Positions 1 to 64,000 are shown, counted from the stretch's first letter. The stretch: 64,000 nt of DNA from Planctomycetota bacterium (GCA_044222185.1 JBGANV010000008.1:192001-256000), one strand, 5' to 3'. The notes: generated by a model not told the origin, from the letters alone. Made by a program: numbers and translations.

Positions 1-1889
1 CTCAGGCCGGGTTGTTTCGGGCCATCCTCGACTCCGAGCCGCCGGCACCCGTCCGGGATCGAAAGCGCGTGGGCCGAGACCTCGCGATCATCATCCAGAC
101 CGCGCTCGCGAAAGACCGCGAACGCCGCTACGAGTCGGCGGCAGGGTTCGCCGACGACCTGCGCCGATTGATGACCCACGAGCCCATCCGCGCACGGCCC
201 ATGGGCCTCGCGAGCCGAACGTTCCGCTGGGCCAGGCGCAACCGCCTCGTGGCAGCCCTCCTCGTCGTCGTCACGGGCCTTTTCATCGGCGGCATCGCGA
301 CGACGGCTGCGCTGCTGGCGCGCGCCCGGACCAACCTCGAGGACTGGGAGCGACTCGCCGACGGTCGGAAACTCGAGGAACTCGAGCGGATCGCGCGCGA
401 TGAACTGGTACCGATCGTTCCGGAGAAGGCGGACGCAATGGAGCCGTGGCTTGCCGCCGCGCGGGCACTCGTCGCTCGACTCGACGATCATCGCCAGGCT
501 CTCGAGTCGATGCGACGTAGAGCTCGCCCCGAGACCGAATCGACGCGACTTCGCGAAGAGCGGCGCCGCGAGCAGCCGCGCGCCGACCTGAAGATCCTCG
601 ATCTCGCCATCGAAAACCTCCGCCTGCATCGGGCGAACGTCGAACGGGTGTTCGGGACGCCGGAATCGCGCCGGAGTGCGGATCAGCTGCTGAAGAACCG
701 GCTCCGCGTGCTGGCTCAGCGCCGCGCGGCGGCGGCGGCCAACATCGCCGCGCGAACGGTCTTCGATTTCGACGACGACCGGGATCAGCTCCAGCACGAC
801 AGACTGGCGGATCTGATCGCCGGACTCGAGCGGTTTGCATTCGGAGGCCCAGGGGTCCCCTCGCTCCTCGCCAACGTGGAGGATCGCCTCGCGACCGCGC
901 GGGGGCTTCGGGCTCGAACGATCGATTCGCACCGCGAGGCCTGGAACGCCGCCATCGACCGCGTCAGCCGCAATCCGCTCTACCGTGGCCTCATCCTTCG
1001 CGAGCAGGTGGGGCTGATTCCGATCGGATGCGATCCCTCGACGACCCTCGAAGAGTTCGTCGACGGCCGCATGGGAGCGATCCCGACGCGTGATGAGCGG
1101 CGCCAGTTCCGCGTGGAGTCCGAGACGGCGATCGTGTTCGTGCTTCTGCCCGGCGGCACGCTCACCCAGGGGGCTCAGCGCGACCGTCCCACGTCACCGC
1201 AGTTCGATCCCGCGTCGACCGCCGACGAGATCCCCCTGACGACGGTGCCGCTGGACCCGTTCTTCATCGGGAAGTTCGAGGTGACCCAGGGGCAGTGGAT
1301 GCGCTGGCTCGACGACCTCCCGAGCGGGTACGAAGTCGGCGCGTCGGAGGGCGGTGAGGTCGTCGATCTCCGGCACCCGGTGGAATCGGTGAGCTGGCAC
1401 GACTGCACGTACATCCTGCGCGCCTATGGGTTCTCGTTGCCTACGGAGGCCCAGTGGGAGTACGCGTGCCGCGCGGGAACCGGGACCCCCTACTTCTGCC
1501 GCGAGGACGAGCTGTTCCGATTCGCCAACCTCGCCGACATGACGTTCGACCGCGTCGTCCAGTCGCGCGGGTACAAGACGGAGGCCTGGGACGACGGCCG
1601 TTATCTGCACGCGCCGGTGGGCGTGTTCCGCGCCAACGGCTTCGGGCTGCACGACATCCTCGGGAACGTCTCCGAGTGGTGTCTGGACTGCTACGGGAAC
1701 TATGCCGAGCCGGCTCGCCGCGGCGACGGATTGCGTGACGGAGCGGACAAGCGGTATCGGGCCGTGCGTGGCAGCTCGTGGATCGGGAGTGCGGCACACG
1801 CGCGCTCCGCCTCCCGCAATCGCACCGAGCCGGGAAGTCGCGGTGTGAGCATCGGGCTTCGCGTCGCACGCGCCCTCTCCACGCCGTGA
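1..1889 (+). CDS. Ser/Thr protein kinase - TM - FGE-sulfatase (SUMF1-like) fusion, 5' part outside the window
   Basis: Kinase C-lobe end (DLAIIIQTALAKDRERRYESAAGFADDL), a TM helix, then FGE motifs LPTEAQWEYACRAG, NGFGLHDILGNVSEW, RGSSW, GLRV. The frame is open to the window edge. Confidence 0.92.
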   Translation, partial: QAGLFRAILDSEPPAPVRDRKRVGRDLAIIIQTALAKDRERRYESAAGFADDLRRLMTHEPIRARPMGLASRTFRWARRNRLVAALLVVVTGLFIGGIATTAALLARARTNLEDWERLADGRKLEELERIARDELVPIVPEKADAMEPWLAAARALVARLDDHRQALESMRRRARPETESTRLREERRREQPRADLKILDLAIENLRLHRANVERVFGTPESRRSADQLLKNRLRVLAQRRAAAAANIAARTVFDFDDDRDQLQHDRLADLIAGLERFAFGGPGVPSLLANVEDRLATARGLRARTIDSHREAWNAAIDRVSRNPLYRGLILREQVGLIPIGCDPSTTLEEFVDGRMGAIPTRDERRQFRVESETAIVFVLLPGGTLTQGAQRDRPTSPQFDPASTADEIPLTTVPLDPFFIGKFEVTQGQWMRWLDDLPSGYEVGASEGGEVVDLRHPVESVSWHDCTYILRAYGFSLPTEAQWEYACRAGTGTPYFCREDELFRFANLADMTFDRVVQSRGYKTEAWDDGRYLHAPVGVFRANGFGLHDILGNVSEWCLDCYGNYAEPARRGDGLRDGADKRYRAVRGSSWIGSAAHARSASRNRTEPGSRGVSIGLRVARALSTP

Positions 1890-1928
1890 TCCGCGCAGCG
1901 CGGGGGGAGTCGCAGACCGCCGCCCAGC

Positions 1929-2591
1929 TCAATCGAGACCTCGCTCCGCCTCCGCCTCGCGGGCCACGTCATCGAACGCCGATTCCGGGAGCTGCTCGCG
2001 CAGGCGCGCCAACGCGCGGTGGAGCCTGACGTTCACCGCGTTGGCCGCGAGGCCGAGGCGGGCGGCGACCTCGGCAGCCGGCTGTTGCTCCACCAGCCTG
2101 AGCACGATCACTTCCCGATCCTGCGGGTCCATTGCCGACAGGGTCCGAGCGACCAGGCCATCACGCTCTCGGCGGATGATCTCGCTCCAGACGCCGGGCG
2201 CGCGATCGGCCACGCCATCGAGTCCCGGGCCGCCGTCCGTCGACGCAGCGCCTCGCGCCGTCGGCCTGCGCGCCTCGCTCCGAAGCAGCTCGTTCACCCG
2301 AAGCAGCACCGCCCGGGACAGGAATCGAAACAACACCGGCGTGTATCGTCCGTCGCGCGCCACGAGATCCGCAAGCCGCGGCAGCGCGACCTGCCACGCA
2401 TACTCGACGACATCCTCGGGGTCGCACACGTGCCGAAGCCGATCGCGCATGCGATAGCGGGCCTGCTGGACGAGGATCGGCGAGATCCGCGCGACAGTCC
2501 AATCGAGATCGCCGGCATCCCCGTCGATCGCCCCGCGAATCCGGCGCGACGTGCCAGTGAACGAGCGTCGGTCGTCGGCGCGCTCCGTCAT
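1929..2591 (-). CDS. ECF sigma-70 factor (kinase-associated type)
   Basis: Sigma2 DPEDVV motif and sigma4 DREVIVLR...AEVAARLG...VNVRLHRALARLR. Start placed at ATG 2591 (MTERADD). Paralog of 14279..14953. Confidence 0.9.
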   Translation of the reverse strand: MTERADDRRSFTGTSRRIRGAIDGDAGDLDWTVARISPILVQQARYRMRDRLRHVCDPEDVVEYAWQVALPRLADLVARDGRYTPVLFRFLSRAVLLRVNELLRSEARRPTARGAASTDGGPGLDGVADRAPGVWSEIIRRERDGLVARTLSAMDPQDREVIVLRLVEQQPAAEVAARLGLAANAVNVRLHRALARLREQLPESAFDDVAREAEAERGLD

Positions 2592-2689
2592 GGCCCAGAG
2601 AGTACTCTCGCGGGGCGCAGCCGGCACCACGGGATCCCGGCTCGATTCCGCGCAAGCTCCTCATCGGGCCGCGAGAGCCACGGGATCGA

Positions 2690-4711
2690 TCACGGCCCGA
2701 ACCGCACCTCGACCGCGTTCGAGAGCGCGACGCCCGTCGACGGATGGATCACCGCGGCCTGCAAACCGAGCGTGAGTCCCGCGAGCGGCGGCGGCGCCAG
2801 GACAGGCAGGTCGAGCACGCCCAGAAGGCCTGTGTTCGAGAACCCGAACGCGGGATCCAACCCGTTGACGAGGATCGAGAACGGGTCGAGATCCAGCTGC
2901 CCGATGCCTGGAAACAGCGTCGTCCCCGGAAGCGTGAACCCTCCGAGCATCACGATCGGCTGGAGCGGCGCGCCCAGGATCCCGATCGTGAACGGAGAGT
3001 CGATCGTGACGTCGACGAAGTAGGGTCCCGGTTGGTTCGTCGCGACGGACTCGCCGTTGGCGTTCGTGGCGCCTGCGATGTCGAGGATCGCCCTTCCCGG
3101 CTGAGGTGCCTGGCCGACCGTGTCCGCGGTAGCGCCCGTCACGGCGATGGCGTCCAGGATCCAGGAGCTGGAACCGGTTCCCATGTACGTGAAGCGAACT
3201 CCGAAGTCCGACGCGGGCGCGAGGAAGGAGGTGAGATCGACGGTCACAGGGTCACCCGCCACCGTGCCAGACGAGTTGGCGTAGACAGGGAACGCCACGT
3301 TGTTGACGAGAACCTCGACCAGGCACGAGCTCGCGCAGCCGGGGCACGTCCGGTGCCACTGCAGGAACGAGAGCACGATCGGCCCCGCGACCGGCGGCGC
3401 GGCGAGGCCGGGGGTCGTCATCGTGGTCGACAACGCCGCCGGGGCGCTCGCGTTCGAGTCCGCGATCGCCGCGTTGCACCCGAACACCGGAGGAAGACTC
3501 ACCGCTGGCGGTCGATCGAACCGGAATCCAGGGAAGCCCGAGAGGGTCTGCACGGACCACCCGGCCGGCGCGAACGCGGAGACCTCGTCGTCGAAGTCGG
3601 AGCGTTCGAGGATCGGAGTGCCACGACTTGCGGCACAGTTCGCGCCGACGTGCACGGGCGCACCGCCGCAGAGCATGGCGAGCGTCATCCCCGGGGGAAG
3701 CATCGGGATGCCGGCAACGCAGACCTCGGCAGCCTGGAACACGGGAGTGCCCGGCGCCACGCCCTGGATCAGCAGGGGCTGGCCATGTATGTCGACACGG
3801 ATCGAGCCCGCCGTGGCCGTGAACACGCCCGACTGAGGTGCGTTGACGTTGATGGGCGCGGGCGAGCTGACGCAGACCTCGGAGCCGCGGAGCCGGTCCG
3901 CAGGCTGAAAGTTCACGGGCCCCATGCTGTACACGGCGCCGTCGCGACCCCTGCGTCCGAAGTGGAGTCCGCCGTTGGGCGAGTAGTTCCCACCCGTCCC
4001 GCCTTTCAGATCGCCACGGCGTCCGCCGGGCGTGGTCGTCGTGGCCTGCGCGCGGCCGCCGCTTCCACCGTCACGCCCCTCGCACCCTCCTGGCGCGCCA
4101 GTCTTGTCGCCCCCGTTTCCGCCACGAACGACGCCATCGTTGCCGAGAGCAACGCCGTGAAGCGTCACGGAACCACCGGTGCCCGCTCCCTTGCCATCAC
4201 CACCTGCGCCTCCATTCCCACCGCGGATCGTTCCGCCAGCCGCGACCGTGATCGGTCCCTGCGCGGTGACGGTCACACCGCCACCGGATCGTCCATCCGA
4301 GGTCGCCGTGCTGTTCGCGCCATCGGCTCCCTGGATCGTCGCCCCGGTACCGACGTGCACGCCGCCCGCGCCCGCCGTCACGCGGATTCCCGGCGTCCCG
4401 CGGAGGCGGGTGTCGTCCCCCGCGTTCCCGTTCGCCGAGGGTTGGAGGACCAGTTCGTGGACCCTGACCGCCGCGGCCTCGATGATCCCCGAGTCGCCTG
4501 GGACGACGGCCTTGTCGAGCGGCCCAGGAGTTCCCGCCGGGTTCCAGTTCGCCGGGTCGGTCCATTGGGCGTTCCCCCCGGCACCCGTCCAGGTTCGCAC
4601 CGCTCCACCGGGTGCCTGCGCGGCACACCGGTCGAACGACCCGATCGCGAGGACCAACGAGCCGATGATGATGGAACCACGGACACCGGATGCTGAGATC
4701 GTGCGCTTCAT
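2690..4711 (-). CDS. Secreted Gly-rich protein with a beta-sandwich domain and the conserved C-terminal domain
   Basis: Signal peptide, WTGAGGNAQWTDPANW motif, GGNGG/GGxGG repeats, ending LAGLTLGLQAAVIHPSTGVALSNAVEVRFGP. Confidence 0.85.
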   Translation of the reverse strand: MKRTISASGVRGSIIIGSLVLAIGSFDRCAAQAPGGAVRTWTGAGGNAQWTDPANWNPAGTPGPLDKAVVPGDSGIIEAAAVRVHELVLQPSANGNAGDDTRLRGTPGIRVTAGAGGVHVGTGATIQGADGANSTATSDGRSGGGVTVTAQGPITVAAGGTIRGGNGGAGGDGKGAGTGGSVTLHGVALGNDGVVRGGNGGDKTGAPGGCEGRDGGSGGRAQATTTTPGGRRGDLKGGTGGNYSPNGGLHFGRRGRDGAVYSMGPVNFQPADRLRGSEVCVSSPAPINVNAPQSGVFTATAGSIRVDIHGQPLLIQGVAPGTPVFQAAEVCVAGIPMLPPGMTLAMLCGGAPVHVGANCAASRGTPILERSDFDDEVSAFAPAGWSVQTLSGFPGFRFDRPPAVSLPPVFGCNAAIADSNASAPAALSTTMTTPGLAAPPVAGPIVLSFLQWHRTCPGCASSCLVEVLVNNVAFPVYANSSGTVAGDPVTVDLTSFLAPASDFGVRFTYMGTGSSSWILDAIAVTGATADTVGQAPQPGRAILDIAGATNANGESVATNQPGPYFVDVTIDSPFTIGILGAPLQPIVMLGGFTLPGTTLFPGIGQLDLDPFSILVNGLDPAFGFSNTGLLGVLDLPVLAPPPLAGLTLGLQAAVIHPSTGVALSNAVEVRFGP

Positions 4712-4794
4712 GACTTGCCTGTTCTGGGGGATCGCGCCGCGCGGCGAGCGCCAGGCCCGATCGGGCCGCCGTGCGTCGCGCGACGTGAAGCCAA

Positions 4795-4869
4795 GACGGC
4801 GCCCGTCGACCGATTGCTACGGAATCGCGAACTTCGCGGATTCCGTAGCGAAATCAGGGCGGCGTCGTC
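4795..4869. promoter_or_regulatory. Back-to-back putative ECF promoters built on an inverted repeat
   Basis: GCTACGGAATC (4816-4826) and GATTCCGTAGC (4839-4849) form a perfect inverted repeat. The + strand reads CCGTAGC-N16-CGTC (4843-4869) and the - strand reads CCGTAGC-N17-CGTC (4822-4795). Confidence 0.6.
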
Positions 4870-4881
4870 CTACCGGGGAGC

Positions 4882-5439
4882 GTGAGCGAGCCCATTGCCA
4901 TCGAGCAGGTCCCCGGCCACGATGGCCTCGTGGCTGACGCGCCGACAGATCCCGCATCGGCATCGGAAGAAATTCATCGCCGCCACGGGCGATGGATTCG
5001 CGCCGTCGTCCGACGCTGGTTTCCGCAGGCGTGCGACGATCTCGCGCAGGAGGTCATGCTGAAGATCCAACAGGGCGTCGGCGCCCTCCGCGCGAGCGAC
5101 GACGCGCAGACGCGAGCGTGGATCGCGCAGACGATCCGGTCCGTCTGCATCGACGAAGTGCGCCGCCGCAAGCGCGTTCCGGGCTTCGTCGCGCTCGACG
5201 AGACCGTTCCCGCGTCGACCGATCGCGTCGTCGCGGACGCGGAGACGCGCGACCGGGTCGAACACTTGAAGAACCGCGCATGGGCCGTGTTGTCCGCGCG
5301 CGAGCGCCAGGTCCTTTCGCTTCGCTTTCACGAAGGTCTCTCGTTTCGGCAGATTGCCGAGCTGCTGGACGTTCCTCAGGGCTCGGTGACGGGCTGGTAT
5401 TCACGCGCACTTCTGCGCTTGCGGGAGGCGATCCAATGA
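4882..5439 (+). CDS. ECF sigma-70 factor
   Basis: DDLAQEV, WIAQTIRSVCIDEVRRRKR, LSARERQVLSLRFHEGLSFRQIAELL. GTG start after GGGGAG. Confidence 0.92.
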   Translation: MSEPIAIEQVPGHDGLVADAPTDPASASEEIHRRHGRWIRAVVRRWFPQACDDLAQEVMLKIQQGVGALRASDDAQTRAWIAQTIRSVCIDEVRRRKRVPGFVALDETVPASTDRVVADAETRDRVEHLKNRAWAVLSARERQVLSLRFHEGLSFRQIAELLDVPQGSVTGWYSRALLRLREAIQ

Positions 5440-6155
5440 GCTGCATCGATCCCAGCGTTCGCAACCGACTGCTCACGGAAGCCGCCGAGCCCGACGCCTG
5501 GCGATCGCACGTTGCCGCGTGTCCGGAATGCCGTGCGATGCTCGCGGACTCCGAACCCGAGGTCGTGCATCCGAGCGGCGCGGCACTCGTCCGATTCACG
5601 CAGTCGCCATCCGAGATGGACCCGGTCGTTCGGCGGCACGTCGCATCGCACCTCGAACGCTGTGGCCACTGCGCGGAGGCTCTCGCGACGGTGCCGAGGA
5701 TCGACGCGCCATCCGGTTCGCACCGCTTCGCCCTCGCCGGTTTCGCGGCCGCGGCAACCGTGGCGCTCGCGTTCTTCGTCGTCCGCATGTCCACGGGAGG
5801 CGGCCCCGACGGCGGCTCGTCGCGGCCCGCTGATGTCGCCGTGATCATCCTGGCGAGCCAGCGCGGCGCCGCCGCCGAATCGCTGCCGGCGACGGCCACG
5901 CTCCTCCACTTCCAGCCCGTGCTCGCCGAGCCCGTGGCGATCGGTGACTCGATCCGTCTCGAGATCGAGGACGAAGCGGGCCATGTCGTCGTCTCCGAGA
6001 CGGTCACGATCGCGTCCCTGGACCCCGACTGGGGCCGTCCGGTGATCCCGGTCGTCCGCGCGCGGCTCCCGGGCGGCGCCCTGAAGATCCGGCTTTCGCT
6101 CGCCTCCGGAACCCGAGCCGAATTCTCGTGGACCCTTCCGGCGCCGCCCAGGTGA
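5436..6155 (+). CDS. Membrane-anchored zinc-finger (ZAS/zf-HC2) anti-sigma factor
   Basis: ATGA overlap with the sigma stop. Two HxxxCxxC motifs (HVAACPEC, HLERCGHC), one TM helix and a C-terminal beta-rich extracytoplasmic domain. Confidence 0.85.
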   Translation: MSCIDPSVRNRLLTEAAEPDAWRSHVAACPECRAMLADSEPEVVHPSGAALVRFTQSPSEMDPVVRRHVASHLERCGHCAEALATVPRIDAPSGSHRFALAGFAAAATVALAFFVVRMSTGGGPDGGSSRPADVAVIILASQRGAAAESLPATATLLHFQPVLAEPVAIGDSIRLEIEDEAGHVVVSETVTIASLDPDWGRPVIPVVRARLPGGALKIRLSLASGTRAEFSWTLPAPPR

Positions 6156-6167
6156 TGCCGTCGGGTC

Positions 6168-8453
6168 TCACCGATCGCGTACGGCGCCCAAGTCTCGTCC
6201 GAAGAGCGCGATGGGCGCCCAGAGTGCCGGGTGCGACGTGGCCTTCGTGGCGATCATGGAGCGCTGCGCCGTCCGTACTCCCCCGGGAATGCTCTCGCCG
6301 GACTTCAGCGCGATCGTGAACGCCTCGAAGAACCGCGGCGCCGCGCGATCGTCCACGGGTGCGACCGATGCCAGCACGAATCGCGCTCCGGCGACGAGAA
6401 AGCAGCGCGCGAGTCCGCGGACGCTCTCGCCGGCGATCGGCGTGCCGAATGCGCTCGAGCAGGCGAGAACGCTCACGAGCCGGGCCCGTGTCTCGAGTCC
6501 CAGGATCTCGGGAAGCGTGAGGAAGCCATCGTCTCCCCTGGCCGCATCCGGCGAAAGCAGCAGGGCCGTGCGGGCCCCGTTCGTCCGATCGACGACGGCG
6601 TGGCACGCGAAATGGACGTGACTCGCGCCGGGCATCGCGCGCCGCACACTCGCCTCCGTGGCCGCAGCGTCCGTGAGAGTGTGACCTCCGAGGGTCTTCG
6701 TGAACGCGGTCGCCTCGCGTGTCGCGAATGCCAACGGTGCGAGTCGACCGATCCCGAAGTGTGCAGCGAGCCCCGCGTCGTAGCCCGCGCCGCCCGGGAA
6801 GCCGACCGCCATGGGTTCGCCGGACTCGGCCTCTGGCTGCGTCGCAAGCAGGCACCCGAGCGTCGGGACGAACACCAGCTCCCGCAACGCGCCGAGGTAG
6901 CGTTCGTTCGTCGTTCCCTCTCCCGGGACGACGAGCGCGGCGAGCGGGACCTCGTTCCACCTGCCGAAGCCGGCGATGACGAGGCGGCGACTGCCGCGGC
7001 AGCTCTCCCACACCGGTCCGATCAGGGCGTCGAACACTGCGCGACCGCCCGCGTCCAGCTCCGCCCGCGACGATGCCAGGCTCCCGATCGCACGCACGAA
7101 CGGAGCCGCGATCGAATCGATGCGATCGAGCGCGCCGAGGTCCGCGAACGTGACACCGCGTGACCCGATGGAGATCACTCCGCCGCGATGGGAACCCGCC
7201 ACGAACACGAGGATCGTCGCGTCGCTCGACCTGGCGGCGTCGGCCACGCGCTGCACGTCCACCGGGTTCCCGACCCAAACGGGCTGGGCACGCCCGCGGA
7301 TCCGGAACAGCTCGGTGAGGACTCCCGCGCGGCCCACCTCGGTCACGGCCAGCGCCTGTACCACGTCCGGCGCCCTTCCGGCTCCGCCGCGTGCGAGGAA
7401 CAACCCGAAGTCCTCGTAGATGTGGTGGACTTCGCCGTCGAAGCTTCTCAGCGCCATGTCGAGAGGGTCGTCGGACGCGCTCCGCGCGCCTGCGATTCCC
7501 GATCGACTCTTCGATACGAGGCTGAACTCCTCCCGGTAGTGCGGCTCCGCCTGGGCGAGATCGCCTCGCGCGTCATGCACGTGTGCCAGCAGGCAGTGGT
7601 CGCGGACGATCTCGCGATCGGGGCGGCTCGTGGCGGCCGAGTGTCCGGTGCACGCCGCCGTGGCGTGAGCGAGCGCCTCGTCGAGAAGGGCGCTTCGCGC
7701 GGGCCCCGCATCGAGCCGGAGCGCGGTCTCGACGGCGAACCGCCCGCACGCGTTCTCGTCGTTCGCGACGAGGTTCGCGGGAAGCCCGAGCTTTTTGTCC
7801 AGCTCGAGCACCCGTCGACACGCGTCCAGCGCCTCACGCAGCTCGGCGACATCCGACGATCCGTCGAAGCTCAGGCTGAGCGACAGAAGCGCGCTCCGTT
7901 CGGCGCCGGAATCGCTTTGCGCGCGTGCTTCTGACGCGAGCTTGCGGGACTTCTCCCGAATCGCCGCCGGCGTGAGGTCGCGGGCATCTCGGGCGGGTTG
8001 GAGAAGCCGGTCGACGGCGTCCGTGGTCTTTCCAGCCTTCACCCGCACGGCTCGGTAGTTTTCGAGCGCCGTGACTGCGGCGCCGACAGCTCCCGCGCGA
8101 CGATGCAGCTCGAAGAGGCACTTGTGAGCCTGCCACGCAGCCGGCCAGTCCGACGCGGCCTCGGCGAGCGCGGCCGACCTTCCCCACGCCCGCACGCCCA
8201 GCGGGTAGTCGCCGTCCCGCAACGCCAGGCCGCCGAGGGTCTCCCAACCAGCGCGACAACCGTCATGTTTCGCCAGGACACGTTGGGCGATCGACATCGC
8301 CGCACGCAGGTCGGCCATCTTGGCGACCTGCGACCAGCGTGCTGCGTCGCCCGGCTCGTCCATCAGCGAGTTGGCGACGTCCTGGCCGACGGCCGCCAGC
8401 ACGAGGCAGGCGACCAGCCCCACGGCGCGAATGAAGATAGAAGGCAGTCCCAT
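6168..8453 (-). CDS. TPR + CHAT (caspase-like, clan CD) protease with N-terminal signal peptide
   Basis: HFACHA (catalytic His), VLACSS (catalytic Cys), DDGFLTLPEI, FLVAGARFVLAS, HPALWAP. Start placed at ATG 8453 (MGLPSIFIRAVGLVACLVLAA); the ORF track extends it upstream spuriously. Confidence 0.9.
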   Translation of the reverse strand: MGLPSIFIRAVGLVACLVLAAVGQDVANSLMDEPGDAARWSQVAKMADLRAAMSIAQRVLAKHDGCRAGWETLGGLALRDGDYPLGVRAWGRSAALAEAASDWPAAWQAHKCLFELHRRAGAVGAAVTALENYRAVRVKAGKTTDAVDRLLQPARDARDLTPAAIREKSRKLASEARAQSDSGAERSALLSLSLSFDGSSDVAELREALDACRRVLELDKKLGLPANLVANDENACGRFAVETALRLDAGPARSALLDEALAHATAACTGHSAATSRPDREIVRDHCLLAHVHDARGDLAQAEPHYREEFSLVSKSRSGIAGARSASDDPLDMALRSFDGEVHHIYEDFGLFLARGGAGRAPDVVQALAVTEVGRAGVLTELFRIRGRAQPVWVGNPVDVQRVADAARSSDATILVFVAGSHRGGVISIGSRGVTFADLGALDRIDSIAAPFVRAIGSLASSRAELDAGGRAVFDALIGPVWESCRGSRRLVIAGFGRWNEVPLAALVVPGEGTTNERYLGALRELVFVPTLGCLLATQPEAESGEPMAVGFPGGAGYDAGLAAHFGIGRLAPLAFATREATAFTKTLGGHTLTDAAATEASVRRAMPGASHVHFACHAVVDRTNGARTALLLSPDAARGDDGFLTLPEILGLETRARLVSVLACSSAFGTPIAGESVRGLARCFLVAGARFVLASVAPVDDRAAPRFFEAFTIALKSGESIPGGVRTAQRSMIATKATSHPALWAPIALFGRDLGAVRDR

Positions 8454-8702
8454 GAATCGGTTTGCCGGGATACTCGCGGCGGCCCGAGCGGCGCCGTCCC
8501 CCGAACATGCGCGCCAGCATACCCGCGAGCGAGCCGCGGGACGGCCGCGCAAGCCCAGCCTGGGCCTGATCGATGACTCTCGCGAGGCTGGCAGCCGGCC
8601 GCGGCGGAAATTCGAGCTCGCCATGTGACGGACGCGCCATTGGTCCGATGGGGAGGTCCGCGCGGATCCGCGCCCCCGAGGCCGCAGCCAAGGAGTCACG
8701 TC

Positions 8703-11648
8703 ATGGAAGTCACGACAGCGATTCGACTGACCGTTGCAGGCGTCGCCCTCGGTCTTTGCTGCGTTGCAACCCGCGCGCAGGCATCTCCCCCCGTCGAAGG
8801 CGACCGTCCGGGGACGACTTCGGCGGCTCGCATCATCCCGTTTCCAGGCCTGGGGTTGGACGTCACCCGCACGAAGACGGTCGACGCCCGATCGGGTGAG
8901 GTACGCGTCGTCTGGCGCGACCAGCTCGGGCGCGTGTGGCGATACGCGGACCTGGTCCAAGGTGAGCGCGACGCCCGCGCGGCCCAGCCCCGATTGAAGT
9001 TGCATGCCGATCTACGCGCGGAGATCGACCGCGACCCGCGCACCGTGCGGAACGTGATCGCCTGGCTCGCGTGCGACACGCAGCGGCTCGACGCGTACGC
9101 GGCGCAAGCCCACGCGACGAGCGATCCTCCGGACGGTGACGCCCGCATACTCGAAGCGATCGAGAAGCGCATCGAAGACGATCTCCGCGACGAGATGTCG
9201 CGCACGACGGCCCCGTTCGCCGCGCGCCTCGAGGCCGCGGGGCTCCGCGTCCGGAGCGTCGCCAGCACGGCCCCCGTCGTGTTCTTCGACGCGACGGGAC
9301 CGGCCGTCCTGTCCATCGCCGCCATGCCGGAGGTCGACGCCCTCTATCTCGAGACCGCTGCACGCGCCGACGCGGACGAGAGCTCGAACGCAACGCACCG
9401 GGTCGCGCGCGTGCACCGCCACGGAGTTCGCGGCGGCGCGCTCCGCGTTGCGGTTCTCGAAGACAACGGCATCTCGCAAGCCTGCCCGTACCTCACCGTC
9501 GATCAGTGGTCCGACCCGTTCAACATCGTGCCGGACCAACACGTCCATGCGACGGCGGGCTGCCTCGCGTCGCGCCTTCCGCAACGGATCGGCGTGGCGC
9601 CGGACGTGACGCTCTTCTGCGCGAACGCCGCGAGCTACTCGGACTCGGACCTGGCGGTGGCCAACGGATGGGCCGTCACGTACGGCGCCCAGGTCATCAA
9701 CATGTCGTTCGCCGGAACCAACCCCACGGGGACGCTGAACTACCTCGACCGGTACTTCGACTTCCAAGCGCGCTACGCCAACGACTCCTACGTCGCCGCC
9801 GCGGGGAACGACGGCATCGGCCACCATGTGAGCTGGCCCGGTTGGAACGTCATCTCCGTGGGCAGCCATTCGGACGGCAACACGGCCGACTGGTCCGACG
9901 ACGCCATGAGTTCGTTCTCCAACACGGGTGACAGCGCCACCGGGTGTCGCAAGCCGACTCTCGTCGCCGTGGGGAGCGACGTCGACACTCTCGGACTCGG
10001 ACCCACGTGGCTGGCCGACGGACTCAACGGGACGAGTTTCTCCGCGCCGGCGTGCTCGGGAACCATGGCCGATGCCCTGATGGTGAATGGCTGGCTCGCC
10101 GCGTATTCGCCGGCGGCGCTGGCGCTGGTGATGGCGACCGCGTGGCACAACGTCGAAGGTGTCGGTCGGTACTCGGACCTGGATGGGGCCGGCGGAATGA
10201 ACACGTTCGCGGCCTATCGTTGCGCCGCCACCAACTCGATCGCCTACGGGCAGCTCACGGCTGCGAACTTCAACAGCCCGGCGGCGACCTACATCCGCAA
10301 CATCATGCTTCGTGGCGGCGACAAGACGCGCATCGCGATCGCGTGGTACTCCGACGGGGACTCGAGCTACACGACGACGGCACTCCAGACCGACCTGGAC
10401 CTTCGCGTGTTCGCCGGCCAGAACCAGTCCGCTGGCGTCGCCCTCGCCTCGTCGTCCTCCTTCGACGACAACTTCGAGATCGTCGAGTTCACGCCGCCCG
10501 TGACGGGCTGGTACTCGGTGAACATCAGCGCACCCACGCTCCTCGCCGGCCACGAGGTCTACGGCCTCGCCTACTCGCAAAAGACGCGCGACACGTCGTC
10601 GTTCACGCTCCGTGCGCGAACGGTCGAGAACTCGCCGCTTGCGGGTCCGACGGTCGGCAACGGCTCCTACTTCATGGATTTCCAGGCCCCGGGAAGCCCG
10701 TCGGCCAGCTGGTTCTCCGTCCCCAGCGGAACCCTCGGCGACGGCTTTCCGATCTCGCCCGAGACCTGGTGCCCCGTGGCATTCGACGGTGTGACGTCGG
10801 TGTTCTTCAACCAGATCGGCATCCCCGGCGGAATTTGGAGCGGATACTCGGGCACGCTCGACGCCGCGGGCGTGGGAACGACCAACCAGGTCTCGATCCC
10901 GGCGATCCCGGGAATCGCGGGGCTGACGATCTACCACGTGGGTTTCACGCTGGCGCCAGGCTCGCCGGACGGGATCAAGGAGATCTCCGAGGTACACGCC
11001 GCCAAGCTGTGGCCCGCAGGCGTCGACCACCCGCTGGCGGACGACGGATCGTTCCAGCAGGTGCTTCCCTTCCCGTTCCGGTTCTTCGGTGTGAACTACA
11101 CCTCCGTCTTCGTGAACGCCAACGGCAACCTCACGTTTGGCGTCGCGGACGCGAGCGCGTCACAGAGCCCGGCTGCGCTCCTCGCCGGCCGGCCGCGAAT
11201 CGCGGCGCTCTGGCGCGACCTCGATCCGTCGACTGCAGGCGCGGAAGGTGCGCCGGCCATTCGCGTGCGCGTCGTCGCACCCGCCGATCCCGAGGTCGTC
11301 ATCGAGTGGACGTCGGTGCCCCGCTTCGGCGTCACGGATGCGAACACCTTCCGGGTGACGCTGCGACCCGACAACTCGATCAAGATCGAGTACCTCGACT
11401 GCGGAGCGACGGACGGCATCGTGGGTGTGGCGCCGGGGTACGGGATTGCGGCGACGGCGCCCATCGACCTGACGCTCCACGGAAACGGCACCTGGTACGC
11501 GGGGCCGAACGAGGCGTATTTCGAGTCGTTCACCGCCGCGAACCCATTGGACCTCGCCAGCACGAACGGCTACTGGAACGAGATCCGCTTCGTCCCCTAC
11601 GACGCCCTCGCCAACAACTACCACGTGTACTTGGACGTGACCCGGTGA
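8703..11648 (+). CDS. Secreted S8 (subtilisin-like) serine protease with an internal conserved beta domain and a C-terminal nidogen-like domain
   Basis: AGGAG RBS, signal peptide, VAVLED, HATAG, AAAGND, NGTSFSAP and TDLDL. The C-terminal region has LPFPFRFFGVNYTSVFVNANGNLTF and IAALWRDLDP. Confidence 0.88.
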   Translation: MEVTTAIRLTVAGVALGLCCVATRAQASPPVEGDRPGTTSAARIIPFPGLGLDVTRTKTVDARSGEVRVVWRDQLGRVWRYADLVQGERDARAAQPRLKLHADLRAEIDRDPRTVRNVIAWLACDTQRLDAYAAQAHATSDPPDGDARILEAIEKRIEDDLRDEMSRTTAPFAARLEAAGLRVRSVASTAPVVFFDATGPAVLSIAAMPEVDALYLETAARADADESSNATHRVARVHRHGVRGGALRVAVLEDNGISQACPYLTVDQWSDPFNIVPDQHVHATAGCLASRLPQRIGVAPDVTLFCANAASYSDSDLAVANGWAVTYGAQVINMSFAGTNPTGTLNYLDRYFDFQARYANDSYVAAAGNDGIGHHVSWPGWNVISVGSHSDGNTADWSDDAMSSFSNTGDSATGCRKPTLVAVGSDVDTLGLGPTWLADGLNGTSFSAPACSGTMADALMVNGWLAAYSPAALALVMATAWHNVEGVGRYSDLDGAGGMNTFAAYRCAATNSIAYGQLTAANFNSPAATYIRNIMLRGGDKTRIAIAWYSDGDSSYTTTALQTDLDLRVFAGQNQSAGVALASSSSFDDNFEIVEFTPPVTGWYSVNISAPTLLAGHEVYGLAYSQKTRDTSSFTLRARTVENSPLAGPTVGNGSYFMDFQAPGSPSASWFSVPSGTLGDGFPISPETWCPVAFDGVTSVFFNQIGIPGGIWSGYSGTLDAAGVGTTNQVSIPAIPGIAGLTIYHVGFTLAPGSPDGIKEISEVHAAKLWPAGVDHPLADDGSFQQVLPFPFRFFGVNYTSVFVNANGNLTFGVADASASQSPAALLAGRPRIAALWRDLDPSTAGAEGAPAIRVRVVAPADPEVVIEWTSVPRFGVTDANTFRVTLRPDNSIKIEYLDCGATDGIVGVAPGYGIAATAPIDLTLHGNGTWYAGPNEAYFESFTAANPLDLASTNGYWNEIRFVPYDALANNYHVYLDVTR

Positions 11649-11701
11649 GTCGCGTGCCCGGCTGAAGCAGCCATCGAACGGACGAGGAGTAGACTCCGGC
11701 C

Positions 11702-14254
11702 ATGGAACGCGGCGAAACGTCACACGAGCCACGAATCGGCGGAGCCTCGCCTCCTCCCGGCGAGGAGGCGGTTCTCGCCGAGTTCCTCGACGTCTACGCG
11801 ACGGACGCCGCGCGCGGCGCGACGCGTACGCTCGAGGAGTACCAGGGCATGTTCCGCGGCTTCGAGGACGCCGTGGCGCGCAGCTTCGAACGACTCCGCG
11901 CGCCGTCGGCGGAACGGCACGAGGAGCCGGAGCGGATCGGCCGCTTCCGCCTGCTGTCCGAGCTGGGCCGCGGAGGCCAAGGCGTCGTCTACCTCGCGGA
12001 GGACGAGCGTCTCGGCCGGCGCGTGGCGCTCAAGGTCATTCGCGGGATCGGCGCGTTCCGCCCCGAAGTCCTCGCGCGGTTCGAGCGCGAGGCCGCGATC
12101 GCGTCGCGTCTGGACCACCCGGGGATCTGCACGGTGCACGAGGCCGGCCAGTCCGGGTCGACCGCGTGGATCGCCATGCGGTACGTGCCCGGGACGACGC
12201 TCGCATCGGTTCTGCGTTCCCAGGCCGGCCGCCCGGACGCCGGGCGGATCGACGCGTTCACAGAGATCGTCGAACGTGCTGCACGCGCACTCCATGCGGC
12301 ACACGAAGCTGGAATCATCCATCGCGACATCAAACCGGCGAACGTCATGCTCGCGCCCGACGGCGCGCCCGTGCTTCTCGACTTCGGCGTCGCACACGAG
12401 TTGCGCGAGGACGCCCACGAGGGGCTGACCGTGACTGGAGACCTGCTCGGAACGCCGGCCTACCTGTCGCCCGAGCAGATCGACCCGGCGCGCGGCCCCA
12501 TCGACCGCCGGTCGGACGTGTGGGCGCTCGGCGTCACGTTGTTCGAGGCGACGACAGGCGCTCGGCCGTTCGACTCCCCGACGCGCGATGGAATGGTGCG
12601 AGCGATCCTCGATCGGGAGATTCCCGATCCCAGGCGCGTGAACCCGGCAATCTCGCGGGATCTTCGCGCCGTGCTCGCGACCGCGATCGAGAAAGATCCG
12701 CGGCGCCGGTACGCGACGGCGGCCGATCTCGCCGACGACCTCGCGCGGTTGCGCGCGCGGCAGCCCGTGCGGGCGCGACCCGCGGGCGTGCTCGTCCGGA
12801 CGCGGCGCTTCTGCCAGCGCGAGCCGCTGGTCGCATGGAGCCTCGCCGTGGCGTTCGTCGGGTTGGCAGTAGGGCTCGTCATCGCGCTGGGTTCGCTCGC
12901 GAACGCGCAGCGGCAGCGTGATGCGACGGAGACTGCGCTGCGCGCCTACGACCAGTTGGCGGACGTCGTCGTCGTCGCCGATCTGCTCGCGACCGTGGAC
13001 GATCTCTGGCCACGGCGCCCGGAGAAGCTCGTCGCCATCCGGGAATGGGTCGCCTCGGCGCGCGAGGTCCTCGCTCGCCGCGAGATGCATCGGCAGGCAT
13101 TGTCCCTGCTCGGTGCTCGCCGCGACGGCGATGCCGTTGACGCACGCGTGCGGTGGCGCCGCTCGATCCTCGAAACGTTGATGTCCGATCTGGGGCGCCT
13201 GGAGACGGCGGTTGCCGACGTGGCGAAGAGGGAGGCGATCGCGTCCGACGTCGTCCGTCGCACCATCACCGAGCACGAAGCGCGATGGCGCGAGTGCATC
13301 GACCAGCTCGGCGGCGATCCCCGGTTCGCTCACGTCCATCTGGAGCCACGGCCCGGATTGATTCCGCTTGGTCGCAACCAGGACTCGGGGAACTGGGAAT
13401 TCTGGCTCGCGGAGAGCGGTGATGCGCCAGCCGTCAACACGTCGGATTCCGTGAAGCGCGCGGTCGTCGGCGACGCGACGGGGCTCGTCTTCGTCCTCCT
13501 TCCCGGTGGATCGTTCACCATGGGCGCACAGGCCGTGGATCCGGACGCACCGACGTTCGACCCCGCCGCCCGATCGGACGAAGCGGTCGCGACCGTGATG
13601 CTCGATCCATTCTTCATCTCGAAGTTCGAGATGACGCAGGGACAGTGGCTCACGATCGCGGGCACGAACCCCTCGACCTACTCGCCGGAGCGCGTGCTCT
13701 ACGGCGCACCGGCCACGCTCGCTCACCCGGTCGAACAGGTGGACTTCAACACCGCGCGGAAGGTCCTCCGCAGGCTCGACCTCGACCTCCCGACGGAAGC
13801 ACAGTGGGAATACGCCTGCCGCGCGGGCACGAACACGGCCTGGTCGACGGGCCACGACGTCCATGCGCTCGCGGGCGCGGCGAACCTGGCCGACTCGGCG
13901 TTCAAGCGTGCGCAATCAGGCGATCCCGCCACGGGCGTGGAGCTCTGGTTGGATGACCGATATCCATGTCACGCGCCGGTCGGCACGTTCGCGCCCAATC
14001 CGCTCGGCCTTCACGACATGCACGGCAACGTCCTCGAGTGGTGTCTCGACGCGTACGTTCCGGCGCCGCACGCACCGAGGCCCGGCGACGGTCTTCGAGA
14101 GGCCGGCGAGGGTCCCACGGGTGTTGCTCGCGGCGGCAGTTTCTACACCGACGCCGCCGTCGCACGGTCCGCGGCCCGGTTCGCGCCGCGCCGGTCGAAT
14201 GCCGCGATCTATCTGGGAGTCCGGCCCGTCATGGCGGCTCGCCTCACGCGCTGA
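11702..14254 (+). CDS. Ser/Thr protein kinase - TM - FGE-sulfatase fusion
   Basis: LGRGGQGVVY, VALK, HRDIKPANV, DFG, GTPAYLSPEQ, DVWALG, a TM helix, then LPTEAQWEYACRAG, LHDMHGNVLEW and RGGSF. Confidence 0.95.
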   Translation: MERGETSHEPRIGGASPPPGEEAVLAEFLDVYATDAARGATRTLEEYQGMFRGFEDAVARSFERLRAPSAERHEEPERIGRFRLLSELGRGGQGVVYLAEDERLGRRVALKVIRGIGAFRPEVLARFEREAAIASRLDHPGICTVHEAGQSGSTAWIAMRYVPGTTLASVLRSQAGRPDAGRIDAFTEIVERAARALHAAHEAGIIHRDIKPANVMLAPDGAPVLLDFGVAHELREDAHEGLTVTGDLLGTPAYLSPEQIDPARGPIDRRSDVWALGVTLFEATTGARPFDSPTRDGMVRAILDREIPDPRRVNPAISRDLRAVLATAIEKDPRRRYATAADLADDLARLRARQPVRARPAGVLVRTRRFCQREPLVAWSLAVAFVGLAVGLVIALGSLANAQRQRDATETALRAYDQLADVVVVADLLATVDDLWPRRPEKLVAIREWVASAREVLARREMHRQALSLLGARRDGDAVDARVRWRRSILETLMSDLGRLETAVADVAKREAIASDVVRRTITEHEARWRECIDQLGGDPRFAHVHLEPRPGLIPLGRNQDSGNWEFWLAESGDAPAVNTSDSVKRAVVGDATGLVFVLLPGGSFTMGAQAVDPDAPTFDPAARSDEAVATVMLDPFFISKFEMTQGQWLTIAGTNPSTYSPERVLYGAPATLAHPVEQVDFNTARKVLRRLDLDLPTEAQWEYACRAGTNTAWSTGHDVHALAGAANLADSAFKRAQSGDPATGVELWLDDRYPCHAPVGTFAPNPLGLHDMHGNVLEWCLDAYVPAPHAPRPGDGLREAGEGPTGVARGGSFYTDAAVARSAARFAPRRSNAAIYLGVRPVMAARLTR

Positions 14255-14278
14255 CGCAGGAAGCGCGCCCCGGCTTCG

Positions 14279-14953
14279 TCACGCGTCCGACAGCTCGTCG
14301 ATGAACGACGGCGGCAGACAGTCGCGCAGCTCCGCGAGGGCGCGCGCGTACCGCATGCGCAGGGTGCCTTCATCGACGCCGAGCTTGCTCGCGGCGACGG
14401 CGTAGGGCATCTCTTCGATGGCCCGCAGGATGAGGATCTCGCGATGAGCCGGGGTGAGCGCCAGCAGCATCGCGTCGATCCGACCGACGGACTCGCGCCG
14501 CATGCACTGCGTGACGACGCCAGCGACATCGGCCGTGATCTCGCGGCTGTCGCCCCTCTCCTCCGCGTTCGAACCTCCCAATTCCACCACGCCCGGTTTC
14601 CCAGCCACGTGCTTCTCGATGAGGTGCTGATAGCTGCGCAGGAGTATGGTTCCGAGGAAGCGGAGCAGCACCGGCGTGAAGCGGCCCTCGCGCGCGACGA
14701 TGTTGCCGAGCTTCGGCAACGCGGCCGCCCACACCTTCTGCACGAGGTCTTCGGGGTCGTAGAGACCCTGCAGATGTCGGCTCAGTCGGTATCGTGCCTG
14801 CGTCATGAGGAGCGGCGTGAAGTGTTCGACGATCCACTCGAGACTGACGCGCTCGCCCTCGATCGCACGCCGGACGTGCAGGCTCGTCACGTCGGAACCA
14901 CTCACGGGCGGTCGGTTCCGCGTTCGGTCGGAATCGGGAGGAACTGTGGGCAT
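14279..14953 (-). CDS. ECF sigma-70 factor (kinase-associated type)
   Basis: DPEDLVQ and HREILILR...LRMRYARALAELR. Shares QARYR, R[DE]GR[YF]TPVLxRFL and LPxSxxD motifs with 1929..2591. Confidence 0.9.
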   Translation of the reverse strand: MPTVPPDSDRTRNRPPVSGSDVTSLHVRRAIEGERVSLEWIVEHFTPLLMTQARYRLSRHLQGLYDPEDLVQKVWAAALPKLGNIVAREGRFTPVLLRFLGTILLRSYQHLIEKHVAGKPGVVELGGSNAEERGDSREITADVAGVVTQCMRRESVGRIDAMLLALTPAHREILILRAIEEMPYAVAASKLGVDEGTLRMRYARALAELRDCLPPSFIDELSDA

Positions 14954-14987
14954 CGCGCATCAGCCTACTCTGACGGATCGGTCGGAT

Positions 14988-15110
14988 TGGCAGTGGCTGC
15001 ACAAGTTCCGCGAAGCGATCCACCGCCGCGACCACGCACCCCTGACGGGGGACGTCGAGATCGACGAGGCGTACGTGGGCGGGCCCGAGCCGGGCGTTCA
15101 AGGGCGCGAC
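14988..15110 (+). mobile_element. IS1595-family (ISXO2-like) transposase remnant
   Basis: Translates as WQWLHKFREAIHRRDHAPLTGDVEIDEAYVGGPEPGVQGR, the W..LHK.R...L.G.VEIDE.YVGG signature of IS1595 transposases. No start codon, zinc ribbon or remaining DDE domain. Confidence 0.85.
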
Positions 15111-15118
15111 CTCCGTGA

Positions 15119-15286
15119 GAACAAGTGTACTTCAGCTTCGGTCCGGTGCCCTCATACCTGATTGGGTCCACGCTCTACGTGCAGGCCGTCGCACTCCACA
15201 ACTCACTCCCCGGAGGCGTGGGGCTCAGCACGCACGGAAACCCCGCGCTGCCGACACCGGCCCGCCGGCTCGACTTCGTGCCCTAG
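15119..15286 (+). pseudogene. 3' remnant of a gene ending in the conserved C-terminal domain
   Basis: The frame after TGA 15116-15118 reads EQVYFSFGPVPSYLIGSTLYVQAVALHNSLPGGVGLSTHGNPALPTPARRLDFVP-TAG, matching the PxxLxGxxhxhQAh motif. Not in the ORF track. Confidence 0.6.
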
Positions 15287-15411
15287 GCAGAACCGGTCGG
15301 CGATGCCGTCAGCGGCTGTCACCGGCACGACGCCAGAAAAAGCCTGTCCGGACTGCACGGCGCTCGCCAAGTGACGGAATCGGCGATTCCTCGGACACAG
15401 GAGCTAAGCAC

Positions 15412-17979
15412 ATGCGATCGACGAGCGGCCTTGTGGCTTGCGTTGCAGCCATCCTCACCATCCTGACTGACGGCATCGCAGGCGCTCAAACGCCGCGGCT
15501 ACAGGAGGTTGAAGCTGAGTTTCCCAGCGGCATCCACCCGTTCTGGAACGGGTTCACGGACATCGACGGCGACGGGGACATGGACTGCATCGCCGCGTCG
15601 TTGTTCCCCCCGACTTCCGGCGTTTGGCTGAACGACGGATCAGGGCGGTTCTCCCCTGGCCCCTTGTTCGGGGGTCATGTCGCGACGGTCATCGCCACGG
15701 GAGATCTCGACGGCGACGGACTCCCCGAAGTGGCGTTCGATATCCTCGCGAACGTCTACGTCAGCAAATTTCTCGGAGCATCGTTCGCCCCTGTCGTGAC
15801 GACACTTCCATCCCAGACCGGCACGGTTCCGAAAGCCATTTCGATCGTCGACGTCGACAACGACGGCCGCGCCGACATCGTTGCGAGCTTTGGCCCGTCC
15901 CCCACGGCCCCTGCCGTACCGACGAACCCCCAGGTCGTCTTTCACAACAATGGCAATCTCCAATTCACTGTGACCCCAGGCGCAATCCACCCTTCCATGG
16001 GCCCGCACACGCTCGTCGGGCCCGCAAACCTGAACAACGACAATTTCCCCGATCTGGTCTATGTTTCAGTCGCGAACGGTCCGCCCAGCCGAACGATTTA
16101 TTGGCTGGCCAACAACGGAGCCGGCGTTTTTCAGTCTGTCACGGGCGGCATCTCCACGGGTGCATACTTCGGTGACGAAGTCCTCCCGATGGGTGACTTC
16201 AACGGCGACGGCCTCACGGACATCGCCACAGCGGTCGGGAGCACCACGACGTCAACCGTCGTTCAACTTCGTTCGCTCACTCCGACGACATCGACATTGA
16301 TCGCCACACTGACGTGGAGCAACGGCGGGTACCCACGAGGCGTCATCGACGTCGACGGGAACGGCGTCGACGAAATCGTCCAGGGCTTCAGTGCGACGGC
16401 CCCCGGCTGCCGCATCTTCGACGTCAGCACAGGCTCCGTCGTCACCACGATGGCTGATCTGAATGCCTTCTCTGTTGCCGACTTGGACGGAGACGGTCTT
16501 CGTGACGTGCTCGCCTACAGATACTTCGACGACGCGACGTGGCGTGTGTTGATCAACCGTGGCAATGGTCAGTTCGCAGACCTCGCGAATGGGAAGACGA
16601 GCAGGCTCCCACCTCTGATCAGGCCCGGGCCTGGCAACCCGATCAGCCTGTATGACGCCGAGGGTGATGGCGACATGGACGTCATCCAAGTCCTCGGCGC
16701 GCCGTACCTCGCGACCACTGCAGCGACGCTTCTGATCGGCCGGAACGATGGAGCCGGCAACTTCACCGTCATTTCGCCACTGCCGTCCGTCACGTCTCCG
16801 CAGAATCTATACCCCGGGATGAAGCCGGGCGACTTCAACGGGGACGGACTCGTGGACATGGGGATCATTCGGACATCGTCACCCACGACTGTGATATGGC
16901 AGTCGAACTTCGCAGGCGCCTTTACGCTCGTACCCGCATCGACCGTCGCGTCGAACCCTGCCGCTCAAGCCGTCGCAGACTTCAACAACGACGGCCTCTC
17001 CGACTTCGCAATCCTCGAGACCGCCTCGCCGCCCTTTCTCAAGATCCTGACGAACGCCGGTGGAGGGGTGTTCGTGCCGGCCAGTTACACGTCGCCCTCG
17101 ATCACGAACGCCGGCGCGGATGCCGTGCTGACGGCAGATTTCAACGGCGATGGGTTCCACGATGTCCTCGTCAGCACCTACGGTGGCTCCGGTACCCGTC
17201 AGGTCGTCATCTTCGTGAACAATGCAGGGACGGGGTTCACGCCGACGGCCACGCTCGCTCCTCCCTCGTACGGGGCCTACTATTCGGTGGCCATCGGAGA
17301 TGTCGACGGAGACGGAGACTTGGACGTCCGTGTCCTCGACAACATCTATCTGAACAACGGGCAAGCGTCGTTCGTTGCTGGTCCGACGATCACCTTCAGC
17401 ACGCAGTCGATCCCGGATTGGCAACTCGCCGATCTGAACGGTGACGGGCTGGCCGACATCTACTCTCGTCGCGTCTGGCACCCGGCGACTGGAGGTGGGA
17501 CTTTCGGATCGAGTCAGCCGATTCGCCCCGCGGCCGGATTCGGGTACCAGGGTTCCCAGACCGACATCTTCCTGGCGGCCGACCTCGACCGCGACGGCGA
17601 CGTCGATCTGGTCGCCTCCGAAACCGGAGCGGTGATCACCAACATGTCGCGTCATCTTGGACGAGGGGCGATGCCGCGGCTCGGCCGTACCGCGACGCTC
17701 GAGCTTGCGGGTCCGCCGTCCACAGCCTGGCAGCTCTTCGCCGCCGCATCCTTGCTGCCGGCGCCGGTGACGGTCGCACCGTGGGGCGCAGTGGGCATCG
17801 ACCTCGCATCCGTGATCGCGGTGATTCCGGGCTCGTTCGACGCATCGGGCCATGCGACGGTCTACGTGCCCGTCCCGCAGAACCCGTCCCTGATCGGGAT
17901 TGCCGTTCATTGGCAGGCAGCGATCCCGTCGATCCAACGTGTCACACCTCGCGAGACGACGAGCGTGCTTCCGTTCTGA
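15412..17979 (+). CDS. Secreted FG-GAP/VCBS repeat beta-propeller protein with the conserved C-terminal domain
   Basis: AGGAG RBS, signal peptide, many D[FLV][ND]GDGxxD repeats with NxGxG tails, ending NPSLIGIAVHWQAAIP...TSVLPF. Confidence 0.9.
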   Translation: MRSTSGLVACVAAILTILTDGIAGAQTPRLQEVEAEFPSGIHPFWNGFTDIDGDGDMDCIAASLFPPTSGVWLNDGSGRFSPGPLFGGHVATVIATGDLDGDGLPEVAFDILANVYVSKFLGASFAPVVTTLPSQTGTVPKAISIVDVDNDGRADIVASFGPSPTAPAVPTNPQVVFHNNGNLQFTVTPGAIHPSMGPHTLVGPANLNNDNFPDLVYVSVANGPPSRTIYWLANNGAGVFQSVTGGISTGAYFGDEVLPMGDFNGDGLTDIATAVGSTTTSTVVQLRSLTPTTSTLIATLTWSNGGYPRGVIDVDGNGVDEIVQGFSATAPGCRIFDVSTGSVVTTMADLNAFSVADLDGDGLRDVLAYRYFDDATWRVLINRGNGQFADLANGKTSRLPPLIRPGPGNPISLYDAEGDGDMDVIQVLGAPYLATTAATLLIGRNDGAGNFTVISPLPSVTSPQNLYPGMKPGDFNGDGLVDMGIIRTSSPTTVIWQSNFAGAFTLVPASTVASNPAAQAVADFNNDGLSDFAILETASPPFLKILTNAGGGVFVPASYTSPSITNAGADAVLTADFNGDGFHDVLVSTYGGSGTRQVVIFVNNAGTGFTPTATLAPPSYGAYYSVAIGDVDGDGDLDVRVLDNIYLNNGQASFVAGPTITFSTQSIPDWQLADLNGDGLADIYSRRVWHPATGGGTFGSSQPIRPAAGFGYQGSQTDIFLAADLDRDGDVDLVASETGAVITNMSRHLGRGAMPRLGRTATLELAGPPSTAWQLFAAASLLPAPVTVAPWGAVGIDLASVIAVIPGSFDASGHATVYVPVPQNPSLIGIAVHWQAAIPSIQRVTPRETTSVLPF

Positions 17980-18300
17980 TCGTCGGTCCGCCCTGCGAAG
18001 CCAGGGTGGACGGCTTCACGACCTGAGTGACCCGTGCGGCGCATCGGGTTCGATGAAACGACGCGACCGCACGAGTCCGCGCTCCGGACGTGCCGGCTCC
18101 CCGCCAGAGAAACCCCCATGCTCCCCATGAGCACAGGTCATGCACGCTTGGAGCGAGGACTCCTGCGGTCGCCTCGCTGTCGAATCAATCGCACCAGCCC
18201 AGCACCAGCACCCCCATCGAGAACCGATCGAAGGAGAACCCGCGCGCCGGCCGCGTGAACCACGAACTCGCTGCCTGGTCGGCCAGGATCGGCAGCGGAT

Positions 18301-20508
18301 TCACTGTCCGCGCAGCCGACGCGCTTGTTGAATCATCCGGAGCACTTCGGCCCGAGGACCCGTGAGATCGCCCGTCGCACCTTCGCGAACGAGCTTCTCG
18401 AGCGTGTCCCACGGCGGCGCCGTGCTCTCACGCAACCCGCAAAGCTCCAGGCCGAACATCGCGATGGCCGAAGCCAGCCGGAAGTCGGACGACGTCTGCG
18501 ACACGTCACGCCCTGCGTCACTCGCGGATGCCTCCACGGGAGGCGCCGTCCGCGATTCGTTCGGCTTCTGGTACCGCACGGTCACGGTCAACACGTCGTT
18601 GCTGTGACTGCGATCCTTCGCCGCGCGATCGGGCTGATAGCGCAGCGGCGACTTGCCATCGGGCCTCGCCACGTTCGGCGACGTCGACGGGATGATCTCG
18701 TAGAGCGCCACCACGTCGTCGCCGGACCCGAGCTGACCGATGGGGCCACGGTCGTCGCGTGCCGCTCCATCGCTCACGCGGCGGTTCGTGTAACCCACCA
18801 GTCTGTACGAAGCCACCATGTTCGGATTGAACTCGACCTGGAGCCGAACGTCGCGAGCGACGACGAAGAGCCGAGACCCGATCTGATCGGCCAGCGAGCG
18901 ACCCGCATCCCGTTCGTCGGCGAGCACGCCACTCGTTCCCTCGACGCGCGTCGCGAGCGCCTTCATGGCATCACGACCCGTACGGTTCTGGCCCACGGTC
19001 ATGACCGTGAACTGGACGCCGGGCCGGGCCTTGCCGATGACCACGTCGGCCCATGCCGGTTCGGCCTGACGATCGGACTCGAACGCCGCGTCCGTGATCA
19101 GCACGACGCGATTCGTGCCGTTCGACACCAGGTTCTCGGTGGCCGCGGCATACGCGAGCTCGAGGGCGTCGCCGCCGGACTTCCGCGCCGAGGACGACGC
19201 GACCAGCGCATTCACCGCATCCCGAAGCTTCGCGGCGTCGCTCTTGCGGCAGAAGATCGAGGGCGCAACGACGTGCGATCCGCCGTTCGTGGCCGCGACG
19301 ATCGCGACGCGATCGTTGTCCGTGAGGTGAGCGATCACGTCGCCGAGCGCCCGCCGGACCAGGGCCAGCTTGCCGCTCTCGCCCATGCTTCGCGAGAGAT
19401 CGACGACGAACACCAGGTTCGCCCGTTGACGGACGCCCTTCCACGGAACCTGCCGCCCCTTGATGCCGACGAAGGCGAGGCGGTGTTTCAGATCCCAGGG
19501 GCACTGCCCGACTTCGAGCGTCACCGACAACGCCCTCTCGCCATCCGCATTCGGCAGATTCCACGAGAGGAAGTTGACCATCTCCTCGATGCGCACGGCG
19601 GCCGGGTTCGGCAGAAATCCTTCCGTGAGGCGATCACGCACCTCCACGAATCCGCTTCCGCCAACCTCGACGGAGAACGTGGATCGGGCGTCTTCGCCGT
19701 CCGTCGTCCGATAGGACGCATCGGGGACGAAATCGAGAGGTTCGATCGTGGCCGGATCGGGCGCGTCGGCGATGGGAATCCGTGGTGCCGTGACGGCGGT
19801 CGGCTTCATCGGCGCGGATGCCGTGGGCGGTCGAGGATTCCGTGGTGGCGGTTCGGTGTGTCCCTTGGTGACCGCCATGCTCGGGCCCGGCTCGTTCGGC
19901 ACGGTCGGGCGATCGTCGTCGGTCGGCGTGACGCCGTCGCGGTTGGCGAACTCCCCGCCGTGCGGCGAGATCGGAGGCACGACGACTCCGTCCGACGGAA
20001 CGCCTGGGATGGAGCTCACGTTCGGGCGGTCGACGTCGTCTCCGAGCTTCGGATCCGACATGCGCGGAGTGATCGTGAACGTCAGGTTCGTTTCGTTCTC
20101 CGGCTCGGGCACCGCAGTCGGCGGCACGCCCCGGTTCACCACGAAGAACGCTCCGATGAGGATTGCCGCGGCCGCCGTCGCCCACGCGGGGCGCGAGTGC
20201 CACAAACGCCGGCGTTGATTCCACGAAGCCGCGACCGGCGCATCCTCATTCGCATCGACCGGATCGGTCTCGTCGGCCGTGAGGGCCTCGGCGATCGCCA
20301 GCTTCGCGTCGGCGCTGAGGCCGGCCGTCAGCGCCACTTCCTGTTGCAGTTCCTCGCCCAGGAACCCGGCAGCCGACCGGATCTGCTCGACTTCGAAGCG
20401 GGCCGCCGGGTTTCGTGAGAGGAATGCCTCGACTTCGGCCGCCTCGGACGAGTTCAACTCGCCGAGCGCGTACGCCGTCAGTCTGGGATCATCGAACTCG
20501 AACTCCAT
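18301..20508 (-). CDS. YfbK-like anti-sigma/vWA domain membrane protein
   Basis: N-terminal DDPRLTAYALGEL anti-sigma-like segment, TM helix, STFSVEV, VRIEEMVNF, MIDAS DLSRSM, QVEFNP..VASYRLVGY.NR and VVALYEI. Confidence 0.9.
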   Translation of the reverse strand: MEFEFDDPRLTAYALGELNSSEAAEVEAFLSRNPAARFEVEQIRSAAGFLGEELQQEVALTAGLSADAKLAIAEALTADETDPVDANEDAPVAASWNQRRRLWHSRPAWATAAAAILIGAFFVVNRGVPPTAVPEPENETNLTFTITPRMSDPKLGDDVDRPNVSSIPGVPSDGVVVPPISPHGGEFANRDGVTPTDDDRPTVPNEPGPSMAVTKGHTEPPPRNPRPPTASAPMKPTAVTAPRIPIADAPDPATIEPLDFVPDASYRTTDGEDARSTFSVEVGGSGFVEVRDRLTEGFLPNPAAVRIEEMVNFLSWNLPNADGERALSVTLEVGQCPWDLKHRLAFVGIKGRQVPWKGVRQRANLVFVVDLSRSMGESGKLALVRRALGDVIAHLTDNDRVAIVAATNGGSHVVAPSIFCRKSDAAKLRDAVNALVASSSARKSGGDALELAYAAATENLVSNGTNRVVLITDAAFESDRQAEPAWADVVIGKARPGVQFTVMTVGQNRTGRDAMKALATRVEGTSGVLADERDAGRSLADQIGSRLFVVARDVRLQVEFNPNMVASYRLVGYTNRRVSDGAARDDRGPIGQLGSGDDVVALYEIIPSTSPNVARPDGKSPLRYQPDRAAKDRSHSNDVLTVTVRYQKPNESRTAPPVEASASDAGRDVSQTSSDFRLASAIAMFGLELCGLRESTAPPWDTLEKLVREGATGDLTGPRAEVLRMIQQARRLRGQ

Positions 20509-20532
20509 GTGTCTCTCCAGGTGCTCGGAGCG

Positions 20533-21063
20533 TCAGCTCCGGTCTCCCGCGACCTCTCGCCGAACGGCCTTGAGGCCGATGTGAATCAAATAGCCCACGT
20601 TGGACACGCTCAACTTCGTGATCCGACTGATCTCCTTGTAGGAGAGTCCGTGTTGGAACTTCAGCCGGATCACCTCCTGCTGGTTCTCGGGCAGGTGGGC
20701 CAGCGCGCGCAGCATGCGGAATCCCTCTTCTCGCTCCTCGAGGGTCTCGACCGCGGGTGCTTCCGCGCTCCGCATGCGTGCGACGTCCTCGTCCGTGAGC
20801 GGAGTGAGCCGTCTGTCTTTGCGCCGGGTGTCCAATGCCAGATTCCTGCAGACCGTGTAGAGCCACTCGGCGAGCTTGTGCTCGACCGACTGGCGGTCCT
20901 GGCGACAGAGCTTCAAGAACGTCTCTTGCACCAGGTCTCGGGCCGCTTCGAGATTCCCGACCAGCCGCGCTGCGTAAGACGTGAGCCCGCTCTCGAACCG
21001 CTCCACGGCGGTCATCACCCAGTCCGAGCCTGGGTCTGGTTTGGCGGGTTCATCGCTCGTCAT
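20533..21063 (-). CDS. ECF sigma-70 factor (vWA-associated)
   Basis: ARDLVQETFLKL, WLYTVCRNLALD, LPENQQEVIRLKFQHGLSYKEIS. Confidence 0.95.
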   Translation of the reverse strand: MTSDEPAKPDPGSDWVMTAVERFESGLTSYAARLVGNLEAARDLVQETFLKLCRQDRQSVEHKLAEWLYTVCRNLALDTRRKDRRLTPLTDEDVARMRSAEAPAVETLEEREEGFRMLRALAHLPENQQEVIRLKFQHGLSYKEISRITKLSVSNVGYLIHIGLKAVRREVAGDRS

Positions 21064-21266
21064 GCGCGTCTGCCGGAGATTCCAACCGGTCCGAACACCT
21101 CTACCACGGGCGGACCGCGAACTTCTTAGAGACGAGGGCGGAAGGCGCAGCACGCCCCGGCCACCCGGATGCGCAGCGCGAGGTGCATAGGTGCATGGTC
21201 TACAACGACTTGCACCCCATCGAACGTATGAAACGGCCCCCGCCCAGGCCGACTAAGATCGCCGCC

Positions 21267-23303
21267 ATGACTCACGAAACGGGACCCGGCCTGCTCGTCC
21301 TCATGTCCATCGTGTTCGCGGCCGGGTTGGGCGCCCCCGCCCAGCAGCCGACCGAGATCACCGCAGACGTCACGCTCGACCCGGCGAAGACCTACGGCCC
21401 CCTCCTGATCAAGGCGTCCCGGGTCACGATCGACGGCCGCGGCGCCTGGGTCGTCGGCGCGACGACGGGTCCGGCGAAGGGTTTCAAGGGCGACGGCATC
21501 CAGGCCAAGGGCGTGAGCGGGGTGACCTTGAGGAACGTGAACGTGAAAGGGTTCGAGACGGGTCTGCACCTCGAGGACTGCACGGGTTGGACGGTCGAGG
21601 GCTGCAACCTGTCGAACAACTTCCACGACCCGGATTTCGACTGGGGCGAGAACGGCCGGCGCGGCGGCATCGTCCTCGAGCGCGTCACGAATTCCACGTT
21701 CAGGAACAACAAGGCCAACGACGTCTGGGACGCGTGCGTCCTCGTGCGGTCACACAAGATCACGCTCGAGGGCAACGACTTCTCTCACACGTCGAACACA
21801 TGCCTGAAGCTCTGGAACGCGTGCGACAACGTCATCTCGCGGAACAACCTCAGCTACGGGATCCGCATCAAGCCTGGGGAGGTCCACGCGCGCGACTCCA
21901 CGTCGGTGCTCATCGAGAGCGGCTCGGACCGCAACGAGATGACCGACAACGATTGCACTCACGGCGGCGACGGGATCTTCGTCCGCGTGCTGAACGGGTG
22001 GGTCAGCAAGCACAACCGGTTCGTCGGCAACGACACGTCCTACGCCCACAACAACTGCATCGAGGCGTGGTCGCCGGAGAACACCTGGATCCGCAACAAG
22101 GCGAACCACGGGAGCTATGGCTTCTGGCTCGGCGCCTCGGACAAGAACGTCTTGATCGAGAACGAGGCCGCCTGGAACGGACTCGCGAACGGCAACCACA
22201 ACTCTCCGCACCTGCCCGATTCATGCCATGCGGGCATCGTCTTCATGTTCGGCCCGTCGAGTCACACGGTGCTTCGCAAGAACGACTGCCACGACAACAA
22301 CGGCGCCGGGATCGCGGGGATCGGTGACATCGACTCGAAAGGCGAGAAATGGAAGGCCTTCCACTGGGTCGTCGACGAAAACCGCCTCTCGAACAACCGG
22401 TGGGGCATCTACCTGCAACACGCAGACTGGATCGACGTCGGACCGAACGTCTTCGTCGGAAACCGCGACGGGGAGATCAAGGACGCGGGCGGCGTGACCA
22501 ATCTCTTCCGCCGCGAGGGCACGTTGCCCGTGATGGAGCCGCCGAAGTTCAACATGGTCGTCACCGGTCACGGCCGCGTGGGCAAGTCCATGGCATTCGC
22601 GGCGAAGAGCGTCCGCGACCCGGGTCGCGGGCAACTCACGTATCGATGGGACTTCGGCGAGGGCCAGCCATCGACGCTCGCTGAAACCGGGCACACGTTC
22701 ACGAAGCCTGGTTTCTTCCGGGTCGGCGTCACCGTCTCGAACGGCGTTCTCTCGTCGCTCGGGTGGAGCGACGTCTACGTCACCGAAGACATCCCCGAGC
22801 TGGCGACGGAACATGCAGCCGGCGGTTGGACCTGGACCGACGCGAGCTCCAAGGTCGAGTTCACGGATGACGCCGCGGAGGTGATCGCAGGCAAGTCCTC
22901 GGTCCACGCGCACGCCGAGCCCTACGGAGGAGGCCGCCTGTGGATCTCCTGGCCCAAGGGCCGGGACGCGAGGATCTCCCTCGCGGGCAAGTCCTCGGCG
23001 GTGTTCTGGCTGAAGGTGCGCAACGAGAACGTCCCCGCGTGGCAGGACATGAACCCGCTGGTGACGCTCCACCAGGACGGCAAGACGTCGGCGACGTTCA
23101 CGCCGACGCGTGACTTTCTCAGTGCTCCGCCGTGCAACGAGGCTCGTGACGGCTGGGCCTACTTCGTCGTTCCGCTCGCCGGCGGAGGCGAGTGGAAACG
23201 AACAGGCGGCGCGATCACGACCGTGAACTCGATTTCACTCGGGTTCGATTCGTGGGGCGCGCCGCCGCTCGACGTCTGGATCGACGGCCTCGCGTTCAAG
23301 TGA
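21267..23303 (+). CDS. Secreted right-handed beta-helix (NosD/pectin-lyase-like) protein with a PKD domain
   Basis: Asn-ladder repeats (NNLSYG, NDTSYAHNN, NKANHGSYG) and the PKD motif YRWDFGEG...HTFTKPG. Start uncertain. Confidence 0.85.
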   Translation: MTHETGPGLLVLMSIVFAAGLGAPAQQPTEITADVTLDPAKTYGPLLIKASRVTIDGRGAWVVGATTGPAKGFKGDGIQAKGVSGVTLRNVNVKGFETGLHLEDCTGWTVEGCNLSNNFHDPDFDWGENGRRGGIVLERVTNSTFRNNKANDVWDACVLVRSHKITLEGNDFSHTSNTCLKLWNACDNVISRNNLSYGIRIKPGEVHARDSTSVLIESGSDRNEMTDNDCTHGGDGIFVRVLNGWVSKHNRFVGNDTSYAHNNCIEAWSPENTWIRNKANHGSYGFWLGASDKNVLIENEAAWNGLANGNHNSPHLPDSCHAGIVFMFGPSSHTVLRKNDCHDNNGAGIAGIGDIDSKGEKWKAFHWVVDENRLSNNRWGIYLQHADWIDVGPNVFVGNRDGEIKDAGGVTNLFRREGTLPVMEPPKFNMVVTGHGRVGKSMAFAAKSVRDPGRGQLTYRWDFGEGQPSTLAETGHTFTKPGFFRVGVTVSNGVLSSLGWSDVYVTEDIPELATEHAAGGWTWTDASSKVEFTDDAAEVIAGKSSVHAHAEPYGGGRLWISWPKGRDARISLAGKSSAVFWLKVRNENVPAWQDMNPLVTLHQDGKTSATFTPTRDFLSAPPCNEARDGWAYFVVPLAGGGEWKRTGGAITTVNSISLGFDSWGAPPLDVWIDGLAFK

Positions 23304-23318
23304 GGCCGTCGATTCCCG

Positions 23319-24833
23319 TCACGGAAGGATCGTCAGTTCGTTCGCGTCGCTGAGCACGATTCCCGACGGATTCGAGGGATCGTTCACGGCCCACTGCGAG
23401 TAGCCCTTGAAGCACGCGAGGGCCGGGATCGCCGGAACGGCGACCGGCACTTCCGCGCAGCCCGTGAGGTCCGTCGCCGTGGGGATGAAGAAGTTCAGGC
23501 TCGCGTCGATCCACAGGTTGCCGATCGCCCCGAACGACAGCGGGAGCGGGGCGCCGAAGGCCGCCGACGTTGCCGTGCCGGTCGCGATGAAGAGCAACGC
23601 GCCCTGGTTCGGAGCGCCATTCACGAGCGAGAGGACGGCGTTCGTTCCGATCGTGTGGCCGTAGCCGGTCGTCACGGCGCGCGGGCGGCCGCTGATGCCG
23701 ACGCCGCCGTAGCCGAACGCGTACCCTTCCTGCCGGACCTGGCCTCGGATCTCGCCACTCGGGTTCGCCGCCGTGTGGATGTTCACGTAGAAGTTGCCCT
23801 TGTTGAGCGTGATGGCCTGAGCGGCGGTCAACGTCGCCGTGCCGGTGATCGGCGACGGTCCTGCGACGAAGCCGATCGTCACGCCGCCGTTCTGACCGAC
23901 CACACCCGTGTGGATGTGCGCGGCCGACGGGGCACCCGAGAGTCCTGCGTAGCTGACGCTGTAGGTCAGCACGTTCGTCGCCGGGTTGAACTCGAGGTAG
24001 GCGCAGCCCGACCCGGTGGTCGTCGTCGGCGGATTCTCCTGCCCGCCGTCGAGCGTCGCCGAGAACGACGTGAGCTCGGGCACGATCTGCCCGCGGATCT
24101 CGCCACCCGGGTTCGCCGCCGTGTGAATGTTGAAGTAGAGGCCGCCGGCCTTCAGGGTCGTGATCTGCGCCGCCGTGAGGGACGCCGTGCCGCAGAAGTG
24201 CGTCGACGTGCCGTTGAGCGCGAAGAGGACCGGGCCCGCGACGCCGACGGCGCCGCCGTGGACGTGCGCGGCCGTCGAAACCGGAACGGTGGACTTCACG
24301 TCGTAATAGATCGTGCCTTCCGGCTCGTTCAGCCGGACCCAGGCCGTGCCGGCGAACGGACTGCCCGTGGGGGGCGTTTCCTGCGCGCCGTTCAGCGTCG
24401 CCTTGAAGTAGGCCTTCTGGGCCGGAACGATCTGACCCCGGATCTCACCACCCGGATTCGCAGCCGTGTGGATGTTGCAATAGAAGCCCTCGGTGAACAG
24501 CGAGAGCTGTTGAGCCGCGGTCAGCGCTGCGGTCTGGCCCTCGAACGTGCCGGGCCCCGTCTGAACGAGGGGGAAAACAACCGGTCCATTCACGCCCACC
24601 GCAGCCGAGTGGATGTGCGCAGCCGTCGGCGCACCGGTGAGGCCGGTGAACCCGACCAGGTAGGAGATCGTGTTGCTCGGCCGGTTCAGGGTGATCGAGG
24701 CAATCCCCGTCCCCTGAGTGACCACCGCCGGGACTTCGTTCGCGCCATTCAGGACCGCTTCGAATTGGAACTGTGCTGAAAGCGGCAACGCCGCCGCTGC
24801 GAACAGAGCCGCAGCCAGGAAGATTCGCTTCAT
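23319..24833 (-). CDS. Secreted protein with three CHRD domains and the conserved C-terminal domain
   Basis: Three repeats of L[ND]GxxE.P...AAH[IV]H...NIHTAANP.GEIRGQ, ending YSQWAVNDPSNPSGIVLSDANELTILP. Confidence 0.92.
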   Translation of the reverse strand: MKRIFLAAALFAAAALPLSAQFQFEAVLNGANEVPAVVTQGTGIASITLNRPSNTISYLVGFTGLTGAPTAAHIHSAAVGVNGPVVFPLVQTGPGTFEGQTAALTAAQQLSLFTEGFYCNIHTAANPGGEIRGQIVPAQKAYFKATLNGAQETPPTGSPFAGTAWVRLNEPEGTIYYDVKSTVPVSTAAHVHGGAVGVAGPVLFALNGTSTHFCGTASLTAAQITTLKAGGLYFNIHTAANPGGEIRGQIVPELTSFSATLDGGQENPPTTTTGSGCAYLEFNPATNVLTYSVSYAGLSGAPSAAHIHTGVVGQNGGVTIGFVAGPSPITGTATLTAAQAITLNKGNFYVNIHTAANPSGEIRGQVRQEGYAFGYGGVGISGRPRAVTTGYGHTIGTNAVLSLVNGAPNQGALLFIATGTATSAAFGAPLPLSFGAIGNLWIDASLNFFIPTATDLTGCAEVPVAVPAIPALACFKGYSQWAVNDPSNPSGIVLSDANELTILP

Positions 24834-25091
24834 CTCATCGACTCCTATTGCTTCAGGGATCTGGCCGACCGGAGGGACACCTCGTAGCCCGCACGGAAGA
24901 CCTGAAGGTCAACCGCGGCAGGCAGGCAAGAATTTCACGGTGCCGGGTCGGGGGCGCGATTGTAGGGGTTCGTGGATTACGGCCCGCCTCGTTCTCCGGA
25001 TTGTCTGGCGGCCGTGGCGCTCGGTTTTTTCGGGGCTCGCCCGCAGCGCCTCCGTGTCCGAGGCACCGCTCCGGCTACGATGCGCGCCATC

Positions 25092-25493
25092 ATGGAACGA
25101 CAGATCGTTCGTGTCGCCGGATTCGTCGAGCCAAGGGGTTACGAAGATGCGCTCGTGCTGAAGGGCGCATCGGAATGGCTCGTCCTCGGGGGCCACGTCG
25201 CCTTCGACGCAAGTCGCCGTATCCTCCACCCCAATGACCTCCTCGGGCAGTTTCGCGTCGCGTTGCGGAACCTCCGCGCGACCCTTCGTGCGGCCGGTTT
25301 CGAGCCCCGCCACGTGGTGAAGCTCACGATCCACGTCACCAGCGTCGACGACTACCGCGCGAACCTGAAAGCCCTGGGCGCCATCTGGAAGGAGGAGTTC
25401 GGCCGCGAGTACCCGGCCATGACGCTCCTGGGGGTGTCAGGGCTGATGGAGGTCGGCTCCGTCGTGGAGATCGACGGCCTGGCCGCGAAGTAG
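25092..25493 (+). CDS. RidA/YjgF/UK114 family protein
   Basis: PRGYE, QFRVALRNL, VVKLTIHV, YPAMTLLGVSGL, VEIDGLA. An alternative start lies at 25080. Confidence 0.88.
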   Translation: MERQIVRVAGFVEPRGYEDALVLKGASEWLVLGGHVAFDASRRILHPNDLLGQFRVALRNLRATLRAAGFEPRHVVKLTIHVTSVDDYRANLKALGAIWKEEFGREYPAMTLLGVSGLMEVGSVVEIDGLAAK

Positions 25494-25689
25494 CAGGCCG
25501 GGGCGAGTCCCGCTCCGTGGGGCATGGGCGAGGACGACCGGGAACGCGTGACGGTTGGGGTTCGGTGCCGGGTCGGGTGGGCGCGAGTGAGCTCGTGCGG
25601 CGCCGCTCGCCGTGCACGCCGTCCCGCGCGGGGCGCGCGGCGATCCGCCCCGGCCTCGCCGGGTCGGCGGTGGACCCGGAGCTCCGGCT

Positions 25690-27960
25690 CTACTCTCGCC
25701 GGCCGAAGCCGACGTCGACGTACTGCCCGCCGCGGGTCTGGGTGCAGTGCACGGCGATGACGTTCCGGCCGGTGACGAAGGCGGTACGAGCGGACTCGGC
25801 CAACGGCCGCGTGACGTATCCCGTCGTGTAGCCCTTGCGCTCGAAGACGCGTTGGCCGTTGGCGAAGACCTCGACGTCCTCGTCGTGGTGGATCAGGACG
25901 TGGGTCGGCCGCTCGCCGTCCTTCAGCTCGATGACGCGACGGAGCCAGATGCCAGGAGTCGCCCAACGCGTCCGCGCCACGGCGCCGGGTGTGCCCTCGG
26001 TGCCGAATCCGGCAGGGCCCTCCTTCCACCCGGCGTCGTCGAATGCAGTCCCCTCCCAACCCGCTGGCGGCGCCGCGTCGAGCAGGTATCGCCACGAGAC
26101 CGGCGTCTCCCGCGACGTCGGCGTGATCGTCACGACCTTGGGCGGTGGAACGAAGAGCCGCTCGTTCGCCGCACGCACCCGCGCCTCGTCGAGCTTGGGC
26201 TCGCGGTCATAGGTCATCAGGCCGTTGACCTCGACCTCCACGTCCGTCGTCTGCGTGTAGATCGCCGCCGACAACCCGCTCGCAGCCAGATCGCGCAACT
26301 CGTCGGCAAGCCCCAGGTACGCGTCCGTGAGCGCGGCAGTGGTCGGATAGGCGACGTATCCCCAATTCCCATCCTTCTTCCACGTGTGGCCGGGCACGGG
26401 ATGCCCGAGCCCCCCGAACTCGCCGAGGACGAGCGCGCGGGCGGGATCGTTCGCCGGCATCGCTGGACCCGGATAGGCGTGGATGTCGAGAACGTCGCCG
26501 CACCGCTGGTCCGTCCACCCGCTCGCGTTGTCGATGAGACGCGTCGGGTCCAGGGCGCGCACCCGCTCGACGTATTTCGCCGTGTCGTGCTGCCCCCACC
26601 CCTCGTTGAACACGACCCACATCACGATCGACGGGTGTGCCCGCCGCCCGTTGATGAGCGCCCGCAACTCGCCATCGAACTGCAAGGCGGCGTCGGCCGA
26701 CCGTGCCGTCTGATCCTCCTTCGCCGCGTCCCCGCTCGGCATGTCCTGGAACACCGCGAGTCCGAGCTTGTCGCACCAGAAATACCAGCGCTCCGGCTCG
26801 ACCTTGACGTGCTTGCGTGCGCAGTTGAACCCGAGCGCCTTCGTGCGCTCGATGTCGAACCGCAACGCCGCATCGGTCGGCGCGGTGTAGAGGCCATCCG
26901 GCCAGAACCCCTGATCCAGAGGGCCCACGAAGAAGTAGGGTTTCCCGTTCAGGCACATGCGCGCGCGACCCGAGTCGTCCTTCGTGAGCGTGACGCGGCG
27001 CAGGGCCGCGTAGCTCTCGACCTCGTCGAGGACGACCTCGCCTCGCAGCAGCCGCACGCGAACGCCGTAAAGCGTTGGCGTTTCGGGCGACCAGGCCATC
27101 GGTGCCGCGAGTTCCACGCGCAGGTTCCGGAACGGCCGCACGCTCGAGCGCGCGGATGTCTGCGGATCCTTCTCGTGCGACACCGTGACCTCGACCGAAA
27201 GCTGCGCCGCCGGATCGTTGACGGACACGTCGAAGAGCAGGGCCTTCATCGCGTCATCCGCCGACGCAGACACGGCTGTGATCCGCGACGCCGGCACCGA
27301 CTCGAGCCACACGGTCTGCCAGATCCCGGTCGTGGGCGTGTACCAGATCCCCTCGGGCTTGCGGACCTGCTTGCCTCGGGGCTGCGTGCCTCCGTCGGTC
27401 GGGTCGTCGACTGCGACTGTGATCTCGTGCTCCTTCACGTCGGCAGCCAGTGCCGCCGTGATGTCGAGGCTGAAACCGTCGTAGCCGCCGCGGTGGCGGC
27501 CCACCTCGTGCCCGTCGACTCCGACGACGCACTCCCAGTCGACGGCTCCGAAGTGCAGCAGGACTCGACTCGACGCTGGCCACGCCGCCGGAACGGTGAA
27601 GGTCCGGCGATACCACAGGCGTTGATCGGGACCGACGGCCCGCATCACGCCCGAGAGGGCCGACTCCACGGGGAACGGCACGAGGATCCGCCCGTCCCAT
27701 TTCGACGCGGACGCCTCGGCGCGCGGCGCGATCGCGTAGTCCCAGAGCCCGTTCAGGCTCACCCAGTGGGGTCGCGTCAGCGTGGGCCGCGGATGCTCAG
27801 GGAGCGGTGCCGCTGGGTCCACGTCCTTCGCAAAACGCGTCATCAGCGGCCCGGCAGCAGGCTTCCACGCCTGCTGCGCGCCGCCGGCCGCGGCGAGCAG
27901 TCCCAAGAAGAGGATCGATGCAGGGACCGTGCTTCGACGAAAGGGACTGCTGCGCGTCAT
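25690..27960 (-). CDS. Secreted glycoside hydrolase family 2 (beta-galactosidase/arabinofuranosidase-like)
   Basis: LNGLWDYAI, ILVPFPVES, LLHFGAVDW, GIWQTVWLE, LDQGFWPDG, RKHVKVEP, VFNEGWG, GEFGG, YTQTTDVE. Confidence 0.93.
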   Translation of the reverse strand: MTRSSPFRRSTVPASILFLGLLAAAGGAQQAWKPAAGPLMTRFAKDVDPAAPLPEHPRPTLTRPHWVSLNGLWDYAIAPRAEASASKWDGRILVPFPVESALSGVMRAVGPDQRLWYRRTFTVPAAWPASSRVLLHFGAVDWECVVGVDGHEVGRHRGGYDGFSLDITAALAADVKEHEITVAVDDPTDGGTQPRGKQVRKPEGIWYTPTTGIWQTVWLESVPASRITAVSASADDAMKALLFDVSVNDPAAQLSVEVTVSHEKDPQTSARSSVRPFRNLRVELAAPMAWSPETPTLYGVRVRLLRGEVVLDEVESYAALRRVTLTKDDSGRARMCLNGKPYFFVGPLDQGFWPDGLYTAPTDAALRFDIERTKALGFNCARKHVKVEPERWYFWCDKLGLAVFQDMPSGDAAKEDQTARSADAALQFDGELRALINGRRAHPSIVMWVVFNEGWGQHDTAKYVERVRALDPTRLIDNASGWTDQRCGDVLDIHAYPGPAMPANDPARALVLGEFGGLGHPVPGHTWKKDGNWGYVAYPTTAALTDAYLGLADELRDLAASGLSAAIYTQTTDVEVEVNGLMTYDREPKLDEARVRAANERLFVPPPKVVTITPTSRETPVSWRYLLDAAPPAGWEGTAFDDAGWKEGPAGFGTEGTPGAVARTRWATPGIWLRRVIELKDGERPTHVLIHHDEDVEVFANGQRVFERKGYTTGYVTRPLAESARTAFVTGRNVIAVHCTQTRGGQYVDVGFGRRE

Positions 27961-27992
27961 GCTCCATCTCCGTTCTCGAGAACGGACGGAGC

Positions 27993-29024
27993 CTACTGAA
28001 CGGTGATCTGAATGCCACCGCTCAACGCGAAACCATCGACGTTCGACGGATCGACGACCACGAGCTGGGCGGAGACGACGAGCGGCACGCCGGAAGCGAA
28101 CGGCGCCGTGAAGTTCCCGGGGAATGGCGGAAACGCCAGACCGTTGATGAACGTGAGGCCCGGCGACAGCAGATTCACGTTCGCGATCTGGCCCGAGCCG
28201 GGGAGCTGGAGGGCGCCGCCACCCAGCGGCACGAGCACGTCGGGAATCGTGACGGCGATGTCGAAGCCCTGCCCGATGCTTGCGCTCGACACGCTGACGT
28301 TCGAGGGAACGGTCAATCCGCGCGTGACCAGCGCCGGCAGGCACGGGAAGGACTCGACGAGGTCGACCGACATCCCGGCGTTCGGCTGGTTCGCTTGATA
28401 GAAGCCGTTGCCCCCGGTGAACGTCAGGCGGACCTTCATGGCGAAGAGGCCGTTGGACGTCGGAAGCTGGGTCGTCGGATTGAAGAACGCTCCAGCGTGG
28501 CGGAGGTTCGTCGCCGTGCGGTGAGCGTTGAATCCGCCGGTGACGCCTGCCGACGACGTGTAGAAGATCGCGATGTCCGTGACGCCATCCCACACGAACC
28601 CAGCGGCCCCGAATCCCGGGAGCGGCGTCCAGGTGTTGAGCGTCCACGGGAACGTGTAGGGCCCGGACGTCAGGTCGTGGACGACCGTCGGACTCGCGAT
28701 GTTCGCCTCCCATTGGCCGGCGACGGGCGGGTTGGCCGCCAGATGTCCGATGGACATGCGCGCTTGCGGCGCGTTGTAGGTGCCGGCCGTTCCCGAGGAC
28801 GGCGCGATGGCGGCGTCGGTGAGAACGGCACCGGGGCAGACGCCACCCGCGGTGAGCTGGGCGGCGGTGTACACGTGAAGCGTGGCGAACCCGTTGACCT
28901 GCGCGAACGGAAACGCATTCGACGTCCCCGTCGTCGGGTTGTTGTTCTCGATGTAGACGAGCTGCGCCGGCACCATCGCTGCGACCAGCGACAGCACCAT
29001 TGAAAGTCCGGCAAATGAACGCAT
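27993..29024 (-). CDS. Secreted hypothetical protein with the conserved C-terminal domain
   Basis: Signal peptide, then YQANQP-led C-terminal domain ending VSAQLVVVDPSNVDGFALSGGIQITVQ. Confidence 0.8.
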   Translation of the reverse strand: MRSFAGLSMVLSLVAAMVPAQLVYIENNNPTTGTSNAFPFAQVNGFATLHVYTAAQLTAGGVCPGAVLTDAAIAPSSGTAGTYNAPQARMSIGHLAANPPVAGQWEANIASPTVVHDLTSGPYTFPWTLNTWTPLPGFGAAGFVWDGVTDIAIFYTSSAGVTGGFNAHRTATNLRHAGAFFNPTTQLPTSNGLFAMKVRLTFTGGNGFYQANQPNAGMSVDLVESFPCLPALVTRGLTVPSNVSVSSASIGQGFDIAVTIPDVLVPLGGGALQLPGSGQIANVNLLSPGLTFINGLAFPPFPGNFTAPFASGVPLVVSAQLVVVDPSNVDGFALSGGIQITVQ

Positions 29025-29281
29025 GGAATTCCTCACTCTCGGCAACGGTACGGTGGGCGATCCACGAACGCCTCCGCCACGCGGCGAAGGCCGGAACCGC
29101 GAACTGTTGCGAAGCTTACCTCACGGCGCCGAAGGCGTTGCGCTCCATCGCCGAGGGGCCGCACGGAATTTCCCGACTACCGGCGGTCAGGGACGCCCGC
29201 TGAGGGCGGCACGACGCGACGGGCGGGTGTAAGCTTCTCGCGCTGGCAGAAAATCCCAGGAACTGCCGGCAGGAGCCGCCC

Positions 29282-29746
29282 ATGGCGTCACTCACGCTCC
29301 GCAAGCACCTCGCAGCACCGCGTGACCGTGTCTTCGATGCTGCGGTGGATATCCGCAACTCCGCCGGCCGGATCAGCGGCATCAAGAGAGTCCACATGCT
29401 CACCGAGGGGCCGACGCGCGTCGGCACCCGTTGCGAACGGACTCGTACACACCAGGCGCGGGAAATGACCGAAGCCCTGGAGGTCGTTGCACTCGATCGG
29501 CCTGCGCGCGCGGCCTTCCTCTGCCGCAGTGCGACCGCGTCCTGCACGGCCGCCTACACGTTCCTCGCGGTCGGCGAGGAAACGGAAGTGGAGATCACGC
29601 TCGACGTGCGCCCCATCACACTCGTCGCGCGGATGACCACGTTCGTGACCAACGCTGCCCTCCACGCATGCCAGCGCGTGATCGAGCAGGACCTGGAGGA
29701 TCTGCGGCACTTCGTCGAAGGCAAGCCCGCGGTGGCGCTTGCCTGA
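29282..29746 (+). CDS. SRPBCC/START-like (polyketide cyclase) family protein
   Basis: APRDRVF..., GPTRVGT, C-terminal helix IEQDLEDLRHFVE, AGGAG RBS. Confidence 0.8.
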   Translation: MASLTLRKHLAAPRDRVFDAAVDIRNSAGRISGIKRVHMLTEGPTRVGTRCERTRTHQAREMTEALEVVALDRPARAAFLCRSATASCTAAYTFLAVGEETEVEITLDVRPITLVARMTTFVTNAALHACQRVIEQDLEDLRHFVEGKPAVALA

Positions 29747-29764
29747 CGCCGCGCGGACGGATCG

Positions 29765-30940
29765 TCACTTCGGCCGCGAGTCGGCGACCGGCGTCACGGG
29801 CTCGAACCTGACGTCGGCGAAATCCGTCGTGCTGTCGGACTTGGTCCAGAGCCCCGCGCGACCGTTGAGGAAGTAGCTGTCGACGGCGGTCGTCGTCGCC
29901 GCACCGTCGACCGTCGCGACGAGCTGCGTCCCGCGGGCGGAGAACTCCAGCGTGTGCCATCGGTCGTCGTCCGTGGGACACTTCACGACTCCGCCGGGAA
30001 GCGTCTTCCGGATCCCGTTCGCGACCCGAAAGATCCGCAGATCGGCCTCGGCAGCGTTCGCGCGTGCGACGAGGTAGTTGCCCGGATCCTGGAATCGCAG
30101 CACGACTCCGGCTGCGCGGTCGATCAGCCCCGCAGCGAAGCGGAAGCGCACGCGCCCGACGACGTCGGCGGCGAAGAAGCGCTTCATGATCGCCATGGGG
30201 AAGCGAATCCCCGTGCGATCGGCTTCCGCCTGGCGGAGGAAGCGCTGGCCGCCCTCTGCACCGATGACCCATCGCCCGAGCAGGCCATGTCCGCCGACGA
30301 CCGAGTCGATGGACCCAGGCACCTCGTTCACCCCCCCGTCGAGCGCGAGCGTCACGGGTTCGGTGCTGAACACGAAACGGGGCGGAAGGTCCGGGAACTG
30401 CTCCTCCTCGTCCTCGTCCTCTTCCGGTCGCGGGCCCAGGGTGACCGTGATCGTCAGCGCTTCGTCCCCGCGCTTGACGGCAAGAGTGGTGCGCTCGCCG
30501 ACGCGACGCGATCGAACTGCCTGGGCGAGCGTCGCCTTCGATGTCGTCGGGTCTCCGCCCAGGAGCTTGATGACGTCACCCGGTCGCAGCCCCGCGTCCG
30601 CCGCCCCGGTCAACGGGTAGACGTTCGTCACGCGAACGCCGCCTTCGACGGGCTCCGCGTCCACTCCGAGATAGGGCACGGGGATCACGTCATCGAGCGC
30701 CAGCCTGGCGTCCAGGTGCGCCTGCGCCATCTGAATCGAGATCCTCGCATCGAGCTTCATCAGCAATTCACGGCGCAGCAGGGCTGGATCATTGGTCGAT
30801 CCGTGGACACGCGCTTCAGTTCCCGCGGCAACGGGACGCTCGGCCGGCTCGATGGCCGGCGCAGTGGACGGCCGGAACCCACTCACGGACAACGCCAGAA
30901 CCGCCGCCACGACGCTACAGACCCAGGACTTCATCGTCAT
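29765..30940 (-). CDS. Secreted PDZ domain + concanavalin/DUF1080-like domain protein
   Basis: PYLGV...V.P..GAADAGLRPGDVI (PDZ), an acidic linker, then AGVVLRFQDPGNY, WHTL, GRAGLWTKSD. Confidence 0.8.
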   Translation of the reverse strand: MTMKSWVCSVVAAVLALSVSGFRPSTAPAIEPAERPVAAGTEARVHGSTNDPALLRRELLMKLDARISIQMAQAHLDARLALDDVIPVPYLGVDAEPVEGGVRVTNVYPLTGAADAGLRPGDVIKLLGGDPTTSKATLAQAVRSRRVGERTTLAVKRGDEALTITVTLGPRPEEDEDEEEQFPDLPPRFVFSTEPVTLALDGGVNEVPGSIDSVVGGHGLLGRWVIGAEGGQRFLRQAEADRTGIRFPMAIMKRFFAADVVGRVRFRFAAGLIDRAAGVVLRFQDPGNYLVARANAAEADLRIFRVANGIRKTLPGGVVKCPTDDDRWHTLEFSARGTQLVATVDGAATTTAVDSYFLNGRAGLWTKSDSTTDFADVRFEPVTPVADSRPK

Positions 30941-31135
30941 TCTCCGGGGAGGCGCCGATGGCATGCGAGCCCGCCGTTCGTGCGCGCGCGATGCGCCCCC
31001 CCACATCGGGCCGATGATAGCGATCGCCGAGGCGCCACAGACGGCGCGCCGGGCGGCCGGCGAACGCGCAACAGGTGTTTCAGCGAACGACGCTCCGAGG
31101 TCGAGACCCCAACGTGATAGCGTGTCCGCCGCCAG

Positions 31136-31789
31136 ATGATCGTCACCGGACTGAAGAGATACACCAGCGAGCCTGGTGCGGCCTTCTATCGACGGAAGTA
31201 CGAGCGCTCGATCGCGCGACGGATTTCCAACCGACTGGAGCTCCGCACCGTGCGACGTGCGCTTGCGGCCGCCGGGCCCGCCGAGACGATCCTCGACATC
31301 CCCTGCGGCGCGGGCCGTCTCGTTCCGACGTTGCTCACGCATGCGCGACGCGTCGTCTGCGCGGACATCTCCGCGCCCATGCTGCGGCAGGCGTCGGATG
31401 CGCTGGCTCCCGTGCGGGAATCCGGTCGCCTCGCGTTCACGAAGGCGTCAGTCTTCCACCTGCCGTTCCCCCAGAAGGCCTTCGATGCGGCGGTGTGCTG
31501 GAGACTCACGCATCACCTCCCCGACGAGACCGATCGACGCCGCCTCTTCGCGGAGCTGGCGCGCGTGAGCCGGCGGTTCGTCGTCGTTTCGTTCTCCGAC
31601 GGAGAGAACCCCAAGGGCATCCGCCGGGCGAAGAGCCGCAAGCGCGCCGGCCGCCAGACCAAGCACGTCACCTTGACGCAGGCTCAGGTGATCGCCGAGG
31701 CGAAGACCGCGGGGCTGGAACTGGCGGGGATCTTCCCCCTTTCGCGCTGGTTCTCCGTGGTGACGGCCGCGTTGTTCGTCGTGCGCTGA
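31136..31789 (+). CDS. Class I SAM-dependent methyltransferase
   Basis: ILDIPCGAGR, ADISAPML, LPF...FD, HHL. Confidence 0.88.
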   Translation: MIVTGLKRYTSEPGAAFYRRKYERSIARRISNRLELRTVRRALAAAGPAETILDIPCGAGRLVPTLLTHARRVVCADISAPMLRQASDALAPVRESGRLAFTKASVFHLPFPQKAFDAAVCWRLTHHLPDETDRRRLFAELARVSRRFVVVSFSDGENPKGIRRAKSRKRAGRQTKHVTLTQAQVIAEAKTAGLELAGIFPLSRWFSVVTAALFVVR

Positions 31790-31859
31790 CGCGATCGCGG
31801 CGCGCTCTTTCCACGCGCGAGACTCCGAGCGTATGCTGCGGACCCGGAGGTCCTCGTCC

Positions 31860-33479
31860 ATGTTCGACATCAGCTCGCGCGCCGCGTTCGCCGCGGCAAT
31901 GACGTTCGTCGCCGCGACGTGCGGAGCCCAGACCACGATCTTCACGTTCAGCGGCGCCACACCCGGTGAGACGTACGGAGCCTCCGTGCGCGGAGTGACC
32001 GACCTGAACCTCGACGGGTTTCCGGATCTCGTCGTCGGAGCACCGGGAGCGCCGCCCAACGGCCGCGTTTCCGTGATCTCGGGATTCGACGGAGCCGTCC
32101 TGTACGAAGTCCTCGGAACCGTGACGAGTGGATTCGGCGTATCCGTCTCCGATGCCGGTGACGTCAACGCGGACGGCGCGCCGGACCTGATCCTCGGCGG
32201 CATGAACGGCTCGACGGGATACGCGCAGGTGGTCTCCGGTCTCACGGGCACGGTCATCTACACCTTCCAGACCGGTGGCAGCTTCGACGGGTTCGGCATC
32301 AGCGTGAGCGGAGCGGGCGACGTCGACAACGACGGGTACGACGACGTGATCGTGGGCGGTTTCTCGTCCGCAACCGTGTTCAGCGGACTCACGGGTCAAA
32401 CGCTGTTCACCGTCACTCTGGGCGGGTTCACGATCCAGGGTCTGGCCGTCGCGGCGGCGGGCGACGTCGACAACGATGGGTTCGACGACGTGCTCGTCGG
32501 AGACGAAAGCGCGGCCACGGGGCCCGGTGTGTTCAGCGGCGGCGTCGTTCGGCTCTACGCCGGGCCGTCGGGTGCCACGCTTCGCACGGTCGGCGGCGCC
32601 ACGTTCGAATTCCTCGGACATTCCGTTGCGGGGCTGGGTGACGTGAATGGCGACGGGGTCAGGGACTTCATCGCCGGCGGACCGCAGGCCGCATCGAGCA
32701 CCGGGCTCGCGCGGATCTACTCGGGGCAGACCGGAGGCGTCATCCGCACGTCGTCGAGCCCTCTCGCGAGCCTCCAGTTCGGATCGGCCGTGGCGAACGC
32801 GCGCGACGCGAACGGCGACGGGGTCGATGACGTGATCGTCTCCGGCATCGGTGGTGGACCGAATGCGAATTTCCCTGGGGTGGTCGTCGTCCAATCGGGC
32901 CTGACCGGGGCGACCCTCGCGACGGTGACCGGGAACCCCTTCGACCGGCTCGGGTACGGGGTGTCATCCGCTGGCGATCTCACCGCCGATGGTGCGCCGG
33001 AGATCATCCTCGGCGCGCCGTCGTCGGGATTCGGCGGTCCGCCGGGCTACGCGCGCGTCGTCTCGCTGGGATCGATCCCAGCCGCTGCGGCGACACCCGT
33101 GGGATCGGGATGCGGAGCCGGCGCGATTCCACCGGTCCTCACCGTGTCGCCAGCGCCCATCCTCGGGCAGACGGCCACGCTCGCGGTGACGCTGGCGACG
33201 GCGCAGCGGAACGGGCTCGTCTTCGCGGCGCTTCCGCCTGCAACCGCCCAGCCGATCGGCGGCGGATGCGTGGTCTACCTTCCGCTCGGCACCATCGCGA
33301 GCTGGCTCTCGATTCCGATCACGACGGACGCGTCCGGGTCGTCGGCGCTCTCCATCCCCCTCGCCGGCGTTCCCACACTGGCTGGAACGCAGGTGGCATT
33401 GCAGGCCGTCGTCCTCCCCACGAGCGGTCCGCTCGGCTTCGATCTCACGAATGCGGTGGTCGTGACCCTCGGGTTCTGA
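31860..33479 (+). CDS. Secreted FG-GAP (integrin-alpha type) repeat protein with the conserved C-terminal domain
   Basis: About seven FG.SV...GDV[DN].DG..D...G repeats, ending PTLAGTQVALQAVVLPTSGPLGFDLTNAVVVTLGF. Confidence 0.92.
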   Translation: MFDISSRAAFAAAMTFVAATCGAQTTIFTFSGATPGETYGASVRGVTDLNLDGFPDLVVGAPGAPPNGRVSVISGFDGAVLYEVLGTVTSGFGVSVSDAGDVNADGAPDLILGGMNGSTGYAQVVSGLTGTVIYTFQTGGSFDGFGISVSGAGDVDNDGYDDVIVGGFSSATVFSGLTGQTLFTVTLGGFTIQGLAVAAAGDVDNDGFDDVLVGDESAATGPGVFSGGVVRLYAGPSGATLRTVGGATFEFLGHSVAGLGDVNGDGVRDFIAGGPQAASSTGLARIYSGQTGGVIRTSSSPLASLQFGSAVANARDANGDGVDDVIVSGIGGGPNANFPGVVVVQSGLTGATLATVTGNPFDRLGYGVSSAGDLTADGAPEIILGAPSSGFGGPPGYARVVSLGSIPAAAATPVGSGCGAGAIPPVLTVSPAPILGQTATLAVTLATAQRNGLVFAALPPATAQPIGGGCVVYLPLGTIASWLSIPITTDASGSSALSIPLAGVPTLAGTQVALQAVVLPTSGPLGFDLTNAVVVTLGF

Positions 33480-33499
33480 CCCGGGCGCCCGCTCCTCGC

Positions 33500-35818
33500 T
33501 CAACCGAGCGCGCGACGAATGTCGTCGAGCGCGCCCCGGCCCTTCGCAGCCTGCTCGGCGGTGATCTCAGCGGCACCGTAGAGCGCGTCGTTCACCATGG
33601 GGACGACCGATCCGAAGGAGTCGTGCGCGGGCGCCGCCGGCGTCGGCGAGACCCGTGCTGCATGCTCGCGCGGCGTCTCGTGCTCGCGACGCTCGCGGCC
33701 CGAACCGGTCAGGTCCTTCTGGAGGAACGCGTACGCCAGCAGCAGCCGCTCGGACTCGGTGCGCGGTCGGTAGCCCTCCCAGGCAGGCGGGAGCATCGGC
33801 TGCGGTGCGGGCTCGGAAGGCTCCTGCGGTTCCTCCTCCTTGGGCCCGGACTTCCGCTGCCGCAATCGCAGCACGAGGAAGATGAGGAACGCGCCGAGCG
33901 CCAGCGCGCCGAGAAACGCGGCGGCGGCACGGCTCAACCGCGGAGGCGCCACCGAGTCGCTCGCGGGATCGGCGCCGTCATCGCCGGGACCGCCGCGATC
34001 ACCGCGGTCACGGCCGAGCCCCGGATCCTTCACCTCGGCACCGCCCACGCCGCTCACGTCGTCGAACTCGGCCGAACCGTTCGGGCCGACGGGATCGGGG
34101 TCGCGAGCCACGTTCTCGGTGAGGTCCACGGGGGTCCACCCGAGATCGTTCGTCTCGACCTCGACCCAGGCGTGCGCCGTACGCCGCTTCACCAGCCACT
34201 CGTCCGGGCGCTCGCCTGGCTCAGCCCCCAGGAAGCCCACGGCGATTCGCGTGGGAATTCCCCGAGCGCGAAGAAGCAGGGCCCCGAGCGTCGCGAAGTG
34301 GCGGCAATCGCCCACGCGTTTGCGCGTGACGAAGTCGACGAGCGTCTCTGGCAGATGGCGGCGAGTCGTTTCGCGTCCGTAGGTGAAATACCCACGTGCG
34401 TAGTCGTGAAGTGCCTCCAGGTTCGCTCTCAAACCCGTTGCGTCGCCGAAGACGGCCCGAGCCAGGCTGCCCAGATCCAGACCGAGCGCGCTTCGGTCGG
34501 GCACCTCCAGGAACATCTCGGGATCCTTGCGTCCCCGCGCAAATCCCGACTCCTCGGAGTTTCTCCCCACGAAAGGACGCACCGTGACCCGGTAACTGCT
34601 GTCCCTCTCGAGGCCGGCTCCTTTGAAGTAGTAGTCGCCATGGGGCGTCGATCGGATCTCCGGAAGCGCCGCGCGGGCGGGACGGACCGTGAAGCCCGTG
34701 GGGAAGTACGGCATGAAGAGCGAACCGACTTCCGGCACGACGACCGTGACGACCAACTCCTGTGGCGCGACTCCGGTCACTGGCGCGTCGAAGCGGAATC
34801 CTTCGGGTTCCTGTTCGAGGGGCAACGGGTCGGTGAAGCGGGTCGACCAGTCCTGAAGCCTCGGATCGAACCGCTCGAACACGCGGCCGCGCCAATAGGT
34901 GTCGGAGTTCGGACTCCAGGTCTCATCCGCGGGCGTCGATGGGGCGTTCGGGCGCGTGATGCGCAGGACGATCGTCTCGTCGAACGCGGCGTTCAGAGAC
35001 GAACGCCGCGAAAGGCGCATGCCCATGGCACCGGCCCTGCCGCCCTCGCGCGCCGTGAGCAGCGAGTTCTCGACGCGCGAGTGCTCCTCCTCGGCCCGGC
35101 TGCGGTCGCGCTTCTCGGCCGCCCGTCTCTCGAGGATCTTCTCGACGCGGTCCACCAGCGGATCTGCGGCGATGAAGAGCCCGGCGACGATTCCGATGAA
35201 GGCCACGATCACGAGGAAGGCCGCGACCCGCGCGTTCTGGACGTTCACGCGCCCGCGGCCTCCGCGCGCAGCCGCCACGGCGGCCGCGGCCGACAGCTGT
35301 CGCCGCACGGCATTCGACACGCACATGCTGCAGAACGCGACCACCGTCAGCGGCATGGAAAACCGGAACCCCCCGATCACTCCGGCCGCCATGGCGCCGA
35401 AGGAGAACGGCTCGTACCAGGCGTAGGCCGCCGGATCGAAGAGCATGAACCCCGACATCAGGAACGCGCCGACGATCCCGAGCATCTGCAGGTCACCCGG
35501 ATGACTGGATCGCGCGAGGACGAAGAAGAAGAGCAGCGATCCCAGGAGCAGCGCCGCGACGCCGCTTCCCACGATCCGCGTTCGGGCGTGAGGACCGCGG
35601 GCTCGGGCGAGAGACGGCTCGATCCCGGCGGCGAGGAGCCGCGGATAGGCACCCCATGCGAGGAGCGCGATCCAGCGAACGGCGTCGGGACCGTGATCGA
35701 ACGCGCCCGTCCCTCCCAACGCGACGGCCGCGGCGGCGACGACGTCGGCGGCGACCACGATCTGGCGGGCGTCGTCCACGTCCGTGAGGCGGTTGCGAAA
35801 GAGGGTGACGAATCTCAT
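33500..35818 (-). CDS. Membrane transglutaminase-like protein (TgpA/DUF3488 type)
   Basis: N-terminal TM bundle, YWRG..F, GDCRHFAT (Cys), GIPTRIAVGF, AHAWVEV, GWTPVD. Confidence 0.9.
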   Translation of the reverse strand: MRFVTLFRNRLTDVDDARQIVVAADVVAAAAVALGGTGAFDHGPDAVRWIALLAWGAYPRLLAAGIEPSLARARGPHARTRIVGSGVAALLLGSLLFFFVLARSSHPGDLQMLGIVGAFLMSGFMLFDPAAYAWYEPFSFGAMAAGVIGGFRFSMPLTVVAFCSMCVSNAVRRQLSAAAAVAAARGGRGRVNVQNARVAAFLVIVAFIGIVAGLFIAADPLVDRVEKILERRAAEKRDRSRAEEEHSRVENSLLTAREGGRAGAMGMRLSRRSSLNAAFDETIVLRITRPNAPSTPADETWSPNSDTYWRGRVFERFDPRLQDWSTRFTDPLPLEQEPEGFRFDAPVTGVAPQELVVTVVVPEVGSLFMPYFPTGFTVRPARAALPEIRSTPHGDYYFKGAGLERDSSYRVTVRPFVGRNSEESGFARGRKDPEMFLEVPDRSALGLDLGSLARAVFGDATGLRANLEALHDYARGYFTYGRETTRRHLPETLVDFVTRKRVGDCRHFATLGALLLRARGIPTRIAVGFLGAEPGERPDEWLVKRRTAHAWVEVETNDLGWTPVDLTENVARDPDPVGPNGSAEFDDVSGVGGAEVKDPGLGRDRGDRGGPGDDGADPASDSVAPPRLSRAAAAFLGALALGAFLIFLVLRLRQRKSGPKEEEPQEPSEPAPQPMLPPAWEGYRPRTESERLLLAYAFLQKDLTGSGRERREHETPREHAARVSPTPAAPAHDSFGSVVPMVNDALYGAAEITAEQAAKGRGALDDIRRALG

Positions 35819-37068
35819 GCCGCCACCAGCCTTCCCCGACGCGCCACCATGCCGTCGTGGTCGAGGAGGGACACGCCCATGGCCGAGAGCCGCGCCAGCA
35901 TCCGCGTGCGTTCGCCGACGACGCGCTCCGTCGCCGCCTCCGGACGAATGGGATAGACGACGCAGACCACGCGCAGCCCACGCGCGACGAGCCGCCGGAC
36001 GGCCGCGCTGAACGCCTCGTCACCGGCCAGGTAGGGATGCAGGACGATCACGGCCGTGCCCTCCGTCGGCAGGCGATCCAATCGCCGAGAGAGCGTGTCC
36101 GGATACGAGTCGGTGCGCCGCGTCCGCACGCGGATCAGTGCCTCCAGGATCCGGAGCGTCTGCGATGGTCCCTGGCGGGGATCGACGTCGAACGTCCCCT
36201 GACTTCCGCATCGCAACTGGACGCGCATGCTCGAGCGCACGGCGCGAGCCGCGAGCGACGCCACGAGCCGGACGCTCGCCTCGAAGTTGCCCAGCCGCGC
36301 GCCGGAGAAGTGGACCGCCACGGAGACGTCCGGGTAGATCACGAGATCGTCAGGAATGGACGGAATGAACTCTCGCACCACGGGGAAGTCGCGCCGCGCG
36401 GTCAGCGCCCAGTGAACGCGTTTCAGCGGATCGCCCGCGACGTAGTCGCGCACGGAGAAGAACTCGTCGGACTCAGAAAGCCGCATCGCCTGACGCACGG
36501 GATCCCCGCGCGTGATGACGGAGAACAGCCGGTCCGGAAGCGACACATTCCGCATCCGCGGATACACCTTGAACTCGTCGATGAGATCGATGCGACGCCG
36601 CGCGGTGAACCAACCCAGCGGGTCGGACACCTCGAGTTCGATGGGTCCGTGGGGATAGATGCCGCGCGAGCGGCGGCACGTCGCGACGTAGGACTCGTCC
36701 ACGCGGGCGCCGGGGTCGACGCGCAGCACGAGCGGAACGTCGCGCGCCGCGACGGTCTCGGGTCCGAACACGTTGCGCAGCCGCGGGAAGAACAGCGGCA
36801 CCGAGGATCGGTTCTCGAGCGCGAGCGTGATCGTCACCTGATCGCCCTCGGACGCACGTCGTTCGGCGACGCGCGTGACGACGGCGGCGGCGAGCGCCCT
36901 TCGGACGACGTGGCGGACGATGAGTGGGAGCGCGACCAACGTGGCGCCGAGGGCGATCGCCGCCGAATTCGCGGTGACGATTCCCGCGAGGAGCGCCAGT
37001 CCGCCGACGGTCACGAGCCCCCGGCCCGGCTGCGGCGCAAGGCCGCGACTACCGGGCGTTGGCGGCAT
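35815..37068 (-). CDS. DUF58 domain protein
   Basis: RGIY, SDPLGWF, VYP, EFFSVRDY..GDPLKRVHW..TAR, VVREF. ATGA-coupled to the transglutaminase gene. Confidence 0.9.
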   Translation of the reverse strand: MPPTPGSRGLAPQPGRGLVTVGGLALLAGIVTANSAAIALGATLVALPLIVRHVVRRALAAAVVTRVAERRASEGDQVTITLALENRSSVPLFFPRLRNVFGPETVAARDVPLVLRVDPGARVDESYVATCRRSRGIYPHGPIELEVSDPLGWFTARRRIDLIDEFKVYPRMRNVSLPDRLFSVITRGDPVRQAMRLSESDEFFSVRDYVAGDPLKRVHWALTARRDFPVVREFIPSIPDDLVIYPDVSVAVHFSGARLGNFEASVRLVASLAARAVRSSMRVQLRCGSQGTFDVDPRQGPSQTLRILEALIRVRTRRTDSYPDTLSRRLDRLPTEGTAVIVLHPYLAGDEAFSAAVRRLVARGLRVVCVVYPIRPEAATERVVGERTRMLARLSAMGVSLLDHDGMVARRGRLVAA

Positions 37069-37999
37069 GCGGGAGGATCGGAACGGGTGCGGCCTTCAGG
37101 ATCTCGTCCACGATCGTCGCTCGGTCCGACCCCACGGCTTCCCGCTCGGCATCGAGCGACAGGCGATGTCCGATGACGGCAGACGCGACGGCCTTCACGT
37201 CGTCGGGCGCGACGAAGCGGGCTCCGCCGAGGAAGGCATGGGCCTGGGCGGCACGCATCATCGCGAGGCTCCCACGGGGGCTGAGCCCCAACCGCACGGC
37301 CGGGTTCTCGCGGCTCGCGCGCGCGATCGCGACGATGTACTCCTGGATCTCGGGTGCGACGCGGACCTTGCGCACCGCATCCTGCATGCGGATCAGGTCC
37401 TCGAGGGTGATGCAGGGACGGATCGTGGCGATCGGCTCGTCCTCGATCTGCATGGCGAGAATCCGGATCTCATCCTCGGCGGCCGGGTATCCGATCGAAA
37501 GCCGCATGAGGAAGCGATCGAGTTGCGCCTCGGGCAGCGGGAACGTCCCCGACAACTCGATGGGGTTGAGCGTCGCGATGACGAAGAACGGCGCCGAGAG
37601 CGGATACGTACGCCCCTCGACGGTCACCTGCCGCTCTTCCATGGCCTCGAGGAGACTCGATTGCGTGCGGGGTGAGGTGCGATTGATCTCGTCGGCGAGC
37701 AGTACGTTGGCGAAGACGGGGCCGTGGCGGAACTCGAACACGCGATCCTGCGTGTTGTAGACGGAGACTCCGGTGACGTCCGCCGGGAGGAGGTCCGGCG
37801 TGAACTGGATGCGCTTGAAGCTCGCGGCCACGGACTGCGCGAGAGCCCGCGCGAGCAGCGTCTTGCCGAGGCCAGGGGCGTCCTCGATGAGGACGTGGCC
37901 GCGGGCGAGCAGCCCCGCCACGACCATCCGGATCACGTCATCCTTCCCGACGATCACGCTCGCGATGTTGTCGCAGAGCCGCCGTAGCGTGGGTTCCAA
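37049..37999 (-). CDS. MoxR family AAA+ ATPase
   Basis: HVLIEDAPGLGKT, RIQFTPDLLPADVTG, DEINR, LLEAMEE, GTFPLPEAQLDRF. TTG start at 37999 after GGAG. Confidence 0.95.
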   Translation of the reverse strand: MEPTLRRLCDNIASVIVGKDDVIRMVVAGLLARGHVLIEDAPGLGKTLLARALAQSVAASFKRIQFTPDLLPADVTGVSVYNTQDRVFEFRHGPVFANVLLADEINRTSPRTQSSLLEAMEERQVTVEGRTYPLSAPFFVIATLNPIELSGTFPLPEAQLDRFLMRLSIGYPAAEDEIRILAMQIEDEPIATIRPCITLEDLIRMQDAVRKVRVAPEIQEYIVAIARASRENPAVRLGLSPRGSLAMMRAAQAHAFLGGARFVAPDDVKAVASAVIGHRLSLDAEREAVGSDRATIVDEILKAAPVPILPHAANAR

Positions 38000-38282
38000 A
38001 ACTCGTCTCCTCGGATGCGTGTACCGGTTCGACCCGGCGGGCGTCAGGCAGGGGGCCAAGTCTAAGGCCCGGCGCGGCGTCGTGCCAAGTTTTCCTGGGC
38101 GAGGTCGGCGGGATGAGCATGGGCCCCAAGCACGGCGAGCTACGTCCATCACCGGGGCTGCACTCCGAAGCGGCGCCCGTATCTCCGCGAGGGATGACTC
38201 CGGCGTTCGCGTGCGACTCATCGCACATGCGCAGCTGGCACGACAGCGAGCCGCACACGCCGGACGTTCACAAGGAGTTGCC

Positions 38283-39677
38283 ATGTCACTTGCAAACATC
38301 CGGCCAGTCGTCGTTCCGTTGCTCCTCCTGTCATGCGCCCTGCCCATCGCCGCGCAGGGCCCTGGGAGCTGCGGATTCCACCTGGACGTCCTCGCCGATC
38401 GCACGTCGACTCACGCTGCGATTGCCGACATGCCCGGCGCCCCGGGCTCCGGCGGCGCAGGCTATCCTGCCGGCGCTCCCGGCAATCCGTACACGGCGTA
38501 CGTGACGCCGGGAACGGTGTTCAAACTCCAGCTCTCCGTGCCGCCGAGCACACTCGGCCCGAGGATCGGCACCGGAAGCCTGGTCACCATCCTGTGGTCG
38601 CTGGGCACTCCGAACGTCGCGGTGCCGACCCCCGCTGGCGGCCTCGCGCCGTGTCAGCCGGGCCAGCCTTGGATCATCTCCGTACTACCGGTGATCCAGG
38701 GCGCGATCCTCGACGGGATCGGGTGGATCAACGTGCCCGTTCCTCCGACACGACCCGCCGACCCCGGCCATCCGTACAAGCTCGAAGTGACGCTTCTGTA
38801 CCCACCGCAGGTCGGTGGCGTTCCGGTGATGTTCCAGGCCGCCGCGATCACGCCGCAAGGCCTCCTCGCGGTCTCGAACGGCGTGTCCCTGATCGCTGGC
38901 GTCAACGGAAGCGAGCAGAGCGTGCTGGGCGCCATGGGTGGATGCCCCGGCGGCGTGAGTCCGTTCGATGAAGGCGAGGCGGCTCTGCCGACGCCACCGG
39001 CCTTCACCTTCTATGGGTTCCCTGCCGGCGTCACGTTCATGAACGTGAACGGGTATCTGTCCTTCACGCCCGCGAGCTGCGACCGAACCGGCTCGTCGGG
39101 AGACCTCGGCTGCGCGCCAGCGACGGTGAATGCCTCGCCCCGCATCGCCGCCAATCACTTCGACGCCGACTTCGCGCTCGGCGCCACACCACCGCGGATC
39201 GACGACGTGACGTTCGAGATCGCCCCTCCGGGACCGAACTGGCCGCAACGGCACATCTATCGCTGGAAGAACGCCGTTCCGCGCCTGTCGCCGTCGGCCC
39301 CGCCTGCAATCGACACCGACTACGCATCGATGGTGTGCGAGCTGTGGGCCGGCGCGTCCGTGCCGGGCGGCGCGGGTCCGTCGACGATCGTCGTCGTTCG
39401 ACAGGACACCCATCCGGTGTCGCGCATGGATCACCACGACATGATCGGCATCGGACCCGGTGTCGCAGGCCAGGGGTTCGGCGGTCCGCCGCCCAACTGC
39501 TGGGCGACGGCACTCTGGTCCCTCTATGCCACGCCGGGTTTCGCCGGCGGCCCGGGCCACGCGATCTACCAGGATGCGATTTACGACAGCTCGATCCTCG
39601 GCAACCTCGCGGTGGTCTTCACACCGCAGGTCCAGATCCCAGTCCTGCCGCTCCCCTATCGGGTGACGACGTACTGA
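38283..39677 (+). CDS. Secreted protein: conserved beta domain followed by a nidogen-like domain
   Basis: AAGGAG RBS, signal peptide, internal PPQVGGVPVMFQAAAITPQGLLAVSNGVSLI, then FTFYG....FMNVNGYLSF and PRIAANHFD. Confidence 0.8.
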   Translation: MSLANIRPVVVPLLLLSCALPIAAQGPGSCGFHLDVLADRTSTHAAIADMPGAPGSGGAGYPAGAPGNPYTAYVTPGTVFKLQLSVPPSTLGPRIGTGSLVTILWSLGTPNVAVPTPAGGLAPCQPGQPWIISVLPVIQGAILDGIGWINVPVPPTRPADPGHPYKLEVTLLYPPQVGGVPVMFQAAAITPQGLLAVSNGVSLIAGVNGSEQSVLGAMGGCPGGVSPFDEGEAALPTPPAFTFYGFPAGVTFMNVNGYLSFTPASCDRTGSSGDLGCAPATVNASPRIAANHFDADFALGATPPRIDDVTFEIAPPGPNWPQRHIYRWKNAVPRLSPSAPPAIDTDYASMVCELWAGASVPGGAGPSTIVVVRQDTHPVSRMDHHDMIGIGPGVAGQGFGGPPPNCWATALWSLYATPGFAGGPGHAIYQDAIYDSSILGNLAVVFTPQVQIPVLPLPYRVTTY

Positions 39678-39690
39678 ATCCCGCGGCGTG

Positions 39691-40875
39691 TCAGTTGACG
39701 ACGTGAGTGATCGCGTTCGACACCTGGCTGGCCGGCGTCGCGCCCGCCGGCCCGACGAACCCGAGAGCCACCGCATCGAAGGTGAACCCGAGCGGGACGC
39801 CGCCGACGGGGCCGAGCGTGATCCCGCCGCAGGAGCTCAGCGGCCCCACGAACGGGAAACCGGAGATGAACTGTCCGACGATCTCGGAGATCGCCGGCGC
39901 GATCCCGTAGAAGTAGCCCGTGGGAGCTGCGCCGGTGTTCACCGTGCTCACGGCGAGGAAGTAGGTGCCGCTCGCGGGGCCATCGGCGATGTAGAGCTGC
40001 AGCGAGCCCGAGCCGAGAGGCTGGGTTGCCGCCAGCGTCATCGGGCCCGTGGCGAGGTCGAGCGTGAACTGGCTCCCGAATCCGGATCCTGCCGACACGC
40101 GGATGTAGTACGTCGCGCCGGCCTGCGACGGGAAGCTGACGCTCGAGCCCACGAAGCACCCGGGCGAGTTGTCGTTGCAGGCGATCTGCAGGCCGCCGCA
40201 ACCGGTGTAGACGCTGATGACGGAGTCGTAGAAGTAGCAGTCGGTGTTCACCGTCAGCACGGTGCTGCATGGCGTCGTATATCGGAACCACAGATCGTGC
40301 GTGGCCGCGCCGCAGCTCGGCGGAGGACCGGCGCTCGGCGTCGCCCCGACGTTCAGGAACGGGCCGTTGTGCCCCTTCGTGATCGGAATGGCTCCGGAGC
40401 ACTCGTCGTTGGCCGGCGGCGGGATGGGCGGGCTGATGTTCACGGGGAAGGTCCCCGTCTGTGCCGAGAGGACGTAGCTCCCCACGCGGATGTAGTACGG
40501 CGTGCCGGCGGTGAGGTTCACGTAGACGAGTGACCGGTTGCCGCACCATCGATCGTTGCACCCGATGTAGAAGGCATTGCCGATCGGGCACACGGCAAAG
40601 ACGGCGAGCACGGTCTGAACGAGCGTGCCGCCGCCGCAGGTGTCGATCGCGTACGGCGCCGTCGCCGGAGGAATGAACCGGAACCACACGTCGTTGATGA
40701 TCCCCGCGCAGGAGATCGTCGACGACGTGGTCGACCCCGTGTTCGTGAAGAGGCCGTTGGATCCGATGAACACGGGAATGGCCGTCGTGCAGTCGTCGTT
40801 GGTCACCTGGGCGCCGACGTGAACGACGACGGCGAGGACGAGCAACGCGCACCGAGCGAGGTTCGGGAGAGTCAT
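39691..40875 (-). CDS. Secreted protein with two Cys-containing NDxC/DxWF (PPC-like) repeats and the conserved C-terminal domain
   Basis: NDDC...DVWF...CND...YYIRV appears twice; ends FDAVALGF...SQVSNAITHVVN. Confidence 0.85.
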   Translation of the reverse strand: MTLPNLARCALLVLAVVVHVGAQVTNDDCTTAIPVFIGSNGLFTNTGSTTSSTISCAGIINDVWFRFIPPATAPYAIDTCGGGTLVQTVLAVFAVCPIGNAFYIGCNDRWCGNRSLVYVNLTAGTPYYIRVGSYVLSAQTGTFPVNISPPIPPPANDECSGAIPITKGHNGPFLNVGATPSAGPPPSCGAATHDLWFRYTTPCSTVLTVNTDCYFYDSVISVYTGCGGLQIACNDNSPGCFVGSSVSFPSQAGATYYIRVSAGSGFGSQFTLDLATGPMTLAATQPLGSGSLQLYIADGPASGTYFLAVSTVNTGAAPTGYFYGIAPAISEIVGQFISGFPFVGPLSSCGGITLGPVGGVPLGFTFDAVALGFVGPAGATPASQVSNAITHVVN

Positions 40876-40937
40876 GAAAGTTCTTTCTGAGCCGATGGAT
40901 TCGACCGGGTGACCGCCGTTCCGCCGTCGCGATCCAC

Positions 40938-42530
40938 TCACTGGACGGTGTAGGTCATGGATGTCGACGCGGAGGCGGGGACGAGCGACCCACCCGCGTT
41001 GAAGCCCACGGCCACGCTGTCGAACCGCAACCCCGGCGGAAGTCCGACGTAGGGGCCGACGACTGCGGTTCCGCATGGCGTCAGCGGTCCGAAGAACGGC
41101 GACCCGGGCTGCACTTCGGAGACGAGCTCGAGCAACGTGAGGTCGATCCCGAAGAACGGCCCCGCGGGAGCGACGCCCGTGTGCTGCAGGGCGATGGCGA
41201 GCAGGAACCCTCCGTTCGGAGCTCCATTCACGATGTCGGTGCGTAGCGACCCCGACCCTGCCGGCTGCCAGAGGATCTGTCGGAGGGGTGCGTTCGTGAC
41301 CGGTGCGATCGTCAGGTTGAAGATGCCCGGGCCGATGTTGTTCGGGGCGACCCGGATCCAATACGTCCGTCCGACGAGCGCCGTCAGTGCGACGGTGGCT
41401 CCTCCAGGCCCGCAGAAAGGATCGTCATCGGCGCAGTCGATGAGGTTCCCACCGCAACCCTCGTACACGTCGAGCACGGTGTCGTACCCGCCGCATCCGC
41501 TGCTGATGGTGATGTCCTGGCTGCAACCCGTGTTCAGGTAGGAGAACCAGACGTCTGGGGAGGCCCCGCCGAGACAGCCCGTGAAAGTCGCGCTCGGTGT
41601 GGCAATCCCGTTGGAGAACGGGCCATTCACTCCCATGACGACAGGCGTCGCCGTGGAGCAGTCGTCTCCGACCCCGCGTGCGATCTCCAGGTTGAATACT
41701 CCAGGCTGAGCCGCCTTCGCGGCCACGCGGATGAAGTACACCGCGCCCTGACCCGCGTTGAAACCGAGCGAGGACCCGCCCGACGGGCAGGACGGGGTGT
41801 CGTCGTTGCACGCAATGGCGGCTCCCCCGCAAGCGCCGTAAACGCTGAGCACCGTGTCGTACTGACCGCACCCCGTGGAAACGACGACGGGACCCGTGGC
41901 GAGCGAATGCACGTATCGAAACCACAGGTCGTAAAGGCCATTCCCAGCACAGTTCACGGCTCCGGCCGTCGGCGTCGCCGCGATGTTGTTGAACGGACCC
42001 GACGCCCCCAGCGGCACGGTGAGCGCCTGTGCGCACGTGTCGTTCGTCGCCGCAGGCACCGCCGCCTCCACCGTCAGGTAGAACGTCCCGCCGGGGCCGT
42101 CGTTCGCCGAACCCACCCCGACGATGTACGACGCGCCCCACAGCAAATACGCCGTGACCGACGACCGCGACCCGCAGGAGTTGTCATCGCAGCCGAGCGA
42201 GTTGGCTCCGCAATAATCGAAAACGTCGACGACGCTGTCGGTCAGCGAGCCCGCCGCGAAACCCGCCGGCGTACAGGTCTTGAACGTGTAGGGCGCAGTG
42301 AACGCCGGCGTGAAGACGAACCAGACATCCTTGCCCGCGCCGCCGCAGGTCATCCAACCGGATTGAGTCGCCCCCACGTTCGTGAAGCGGAATCCGGACG
42401 CTGCCGGTGTCGGGTTCACGCCAGCAACGATGTTGATGGGGGTCGTGCACTCGTCGTTCGAAACCTGTGCGGACGCTGCCGTTGCAAGAACGAGGCACGC
42501 AACGCCGAGGGCGAGGAACTTCATCACCAT
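40938..42530 (-). CDS. Tandem paralog with three NDxC/DxWF repeats and the conserved C-terminal domain
   Basis: NDEC, NDTC and GDDC repeats; ends GLPPGLRFDSVAVGF...STSMTYTVQ. Start at 42530 or 42524. Confidence 0.85.
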   Translation of the reverse strand: MVMKFLALGVACLVLATAASAQVSNDECTTPINIVAGVNPTPAASGFRFTNVGATQSGWMTCGGAGKDVWFVFTPAFTAPYTFKTCTPAGFAAGSLTDSVVDVFDYCGANSLGCDDNSCGSRSSVTAYLLWGASYIVGVGSANDGPGGTFYLTVEAAVPAATNDTCAQALTVPLGASGPFNNIAATPTAGAVNCAGNGLYDLWFRYVHSLATGPVVVSTGCGQYDTVLSVYGACGGAAIACNDDTPSCPSGGSSLGFNAGQGAVYFIRVAAKAAQPGVFNLEIARGVGDDCSTATPVVMGVNGPFSNGIATPSATFTGCLGGASPDVWFSYLNTGCSQDITISSGCGGYDTVLDVYEGCGGNLIDCADDDPFCGPGGATVALTALVGRTYWIRVAPNNIGPGIFNLTIAPVTNAPLRQILWQPAGSGSLRTDIVNGAPNGGFLLAIALQHTGVAPAGPFFGIDLTLLELVSEVQPGSPFFGPLTPCGTAVVGPYVGLPPGLRFDSVAVGFNAGGSLVPASASTSMTYTVQ

Positions 42531-42950
42531 GTCTCCGGAAGGGCGAGCGTGGCACTCGAGGGTGAGGAGTGCGCGGCTGGGAATCGACGTGGCCGAAGAG
42601 CAGTCAACCGAGGCATAGACGGCCGAGGCGGCAGTTTGCGGGGCGCGACGGATCGGATCAACCGCTTGCGCCACCTCGCCGGCGCGCGCCTCAGGTTGGG
42701 AAACTTCTGGTTCCCTCAGGCGGGACGCCGCGCGTCACCTCAGTAAAAAAAACCGCCAGGTTCTGTTTGCCGGGTCGACGCAGCCGGGTGTACCGTCGCC
42801 GCCCTGTTGCACGCGCCGCCGGATCGTTTTGCACGATCACAGTTCGAAGGTGTGCTCCCCGGAACCCGCGAACGAGTTCGCCCCCGGCTGCCGCGCAGTC
42901 CAGGCATCGTCGTTACTCGGCCCCTCGATCTGAAGACAGGAGTCCTTGCC

Positions 42951-44665
42951 ATGGGAAGGTCCGTAGTCTGCGTCCGCACCGCCTCGCTTTCGATCGCCGT
43001 TCTCGTGATCTCCGCGATGACGGCGAACGCGCAGTTCGCGCTGGAACTGACCGGAACGTTCGGCTCGCCGAACACCTCGTCCGGCACCTGGTCCATCGCC
43101 GGCGACATGTATGGAGTTGGAAACTACACGAGCACGATCACGGGTGCGGCTCCGGCCGTCGGCCAGCCTCCGACGAGGGTGCAGATCGACACGGTGCTCA
43201 CCTGCGGAACCGGCGTCATCAACCTGCACTCGAATCTGTTCGCGTCCGCGCCCTCCGCAGGGACGCGCATCTTCACTGGAACGACGAAGATCGTCTCCGC
43301 GTCCGGCTCATACCTCGGGCTGAAGGGCGACGGCACCACGAGCATCGTCGCCAACGTCGGCGTCGTCCCTGCGATCGAAGCCTGGACGGTGAACGGTCTC
43401 ATCCGACACCTGCCGCCATTGCTTTCGTCCTCGAATTCACTGCGCAAGTGGAACCAGATCGCCATCGACGCCAGCGGACGTGACCACACGCCGGCGGGCG
43501 CGCACCAGCAGCTCGGTCCGTGCCGCGCAGCCCGTGCCGAGGCCATCGTTCACCTCGCGATGTTCGAAGCCGTCAACGCGATCATTCCCCGCTTCGACAG
43601 CTACGTTGGACTTCCGACCAACTACCCGACGACGTCCCTCGACGCGGCCATCGCGCAAGCAGCCTTCGACACGCTGAGCGCTCTCTTCTCCGCGCAGACG
43701 AACACGATCTTCACGCCCGCACTCAATGCGGCGCTCGCCGAAGTTCCCGATGGTCTGCGCAAGACGCGCGGCATCGCACTCGGACACGCGGCTGCGGCGG
43801 CGATCCTCGCTCTCCGCGCGAACGACCTCTCGTCGATGCCTGAGCCCCGCATCGGAATCGAGTACCTCCCCGGCCCGCTTCCGGGCGAATGGCGCCCGGA
43901 TCCGTTCACGAACCACCCGCTGGCACTGGGCGGCAACTGGCCGTTCGTGACGCCGTTCGTCATGCTCGCGGGAAGCCAGTTCCGCGCGCCGCCCCCGCCG
44001 GCGCTCGATAGCGCGGCGTATGCGACGGCATTCGACGAGGTCAAGGCCCTCGGCGGCGATGCCATCGTGACGCCGACGGTCCGCACGCCGGATCAAACCG
44101 AGGCCGGCATCTACTGGGCCTATGACGGGACGCCGAGCCTCTGCGCGCCGCCACGCCTGTACAACCAGATCGTCGTCCAGATCGGACGGCAGCAATGCTC
44201 CGACGTCGCAGATTTCGCCCGCCTGCTGGCGCTCGCGAACGTCGCGATGGCGGACGCGGGCATCGCGATCTGGGATTCCAAGTACTTCTACAAGTTGTGG
44301 CGGCCGGTGACCGGAATCCGCGAGTCGGACCCGGGGACGGGACCCACGGGACTCGGTGACGGGAACCCGGCGACGATCGGCGACGTCACCTACTCGCCGC
44401 TCGGTGCCCCCGCCAGCAATATCAACGGCGGGCTCAACTTCACCCCGCCGTTCCCGGCGTACCCGTCAGGGCACGCAGGCTTCGGCGGTGCGATCTTCCA
44501 GGTCCTGCGCCGCTTCTATGGGACCGACAACATCCGGTTCAAGTTCGTCTCGGACGAGCTGAACGGTGTCACACTCGGCAACAACGGCCTTCCCCGCCCA
44601 CTGTCGGCACGGGTCTTCCAGAATCTGACGCAGGCGGAAGAGGAGAACGGTCCCCCCCCCCCCCC
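42951..44665 (+). pseudogene. Secreted vanadium-dependent haloperoxidase (chloroperoxidase-like), 3'-truncated at a poly-C tract
   Basis: YWAYDG..LCAPPRLYNQ, WDSKY...WRP and PAYPSGHA are present. The sequence breaks at AEEENG, immediately before the expected SRxxxGxH motif. Confidence 0.8.
44652..44665. repeat. C14 homopolymer
   Basis: Fourteen consecutive C, the only run of this length I saw in the window. Confidence 0.95.
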
Positions 44666-44670
44666 GCCGA

Positions 44671-46416
44671 TCACTGCAAGACGAGGTCGTGGGCGTCGGT
44701 CATGGCGAAGAGGCCGTTGGCGGCCCCCAGCGATGCGACCGCGCCCTGGACGCGCAGCGTCAGGCCCGCAAGTCCCGGCGGAACGACGAAGCCCACACCT
44801 ACGCCGAGGGCGGAAAGCGCCGAGCCCCCGAGCGCCGCCGGCTGGGATCCATCGACCAACAAGAAGAAGCTCGCCAGGTCGATGTGCACCTGCGGCAAGC
44901 CGGGAGTCGCCGCCGGCGGCGACGCGTTCGCGTAGCCCGTCGCGGCGATGAACGGCGTGGCACCGATGAAGCTCCAGTTCGGCGTCGTCATGGAGATGCC
45001 GACCGTCGACCCGCCCGGGGCGAGCTTCGTGCCCACGTTGGCGAGCGTCAGGTCGACGGACGTCGCGAGCACCAGGTCCTCACCTGATCCCACGAGCGGC
45101 GCCACGTACTCGTCCACTCCGAGGTCGACCGTACCTGCGACGATGCGCGGGTTGCCGTCGAAATCCGTAGGCGCGAGCGACGGCGCGGCGTTCGTCCCGA
45201 TGTTGCGGCATGCCGACGTGGACGAGAGATGGAAGTCGAAATTCGCCGGGTCGACGAACCCTGGGGCCAGGCTCACGTTGCCCGCGCCGGGTGCCCCGCC
45301 CTGGACGTTGCTGAACGTGATGGAGATCGCCGGCGGCACGGTCGTTCCCGCGATCTGGTTCGGAGAATTGCCCGTCACGATCGAGTTGACGACGGTCGGC
45401 GCATTGCCCCCCACGACGAAGATCCCGCCGCAGCACGCGGACGCGACGTTCGACGCGATGCTGGCGTTCGTGATCGTGACGGAGGGGCCGTCGGTCGAGA
45501 TCGCGCCGCCGTTCACCGCAGTGTTGGCGGCGAAAATGCAGTTCGCGAAGTCGACGGTGGAAAGCGATGCACTCACCGCTCCGCCGTTCTGGAGCGCGTG
45601 GTTCTGGATGAACCGGCAATCGGTTCCACGCAGCGTGCCGAAGGTGCTCTTGGCCGCGCCACCCGACGTGGCGGCGTTGGAGTGGAGCGAACAGCGCACG
45701 AGAGTCGCGTTGCCGAACGAGACGTTGATCGCTCCACCGTCGTTCACTGCGGTGTTGCTCGTGAACGTGCAGCCCTCGAAGGTCGCCGACGCGTTGTTCA
45801 GGGACACCGCCGCGCCCTGATTGCTGGCATTGGCCGTGAAGCTGCAGTTCACGATCGTCGGAAACGAGTTGAACAGCACGGCGATCGCGCCGCCTTCGAC
45901 GGTCGCCGAGTTGCCGAGGAACGTGCAACCCGAGATCGACGGCGATGCCGCGAACAGGCAGATGCCGCCGCCCGTGTTGCTGACGCTGCCGTTCGCGATC
46001 ACGCAGTCCTCCACTCGCGGCGAGGCGCCGACGATGAGGAAGATGCCGCCATCGACGATGGGGCCTCCGTTGCGAAGCGTGAACCCGCGAATCATCGCCG
46101 CCGGCGTCTCGCCTGAGGTGAATTGCACGACCCGGTTCAGGTGCGCCGCATCGATCACCGTCGCGGCTGAACCCGCCGTGCTCCGCACGGTGATGTTCTT
46201 GCCGCCGAAGTTCAGGCTCTCGGAGTAGACGCCGGGCCCGACGAGCACCGTGTCGCCGTTGATCGCGGCGTTGATGCCGGCCTGAACGCTCGGAAACGGC
46301 GTCGCAAGCGTGCCGTTGCCCGGAGGTGCGGCGCCGGCCTGCACCCGCCACGTGGTCTGCGAGGTGACGGCGGAAGCGATCAACACGAACGCGACGAGGA
46401 ATCTGCTTTTCGGCAT
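44671..46416 (-). CDS. Secreted parallel beta-helix (GGAI...F..N, Pmp-like repeat) protein with the conserved C-terminal domain
   Basis: GDTVLVGPGVY, repeated F..N.A..GGA[IV], DFHL...S.C...G, VDLGVDE; ends PPGLAGLTLRVQGAV...MTDAHDLVLQ. Confidence 0.88.
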   Translation of the reverse strand: MPKSRFLVAFVLIASAVTSQTTWRVQAGAAPPGNGTLATPFPSVQAGINAAINGDTVLVGPGVYSESLNFGGKNITVRSTAGSAATVIDAAHLNRVVQFTSGETPAAMIRGFTLRNGGPIVDGGIFLIVGASPRVEDCVIANGSVSNTGGGICLFAASPSISGCTFLGNSATVEGGAIAVLFNSFPTIVNCSFTANASNQGAAVSLNNASATFEGCTFTSNTAVNDGGAINVSFGNATLVRCSLHSNAATSGGAAKSTFGTLRGTDCRFIQNHALQNGGAVSASLSTVDFANCIFAANTAVNGGAISTDGPSVTITNASIASNVASACCGGIFVVGGNAPTVVNSIVTGNSPNQIAGTTVPPAISITFSNVQGGAPGAGNVSLAPGFVDPANFDFHLSSTSACRNIGTNAAPSLAPTDFDGNPRIVAGTVDLGVDEYVAPLVGSGEDLVLATSVDLTLANVGTKLAPGGSTVGISMTTPNWSFIGATPFIAATGYANASPPAATPGLPQVHIDLASFFLLVDGSQPAALGGSALSALGVGVGFVVPPGLAGLTLRVQGAVASLGAANGLFAMTDAHDLVLQ

Positions 46417-46726
46417 GGGTTGCACCTGTGGTCCGACTGTCCGAAGGGACGCGCGCAATCCGCGCGCGGGACGCATGAGGGAAGGGAGCCTACAACCGAT
46501 CCGGGCGAGCGGTCAACGGCTGAATCATGCACGATCGAGCATCATTGCATCCCCATGGAGGGCGCGGTGACGAGGCTCCGCATGCGGCGCCAGCCTCGCG
46601 TGCTCGCGATCGGCCCGCGCCGACGTCGGCGCGATGGCGCACTGCCCGGCCGACCGGAGCCCGGTCCCCGCAAGACACGCGTCGATGCGCCTCGACGCGC
46701 GGAGACGTCGAAACGCCGCACCTGCG

Positions 46727-48382
46727 TCAGCGCTCGGAGCGCGTCGCGATGGCGACGGTCTCCGGCTGCTTCTGCGCGGCGTCGTAGAGCGCCACGAACG
46801 TGCGTGGTTCCGCGGCGTCGACCGAGCGTAGCGCCGCGACCCACGCCGGCGGGATGGACTGATACTCGAGCCACACGATGGCCTGCAGCCCCTTCGGCGT
46901 CCCCTCGGCGATTGGGACCCGGACGGTGACGGTGTCCGCCCCGCCGGTGAAATTCGAGTCGTCGCCGATCGCCACCGGCGCGATGTCGCCGATTCCGGTC
47001 GCGTCTGGGCGCCAGCCCTTCGGCAGGAGTCGCGTGTCCTTGGCCCGCTTCGCCATCTTCGAGAGGTATGTCGTCGGTTTTCCGGACGGATCGACCGCCA
47101 CCATCTCGTAGACGACCACGTCCTCGGGTTTCTCCACCGTGTCCTTGTGCGGGATCGACAGCTCGTCACCGACCTTCACGAGGGAGCCATCCTTGTCGAC
47201 GGCGCCGGACTCGAAGAGGACCTCCCTCCCGCTCCGCACCTGCACGTGGAGCCACGCACGGCGCGCCGGGTAGCCCGTGGGGAACTTGTGTCCCGTGAGG
47301 TTCGTCACCGTGATCGAGAACTCCGCTCGACCGTCCTTGCGCGTGATGTCCCCCACGTCGAGCCGCACCGTGTCGTTCTGCAACTGGCGTCGAGTCGCCG
47401 CCGCCGCGCGCTCCAGCGCCGACTCGGGCGCCGTCACGCCCAGTTGCGTGCGGTTCGCCCGGAGCAGGTCGAGCATGAACGCGTTGCCCCCCACGAACAG
47501 ATGAGGCGCGAAGTCGGGACGCGGCGCGATGACGAAGTCGCGACCCATGGGATTGCGCGCGATGCGCGTCGGTCCCTGCGACGGCATGTGGCACTGCTGG
47601 CACGTGCGCGAGTCCTTCCCCGCGTCGTGCTCGTTCTGGAACGCGCTGTTGCGCCATTCGAGATAAGGCGACTGCTCGGGAAACGCCGACCCCGTATGGC
47701 CTGTGAAGAGCGTATGGCAGCTCCCGCACAGTCCTGAGGACCGCACGTGCTCCGCATGCGTAGGGGCGTAGCCGGAGTGCATCCGCATGGGACCCGGCGC
47801 CGGATCGGGATACGGCCCGTAGATCTCGCGCCCCCGCTTCAAGCTGAACATCCCCCCGAACGTCGAGGAGTCGCCCAGTCCCTCGGGCTGGATCTGGTGG
47901 CACACCGTGCACGAGACGCCGTCAGCCGCGAGCGGATCGTCGGCGATCGCCGCCATCGTCAGAGCGGGCTGACCACCAAGCCTCGCCGTGTGGTGGGCCA
48001 TGGGAGCGTGGCACCGGATGCAGAGCGCCTGCGTCGCCGGCGCGTGCTCAGGATCGGCCGCCGACTCCTTGGCGACCTGCGCGCGCCAATAGGGATCGCG
48101 GAACGCGTTCGCCATGAGCGACGCCTGCCACAGCCCGTGCGGCGAGATGTCGTCACCGGTCGGCGAGCGCATGGCGGTCGCCGCGGGCGCCGCGGAATGG
48201 CACATCGAGCACCCATTTCCCGTGGCGAAGACCTCGTTGGCAGCCGTGGGGCGCACGGGGCCCCGCCACGGCGGGCCCGCGCCGAGCGGCTCGGGGCGAG
48301 TCTCCTGGGCCATCGCTCCGACGACGATCACGAACGAAACCACGACAAACGACGCGACACGGGGGGGCTTGGATCGACGCAT
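46727..48382 (-). CDS. Secreted pentaheme cytochrome c
   Basis: Five CxxCH motifs (CSMCH, CIRCH, CTVCH, CGSCH, CQQCH), NLTGHKFPTG motif and a signal peptide. Confidence 0.92.
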   Translation of the reverse strand: MRRSKPPRVASFVVVSFVIVVGAMAQETRPEPLGAGPPWRGPVRPTAANEVFATGNGCSMCHSAAPAATAMRSPTGDDISPHGLWQASLMANAFRDPYWRAQVAKESAADPEHAPATQALCIRCHAPMAHHTARLGGQPALTMAAIADDPLAADGVSCTVCHQIQPEGLGDSSTFGGMFSLKRGREIYGPYPDPAPGPMRMHSGYAPTHAEHVRSSGLCGSCHTLFTGHTGSAFPEQSPYLEWRNSAFQNEHDAGKDSRTCQQCHMPSQGPTRIARNPMGRDFVIAPRPDFAPHLFVGGNAFMLDLLRANRTQLGVTAPESALERAAAATRRQLQNDTVRLDVGDITRKDGRAEFSITVTNLTGHKFPTGYPARRAWLHVQVRSGREVLFESGAVDKDGSLVKVGDELSIPHKDTVEKPEDVVVYEMVAVDPSGKPTTYLSKMAKRAKDTRLLPKGWRPDATGIGDIAPVAIGDDSNFTGGADTVTVRVPIAEGTPKGLQAIVWLEYQSIPPAWVAALRSVDAAEPRTFVALYDAAQKQPETVAIATRSER

Positions 48383-48454
48383 GGGCGCAGACTACCGCGA
48401 AGGCCGAGGCTTGCCCCTACGCGCATGGACGGACGTCAGCAGGCGCCCCCTGCC

Positions 48455-48483
48455 TTGACCCCCGGCCGGTTCGGCCGCAAGCT
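48455..48483 (+). promoter_or_regulatory. Putative sigma70-type promoter of the redoxin gene
   Basis: TTGACC-N17-CAAGCT, ending about 75 nt upstream of ATG 48557. Confidence 0.4.
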
Positions 48484-48556
48484 TGCGCCCATCGCGTTGG
48501 GGGTAGCGTCGACTCGCGACGCGTTCGCCACGCACAGCCATCGAGGAACACCTGCC

Positions 48557-49567
48557 ATGTCACGCACGCTTCCGTCGCTCCTTCTCGCGGCCGCTCTCGC
48601 GACCGTGCTCGGAGCCCAGGTCAAGGTCGGGGACCGCGCACCGCGCGTCGCGCCGGAGAAGCTGGGCAACACCACGATCACGTCGCTGGGCCAGCTCCGC
48701 GGCAAAGCGATCCTCTACGAGTACTTCGCGTATTGGTGAGGCCCCTGCAAGGCGGCCACGCCGCACGTCAACCAGTTGGTTGACAAGTACGGTTCGCAGG
48801 GGTTCTTCGTCGTCGGCGTCACGGGTGAGGCCGAGGAGCCGACTCTCGGATACATCAGCGAGACGAAGACGAAGGCGATCATCGCCTACGAGTCGAAGGA
48901 ACTGCCCAGCATGAAGGCCTACGGGTTCTCGGGATTCCCTTCGGCTGCGCTCGTTGGGGCGGACGGCAAGGTCGTCTGGACCGGCCACCCGTCGGCGCTG
49001 AACGACAAGCTCATCGAGAAGGCGCTCGCGGGAGTCAAGCCTGGCCCCCTCTCGGACGGCCTCATGATGGACGTCGAGCTCCCGAAGAAGTACGCCGCCA
49101 TCGAGAAACAACTCAACGGCGGCAAGATCGGCGATGGCTACAAGGCACTCGCGGCCGCTCTCGCGGCGCCCGGCGTCAACGACTCGGACCGCAGCGCTCT
49201 GGAAGCCGCGAAGAAGCAGGTCGACGAACTCGGCACGGCGGAACTGAAGAAGGCCGAGCTCGCGAACATGGAGAAGCGGCTCTTCGACGCGCAGGTCGGG
49301 TGGAAGCGCATCAGCACCCAGATGCCCGGAACCGATGCGGGACGCATCGCGGACGGGCTTCTCGCCGAGCTGGCGAAGAACGCGGAAGCCAAGCGCGAAC
49401 TCGAAGTCGGGCAACGGATCGCAGACGCCCAGAAACTCGCCGCTGCCGGCAAGGCCGCCGCGGCCGCATCCGCGCTCTCGTCGATCCTCGAGGGACCGAT
49501 GAAGGACACGGTGGAGGCCGAACGCGCGAAGAAACTGCTCGCAGAGATCAAGGCGAAGAAGGGCTGA
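48557..49567 (+). CDS. Exported TlpA/ResA-like redoxin, probable selenoprotein (UxxC, Sec at codon 61), with a helical Lys/Ala-rich C-terminal domain
   Basis: GAGGA RBS, signal peptide, KVGDRAP..LRGKAILYEYFAYW-TGA(48737-48739)-GPCK..PHVNQL..KY..QGFFVVGV, then GFPSAALVGADGKVVW. Both halves are in the same frame, 336 aa in total. Confidence 0.9.
48740..48784 (+). promoter_or_regulatory. Candidate bacterial SECIS element
   Basis: Hairpins GCGGC-CAC-GCCGC (48752-48764) and GTCAACC-AGTT-GGTTGAC (48767-48784) directly 3' of the UGA. Confidence 0.6.
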
Positions 49568-49576
49568 TCGCTCCGG

Positions 49577-52500
49577 TCACGGCCAACCGAACGTGATCGA
49601 CGTCTCCGCGTTGGCCGTCAGGATCGCCTGCTTCGTCTCCGGCGCCGTGTCGGGCTTCTTCAGCGTGACCGAGTAGTTCCCGGGCGGGAGCGGAATCGAA
49701 TACTGCGGCTTGATGAGCGACGTGATCGCCCAGATGCGCTCGCCCGTCGGATCCACCACTTCGAGAGTCGAGGGGCCGCGCCCGCCGTGCGTAGCCGCCG
49801 CCGGCCCCGGGCTCAGGTTGATCAAGAGCACGCCCGCCGTCACCACGGGAATCGTCGCCTCGACGTCGCCGCCGGCAGCGGGAGTGGCCAGAGGCTTTCC
49901 GATCGGAGTCGCATACGGGATGCGCTCTCGCCCGTTCACGTCGAGCACGCAGACGCGATACCGCTTGCCAGCACCGAGACCAGCCATCACGAACGTGCCG
50001 TCCGACGACAGACGCACGTACTCGCCGACGCTGACTCCCACCTCGTAGAACGCCACCACGGCCGAGTGGAACGGGACTGCCGTATCGACGGTGACCGTCC
50101 CATGAAGCGTCACTCCGCGTCGAGCGAGGATCCGGCGCGTCACGACCTTCCCAGCGAGAACCTCGATCGACATCGGAGGCGGCGGCGTGTAGCCGGCAAT
50201 CTGGATCCGCACGGTGTAGGTGCCGGCCGTCAGGTCCGCGAGGTGATACACCCCGAGACTCCGAGACGTCGGCTCGACCCCGTCGCCATCGCCGGCCACC
50301 GCGACGAACGCATTCGACACGGGGCGACCCGAGTCGGCGTCGGTGATGACGAGTTGCAGCGCGCCGAGCGACGGCGCCGCGCGGGGTCGCGGCACGGTGA
50401 TCGTGACCTCGCCCCCGTCGGTCTGGACGCCGCGAACGTCGGCGGCGCCCCACCGGAACCCGTCCACGGGTCGGGCACCGACGTAGTACGGCCCTGGCGG
50501 CAGTCCGCCGATTCGAAACCGCCCGTCCGGCGCCGTGCCGATTCCCCAATATTGCGGCGGGGGATTCGAGTGATCTCCGCCGCGCTCCCAGACCGCGTCG
50601 AAGGCGGAGGCCTCGGGCAGGCGTCCGTCGACGACGAGCACGCGGGCGTCAGGTACGAGCGCCCCGTCCTCGTCCACCACGCGCCCGAAGACCGCGTGCG
50701 CGCGCGCAAGCTTGACGACGACTTCCGCCTGAGGTTCCTCGTCCGTCATGATCGGCTCGGACTCACCGAGCGCGAAGCCCGGAGCATCCGCATAGATCGT
50801 CGCGGGACTCGGCGTTCGGTCAGGCCAACCATACGCGTAGCCCAGCCGCGCGCACCCGTCCATCCCCGTGTGCGTGAGTGAGTCCGCAACCGCGCCAGCC
50901 AAGATGAAGCGGTTGAACGAGACGGTCGCCCCGGCGATCGGCCGACCCTGCTCGTCCACGACGCGCACGGGCACCGGCATGACCGGGAACAGCCGGATGT
51001 CGGGCGCCTGGGTCGTCGTGCCACGCCTCACCGCGACGGTGACCGTCGATTGGACGCCGGCCATCAGCCCACTGGAGAATCCGCCCACCGCCACGTCGAC
51101 GGAATCGGCGGAGCCCACCCGGACGCCGTCGAACACGTAGCGGCCGTCGCGATCGGACGTCACGCGGCCGTGGTTTTCGGCAAATGCTGGGGGAAGTTGC
51201 GAGTTGCGGTCGATCCCGTCGCTGCGTGAGACGCGCGCGAAGCGTGCCGGCGACCCGTCAGCCTCGAGCACGCGCCCCTCGATGCGCGCGCAGCGGAAGA
51301 GCTGTATGTCGAGCGTGGCCGTGGACTCGTTGCCCGCCAACTCCGGCAGCCGGAGCTCGGTCGAGTATCCCGGAGCCGACGCAGCGAGAGCGGGCGCTCC
51401 CGAACCAACCGGACCACGAGGCCTGATCGAGGAGAACGTGTCGTCGCACGAAATCCCCGAGAGCACGAACGTGCCGTCGTTCCCCGCATCCGTTTCGATG
51501 AGGCCACGGATGGGGAGCGCGTCTTGGATCCAGTTGTGGCGCGTGCCCGCATGACCGAACCGCACCGTCTCGGACCAGCACGCGACGTGCGCGGAAGGTA
51601 TCGGCTTGCCCGTCTCGCCGTCGACGACACGCCCGCGGACCGTGGCACCACGCCCCAGAGTGATCGGCAGCTGCACCTCTCGCGTGGGTGAGGGAAACGG
51701 GCTGCGCAGCGTCGTGGTCGCGAAGCCCTCCGCGCGCACCTCGACGCCGTCGAACGGAGGCTCCCACACCATCACGCGCAGGTCGTCGTCGATGATGTCG
51801 GTCACGACGTAGCTTCCGTCGGGGGCCGATCGGCCGTCGCGCTCGACGATCACCCCCGAAAGGACGCACTGCCAACGGACCAGGGCCCCGCCGATCGCAT
51901 GTCCTTCGGCATCGCGCACCGTCCCCCGGATGGTGGCGGGCCTTCCGAGGGTGACGGTCACGTCATCGCCGAGGTGATGTGTTTCACCGACGACCGGGCC
52001 GAAGCCTTGTGCCTCCGCGAAGACGTAGAGCGACGGACTCGCCTGCCCGGGTTGGAGCCGGAAGCGGCCCTGGGCGTCCGTGACGCAGACGCGAACGCGG
52101 CCCTTGGGGTCGTCCACCGTACGCGCCGTCACCAGCGTCCTCGTGTCGCTCCCGTACATGACGACGCGTGCACCGGGCACGGGCTTGCCGTCGGGGTCGA
52201 CCACGCGCCCGGAGAGCGACGTCGGATCTGGATCGGGCACCAGTGGAACGGCTGCGATGCGTCCGCCAGCGGACGTCGGGTCGGCCGCGACCTCGCCCAC
52301 GCGCGAGTCCTCCTCGCCGGCGGGCCGCGCCCCGGGGGGCCCGGACGTTGTCTCGATCGTCGGGTTTCGCAGATGCCAGAGCGCGACCCCACCGAGGATG
52401 AGCAGGACCAGCCCCGTCAGCGCGGCCTTCGTCCCCGCGGCGCCCGCCGCGCCACCGGTCAGCGTGTGCCCCGCAGTCCCCCGAGGTCCCATGAGCGTCA

Positions 52501-53029
52501 CGAGGGGGCCGAGCGTCGCCTTCCACGCAGCGCCACGATCACGCTCGAGGCGCTCACGGAGTCTGTCCAACCCGCGAGCGAGGCGACTGCGAATGGTCGC
52601 GGGCGGCTCGCCCAGGTGTTCCCCGATCTGCATGGGAGTCAGTTCGCCGAAGAACCGCAGGAGGATCGTCGACCGATAGGGCTCCTCGAGCTCGAGGACG
52701 AGGCTCGTGAGCCGGCGATGCTGGTCCGCGCGCTCGGCGAGTTCCGCGGTCGACGGAACGATGTCAGCGCGCCGGGCAGCGTCCTCGCGGCGGTCCCGTC
52801 GGACTCGGGTGCGATGGGCCATGCGGGCCAGATTCCGGATCACCGCGGCGAACCAGGATCGGAACGCCAGTCCCTGAGGTGGAGCACCCCCGAGGGTCGC
52901 CAGCGCAGCCGTCTGGACGATGTCCTCAGCCAGTTGCTCGTCACCGACGAGGCTTCGCGCCAGGGCATAGGCCCACGATCCATTGGACAAGAGAGCTTGC
53001 AGGTCAGGTGTGCGAGGTGCGCCGCCCAT
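49577..53029 (-). CDS. ECF sigma factor fused to a TM helix and multiple carboxypeptidase-regulatory-like (transthyretin-fold) repeats
   Basis: AEDIVQ, WFAAVIRN, LEEPYRSTILLRF..., IRSRLARGLDRLR, a TM helix, then repeated GRVVD..G.P[IV].GA.V...TD..G.[FY]. Confidence 0.9.
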   Translation of the reverse strand: MGGAPRTPDLQALLSNGSWAYALARSLVGDEQLAEDIVQTAALATLGGAPPQGLAFRSWFAAVIRNLARMAHRTRVRRDRREDAARRADIVPSTAELAERADQHRRLTSLVLELEEPYRSTILLRFFGELTPMQIGEHLGEPPATIRSRLARGLDRLRERLERDRGAAWKATLGPLVTLMGPRGTAGHTLTGGAAGAAGTKAALTGLVLLILGGVALWHLRNPTIETTSGPPGARPAGEEDSRVGEVAADPTSAGGRIAAVPLVPDPDPTSLSGRVVDPDGKPVPGARVVMYGSDTRTLVTARTVDDPKGRVRVCVTDAQGRFRLQPGQASPSLYVFAEAQGFGPVVGETHHLGDDVTVTLGRPATIRGTVRDAEGHAIGGALVRWQCVLSGVIVERDGRSAPDGSYVVTDIIDDDLRVMVWEPPFDGVEVRAEGFATTTLRSPFPSPTREVQLPITLGRGATVRGRVVDGETGKPIPSAHVACWSETVRFGHAGTRHNWIQDALPIRGLIETDAGNDGTFVLSGISCDDTFSSIRPRGPVGSGAPALAASAPGYSTELRLPELAGNESTATLDIQLFRCARIEGRVLEADGSPARFARVSRSDGIDRNSQLPPAFAENHGRVTSDRDGRYVFDGVRVGSADSVDVAVGGFSSGLMAGVQSTVTVAVRRGTTTQAPDIRLFPVMPVPVRVVDEQGRPIAGATVSFNRFILAGAVADSLTHTGMDGCARLGYAYGWPDRTPSPATIYADAPGFALGESEPIMTDEEPQAEVVVKLARAHAVFGRVVDEDGALVPDARVLVVDGRLPEASAFDAVWERGGDHSNPPPQYWGIGTAPDGRFRIGGLPPGPYYVGARPVDGFRWGAADVRGVQTDGGEVTITVPRPRAAPSLGALQLVITDADSGRPVSNAFVAVAGDGDGVEPTSRSLGVYHLADLTAGTYTVRIQIAGYTPPPPMSIEVLAGKVVTRRILARRGVTLHGTVTVDTAVPFHSAVVAFYEVGVSVGEYVRLSSDGTFVMAGLGAGKRYRVCVLDVNGRERIPYATPIGKPLATPAAGGDVEATIPVVTAGVLLINLSPGPAAATHGGRGPSTLEVVDPTGERIWAITSLIKPQYSIPLPPGNYSVTLKKPDTAPETKQAILTANAETSITFGWP

Positions 53030-53172
53030 GGTTGGCCCTAGGGTTGCCGTCCGTGACCTGAACGTTGCAGGGTTTCCCCCGATGTCCGCCGTGACGCACC
53101 GGACCTCGGACGACGCCCCTGAGCCGCGATCCTCCGCGTGGGGAGGGCGGGCTCGCGTCGTAGGCTGCGCGC

Positions 53173-55776
53173 ATGGTGATCAAACACTCCATCGGCTTGA
53201 CGGCAGCGAGTTTACTCATCCTCGTGGTCGCTTGTTCGGTGTCGGCGTCGCATGAACCGGCGGCCCCGGCGGACGACGCGTCAGAGACGTCGTTCGCGGC
53301 ACCCGACGGCCCGCTGGGCTCACAGGCGCACCTCGATCGCGTGATGACGAGTGCCTGGTGCGGCAAGTGCCACCCGACGTTCGAGGCGGAGAACGCCCAG
53401 AACACGCATGGCCGCGCCTTTTTCGACCCCGAGGCACGCGCGGCGACGCATGGCTTCCGTCGCGAGGATTGCCTCCGCTGTCACACGCCGCGTCCCGTGT
53501 TCGAGACGGGCATCGGCCTGACGCCCATGCAGCGCTGGACCGACCTCGAGGAGGGCAACAACTGCATGTCTTGCCACTGGAAACCGGACTACGACTACTC
53601 CCGGTTTGCCGGCGGCGCGCAATGCAAGACGGCATTCGATCCGCGCGTCGGCACCGTCCAGGCGTGCGCATCGTGCCACCGGATCGGCGGGACGCCCGAT
53701 CAATGGTCCCGCGCCGAGCATGGCCAGGTCGCAGGCAACCTGTGCATCGATTGTCACATGCCGCTCGTCGATCGCCCCGTCGCCGTCGGCGAGCCGGCGC
53801 GCCCCGTCCGTGCGCACGTCTTCCCCGCATCCCATTCCGATGCGCAGCTCCACCGAGCCGCCGGCTACTCGGCGACGATCGAGGGGAACGAGGTCGTGGT
53901 CCGCGTCACCAATCGAGGCGCGGGGCACAACTTTCCCACGGCATCGCGGCAGCGGGCCGTGGAGTCGGTCGTCACGGTCCGTGACCTGGACGGCAAGGTG
54001 ATCGGCACGTCACGCCTCGTCTCCCGCTACCCATACGCGCAGGAGCTGGAACCGGGGCAGATGACCATGCCCGTCTCCACGCAGATCCCGTCGGGGAAAT
54101 CCCGTGAACAACGCGTCCCCCTCACGGTCGCGCGAGGCACGATCGAATGCGAGTTGTTCTTCAAGCTCTATCGACCCGTCGACGATCACCATCCAACCCT
54201 CTCGCGCCGGCTGGAGACCATCAGACTCCCGTTTTCCATCGAGAACCCGTCGAACGAGCAGATCAAGGACGCGCCGAACACCGGGTTCCCGGCGCCGGCA
54301 GCCAGCCTCGAGGACTATTTCAGCCCCACGGGCTTCGCGAACGTCGCCCGTCCGGCGCCGGGCAGCCGACCGGTCGTGATCCCCGAGGGGCGCACGCCAG
54401 CCGACCTCGCGCGCCTCGTCTCGCTGCTCGAGTTCCACATGCCAGAGGCCCGCGCTCGGGCACGCGAGCAGCTCGAACGCCTGGGGCCGACGGCGTACCC
54501 CGCCCTCATCTCGGCCATGGGCGACTGGAGCAACGAGACCTACAACCAGGCCATGGAGCTGCTGGTCAAAGCCGGCGAGCCGGCCGTCCCGGCGCTGCGC
54601 GAGGCCTTGGCGAGCCCAGAGCTCTACATCCGCTGCCACGCCCGTTTCGTGCTCGCGCGAATCCTCCGAACGGGTGATCGTGCGGGGATCCGACCCAGGC
54701 TCGAGGCGGATCTGTCGGCACGCGAGCCTCTCGATCGGCGGTCTGCAGCCGAAGCCCTCACCATGCTCGGCGACCCGGCGTGCGCTCCCTCGCTGCGGCC
54801 GCTCCTGGGCGACCGCGATTGGGACGTGGTCAGCGCGGCTGCCACGGCCCTCGCGCGCTTCGACGATCGGGCATCGGTCGCGGCGATCCGCGCCGCGCTC
54901 GATCGCGCGAGCTACCCGGAATCGCGCCGCGACCTCGCCCGCGCGCTTTGCGAGCTGGGTGATCCCACGGGCGCACCGGTCCTCCTCGACGGACTCAGCG
55001 GCGCCGATGACCTCACGCGCTCGCTCTCGTTCGACGCGTTCTTCGCCGTGACGGGGATGCACGAATCGTTCGATCCGGGTCTCCCCGATCCCGTGCGGCT
55101 CGAATCGCTCGCGCACCTGCGCGGCACGTGGGAGGAGCTGGGCGGCGCGGCCATGCTCCGCCGACCGCACCGGCCCGACCCCATCGCCCACACCCATGCG
55201 GACGAACTCGTCGCACATCTGGGCGGTGGCTCCGACACCGAACCCGGCGGCGATGACGAGCGAATCATGAACGAACTCGTTCAGATGGGAGCCGACGCGG
55301 TGCCCGCACTCGTCGACGGTCTCGCGTATCCGACGGGTTGGGCGGAGAAGCGGGCCCGCATTTGCGAGGTGCTCGGACGGATCGGTTCCAAGGACGCCGC
55401 CCCCGGGTTGATCGCGGTGCTCCGAGATCCCGTGCTGCCGGTCGCCGACTGGGCGTGTTGGGCCCTGGAGCAATGTGGAGATCCCGCCGCCATGCCCGCG
55501 CTCTCACGGTTCCAGGCGCGGGTCGTCGGCCTGAAGTCCGACGAGGAACATGCCGCCGCCTCGGACCGCATGCTCGCGCGGCTCGCTCGGGCCCGGCTCG
55601 CGCTGGGTGATGCCTCCGCACGGTCCACTCTCGTGAATCTGCTGCTCTCGGACAGTGAACCCGCGCGCGAGATCGCCATCCGGGCGCTCTCGGATCGCGA
55701 GGGCGATTCGCGCGGTTACGACCCGGCGGCCAGCGCCTCCAATCGTCTGGAGGCGGTGCAGCGCTGGATGAAGTGA
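53173..55776 (+). CDS. Pentaheme cytochrome c fused to HEAT/PBS-lyase repeats, possibly a lipoprotein
   Basis: CGKCH, CLRCH, CMSCH, CASCH, CIDCH and NRGAGHNFPT. C-terminal A.PAL...L.D.....R..AA.AL repeats and a VVAC lipobox-like signal. Confidence 0.88.
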   Translation: MVIKHSIGLTAASLLILVVACSVSASHEPAAPADDASETSFAAPDGPLGSQAHLDRVMTSAWCGKCHPTFEAENAQNTHGRAFFDPEARAATHGFRREDCLRCHTPRPVFETGIGLTPMQRWTDLEEGNNCMSCHWKPDYDYSRFAGGAQCKTAFDPRVGTVQACASCHRIGGTPDQWSRAEHGQVAGNLCIDCHMPLVDRPVAVGEPARPVRAHVFPASHSDAQLHRAAGYSATIEGNEVVVRVTNRGAGHNFPTASRQRAVESVVTVRDLDGKVIGTSRLVSRYPYAQELEPGQMTMPVSTQIPSGKSREQRVPLTVARGTIECELFFKLYRPVDDHHPTLSRRLETIRLPFSIENPSNEQIKDAPNTGFPAPAASLEDYFSPTGFANVARPAPGSRPVVIPEGRTPADLARLVSLLEFHMPEARARAREQLERLGPTAYPALISAMGDWSNETYNQAMELLVKAGEPAVPALREALASPELYIRCHARFVLARILRTGDRAGIRPRLEADLSAREPLDRRSAAEALTMLGDPACAPSLRPLLGDRDWDVVSAAATALARFDDRASVAAIRAALDRASYPESRRDLARALCELGDPTGAPVLLDGLSGADDLTRSLSFDAFFAVTGMHESFDPGLPDPVRLESLAHLRGTWEELGGAAMLRRPHRPDPIAHTHADELVAHLGGGSDTEPGGDDERIMNELVQMGADAVPALVDGLAYPTGWAEKRARICEVLGRIGSKDAAPGLIAVLRDPVLPVADWACWALEQCGDPAAMPALSRFQARVVGLKSDEEHAAASDRMLARLARARLALGDASARSTLVNLLLSDSEPAREIAIRALSDREGDSRGYDPAASASNRLEAVQRWMK

Positions 55777-55937
55777 GGCGATCGGACCCCGAACCGATCG
55801 TCGGCATCACACGGTCGCCGGCTGGGGATTGCGACGATCAGGCGACCGTTCCGCACCTCGCGGCCCGCTGGTATCTTCGCGGCCACGGCGCTCGGGGCGC
55901 CTGCAATCCGCGCAAAGGGCCAAGCCCACCCGAAGTG

Positions 55938-56004
55938 CTCTCGTCTGGCGACTCGTTCCTCCTTTCGGCCGGTGATGCGGATGCCGGACCCAGTCCGAGA
56001 GGAG
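55938..56004 (+). promoter_or_regulatory. Candidate structured 5' leader sequestering the RBS of the ankyrin gene
   Basis: CTCCTTTCGG (55959-55968) can pair with CCGAGAGGAG (55995-56004, includes the RBS) and encloses a CCGG/CCGG inner stem. Confidence 0.45.
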
Positions 56005-56010
56005 TCCCTC

Positions 56011-57516
56011 ATGCCCGTTCGAAAGCTCCCGTCCGCACCCAGCCTCGAGCACCTCAAGAACCAGGCAAAGGATCTGCAGCGCCGAGTGGAGGCCGCCGAT
56101 CCAGACGCCCTTGCCGACGCGCGAGAGTTCGACCCGCGGTTCGCTTCCGCGACCGCCACCACGACCTTCACCCGCACGCGGGCACAGCTCGTCGTCGCGC
56201 GCCGCTTCGGCTTTGCGAGCTGGAACGCGCTGCGGCGCCACGTGGAGTTCGTCAGGGAGAACACCCGCACCCCGCACGTCGAGCCGCAAACGCCTGACCG
56301 GGATCCAGCGGATCGATTCCTTCGCCTCGCATGCCTGCGTTACGGCGGCGATCGACCCGAACGCAGGAACGAGGCGAGGCTCATGTTGGATCGCACGCCG
56401 TCGCTCGCGGCCGCATCGATCCACGCGAGTGCGGCGGCGGGGGACGTCGCAGCCTCGCGCGCGATCCTCGGCGCCGACCCGTCGCTGGCGAATCGACAGG
56501 GCGGCCCTTTCGGTTGGCCCCCGATTCTCTACCTGGCGTACTCGCGCCTGCCGTCCGAGGACGGCGGCCGATCGACGCTCGATGTGGCGCGACTCCTGCT
56601 GGATCACGGTGCGGATCCAAACGCGGGGTTCCTCTGGGACGGGCTCCCTTCGCCTTTCACCGCGCTTGCCGGTGTCTTGGGCGGCGGCGAACGGGATGAA
56701 CCACCCCATCCGCAGGCGCAGGCCCTCGCCCGAATGCTGCTCTCGGCGGGCGCGGACCCGAACGACGGCCAGGCTCTCTACAATCGCCAGTTCGGCGCGG
56801 CGAACGATCATCTCGAGCTGCTGTTCGAATTCGGGCTGGGCGGCAAGCCCAAGGGACGCTGGCACGCCCAGCTCGGACCGGCGCTCGCGTCGCCGCAGCA
56901 GATGCTCGAGGATCAGATGCTCTGGGCCGCGTCACGAAACATGCCGGCAAGGGTGGGACTTCTCCTGCGGCAGGGTGTGAGTCCTGACGGCCTCGGAACG
57001 AGCCACCCGGTGCATCACGGGCGCACCGCGCGGCAACTCGCCGTGCTCAACGGCCACACGCAGATCGCCGTGATGTTCGCCGAGGCAAGGCCCGCGGCAC
57101 CCATGGATCCGCTGATCGTTTTCACGGGCGCGTGCATGCAGGCCGATGCGACGCAGGTCGACGCCCTGCTGCACGACGATCCGACGCTGCTGGATCGTCT
57201 CCGGTCCGTCGCGCCTCACCTCGTGATCCGCGCGGCGGAGGCCGGACGGCCCGCCGTGGTCCGCTTCCTCGTGGGTCTGGGATTCGACGTGAATGCGTTC
57301 GTCGGGCAGACGGCGCTGCACGCCGCGGCTGGTTCGGGTCATCTCGAGACCGTTCGAACGCTGGTCGAGCTCGGGGGCGATCCCAACCGCCGTGACGTGC
57401 GCTTCCACGCGACGCCGCTGGGATGGGCGCAGCACCTCGGTCGCGCCGACGTCGCCGCGTGGCTCGCCGGCCGGACGAAGGACGACCTCGATCCCAACCG
57501 CGGAACGCCCGACTGA
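56011..57516 (+). CDS. Ankyrin repeat protein with an N-terminal LPxxPSLEHLKxQAKxL domain
   Basis: LLLDHGADPN, LLSAGADPND, TALHAAA..GHLETVRTLVELGGDPN, TPLGWA, AGGAG RBS. Confidence 0.92.
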   Translation: MPVRKLPSAPSLEHLKNQAKDLQRRVEAADPDALADAREFDPRFASATATTTFTRTRAQLVVARRFGFASWNALRRHVEFVRENTRTPHVEPQTPDRDPADRFLRLACLRYGGDRPERRNEARLMLDRTPSLAAASIHASAAAGDVAASRAILGADPSLANRQGGPFGWPPILYLAYSRLPSEDGGRSTLDVARLLLDHGADPNAGFLWDGLPSPFTALAGVLGGGERDEPPHPQAQALARMLLSAGADPNDGQALYNRQFGAANDHLELLFEFGLGGKPKGRWHAQLGPALASPQQMLEDQMLWAASRNMPARVGLLLRQGVSPDGLGTSHPVHHGRTARQLAVLNGHTQIAVMFAEARPAAPMDPLIVFTGACMQADATQVDALLHDDPTLLDRLRSVAPHLVIRAAEAGRPAVVRFLVGLGFDVNAFVGQTALHAAAGSGHLETVRTLVELGGDPNRRDVRFHATPLGWAQHLGRADVAAWLAGRTKDDLDPNRGTPD

Positions 57517-57518
57517 AA

Positions 57519-57989
57519 TCAGCCGCCCGATGACGCGCCCTGTTGGCGGCGCCACGTGAGCGCCACGAGCCAGAACGCGAAGAGCTGGATCAGCTCCGGC
57601 ACCTCGGGCGCGCAGTCGACCATCGCGCGCCGGGTGAACGCGTGCGCAGGTCGGATCACCCCGAGCTGCCGCCCGTTCGAGTGGAGCCGGTAGGAGCGCG
57701 TGAACGCGCTCTCGGCATCGAGGTCCAACGCGATCCCGGACGCCTGGATCTCGAACTTCCGGTAGAACGCGCTCGGCTTCACGGCCTCCGCATAGCGCTC
57801 GCCATTCCGTTCGACGGCCCACCGCGCGGTGAACAGGCCCGCCTTGCGCACGTCGAACTCGGCCCCGGCGCAACTGAGGCTCCCCTGCTCGCTGACCCAT
57901 CGATACCGGAGATAAGCGGGACCGGACGTGGCGCCATCCGCGCGGAAGTCCCAACTGCAGACGGATACCGGGATCAAGGTCAGAGTCAT
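57519..57989 (-). CDS. Hypothetical beta-rich protein (tubby/LURP-like fold possible)
   Basis: ATGA-coupled to the upstream gene. Repeated beta segments followed by a hydrophobic C-terminal helix. Confidence 0.65.
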   Translation of the reverse strand: MTLTLIPVSVCSWDFRADGATSGPAYLRYRWVSEQGSLSCAGAEFDVRKAGLFTARWAVERNGERYAEAVKPSAFYRKFEIQASGIALDLDAESAFTRSYRLHSNGRQLGVIRPAHAFTRRAMVDCAPEVPELIQLFAFWLVALTWRRQQGASSGG

Positions 57990-58771
57990 GATCTTCGGGA
58001 CGAGCGCAAGAGGTGGAGCTTGTTTCCCTGCCGTGTGTCGAGCGGACGCTTCAAACCGGTCGCGAACATCTCCATCGAGCGCGGAAGCTCGGGAACACGC
58101 AGGCCCGCGGAGGCCAGGTAGGTTGCCGTCATGTTGTTGCAGTTGCAGCGCGCGACACCGATCGAGAGGTCGATGGTCCCACTTCCGAAGAGCGCGCGCT
58201 CCGCGCCTCCGGCGTCCATGATCTCATTCCAGAAGTCGAAGGCGGCAGCAATCGCTTCGGCGGCCGAGAGCGCGTCGTCCGCCGGTACCGGCAGGTAGGC
58301 AAACGGAGGATCGGGCGCGGCGGCATCCATGAGATTCACCATGCGGGCCCAGGTGCGGAACGCGGTTGCGGGCTCCATCGGTCTGCCGTCGGATGTGACG
58401 AAGGCGCCGAAGCGGCTCACGGCCCCATCGGCCGGACGAAACGCGTCGAGGGAAATCCAAGCGAGCCCGTTCCCGAACGTGATCGCGACGGACGTGTGGA
58501 CGGCGATCTTGCCGAACATCTGGTACGTCGCCGCGCGCCCCGTCTCGTCGAGTCCGCCGAACAGCCGATCCCAGTCGCTCTTCTTGAAGACGAGTTGCGT
58601 CGCGCCGACGTAGATCGTCGACGGCGGCCCGAACTGCTTCGTGAGGTCGCGTACGGCATCCGCTGCCGTGCGTGGAGGAACGGCGGCGACCGGCCGCTCG
58701 GGAACCAAGTCCCCGCCGGCCCCGAAACAGGCGAGCAGGAGAACGCAGATCGAGCCGGTCGCGTATGCCAT
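57986..58771 (-). CDS. Hypothetical (lipo)protein, possible permuted papain-like peptidase
   Basis: LLAC lipobox-like signal; HTSVAI precedes CNCNNMT..YL. Confidence 0.6.
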   Translation of the reverse strand: MAYATGSICVLLLACFGAGGDLVPERPVAAVPPRTAADAVRDLTKQFGPPSTIYVGATQLVFKKSDWDRLFGGLDETGRAATYQMFGKIAVHTSVAITFGNGLAWISLDAFRPADGAVSRFGAFVTSDGRPMEPATAFRTWARMVNLMDAAAPDPPFAYLPVPADDALSAAEAIAAAFDFWNEIMDAGGAERALFGSGTIDLSIGVARCNCNNMTATYLASAGLRVPELPRSMEMFATGLKRPLDTRQGNKLHLLRSSRRS

Positions 58772-58824
58772 CGATGCCTCGTGAACGGGGGTGATCATAC
58801 GCGCAACCGGAGATCCCGCCCGGT

Positions 58825-59769
58825 TCAACCGGCCTGTTTGAAGAGATCGAGGAAGCGATCCTCGTACGTGCGGAACAGGTCGTGGCGATCGAGCTCGGCC
58901 TTCAGCTCCAGTGCCTTCGCGCGGTCCGTTCTGGCCGCTTCGAACAGGACCTCGATTCGATCGAGGACTGCCTTCGGAACGCGCGGGCGCGTTGCCGTCT
59001 TGTCCGCGGGCCGCACCACCTGCTGCTCGGCCGTCTCGGGCGCAGGTCGCGTCGCCGCGTCGCTCGCCGTCTCGAGACTCTCGAGATGACTCACGAGCTG
59101 CCCCTCGATCCGCGAGGCGTCGCCGCGCAGGCTCTCCAAGTCGATCGGAGTCCCGAGCATCCGACCGAAGACCTCCAGCACGGCGGCCGATGCCTTCGGG
59201 TTCGGGAGCTGCGCTGCGAAGAACGGGAACTCGCCCAAGAGGCAGCATCCCGGAAGTCCACGGGCCGCGGCGGCGGCGATCAGGAAACCGTTCAGCCCAT
59301 TGATCTCCCCATCCTCCAGCGGCGTCACGCCATGCTGGCGCAACTCGTCGAGCAACGCGGGCTGCGTCGCGATCCCAAAGACGTGTGGCTGCGCCGTCGG
59401 ATGCGTGGGGGTCGCCATGGCGGCGAACGTGACGACGCGTTCGATCCCGAAGCGGGCGGCCATTTCGAGGAGCGCGGCCGCGTATTGCGACGTCGCCGTC
59501 GCGGGCTGGCGATCCGCGACGAAGATCACCAGATCGTGGCCGCCAGCGGGGTTGCGCCAGCCGAAAAGCGGTGTGCTCGGCGGCGGTGCGGCCTGAACGA
59601 GGCCGTCGCGAACGAGCACGGATTGGGGCTCGACGAACGGTGACGCGTCAAAGACCCCGAGTGGCGTCGCGCCGAGTTGATTCACGAGGACCGCACCGGC
59701 GATGTGGGCCACGCCCCCCATCCCGGGCCAGGTGGCCACGAGCCACGGTGACTTCAGCTCATTTCCCAT
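58825..59769 (-). CDS. PAC2 (proteasome assembly chaperone-like) family protein
   Basis: PWLVATWPGMGGV, QP, TFAAMAT, G.I.GLNG, CLLGE.P....PNPKAS, YEDRFLDLF. Confidence 0.88.
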   Translation of the reverse strand: MGNELKSPWLVATWPGMGGVAHIAGAVLVNQLGATPLGVFDASPFVEPQSVLVRDGLVQAAPPPSTPLFGWRNPAGGHDLVIFVADRQPATATSQYAAALLEMAARFGIERVVTFAAMATPTHPTAQPHVFGIATQPALLDELRQHGVTPLEDGEINGLNGFLIAAAAARGLPGCCLLGEFPFFAAQLPNPKASAAVLEVFGRMLGTPIDLESLRGDASRIEGQLVSHLESLETASDAATRPAPETAEQQVVRPADKTATRPRVPKAVLDRIEVLFEAARTDRAKALELKAELDRHDLFRTYEDRFLDLFKQAG

Positions 59770-60087
59770 TTGCAACTTCCATCATCGCCCGGATGTCGCT
59801 GGCGAGCACCCTGGCGACCACGTCCCACGCACCCATTTCGACGACGAATCGCAGTCAGTCGCCGGAAGCAGCCTCACTCATGATTCATCTACGTGGCACG
59901 GACGCTGGACGTCGATTCCGGAGCGGGATCGCGGGGAGGCCCGGTCCACCAATCAGCCAGTGCCGGCTGCAACGCAGGCTCACCCGCATTCCAAACCAAC
60001 ACGCGGGCGCCGGCTCGTGTATGCTCCGCCCCCGACGGCGCGCAGGCGGCGGCGATCCGTCGAGGCGAATAGGACGATGGTTCACCG

Positions 60088-61332
60088 ATGACCCCGAACA
60101 GGTGCGATTCTCTTTCCCTCGTCCGGCTGGTGCTCGACAAGGCCCAAATCGGCGGAGCAATCCTCGACGTCGAGGCTCTCGACCGCGCGCTCGCCGGCCG
60201 CAACGACGGACTGCAGATCCATCACATCTACCTGACCATCGACGGCCGAGACGAACCCGTCGAGAGGATCGGGCGAAGCCGGATCATCCGCCACCCAATC
60301 CCCTACCGCGAAGACCGACTGATGGCCGACGGCCCCGTCCTCATCGCCACGTTGCGTCGCACGTTCCTCGACGTGGTCCAGGACCACCGGCCGTCGCTGT
60401 TCGTGAACCACGTCCCCGAGCTTCCGAGCGGCGTCTTCTTGAGCCAGCTCGCGAAGAGCCTCTCCATGCCCGTCGTGGCGCTCTACCATGGCGGCAGTCG
60501 CCCCGCGGTGATGTTGGATCAGGAACACGTCCGGTCCGCGGACGTCGCCATCGCCAACGTCCGCGCCACGGCTGGTCTCGCCGACGTCATGGCCGCGGTG
60601 TCCGATTCGGCCGCTGCCCTGCTACCGATGAAGCGCGTGCTGAACGTCTGGACTGGCGCCGATGCCGCGTTCTTCGATCCGGCACGGGTGCTCGGCGCCG
60701 CGTCGGTCGACGCGCGACCGCGGGTCCCGACGTTCCTCCTCGCGGCGCGGATCGTTCCCGAGAAGGGCCACAAGCTCCTGCTCGACGCGTCGCAGATCCT
60801 CTTCGAGCGGCGCGTCGACCACCGGATCCTCTTCGTCGGATCGGGCCGGACTCCCGTCTGCGCCGCGTTCGAGCGGTACCTCGTCGACAACGGCTTCCGC
60901 GAGCTCGCCCGGGTCGTCTACGACGCCACGCAGGAACAGATGGTTGGGCTCTACGCCGCGTGTGACGTTGCGGTCTTGCCGGGGTACCACCTGGAAGGCT
61001 GCCCGCGATGTCTCATCGAGGCCGCCCTCATGGAACGACCGGTGATCGCGACGGATTCAGGCGGGACGCGCGAAGCGTTCATTCCCGGAACGACCGGTTT
61101 GCTGGTTCCTCCGGGCGATGCCGTGGCCCTCGCCGACGCCATGCATGCGCTCGCGACCGACCCGGAACGCCGGGCAGCCATGGGACGCGCAGGACGGCAG
61201 TTTGCGGCGGCCCGGTTCGATCTCGATGCGCTCGCCGCGCGCCACGAGGCGATCTACGCTCAGTTCCAGCGCCATTCGCCGGCGACGTCACCGAAACACC
61301 AGGACGAGGAACAGCACGCCCATGCCGGCTGA
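60088..61332 (+). CDS. Glycosyltransferase family 4
   Basis: ARIVPEKG, EGCPRCLIEA, PVIATDSGG..E, TGLLVPPGD..ALA. Confidence 0.9.
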   Translation: MTPNRCDSLSLVRLVLDKAQIGGAILDVEALDRALAGRNDGLQIHHIYLTIDGRDEPVERIGRSRIIRHPIPYREDRLMADGPVLIATLRRTFLDVVQDHRPSLFVNHVPELPSGVFLSQLAKSLSMPVVALYHGGSRPAVMLDQEHVRSADVAIANVRATAGLADVMAAVSDSAAALLPMKRVLNVWTGADAAFFDPARVLGAASVDARPRVPTFLLAARIVPEKGHKLLLDASQILFERRVDHRILFVGSGRTPVCAAFERYLVDNGFRELARVVYDATQEQMVGLYAACDVAVLPGYHLEGCPRCLIEAALMERPVIATDSGGTREAFIPGTTGLLVPPGDAVALADAMHALATDPERRAAMGRAGRQFAAARFDLDALAARHEAIYAQFQRHSPATSPKHQDEEQHAHAG

Positions 61333-63220
61333 CCGGTTCGAGTCCACGACGCCTGATGCCGAGATCGAGCGCCTCCGGATCGCGCTCGGTCAAGCTGACC
61401 TTGAGCTCGCGCTGCGCTCCGCGCGCATCGATGGTCTCGAGCGTCTTGTCGCACAAGGCGAGCAGGTCGGGAACGACGCTGTCTCGCGGATCGTCACACT
61501 CCTCCGCGAGCTCGGATTCGACGCACCATCGGAGATCCCAGGATGGCAGTTGCCCGACCTCGTCACGCAACTCAGCAACCACCTCGTCGCGGCGCGCAAC
61601 CAGTTCGGCGAGCTGGTGAAGGAAGTGCACCGGCTGGCAGGGTCGACCCACTCGCTCGAGACCGAGCGCGATGACCTGCTGGAGCGCGTCCGGCAACTGA
61701 ACGCCGACGCGGCGCGTGTACGCGGCTCGGCGGCGGGGCCGACCGACCCCGAGCTGTCGGCGCGGCGCCCCCTGCGAATTCTGATGGTCGTGCACGACTT
61801 CCTGCCGCGTCACGCGGCGGGTGCGGAGATCTGCGCGTGGCGCCTCGCGAAGGCGCTCCGCGAACATCATCGCGTCCACCTGCTCTTCACGGAGGCCCAC
61901 CCCGGCGTTCACTCCTATCGACTCCGCGAGGGTGAGTACGACGGCCTGCCGTTCACCGAGATCTCGCACCAACACGTCGCGCGGTCGCTCGAGCAGTCGT
62001 ATTCGGACGAACGGATCGACGCGTTGTTTCGCCAGACCCTCGGGAAGGTGCAGCCCGATGTGGTGCACATCCAGCACCTCCATCATCTGTCGCTGGGCGT
62101 CGTCCCCGTGGCGAAGCAGGCGGGCATCCCCATCGTCTACACGCTTCACGACTACGCGCTGGTGTGTCCCAACGGTGGACGCATGCTGCGCGCAAACCAC
62201 GAGCGCTGCACGGCGCCCGATCCCGTGACCTGTGCCGGATGCATCGAGGGCATCGAGTTGCGCGAGGTGACGAGCGACGACAGCCCCATCGAGCGAACGC
62301 TGCGCCGGCTGCTGCCGGACGGCGTGCGCGAGCTGATCGAGGGGTTCGCGCCGCGCGCGGCCACGCCGTCGAAGCCCCAGATCACGATCGCGGATCGCGA
62401 GGATGCGATCCGCCGGCGCCTCGAAGTCGTCCGCGCCGCGGCCGCTGACGTGGACCGGTTCCTCGCAACGAGCCGGTTCGTCCAGGACACGCTCGTCAAC
62501 AGCGGGATCGTCTCCGGGGATCGCATCGCGGTCTCGGAGAATGGCCAGGACCCCTCGTCGTTCCGCGGGTTCATCCGTCGCGCGTCGAGCGACCTCCGCG
62601 TCGGTTACATCGGGACGCTCGTCCCTCACAAGGGAGTTCACGTCCTCGTCGAGGCGCTGAACGAACTCGCGGACCTCTCCGACCTGACGGGTGCGATCCA
62701 TGGTGGGCTCGACGTCGATCCGACGTATGCACGGCGCCTCGTCGAGGCGAACCGGAACTCGCGCGTCGCGTTCGGAGGCCGATACGATCCGCATCAGGTC
62801 CGCGACGTGCTCGCGAACCTGGACGTCATCGTCGTTCCGAGCCTGTGGTGGGAGTGCGCGCCGCTCACGATCCAGGAGGCTTTCCTCGGGGGCGTCGTCC
62901 CCATCGTCTCAGGCATCGGAGGCATGGCGGAGTTCGTGAAAGACGAGGTGGACGGCCTCCACGTCCCACCGGGCGACGCGAAGGCGATCGCACGGCAGAT
63001 CCGTCGGCTTCATGCGGATCGCGCGCTCCTGACCCGTCTCGCCGCAGCGCGCCCGCTGGTGCGGTCGATCCAGGATGCAGCCGCCGACGTCGAGGCCGTC
63101 TATCGCACGGTGATCGCGGCGCGGGCGCGGCCGCTCGCATCGACGCCGCTCGCGGACCCCGCCGGCCCGCGCGTACGCACCTCGCCTCAAGAGCCTCGAC
63201 GAATGCGGAGGAAGTCATGA
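61322..63220 (+). CDS. Glycosyltransferase family 4 with an N-terminal coiled coil
   Basis: Overlaps the upstream stop. Coiled-coil N-terminus, TLHDY..CP, GTLVPHKG, PSLWWECAPLTIQEA, SGIGGMAE. Confidence 0.9.
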   Translation: MPADRFESTTPDAEIERLRIALGQADLELALRSARIDGLERLVAQGEQVGNDAVSRIVTLLRELGFDAPSEIPGWQLPDLVTQLSNHLVAARNQFGELVKEVHRLAGSTHSLETERDDLLERVRQLNADAARVRGSAAGPTDPELSARRPLRILMVVHDFLPRHAAGAEICAWRLAKALREHHRVHLLFTEAHPGVHSYRLREGEYDGLPFTEISHQHVARSLEQSYSDERIDALFRQTLGKVQPDVVHIQHLHHLSLGVVPVAKQAGIPIVYTLHDYALVCPNGGRMLRANHERCTAPDPVTCAGCIEGIELREVTSDDSPIERTLRRLLPDGVRELIEGFAPRAATPSKPQITIADREDAIRRRLEVVRAAAADVDRFLATSRFVQDTLVNSGIVSGDRIAVSENGQDPSSFRGFIRRASSDLRVGYIGTLVPHKGVHVLVEALNELADLSDLTGAIHGGLDVDPTYARRLVEANRNSRVAFGGRYDPHQVRDVLANLDVIVVPSLWWECAPLTIQEAFLGGVVPIVSGIGGMAEFVKDEVDGLHVPPGDAKAIARQIRRLHADRALLTRLAAARPLVRSIQDAAADVEAVYRTVIAARARPLASTPLADPAGPRVRTSPQEPRRMRRKS

Positions 63221-63356
63221 CCATGGACGGATCGCTCGGGCTCGACGCGTTCGTGATGGTGGGTGCGGAGACTCGCGCCGACGCAGTCGATCTCGCGACG
63301 AGCGGGCCCTCTGAGCGTGGCGTTCGGGCGTAACGACGATCCAGTGCGCGAGTCGT

Positions 63357-63986
63357 TCAGGATCCGGCCCATGGCGGGTCGAGGGCAGGCTGGAGCCTGC
63401 CCATCCGGCCAGGCAGAAGCCTGGCGCTCCGCGCTCCGTTGATGGGCCCGGCCGTCACTCCGAATCCGACCACGATCCATGATGCCGCCTCGCCGCGCTC
63501 GAGTCCGTTGGTGGACGGCGGGAGACATAGCGCTTTCGCCAACGCCGCGATGGCGTCGTCCGTGAACCCGATCAGAGGAAGCGTCGTCGGTCGCCCGAAG
63601 ATGCGGAGCATGCAAAGGTCGCCGTCCCTTCGCAGGAACCGGACTTGCGACCACGGAGTCACGGATGACGCGCCCAACGCCTGAAGCGTCAGCGCCTCCG
63701 GCGTGAGCTGGATCACGGAGTGACGATCGGGGTCCGGCCCCCAGGACTCGAGCGTGCGACGCCAGGCCCCGAGCCCGTTCGAGATCAGGAGTGCAAGAAA
63801 GCTCAACACCACTCCGAAGAGGAAGCCGAAGAACGCCGAGCCGCGGTCAACGGAACTCGTCGCGATCGGCGTGGCGATCAGCAGGCACCCCAGCACGATC
63901 GCCGCCGGGCCGGCCGAGGCCCACCACACCTGCCATGCCATCCGCTTCGCCTGCCCCATCGTGATGCGCTGCTCGATCCGGATCAT
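63357..63986 (-). CDS. YcxB-like membrane protein (may begin outside the window)
   Basis: Two TM helices followed by a PH-like segment (LTPEAL...S..PWSQV...LP). Confidence 0.6.
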   Translation of the reverse strand: MIRIEQRITMGQAKRMAWQVWWASAGPAAIVLGCLLIATPIATSSVDRGSAFFGFLFGVVLSFLALLISNGLGAWRRTLESWGPDPDRHSVIQLTPEALTLQALGASSVTPWSQVRFLRRDGDLCMLRIFGRPTTLPLIGFTDDAIAALAKALCLPPSTNGLERGEAASWIVVGFGVTAGPINGARSARLLPGRMGRLQPALDPPWAGS

Positions 63987-64000
63987 CGCGAGACCACTCC

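Follow-up and report, generated by a model that had tools for sequence, protein, structure and literature searches.

A predicted Ig-like domain appended to diverse secreted proteins of Planctomycetota: an uncatalogued candidate surface-retention module

The window analysed here is a 64,000-nucleotide stretch of a Planctomycetota genome. The best match to its MoxR protein, at 62% identity, is in a Planctomycetota MAG, a weak indication of its taxonomy. Eight proteins encoded in it begin with a hydrophobic, signal-peptide-like segment closing in A/S-Q (judged by eye and with a heuristic) and, as a preliminary description of the sequence had reported, each of them closes in a shared domain, 120-135 aa long in these proteins and predicted to be Ig-like. 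The relevant features are listed below; E-values are those of the main-type profile described afterwards.

2690..4711, reverse strand: Gly-rich secreted protein; terminal Ig-like domain at about 2693-3076, bridging '2690-type' (E 1e-7)
8625..11648, forward strand: S8 subtilase; internal Ig-like domain at 10596-10997 (E 2e-8), then a C-terminal, possibly NIDO-like module X of about 216 aa at 10998-11645
15119..15283, forward strand: gene remnant, an open frame of 55 codons resembling the final third of the domain
15412..17979, forward strand: FG-GAP repeat protein; terminal domain at 17617-17976, main type, Cys-less variant (E 4e-18)
23319..24833, reverse strand: protein with three CHRD domains; terminal domain at 23322-23720, main type (E 6e-20)
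27993..29045, reverse strand: secreted protein without a Pfam family; terminal domain at about 27996-28400, '27993-type'
31833..33479, forward strand: FG-GAP repeat protein; terminal domain at 33093-33476, main type (E 6e-23)
38283..39677, forward strand: secreted protein with module X at about 38931-39644; proposed Ig-like copy upstream of it, without profile support
39691..40878, reverse strand: PF23759 galactose-binding-like repeat protein; terminal domain at 39694-40098, remote '39691-type'
40938..42533, reverse strand: PF23759 repeat protein; terminal domain at 40941-41345, remote '39691-type'
44671..46476, reverse strand: beta-helix (PMP-repeat-like) protein; terminal domain at about 44674-45078, '44671-type' (E 0.018)

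The preliminary description had assigned eleven segments to one domain. Nine of these, the eight tails and the S8 copy, do share it; the remnant at 15119 matches weakly (iE 0.015), and the copy proposed in 38283..39677 is unsupported, with no tail profile matching at E<2 and an hhalign probability of 32% over the final 31 residues only. The GH2, NosD-PKD, PDZ and cytochrome proteins of the window had been said to lack the domain, and the profile search agrees. No obvious export or anchoring machinery is encoded within the window.

The source genome (7.08 Mb, 93.8% complete) was searched as 45,997 ORFs with a main-type profile iterated on that genome, the window's weaker members being left out of the build. 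The search converges at 216 domains in 212 ORFs, and its members in the window are 31833, 23319, 15412 and the S8 copy; the type usually has a Cys pair together with conserved Gly, Pro and Gln positions. The tails of 27993, 39691 and 40938 are not matched by the iterated profile. The four weaker tails seed families of their own in the source genome, with 25 ORFs for the 44671-type, 66-67 for the 39691/40938-type and 88 for the 27993-type, whose search was unconverged. Profile-profile comparison with the main type gives probabilities of 98.7% for each of the two bridging types (2690 and 27993), 96.0% for the 44671-type and 91.3% for the 39691-type, the last falling to only 28.8% (E 6e-4) when two small alignments are compared. 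The tail subfamilies thus appear to be linked, the remote 39691/40938 type least firmly.

Structure predictions for one main-type and one remote tail (31833 and 39691; pLDDT 94.4 and 87.8) share a strand order and one short helix, and both models are Ig-like, that is, two-sheet sandwiches of about 7-9 strands. On these models the tail is predicted to be an Ig-like beta-sandwich of about 125 residues. Their best-scoring neighbours, all MG, Ig or FN3 domains, fit with rmsd 3.1 over 103 residues (Z 8.5) and rmsd 3.2 over 95 residues (Z 8.0), 12 PDB entries are common to the best-50 neighbour lists of both models, and Foldseek against the PDB returns generic sandwiches only (TM<=0.53). That the structural neighbours are only generic Ig/FN3 and CBM-like domains, at Z<=8.5, speaks for one rival explanation: the domain could simply be an Ig-like module that adheres to or binds external particles, polysaccharides or prey, with no sorting or self-anchoring role, its terminal position reflecting the ease of domain accretion there. 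We consider this possible, although doubtful, in view of the copy number, placement and cargo described below.

Pooling all types gives 371 domains in the source genome, spread over 367 ORFs; 290 copies (78%) stop no more than 5 residues before the ORF end, whereas chance placement on the median ORF of 616 aa would be expected to bring about 1% so near the stop. A reversed-ORF control gave 0 matches for every profile. The C-terminal bias that a genome-wide profile had been anticipated to reveal is therefore present. Signal-peptide-like starts were scored in 290 of the 367 ORFs with a tail and in 336 of 800 coding ORFs taken as controls, by a crude and permissive heuristic that 42% of controls pass. 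Ig domains that act as generic spacers or in adhesion are usually repeated in tandem and have no fixed place along a protein; here, by contrast, 365 of the 367 ORFs are single-copy and most copies are terminal, which argues against the adhesive reading.

The same two figures would be expected of a true secretion signal, read by an outer-membrane translocon as a functional analogue of the type IX secretion system (T9SS), and perhaps cleaved and replaced by a covalent anchor. In its fuller form this reading makes the superfamily the cargo tag of a new sorting and surface-display system in diderm Planctomycetota, one that would parallel type IX secretion in function and have an outer-membrane receptor or translocon of its own; the subfamilies of the window would then address different sub-routes or docking sites. 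We regard both forms as rather unlikely. In 64 copies (17%), found in 62 ORFs, over 100 residues separate the domain from the stop; 32 of the 62 ORFs run on into a common module of about 210 aa (module X), and among 20 scanned proteins with a non-terminal copy the domain is N-terminal to Kelch repeats in 2 and to a NosD beta-helix in 1, with TIG domains also found downstream of some non-terminal copies. At least 5 proteins consist solely of a signal peptide and the domain. Such non-terminal and cargo-less copies are more easily explained by a module that binds or anchors and tolerates different positions than by an export signal confined to the C-terminus. Copies that are N-terminal, internal or alone would suit the adhesive reading as well.

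The composition and termini of the tails bear on the same question. Across 273 terminal domains D+E+K+R amount to 6.7%, P to 9.9% and G to 12.8%, in keeping with the earlier characterization of the tail as Pro/Gly-rich and nearly uncharged, and their cargo is 11.2% charged. The last residue is aromatic in 63 of 290 tails compared with 77 of 1,500 controls, and basic residues are few there. Across the 290 tails there is no strict C-terminal residue motif, and no special linker is seen, the 25 residues before the domain matching the cargo in composition. With neither a conserved terminal residue nor a special linker, nothing indicates a recognition or cleavage site, which counts further against a secretion signal.

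Pfam and NCBIfam, the catalogues in which an existing model was to be sought, have no family over the tail of any of 9 window proteins, and a PDB sequence search with the tail gave 0 matches. None of the 30 nearest ESM Atlas clusters has a common Pfam family, and Planctomycetota is their most frequent phylum. In a full-text search of the literature outside subscription journals, neither the domain nor the GC-type dockerins discussed below were described. In public data the domain has 20,888 representative clusters (50% identity) at E<=1e-3 and 3,286 at E<=1e-10, and the best 150 public matches all finish no more than 9 residues from the protein end. The domain is present in 18 of 18 genomes of the source's own class; among 151 genomes sampled across the phylum, the main type occurs in 31 and the remote type in 11, all of the latter inside the 31. 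These data support a lineage-restricted, uncatalogued domain with several subfamilies (main, bridging, 44671 and remote types), appended to diverse signal-peptide proteins, much as had been supposed.

The cargo is varied. Among 92 representatives, 47 lack any Pfam family, and the remainder include FG-GAP, RCC1, Kelch, Ig, beta-helix, LamG, peptidase M10/M12/S1, MopE and PF23759 proteins. Adhesin-like repeats dominate, as the adhesive reading would have it, but proteases and enzymes carry the domain too. Homologues of the cargo elsewhere also bear other modules at the equivalent place, again to the detriment of the adhesive reading, since these are known sorting or anchoring tags. Among 119 homologues of the CHRD cargo, PF18962 (the T9SS C-terminal domain, CTD) is present in 57 and the main-type tail in 1; the 62 without PF18962 (according to precomputed Pfam matches) include many that finish with the CHRD domain itself. 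Among 49 homologues of the PF23759 cargo, 15 have a remote-type tail and 14 match the GC-type dockerin model NF041540 (E<=1e-3), 5 matches being above its cut-off; 13 of the 14 dockerin matches are at the protein end and 1 is internal (P0191). Sub-threshold matches to IPTL-CTERM were seen in 2 PF23759 homologues and to LPXTG in 1, and main-type tails are also found on PF23759 cargo (P0010, P0041 and P0130). The swaps show no more than that anchors or tags are placed at this position.

The type A T9SS CTD (PF18962/TIGR04183) of Bacteroidota cargo is one of the closest parallels. It too is a single small beta-sandwich ending many unrelated signal-peptide proteins, at the equal position on homologous CHRD cargo, and T9SS CTDs belong to the same Ig-like fold class (PMC4804311). 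In T9SS, PorU removes the CTD and the cargo is then attached to A-LPS. Both the nearest cargo homologues and the fold class therefore speak for the secretion-signal reading. The sequences differ: a profile of 57 CTDs gave hhalign probabilities of no more than 1.2% against five tail profiles, the CTD model has 72 positions against about 125 aa, the tail prefers no basic C-terminal residue, and the CTD is always at the extreme C-terminus, unlike the non-terminal copies described above. The statement that the tag resembles none of the known ones consequently holds for sequence and fails for predicted fold.

GC-type dockerins offer a second parallel, being C-terminal modules mass-appended to secreted proteins, in Planctomycetota as well, and found on homologues of the PF23759 cargo; they are repeat modules of about 67 positions rather than Ig-like sandwiches. 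We know of no binding partner for them. They are massive in one genus, in 3 of the 151 genomes (each with 37 scored matches out of 200-222 first-look candidates), and these 3 lie outside the 31 genomes with the main type. Those 31 together hold 1 dockerin match (G087). As it rests on one genus, this complementarity counts as one event.

Searches of the source genome for known sorting systems gave 0 matches throughout, which is in favour of the secretion-signal and retention readings alike, and are best read with their controls: the T9SS CTD model (control genomes silent too), SprA (TIGR04189; control silent everywhere), PorV (NF033710; control matched below cut-off in Bacteroides thetaiotaomicron), PEP-CTERM (TIGR02595; control silent), exosortase (PF09721; control positive in one genome) and sortase (PF04203; control positive in 3 genomes). 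NF041540 likewise had 0 matches in the source genome and none on the window proteins, glutaminyl cyclase (PF05096), taken as a correlate of A-Q signal peptides, had 0 matches, and the T9SS CTD model had no match on 9 window proteins at E<=0.01. TM helices are absent from the window tails. The search for a translocon or sortase serving the tail itself yielded no candidate, which weighs against the secretion-signal reading. Synteny around the best-conserved tail gene also weighs against it, not being conserved between the source genome and two relatives: in the G001 and G004 contigs only the tail gene has a homologue. The G003 contigs had no match to the surroundings of this gene, and the comparison gave no lead to machinery.

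Peptidases among the cargo raise the further idea that the domain assists folding or serves as a pro-domain, like the PPC domains (PF04151) that are removed after secretion. PPC is also a small beta-sandwich, C-terminal on secreted peptidases, and the tail is C-terminal on M10, M12A and trypsin-like representatives and occurs in the S8 protease of the window. We nevertheless think this very improbable: most cargo consists of non-enzymatic repeats, stand-alone copies exist, and PF04151 does not match the tails. It matches only the cargo parts of P0010 and P0072, and P0010 combines a PPC domain at 831-898 with a tail at 1463-1584.

We favour, with moderate confidence, the reading that the tails are copies of one uncatalogued Ig-like superfamily that acts as a cell-envelope retention or surface-display module, binding non-covalently. 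The domain sits where other bacteria carry sorting or anchoring tags and is therefore probably an undescribed surface-retention module; functionally it would stand in for the T9SS CTDs, GC-type dockerins and CTERM anchors of other lineages, while belonging to none of these families. The data establish the family, its fold class, copy number, positional bias and taxonomic range and the cargo swaps; we infer retention or sorting as its function and binding as its mode. This Planctomycetota lineage has spread the domain over many sorts of Sec-exported protein; after Sec export, it would bind an envelope component (a glycan, the wall, a scaffold or a pore protein) without a covalent link, and adhesin-like, propeller-type and hydrolytic cargo would thereby be held at the cell surface. 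Dockerin/cohesin and SLH-type modules likewise occur once per protein, tolerate different positions, and keep a range of enzymes and adhesins attached to the cell through binding. Non-covalent binding is the mode we propose for the tail, although their folds are unrelated to it and no cohesin-like or wall-polymer partner was found here. External substrates would be equally plausible ligands for an Ig-like domain carried by surface proteins.

To our knowledge, how proteins are placed on or beyond the unusual Planctomycetota envelope is largely unknown. The domain defines a candidate surface proteome by sequence alone, and could be used in reporter fusions and to capture its partner. With a curated model alone, one could better annotate tens of thousands of 'hypothetical' proteins, and even a mere adhesion module would account for a large share of the unannotated secretome of these lineages.

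Two minor observations concern individual ORFs and module X. P0007, considered as an inner-membrane kinase bearing the tail, was dropped; the ORF has a second signal-peptide-like segment near residue 800 and may therefore be two genes. Module X matches NIDO (PF06119) at E 0.029 and 14.8 bits, below the cut-off of 25, and NIDO is present in 12-14% of members of the nearest ESM Atlas clusters (score 0.94).

All eight signal-peptide proteins that the preliminary description had grouped by a shared C-terminal domain are present as described. Each begins with an N-terminal signal-peptide-like segment ending in A/S-Q, and the last 150 residues of all eight can be aligned. These residues hold an Ig-like beta-sandwich domain of ~125 aa, the tail, and we name the proteins and tail types after the lower window coordinate of the gene. 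In keeping with the earlier proposal of a candidate undescribed system, no existing Pfam or NCBIfam model for the tails of the window proteins was found at E<=0.01. The window copies and their cargo are as follows.

Tail proteins, internal copy and module X in the window
2690 and 27993: tail proteins, cargo without a Pfam family
15412 and 31833: tail proteins, FG-GAP repeat cargo (Pfam)
23319: tail protein, three CHRD domains as cargo (Pfam)
39691 and 40938: tail proteins, PF23759 galactose-binding-like repeat cargo (Pfam)
44671: tail protein, PMP-type beta-helix cargo
10596-10997: internal tail copy in the S8 protease
10998-11645: module X of the S8 protease (profile search)
about 38931-39644: module X at the end of 38283..39677 (profile search)

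To count the family in the source genome, G000, an iterated profile of the eight window tails was run against its 45,997 stop-to-stop ORFs of >=80 aa. This main-type search converged on 216 domains in 212 ORFs, 167 of them ending <=5 residues from the stop, and matched none of the reversed ORFs. The converged profile recovers the tails of 31833, 23319 and 15412 strongly (E 6e-23, 6e-20 and 4e-18), those of 2690 and 44671 more weakly (1e-7 and 0.018) and those of 27993, 39691 and 40938 not at all; the scores of the weaker tails are unbiased, as the profile no longer contains them. Each weaker tail seeded a separate jackhmmer run over the same ORFs, and the reversed-sequence controls gave no match for any subfamily profile.

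Subfamily searches in the source genome
Seeds 39691 / 40938: 66 / 67 ORFs; 64 / 65 copies <=5 aa from the stop; overlap with the main type none or 1
Seed 44671: 25 ORFs; 21 copies <=5 aa from the stop; converged
Seed 27993: 88 ORFs; 48 copies <=5 aa from the stop; 35 in common with the main type; not converged
Seed 2690: 39 ORFs; 26 copies <=5 aa from the stop; 15 in common with the main type

Profile-profile comparison links all of these types to the main type, the 27993 and 2690 types at 98.7% each, which is partly circular because the profiles and the main type have common members, the 44671 type at 96.0% and the 39691 type at 91.3%. With small alignments of 25 main-type and 22 39691-type sequences, the last of these links stands at 28.8% (E 6e-4) and is colinear across 94 columns. 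United, the types comprise 371 domains in 367 ORFs, 365 of which have a single copy. The C-terminal bias anticipated for a genome-wide count is borne out: 290 of the 371 domains end <=5 residues from the stop, 10 end 6-20, 7 end 21-100 and 64 end >100 residues from it.

Structure prediction gave confident models for the main type (31833 tail, 25-row alignment; pLDDT 94.4, pTM 0.86) and for the 39691 type (22 rows; pLDDT 87.8, pTM 0.80). Both predicted models have one common order of three strands, a short fourth region, a short helix and four strands, and 12 PDB entries are common to their best-50 lists of structural neighbours. By Foldseek and VIA-align, these neighbours are exclusively generic Ig, FN3 and macroglobulin-type sandwiches, and no sequence relatives of the tail were found in the PDB. 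In the main type, Gly, Pro and Gln residues are near-invariant at certain positions, and a Cys pair is usually present.

The internal copy in the S8 protease is genuine (main-type profile E 2e-8). A second one, claimed for 38283..39677, is unsupported, as only the last 31 residues are domain-like (hhalign 32%). The reported remnant at 15119-15283 is a frame of 55 codons whose weak match (iE 0.015) is confined to the last third of the profile. Just upstream, in a different frame of the ~14990-15283 region, lies what we take from its motif to be an IS1595/ISXO2-type transposase fragment, which suggests that the remnant is a tail gene broken by insertion. The source genome holds several further short remnants of the domain.

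Of 62 ORFs with a non-terminal tail copy, 32 continue into one homologous C-terminal module of ~204-237 aa, which we call module X. A search seeded with the S8 protease module converged on 44 ORFs, 32 of them also carrying the Ig-like domain, and 30 copies end <=5 residues from the stop. Module X weakly resembles NIDO (PF06119, E 0.029); in its nearest Atlas clusters, 12-14% of the members carry NIDO.

The domain extends well beyond this genome. A profile of 25 domains, searched against public clusters at 50% identity, matched 20,888 clusters at E<=1e-3 and 3,286 at E<=1e-10, and the best 150 matches all end <=9 residues from the protein end. Planctomycetota is the commonest phylum among ESM Atlas neighbours of the tail. 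The domain is present in all 18 genomes of the same class that are >=85% complete, and in 25 of 31 sampled relatives, including 22/22 from the same order. Across a phylum-wide sample, 31 of 151 genomes are positive for the main type, family by family (3/3 in each of families f24 and f8; 0/7 in each of f7 and f14). The 39691 type occurs in 11 of the same 151 genomes, all 11 of which have the main type.

Known sorting systems offer no match. PorV, exosortase, sortase and GC-dockerin were not found in the source genome; neither were SprA, the T9SS CTD and PEP-CTERM, weaker negatives since control genomes were equally silent. A profile of 57 T9SS CTDs is dissimilar to every tail profile (<=1.2%). 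Among the 151 genomes, GC-dockerins are massive in a single genus, with 37 scored matches from among 200-222 first-look candidates in each of three genomes. None of these three is among the 31 main-type-positive genomes, which together have a single GC-dockerin match (in genome G087); as one lineage is involved, this complementarity counts as one event. No description of the domain was found in the full-text literature searched, which covers journals other than subscription ones.

The A/S-Q end of the signal peptide recalls the 'Q-rule' of Bacteroidetes. It is near-uniform at window N-termini (e.g. 4711, 24833, the 33479-side starts and 48382), and tail-less secreted window proteins have it too. 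In the source genome, 269/290 signal-peptide-like tail ORFs have [AGS]Q after the hydrophobic core, versus 155/336 signal-peptide-like controls. Glutaminyl cyclase PF05096 was not found.

The preliminary description had offered export, outer-membrane attachment or lattice docking as the role of the tail. We favour a position-tolerant binding module that would retain exported proteins on the envelope over a terminal threading signal, because non-terminal and cargo-less copies exist and neither a conserved last residue nor a conserved linker next to the tail was found. An export signal is a live rival, although one that must be strictly terminal to thread the protein fits poorly with the findings: 64 copies are non-terminal, some of which precede Kelch or NosD domains or TIG repeats, and at least five proteins, including four close paralogues, comprise nothing but a signal peptide and the domain. 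A plain adhesion domain is likewise a live rival to the envelope-binding module. No partner of the tail was found, and the gene neighbourhood of the best-conserved tail gene differs between the source genome and two relatives.

Among 92 tail representatives of >=300 aa, 47 match no Pfam family, and the cargo of the remaining 45 is FG-GAP, RCC1, Kelch, Ig I-set, beta-helix, LamG, TIG, MopE, PF23759 or peptidases M10/M12A/S1. For the PF23759 cargo of 40938, 15 of 49 homologues carry a 39691-type tail, and 14 match the GC-type dockerin at E<=1e-3 (13 at the protein end, 1 internal), 5 of these 14 above the cut-off. Sub-threshold IPTL-CTERM (two) and LPXTG (one) matches were also seen among the 49. 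Main-type tails too occur on PF23759 cargo, so one tail subfamily can take the place of another on a single type of cargo. Two homologues, P0200 and P0203, have a different tail, recognised by none of the tail profiles, in which a Cys and an 'F-N-L-S/T-x-G' strand lie close to the terminus.

For the CHRD cargo of 23319, 57 of the 119 homologues listed carry PF18962 (T9SS type A CTD) and one a main-type tail. Many CTD-less homologues (P0211, P0212, P0226, P0231, P0241 and about 30 others) end in a short hydrophobic 'L/Y-L-P-L/I-V/I' plus 2-6 residues, which may be a further unnamed C-terminal signal; some with such a stretch carry Caldilineaceae names. The source-genome protein P0007 (G000:C14:150280-153954, 1,225 codons) runs from a Ser/Thr kinase through one TM helix, a long region, a second signal-peptide-like segment and a lectin-like part to a main-type tail, and represents either a genuine fusion or a read-through across two genes.

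The source assembly spans 7.08 Mb in 16 contigs (93.8% complete, G+C about 68%) and has five occurrences of PSD1 (PF07587); DUF1559 (PF07596) was not found, and control genomes were silent for it too. The closest relative of the window MoxR is in a Planctomycetota MAG, at 62% identity. Together with PSD1 and the Atlas neighbours of the tail, this makes Planctomycetota the probable phylum of the source genome.

Other window features
3-1889 and 11702-14254: FGE-sulfatase (SUMF1-like) domain proteins, one with a fused Ser/Thr kinase
1929-2630 and 14279-14953: ECF sigma genes adjoining tail genes
25690-28713 (-): long GH2 ORF
49577-53029 (-): ORF of 1,150 aa, ECF sigma-factor regions 2 and 4 (N-terminal), then repeated CarboxypepD_reg-like and Big_1-like domains

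The GH2 ORF and the 27993 gene share about 720 bases, read in different frames; as the Pfam domains of the GH2 ORF begin at residue 319, its true start is probably located downstream of the 27993 gene. The joining of ECF sigma regions to CarboxypepD_reg-like/Big_1-like repeats at 49577-53029 is an unusual fusion.
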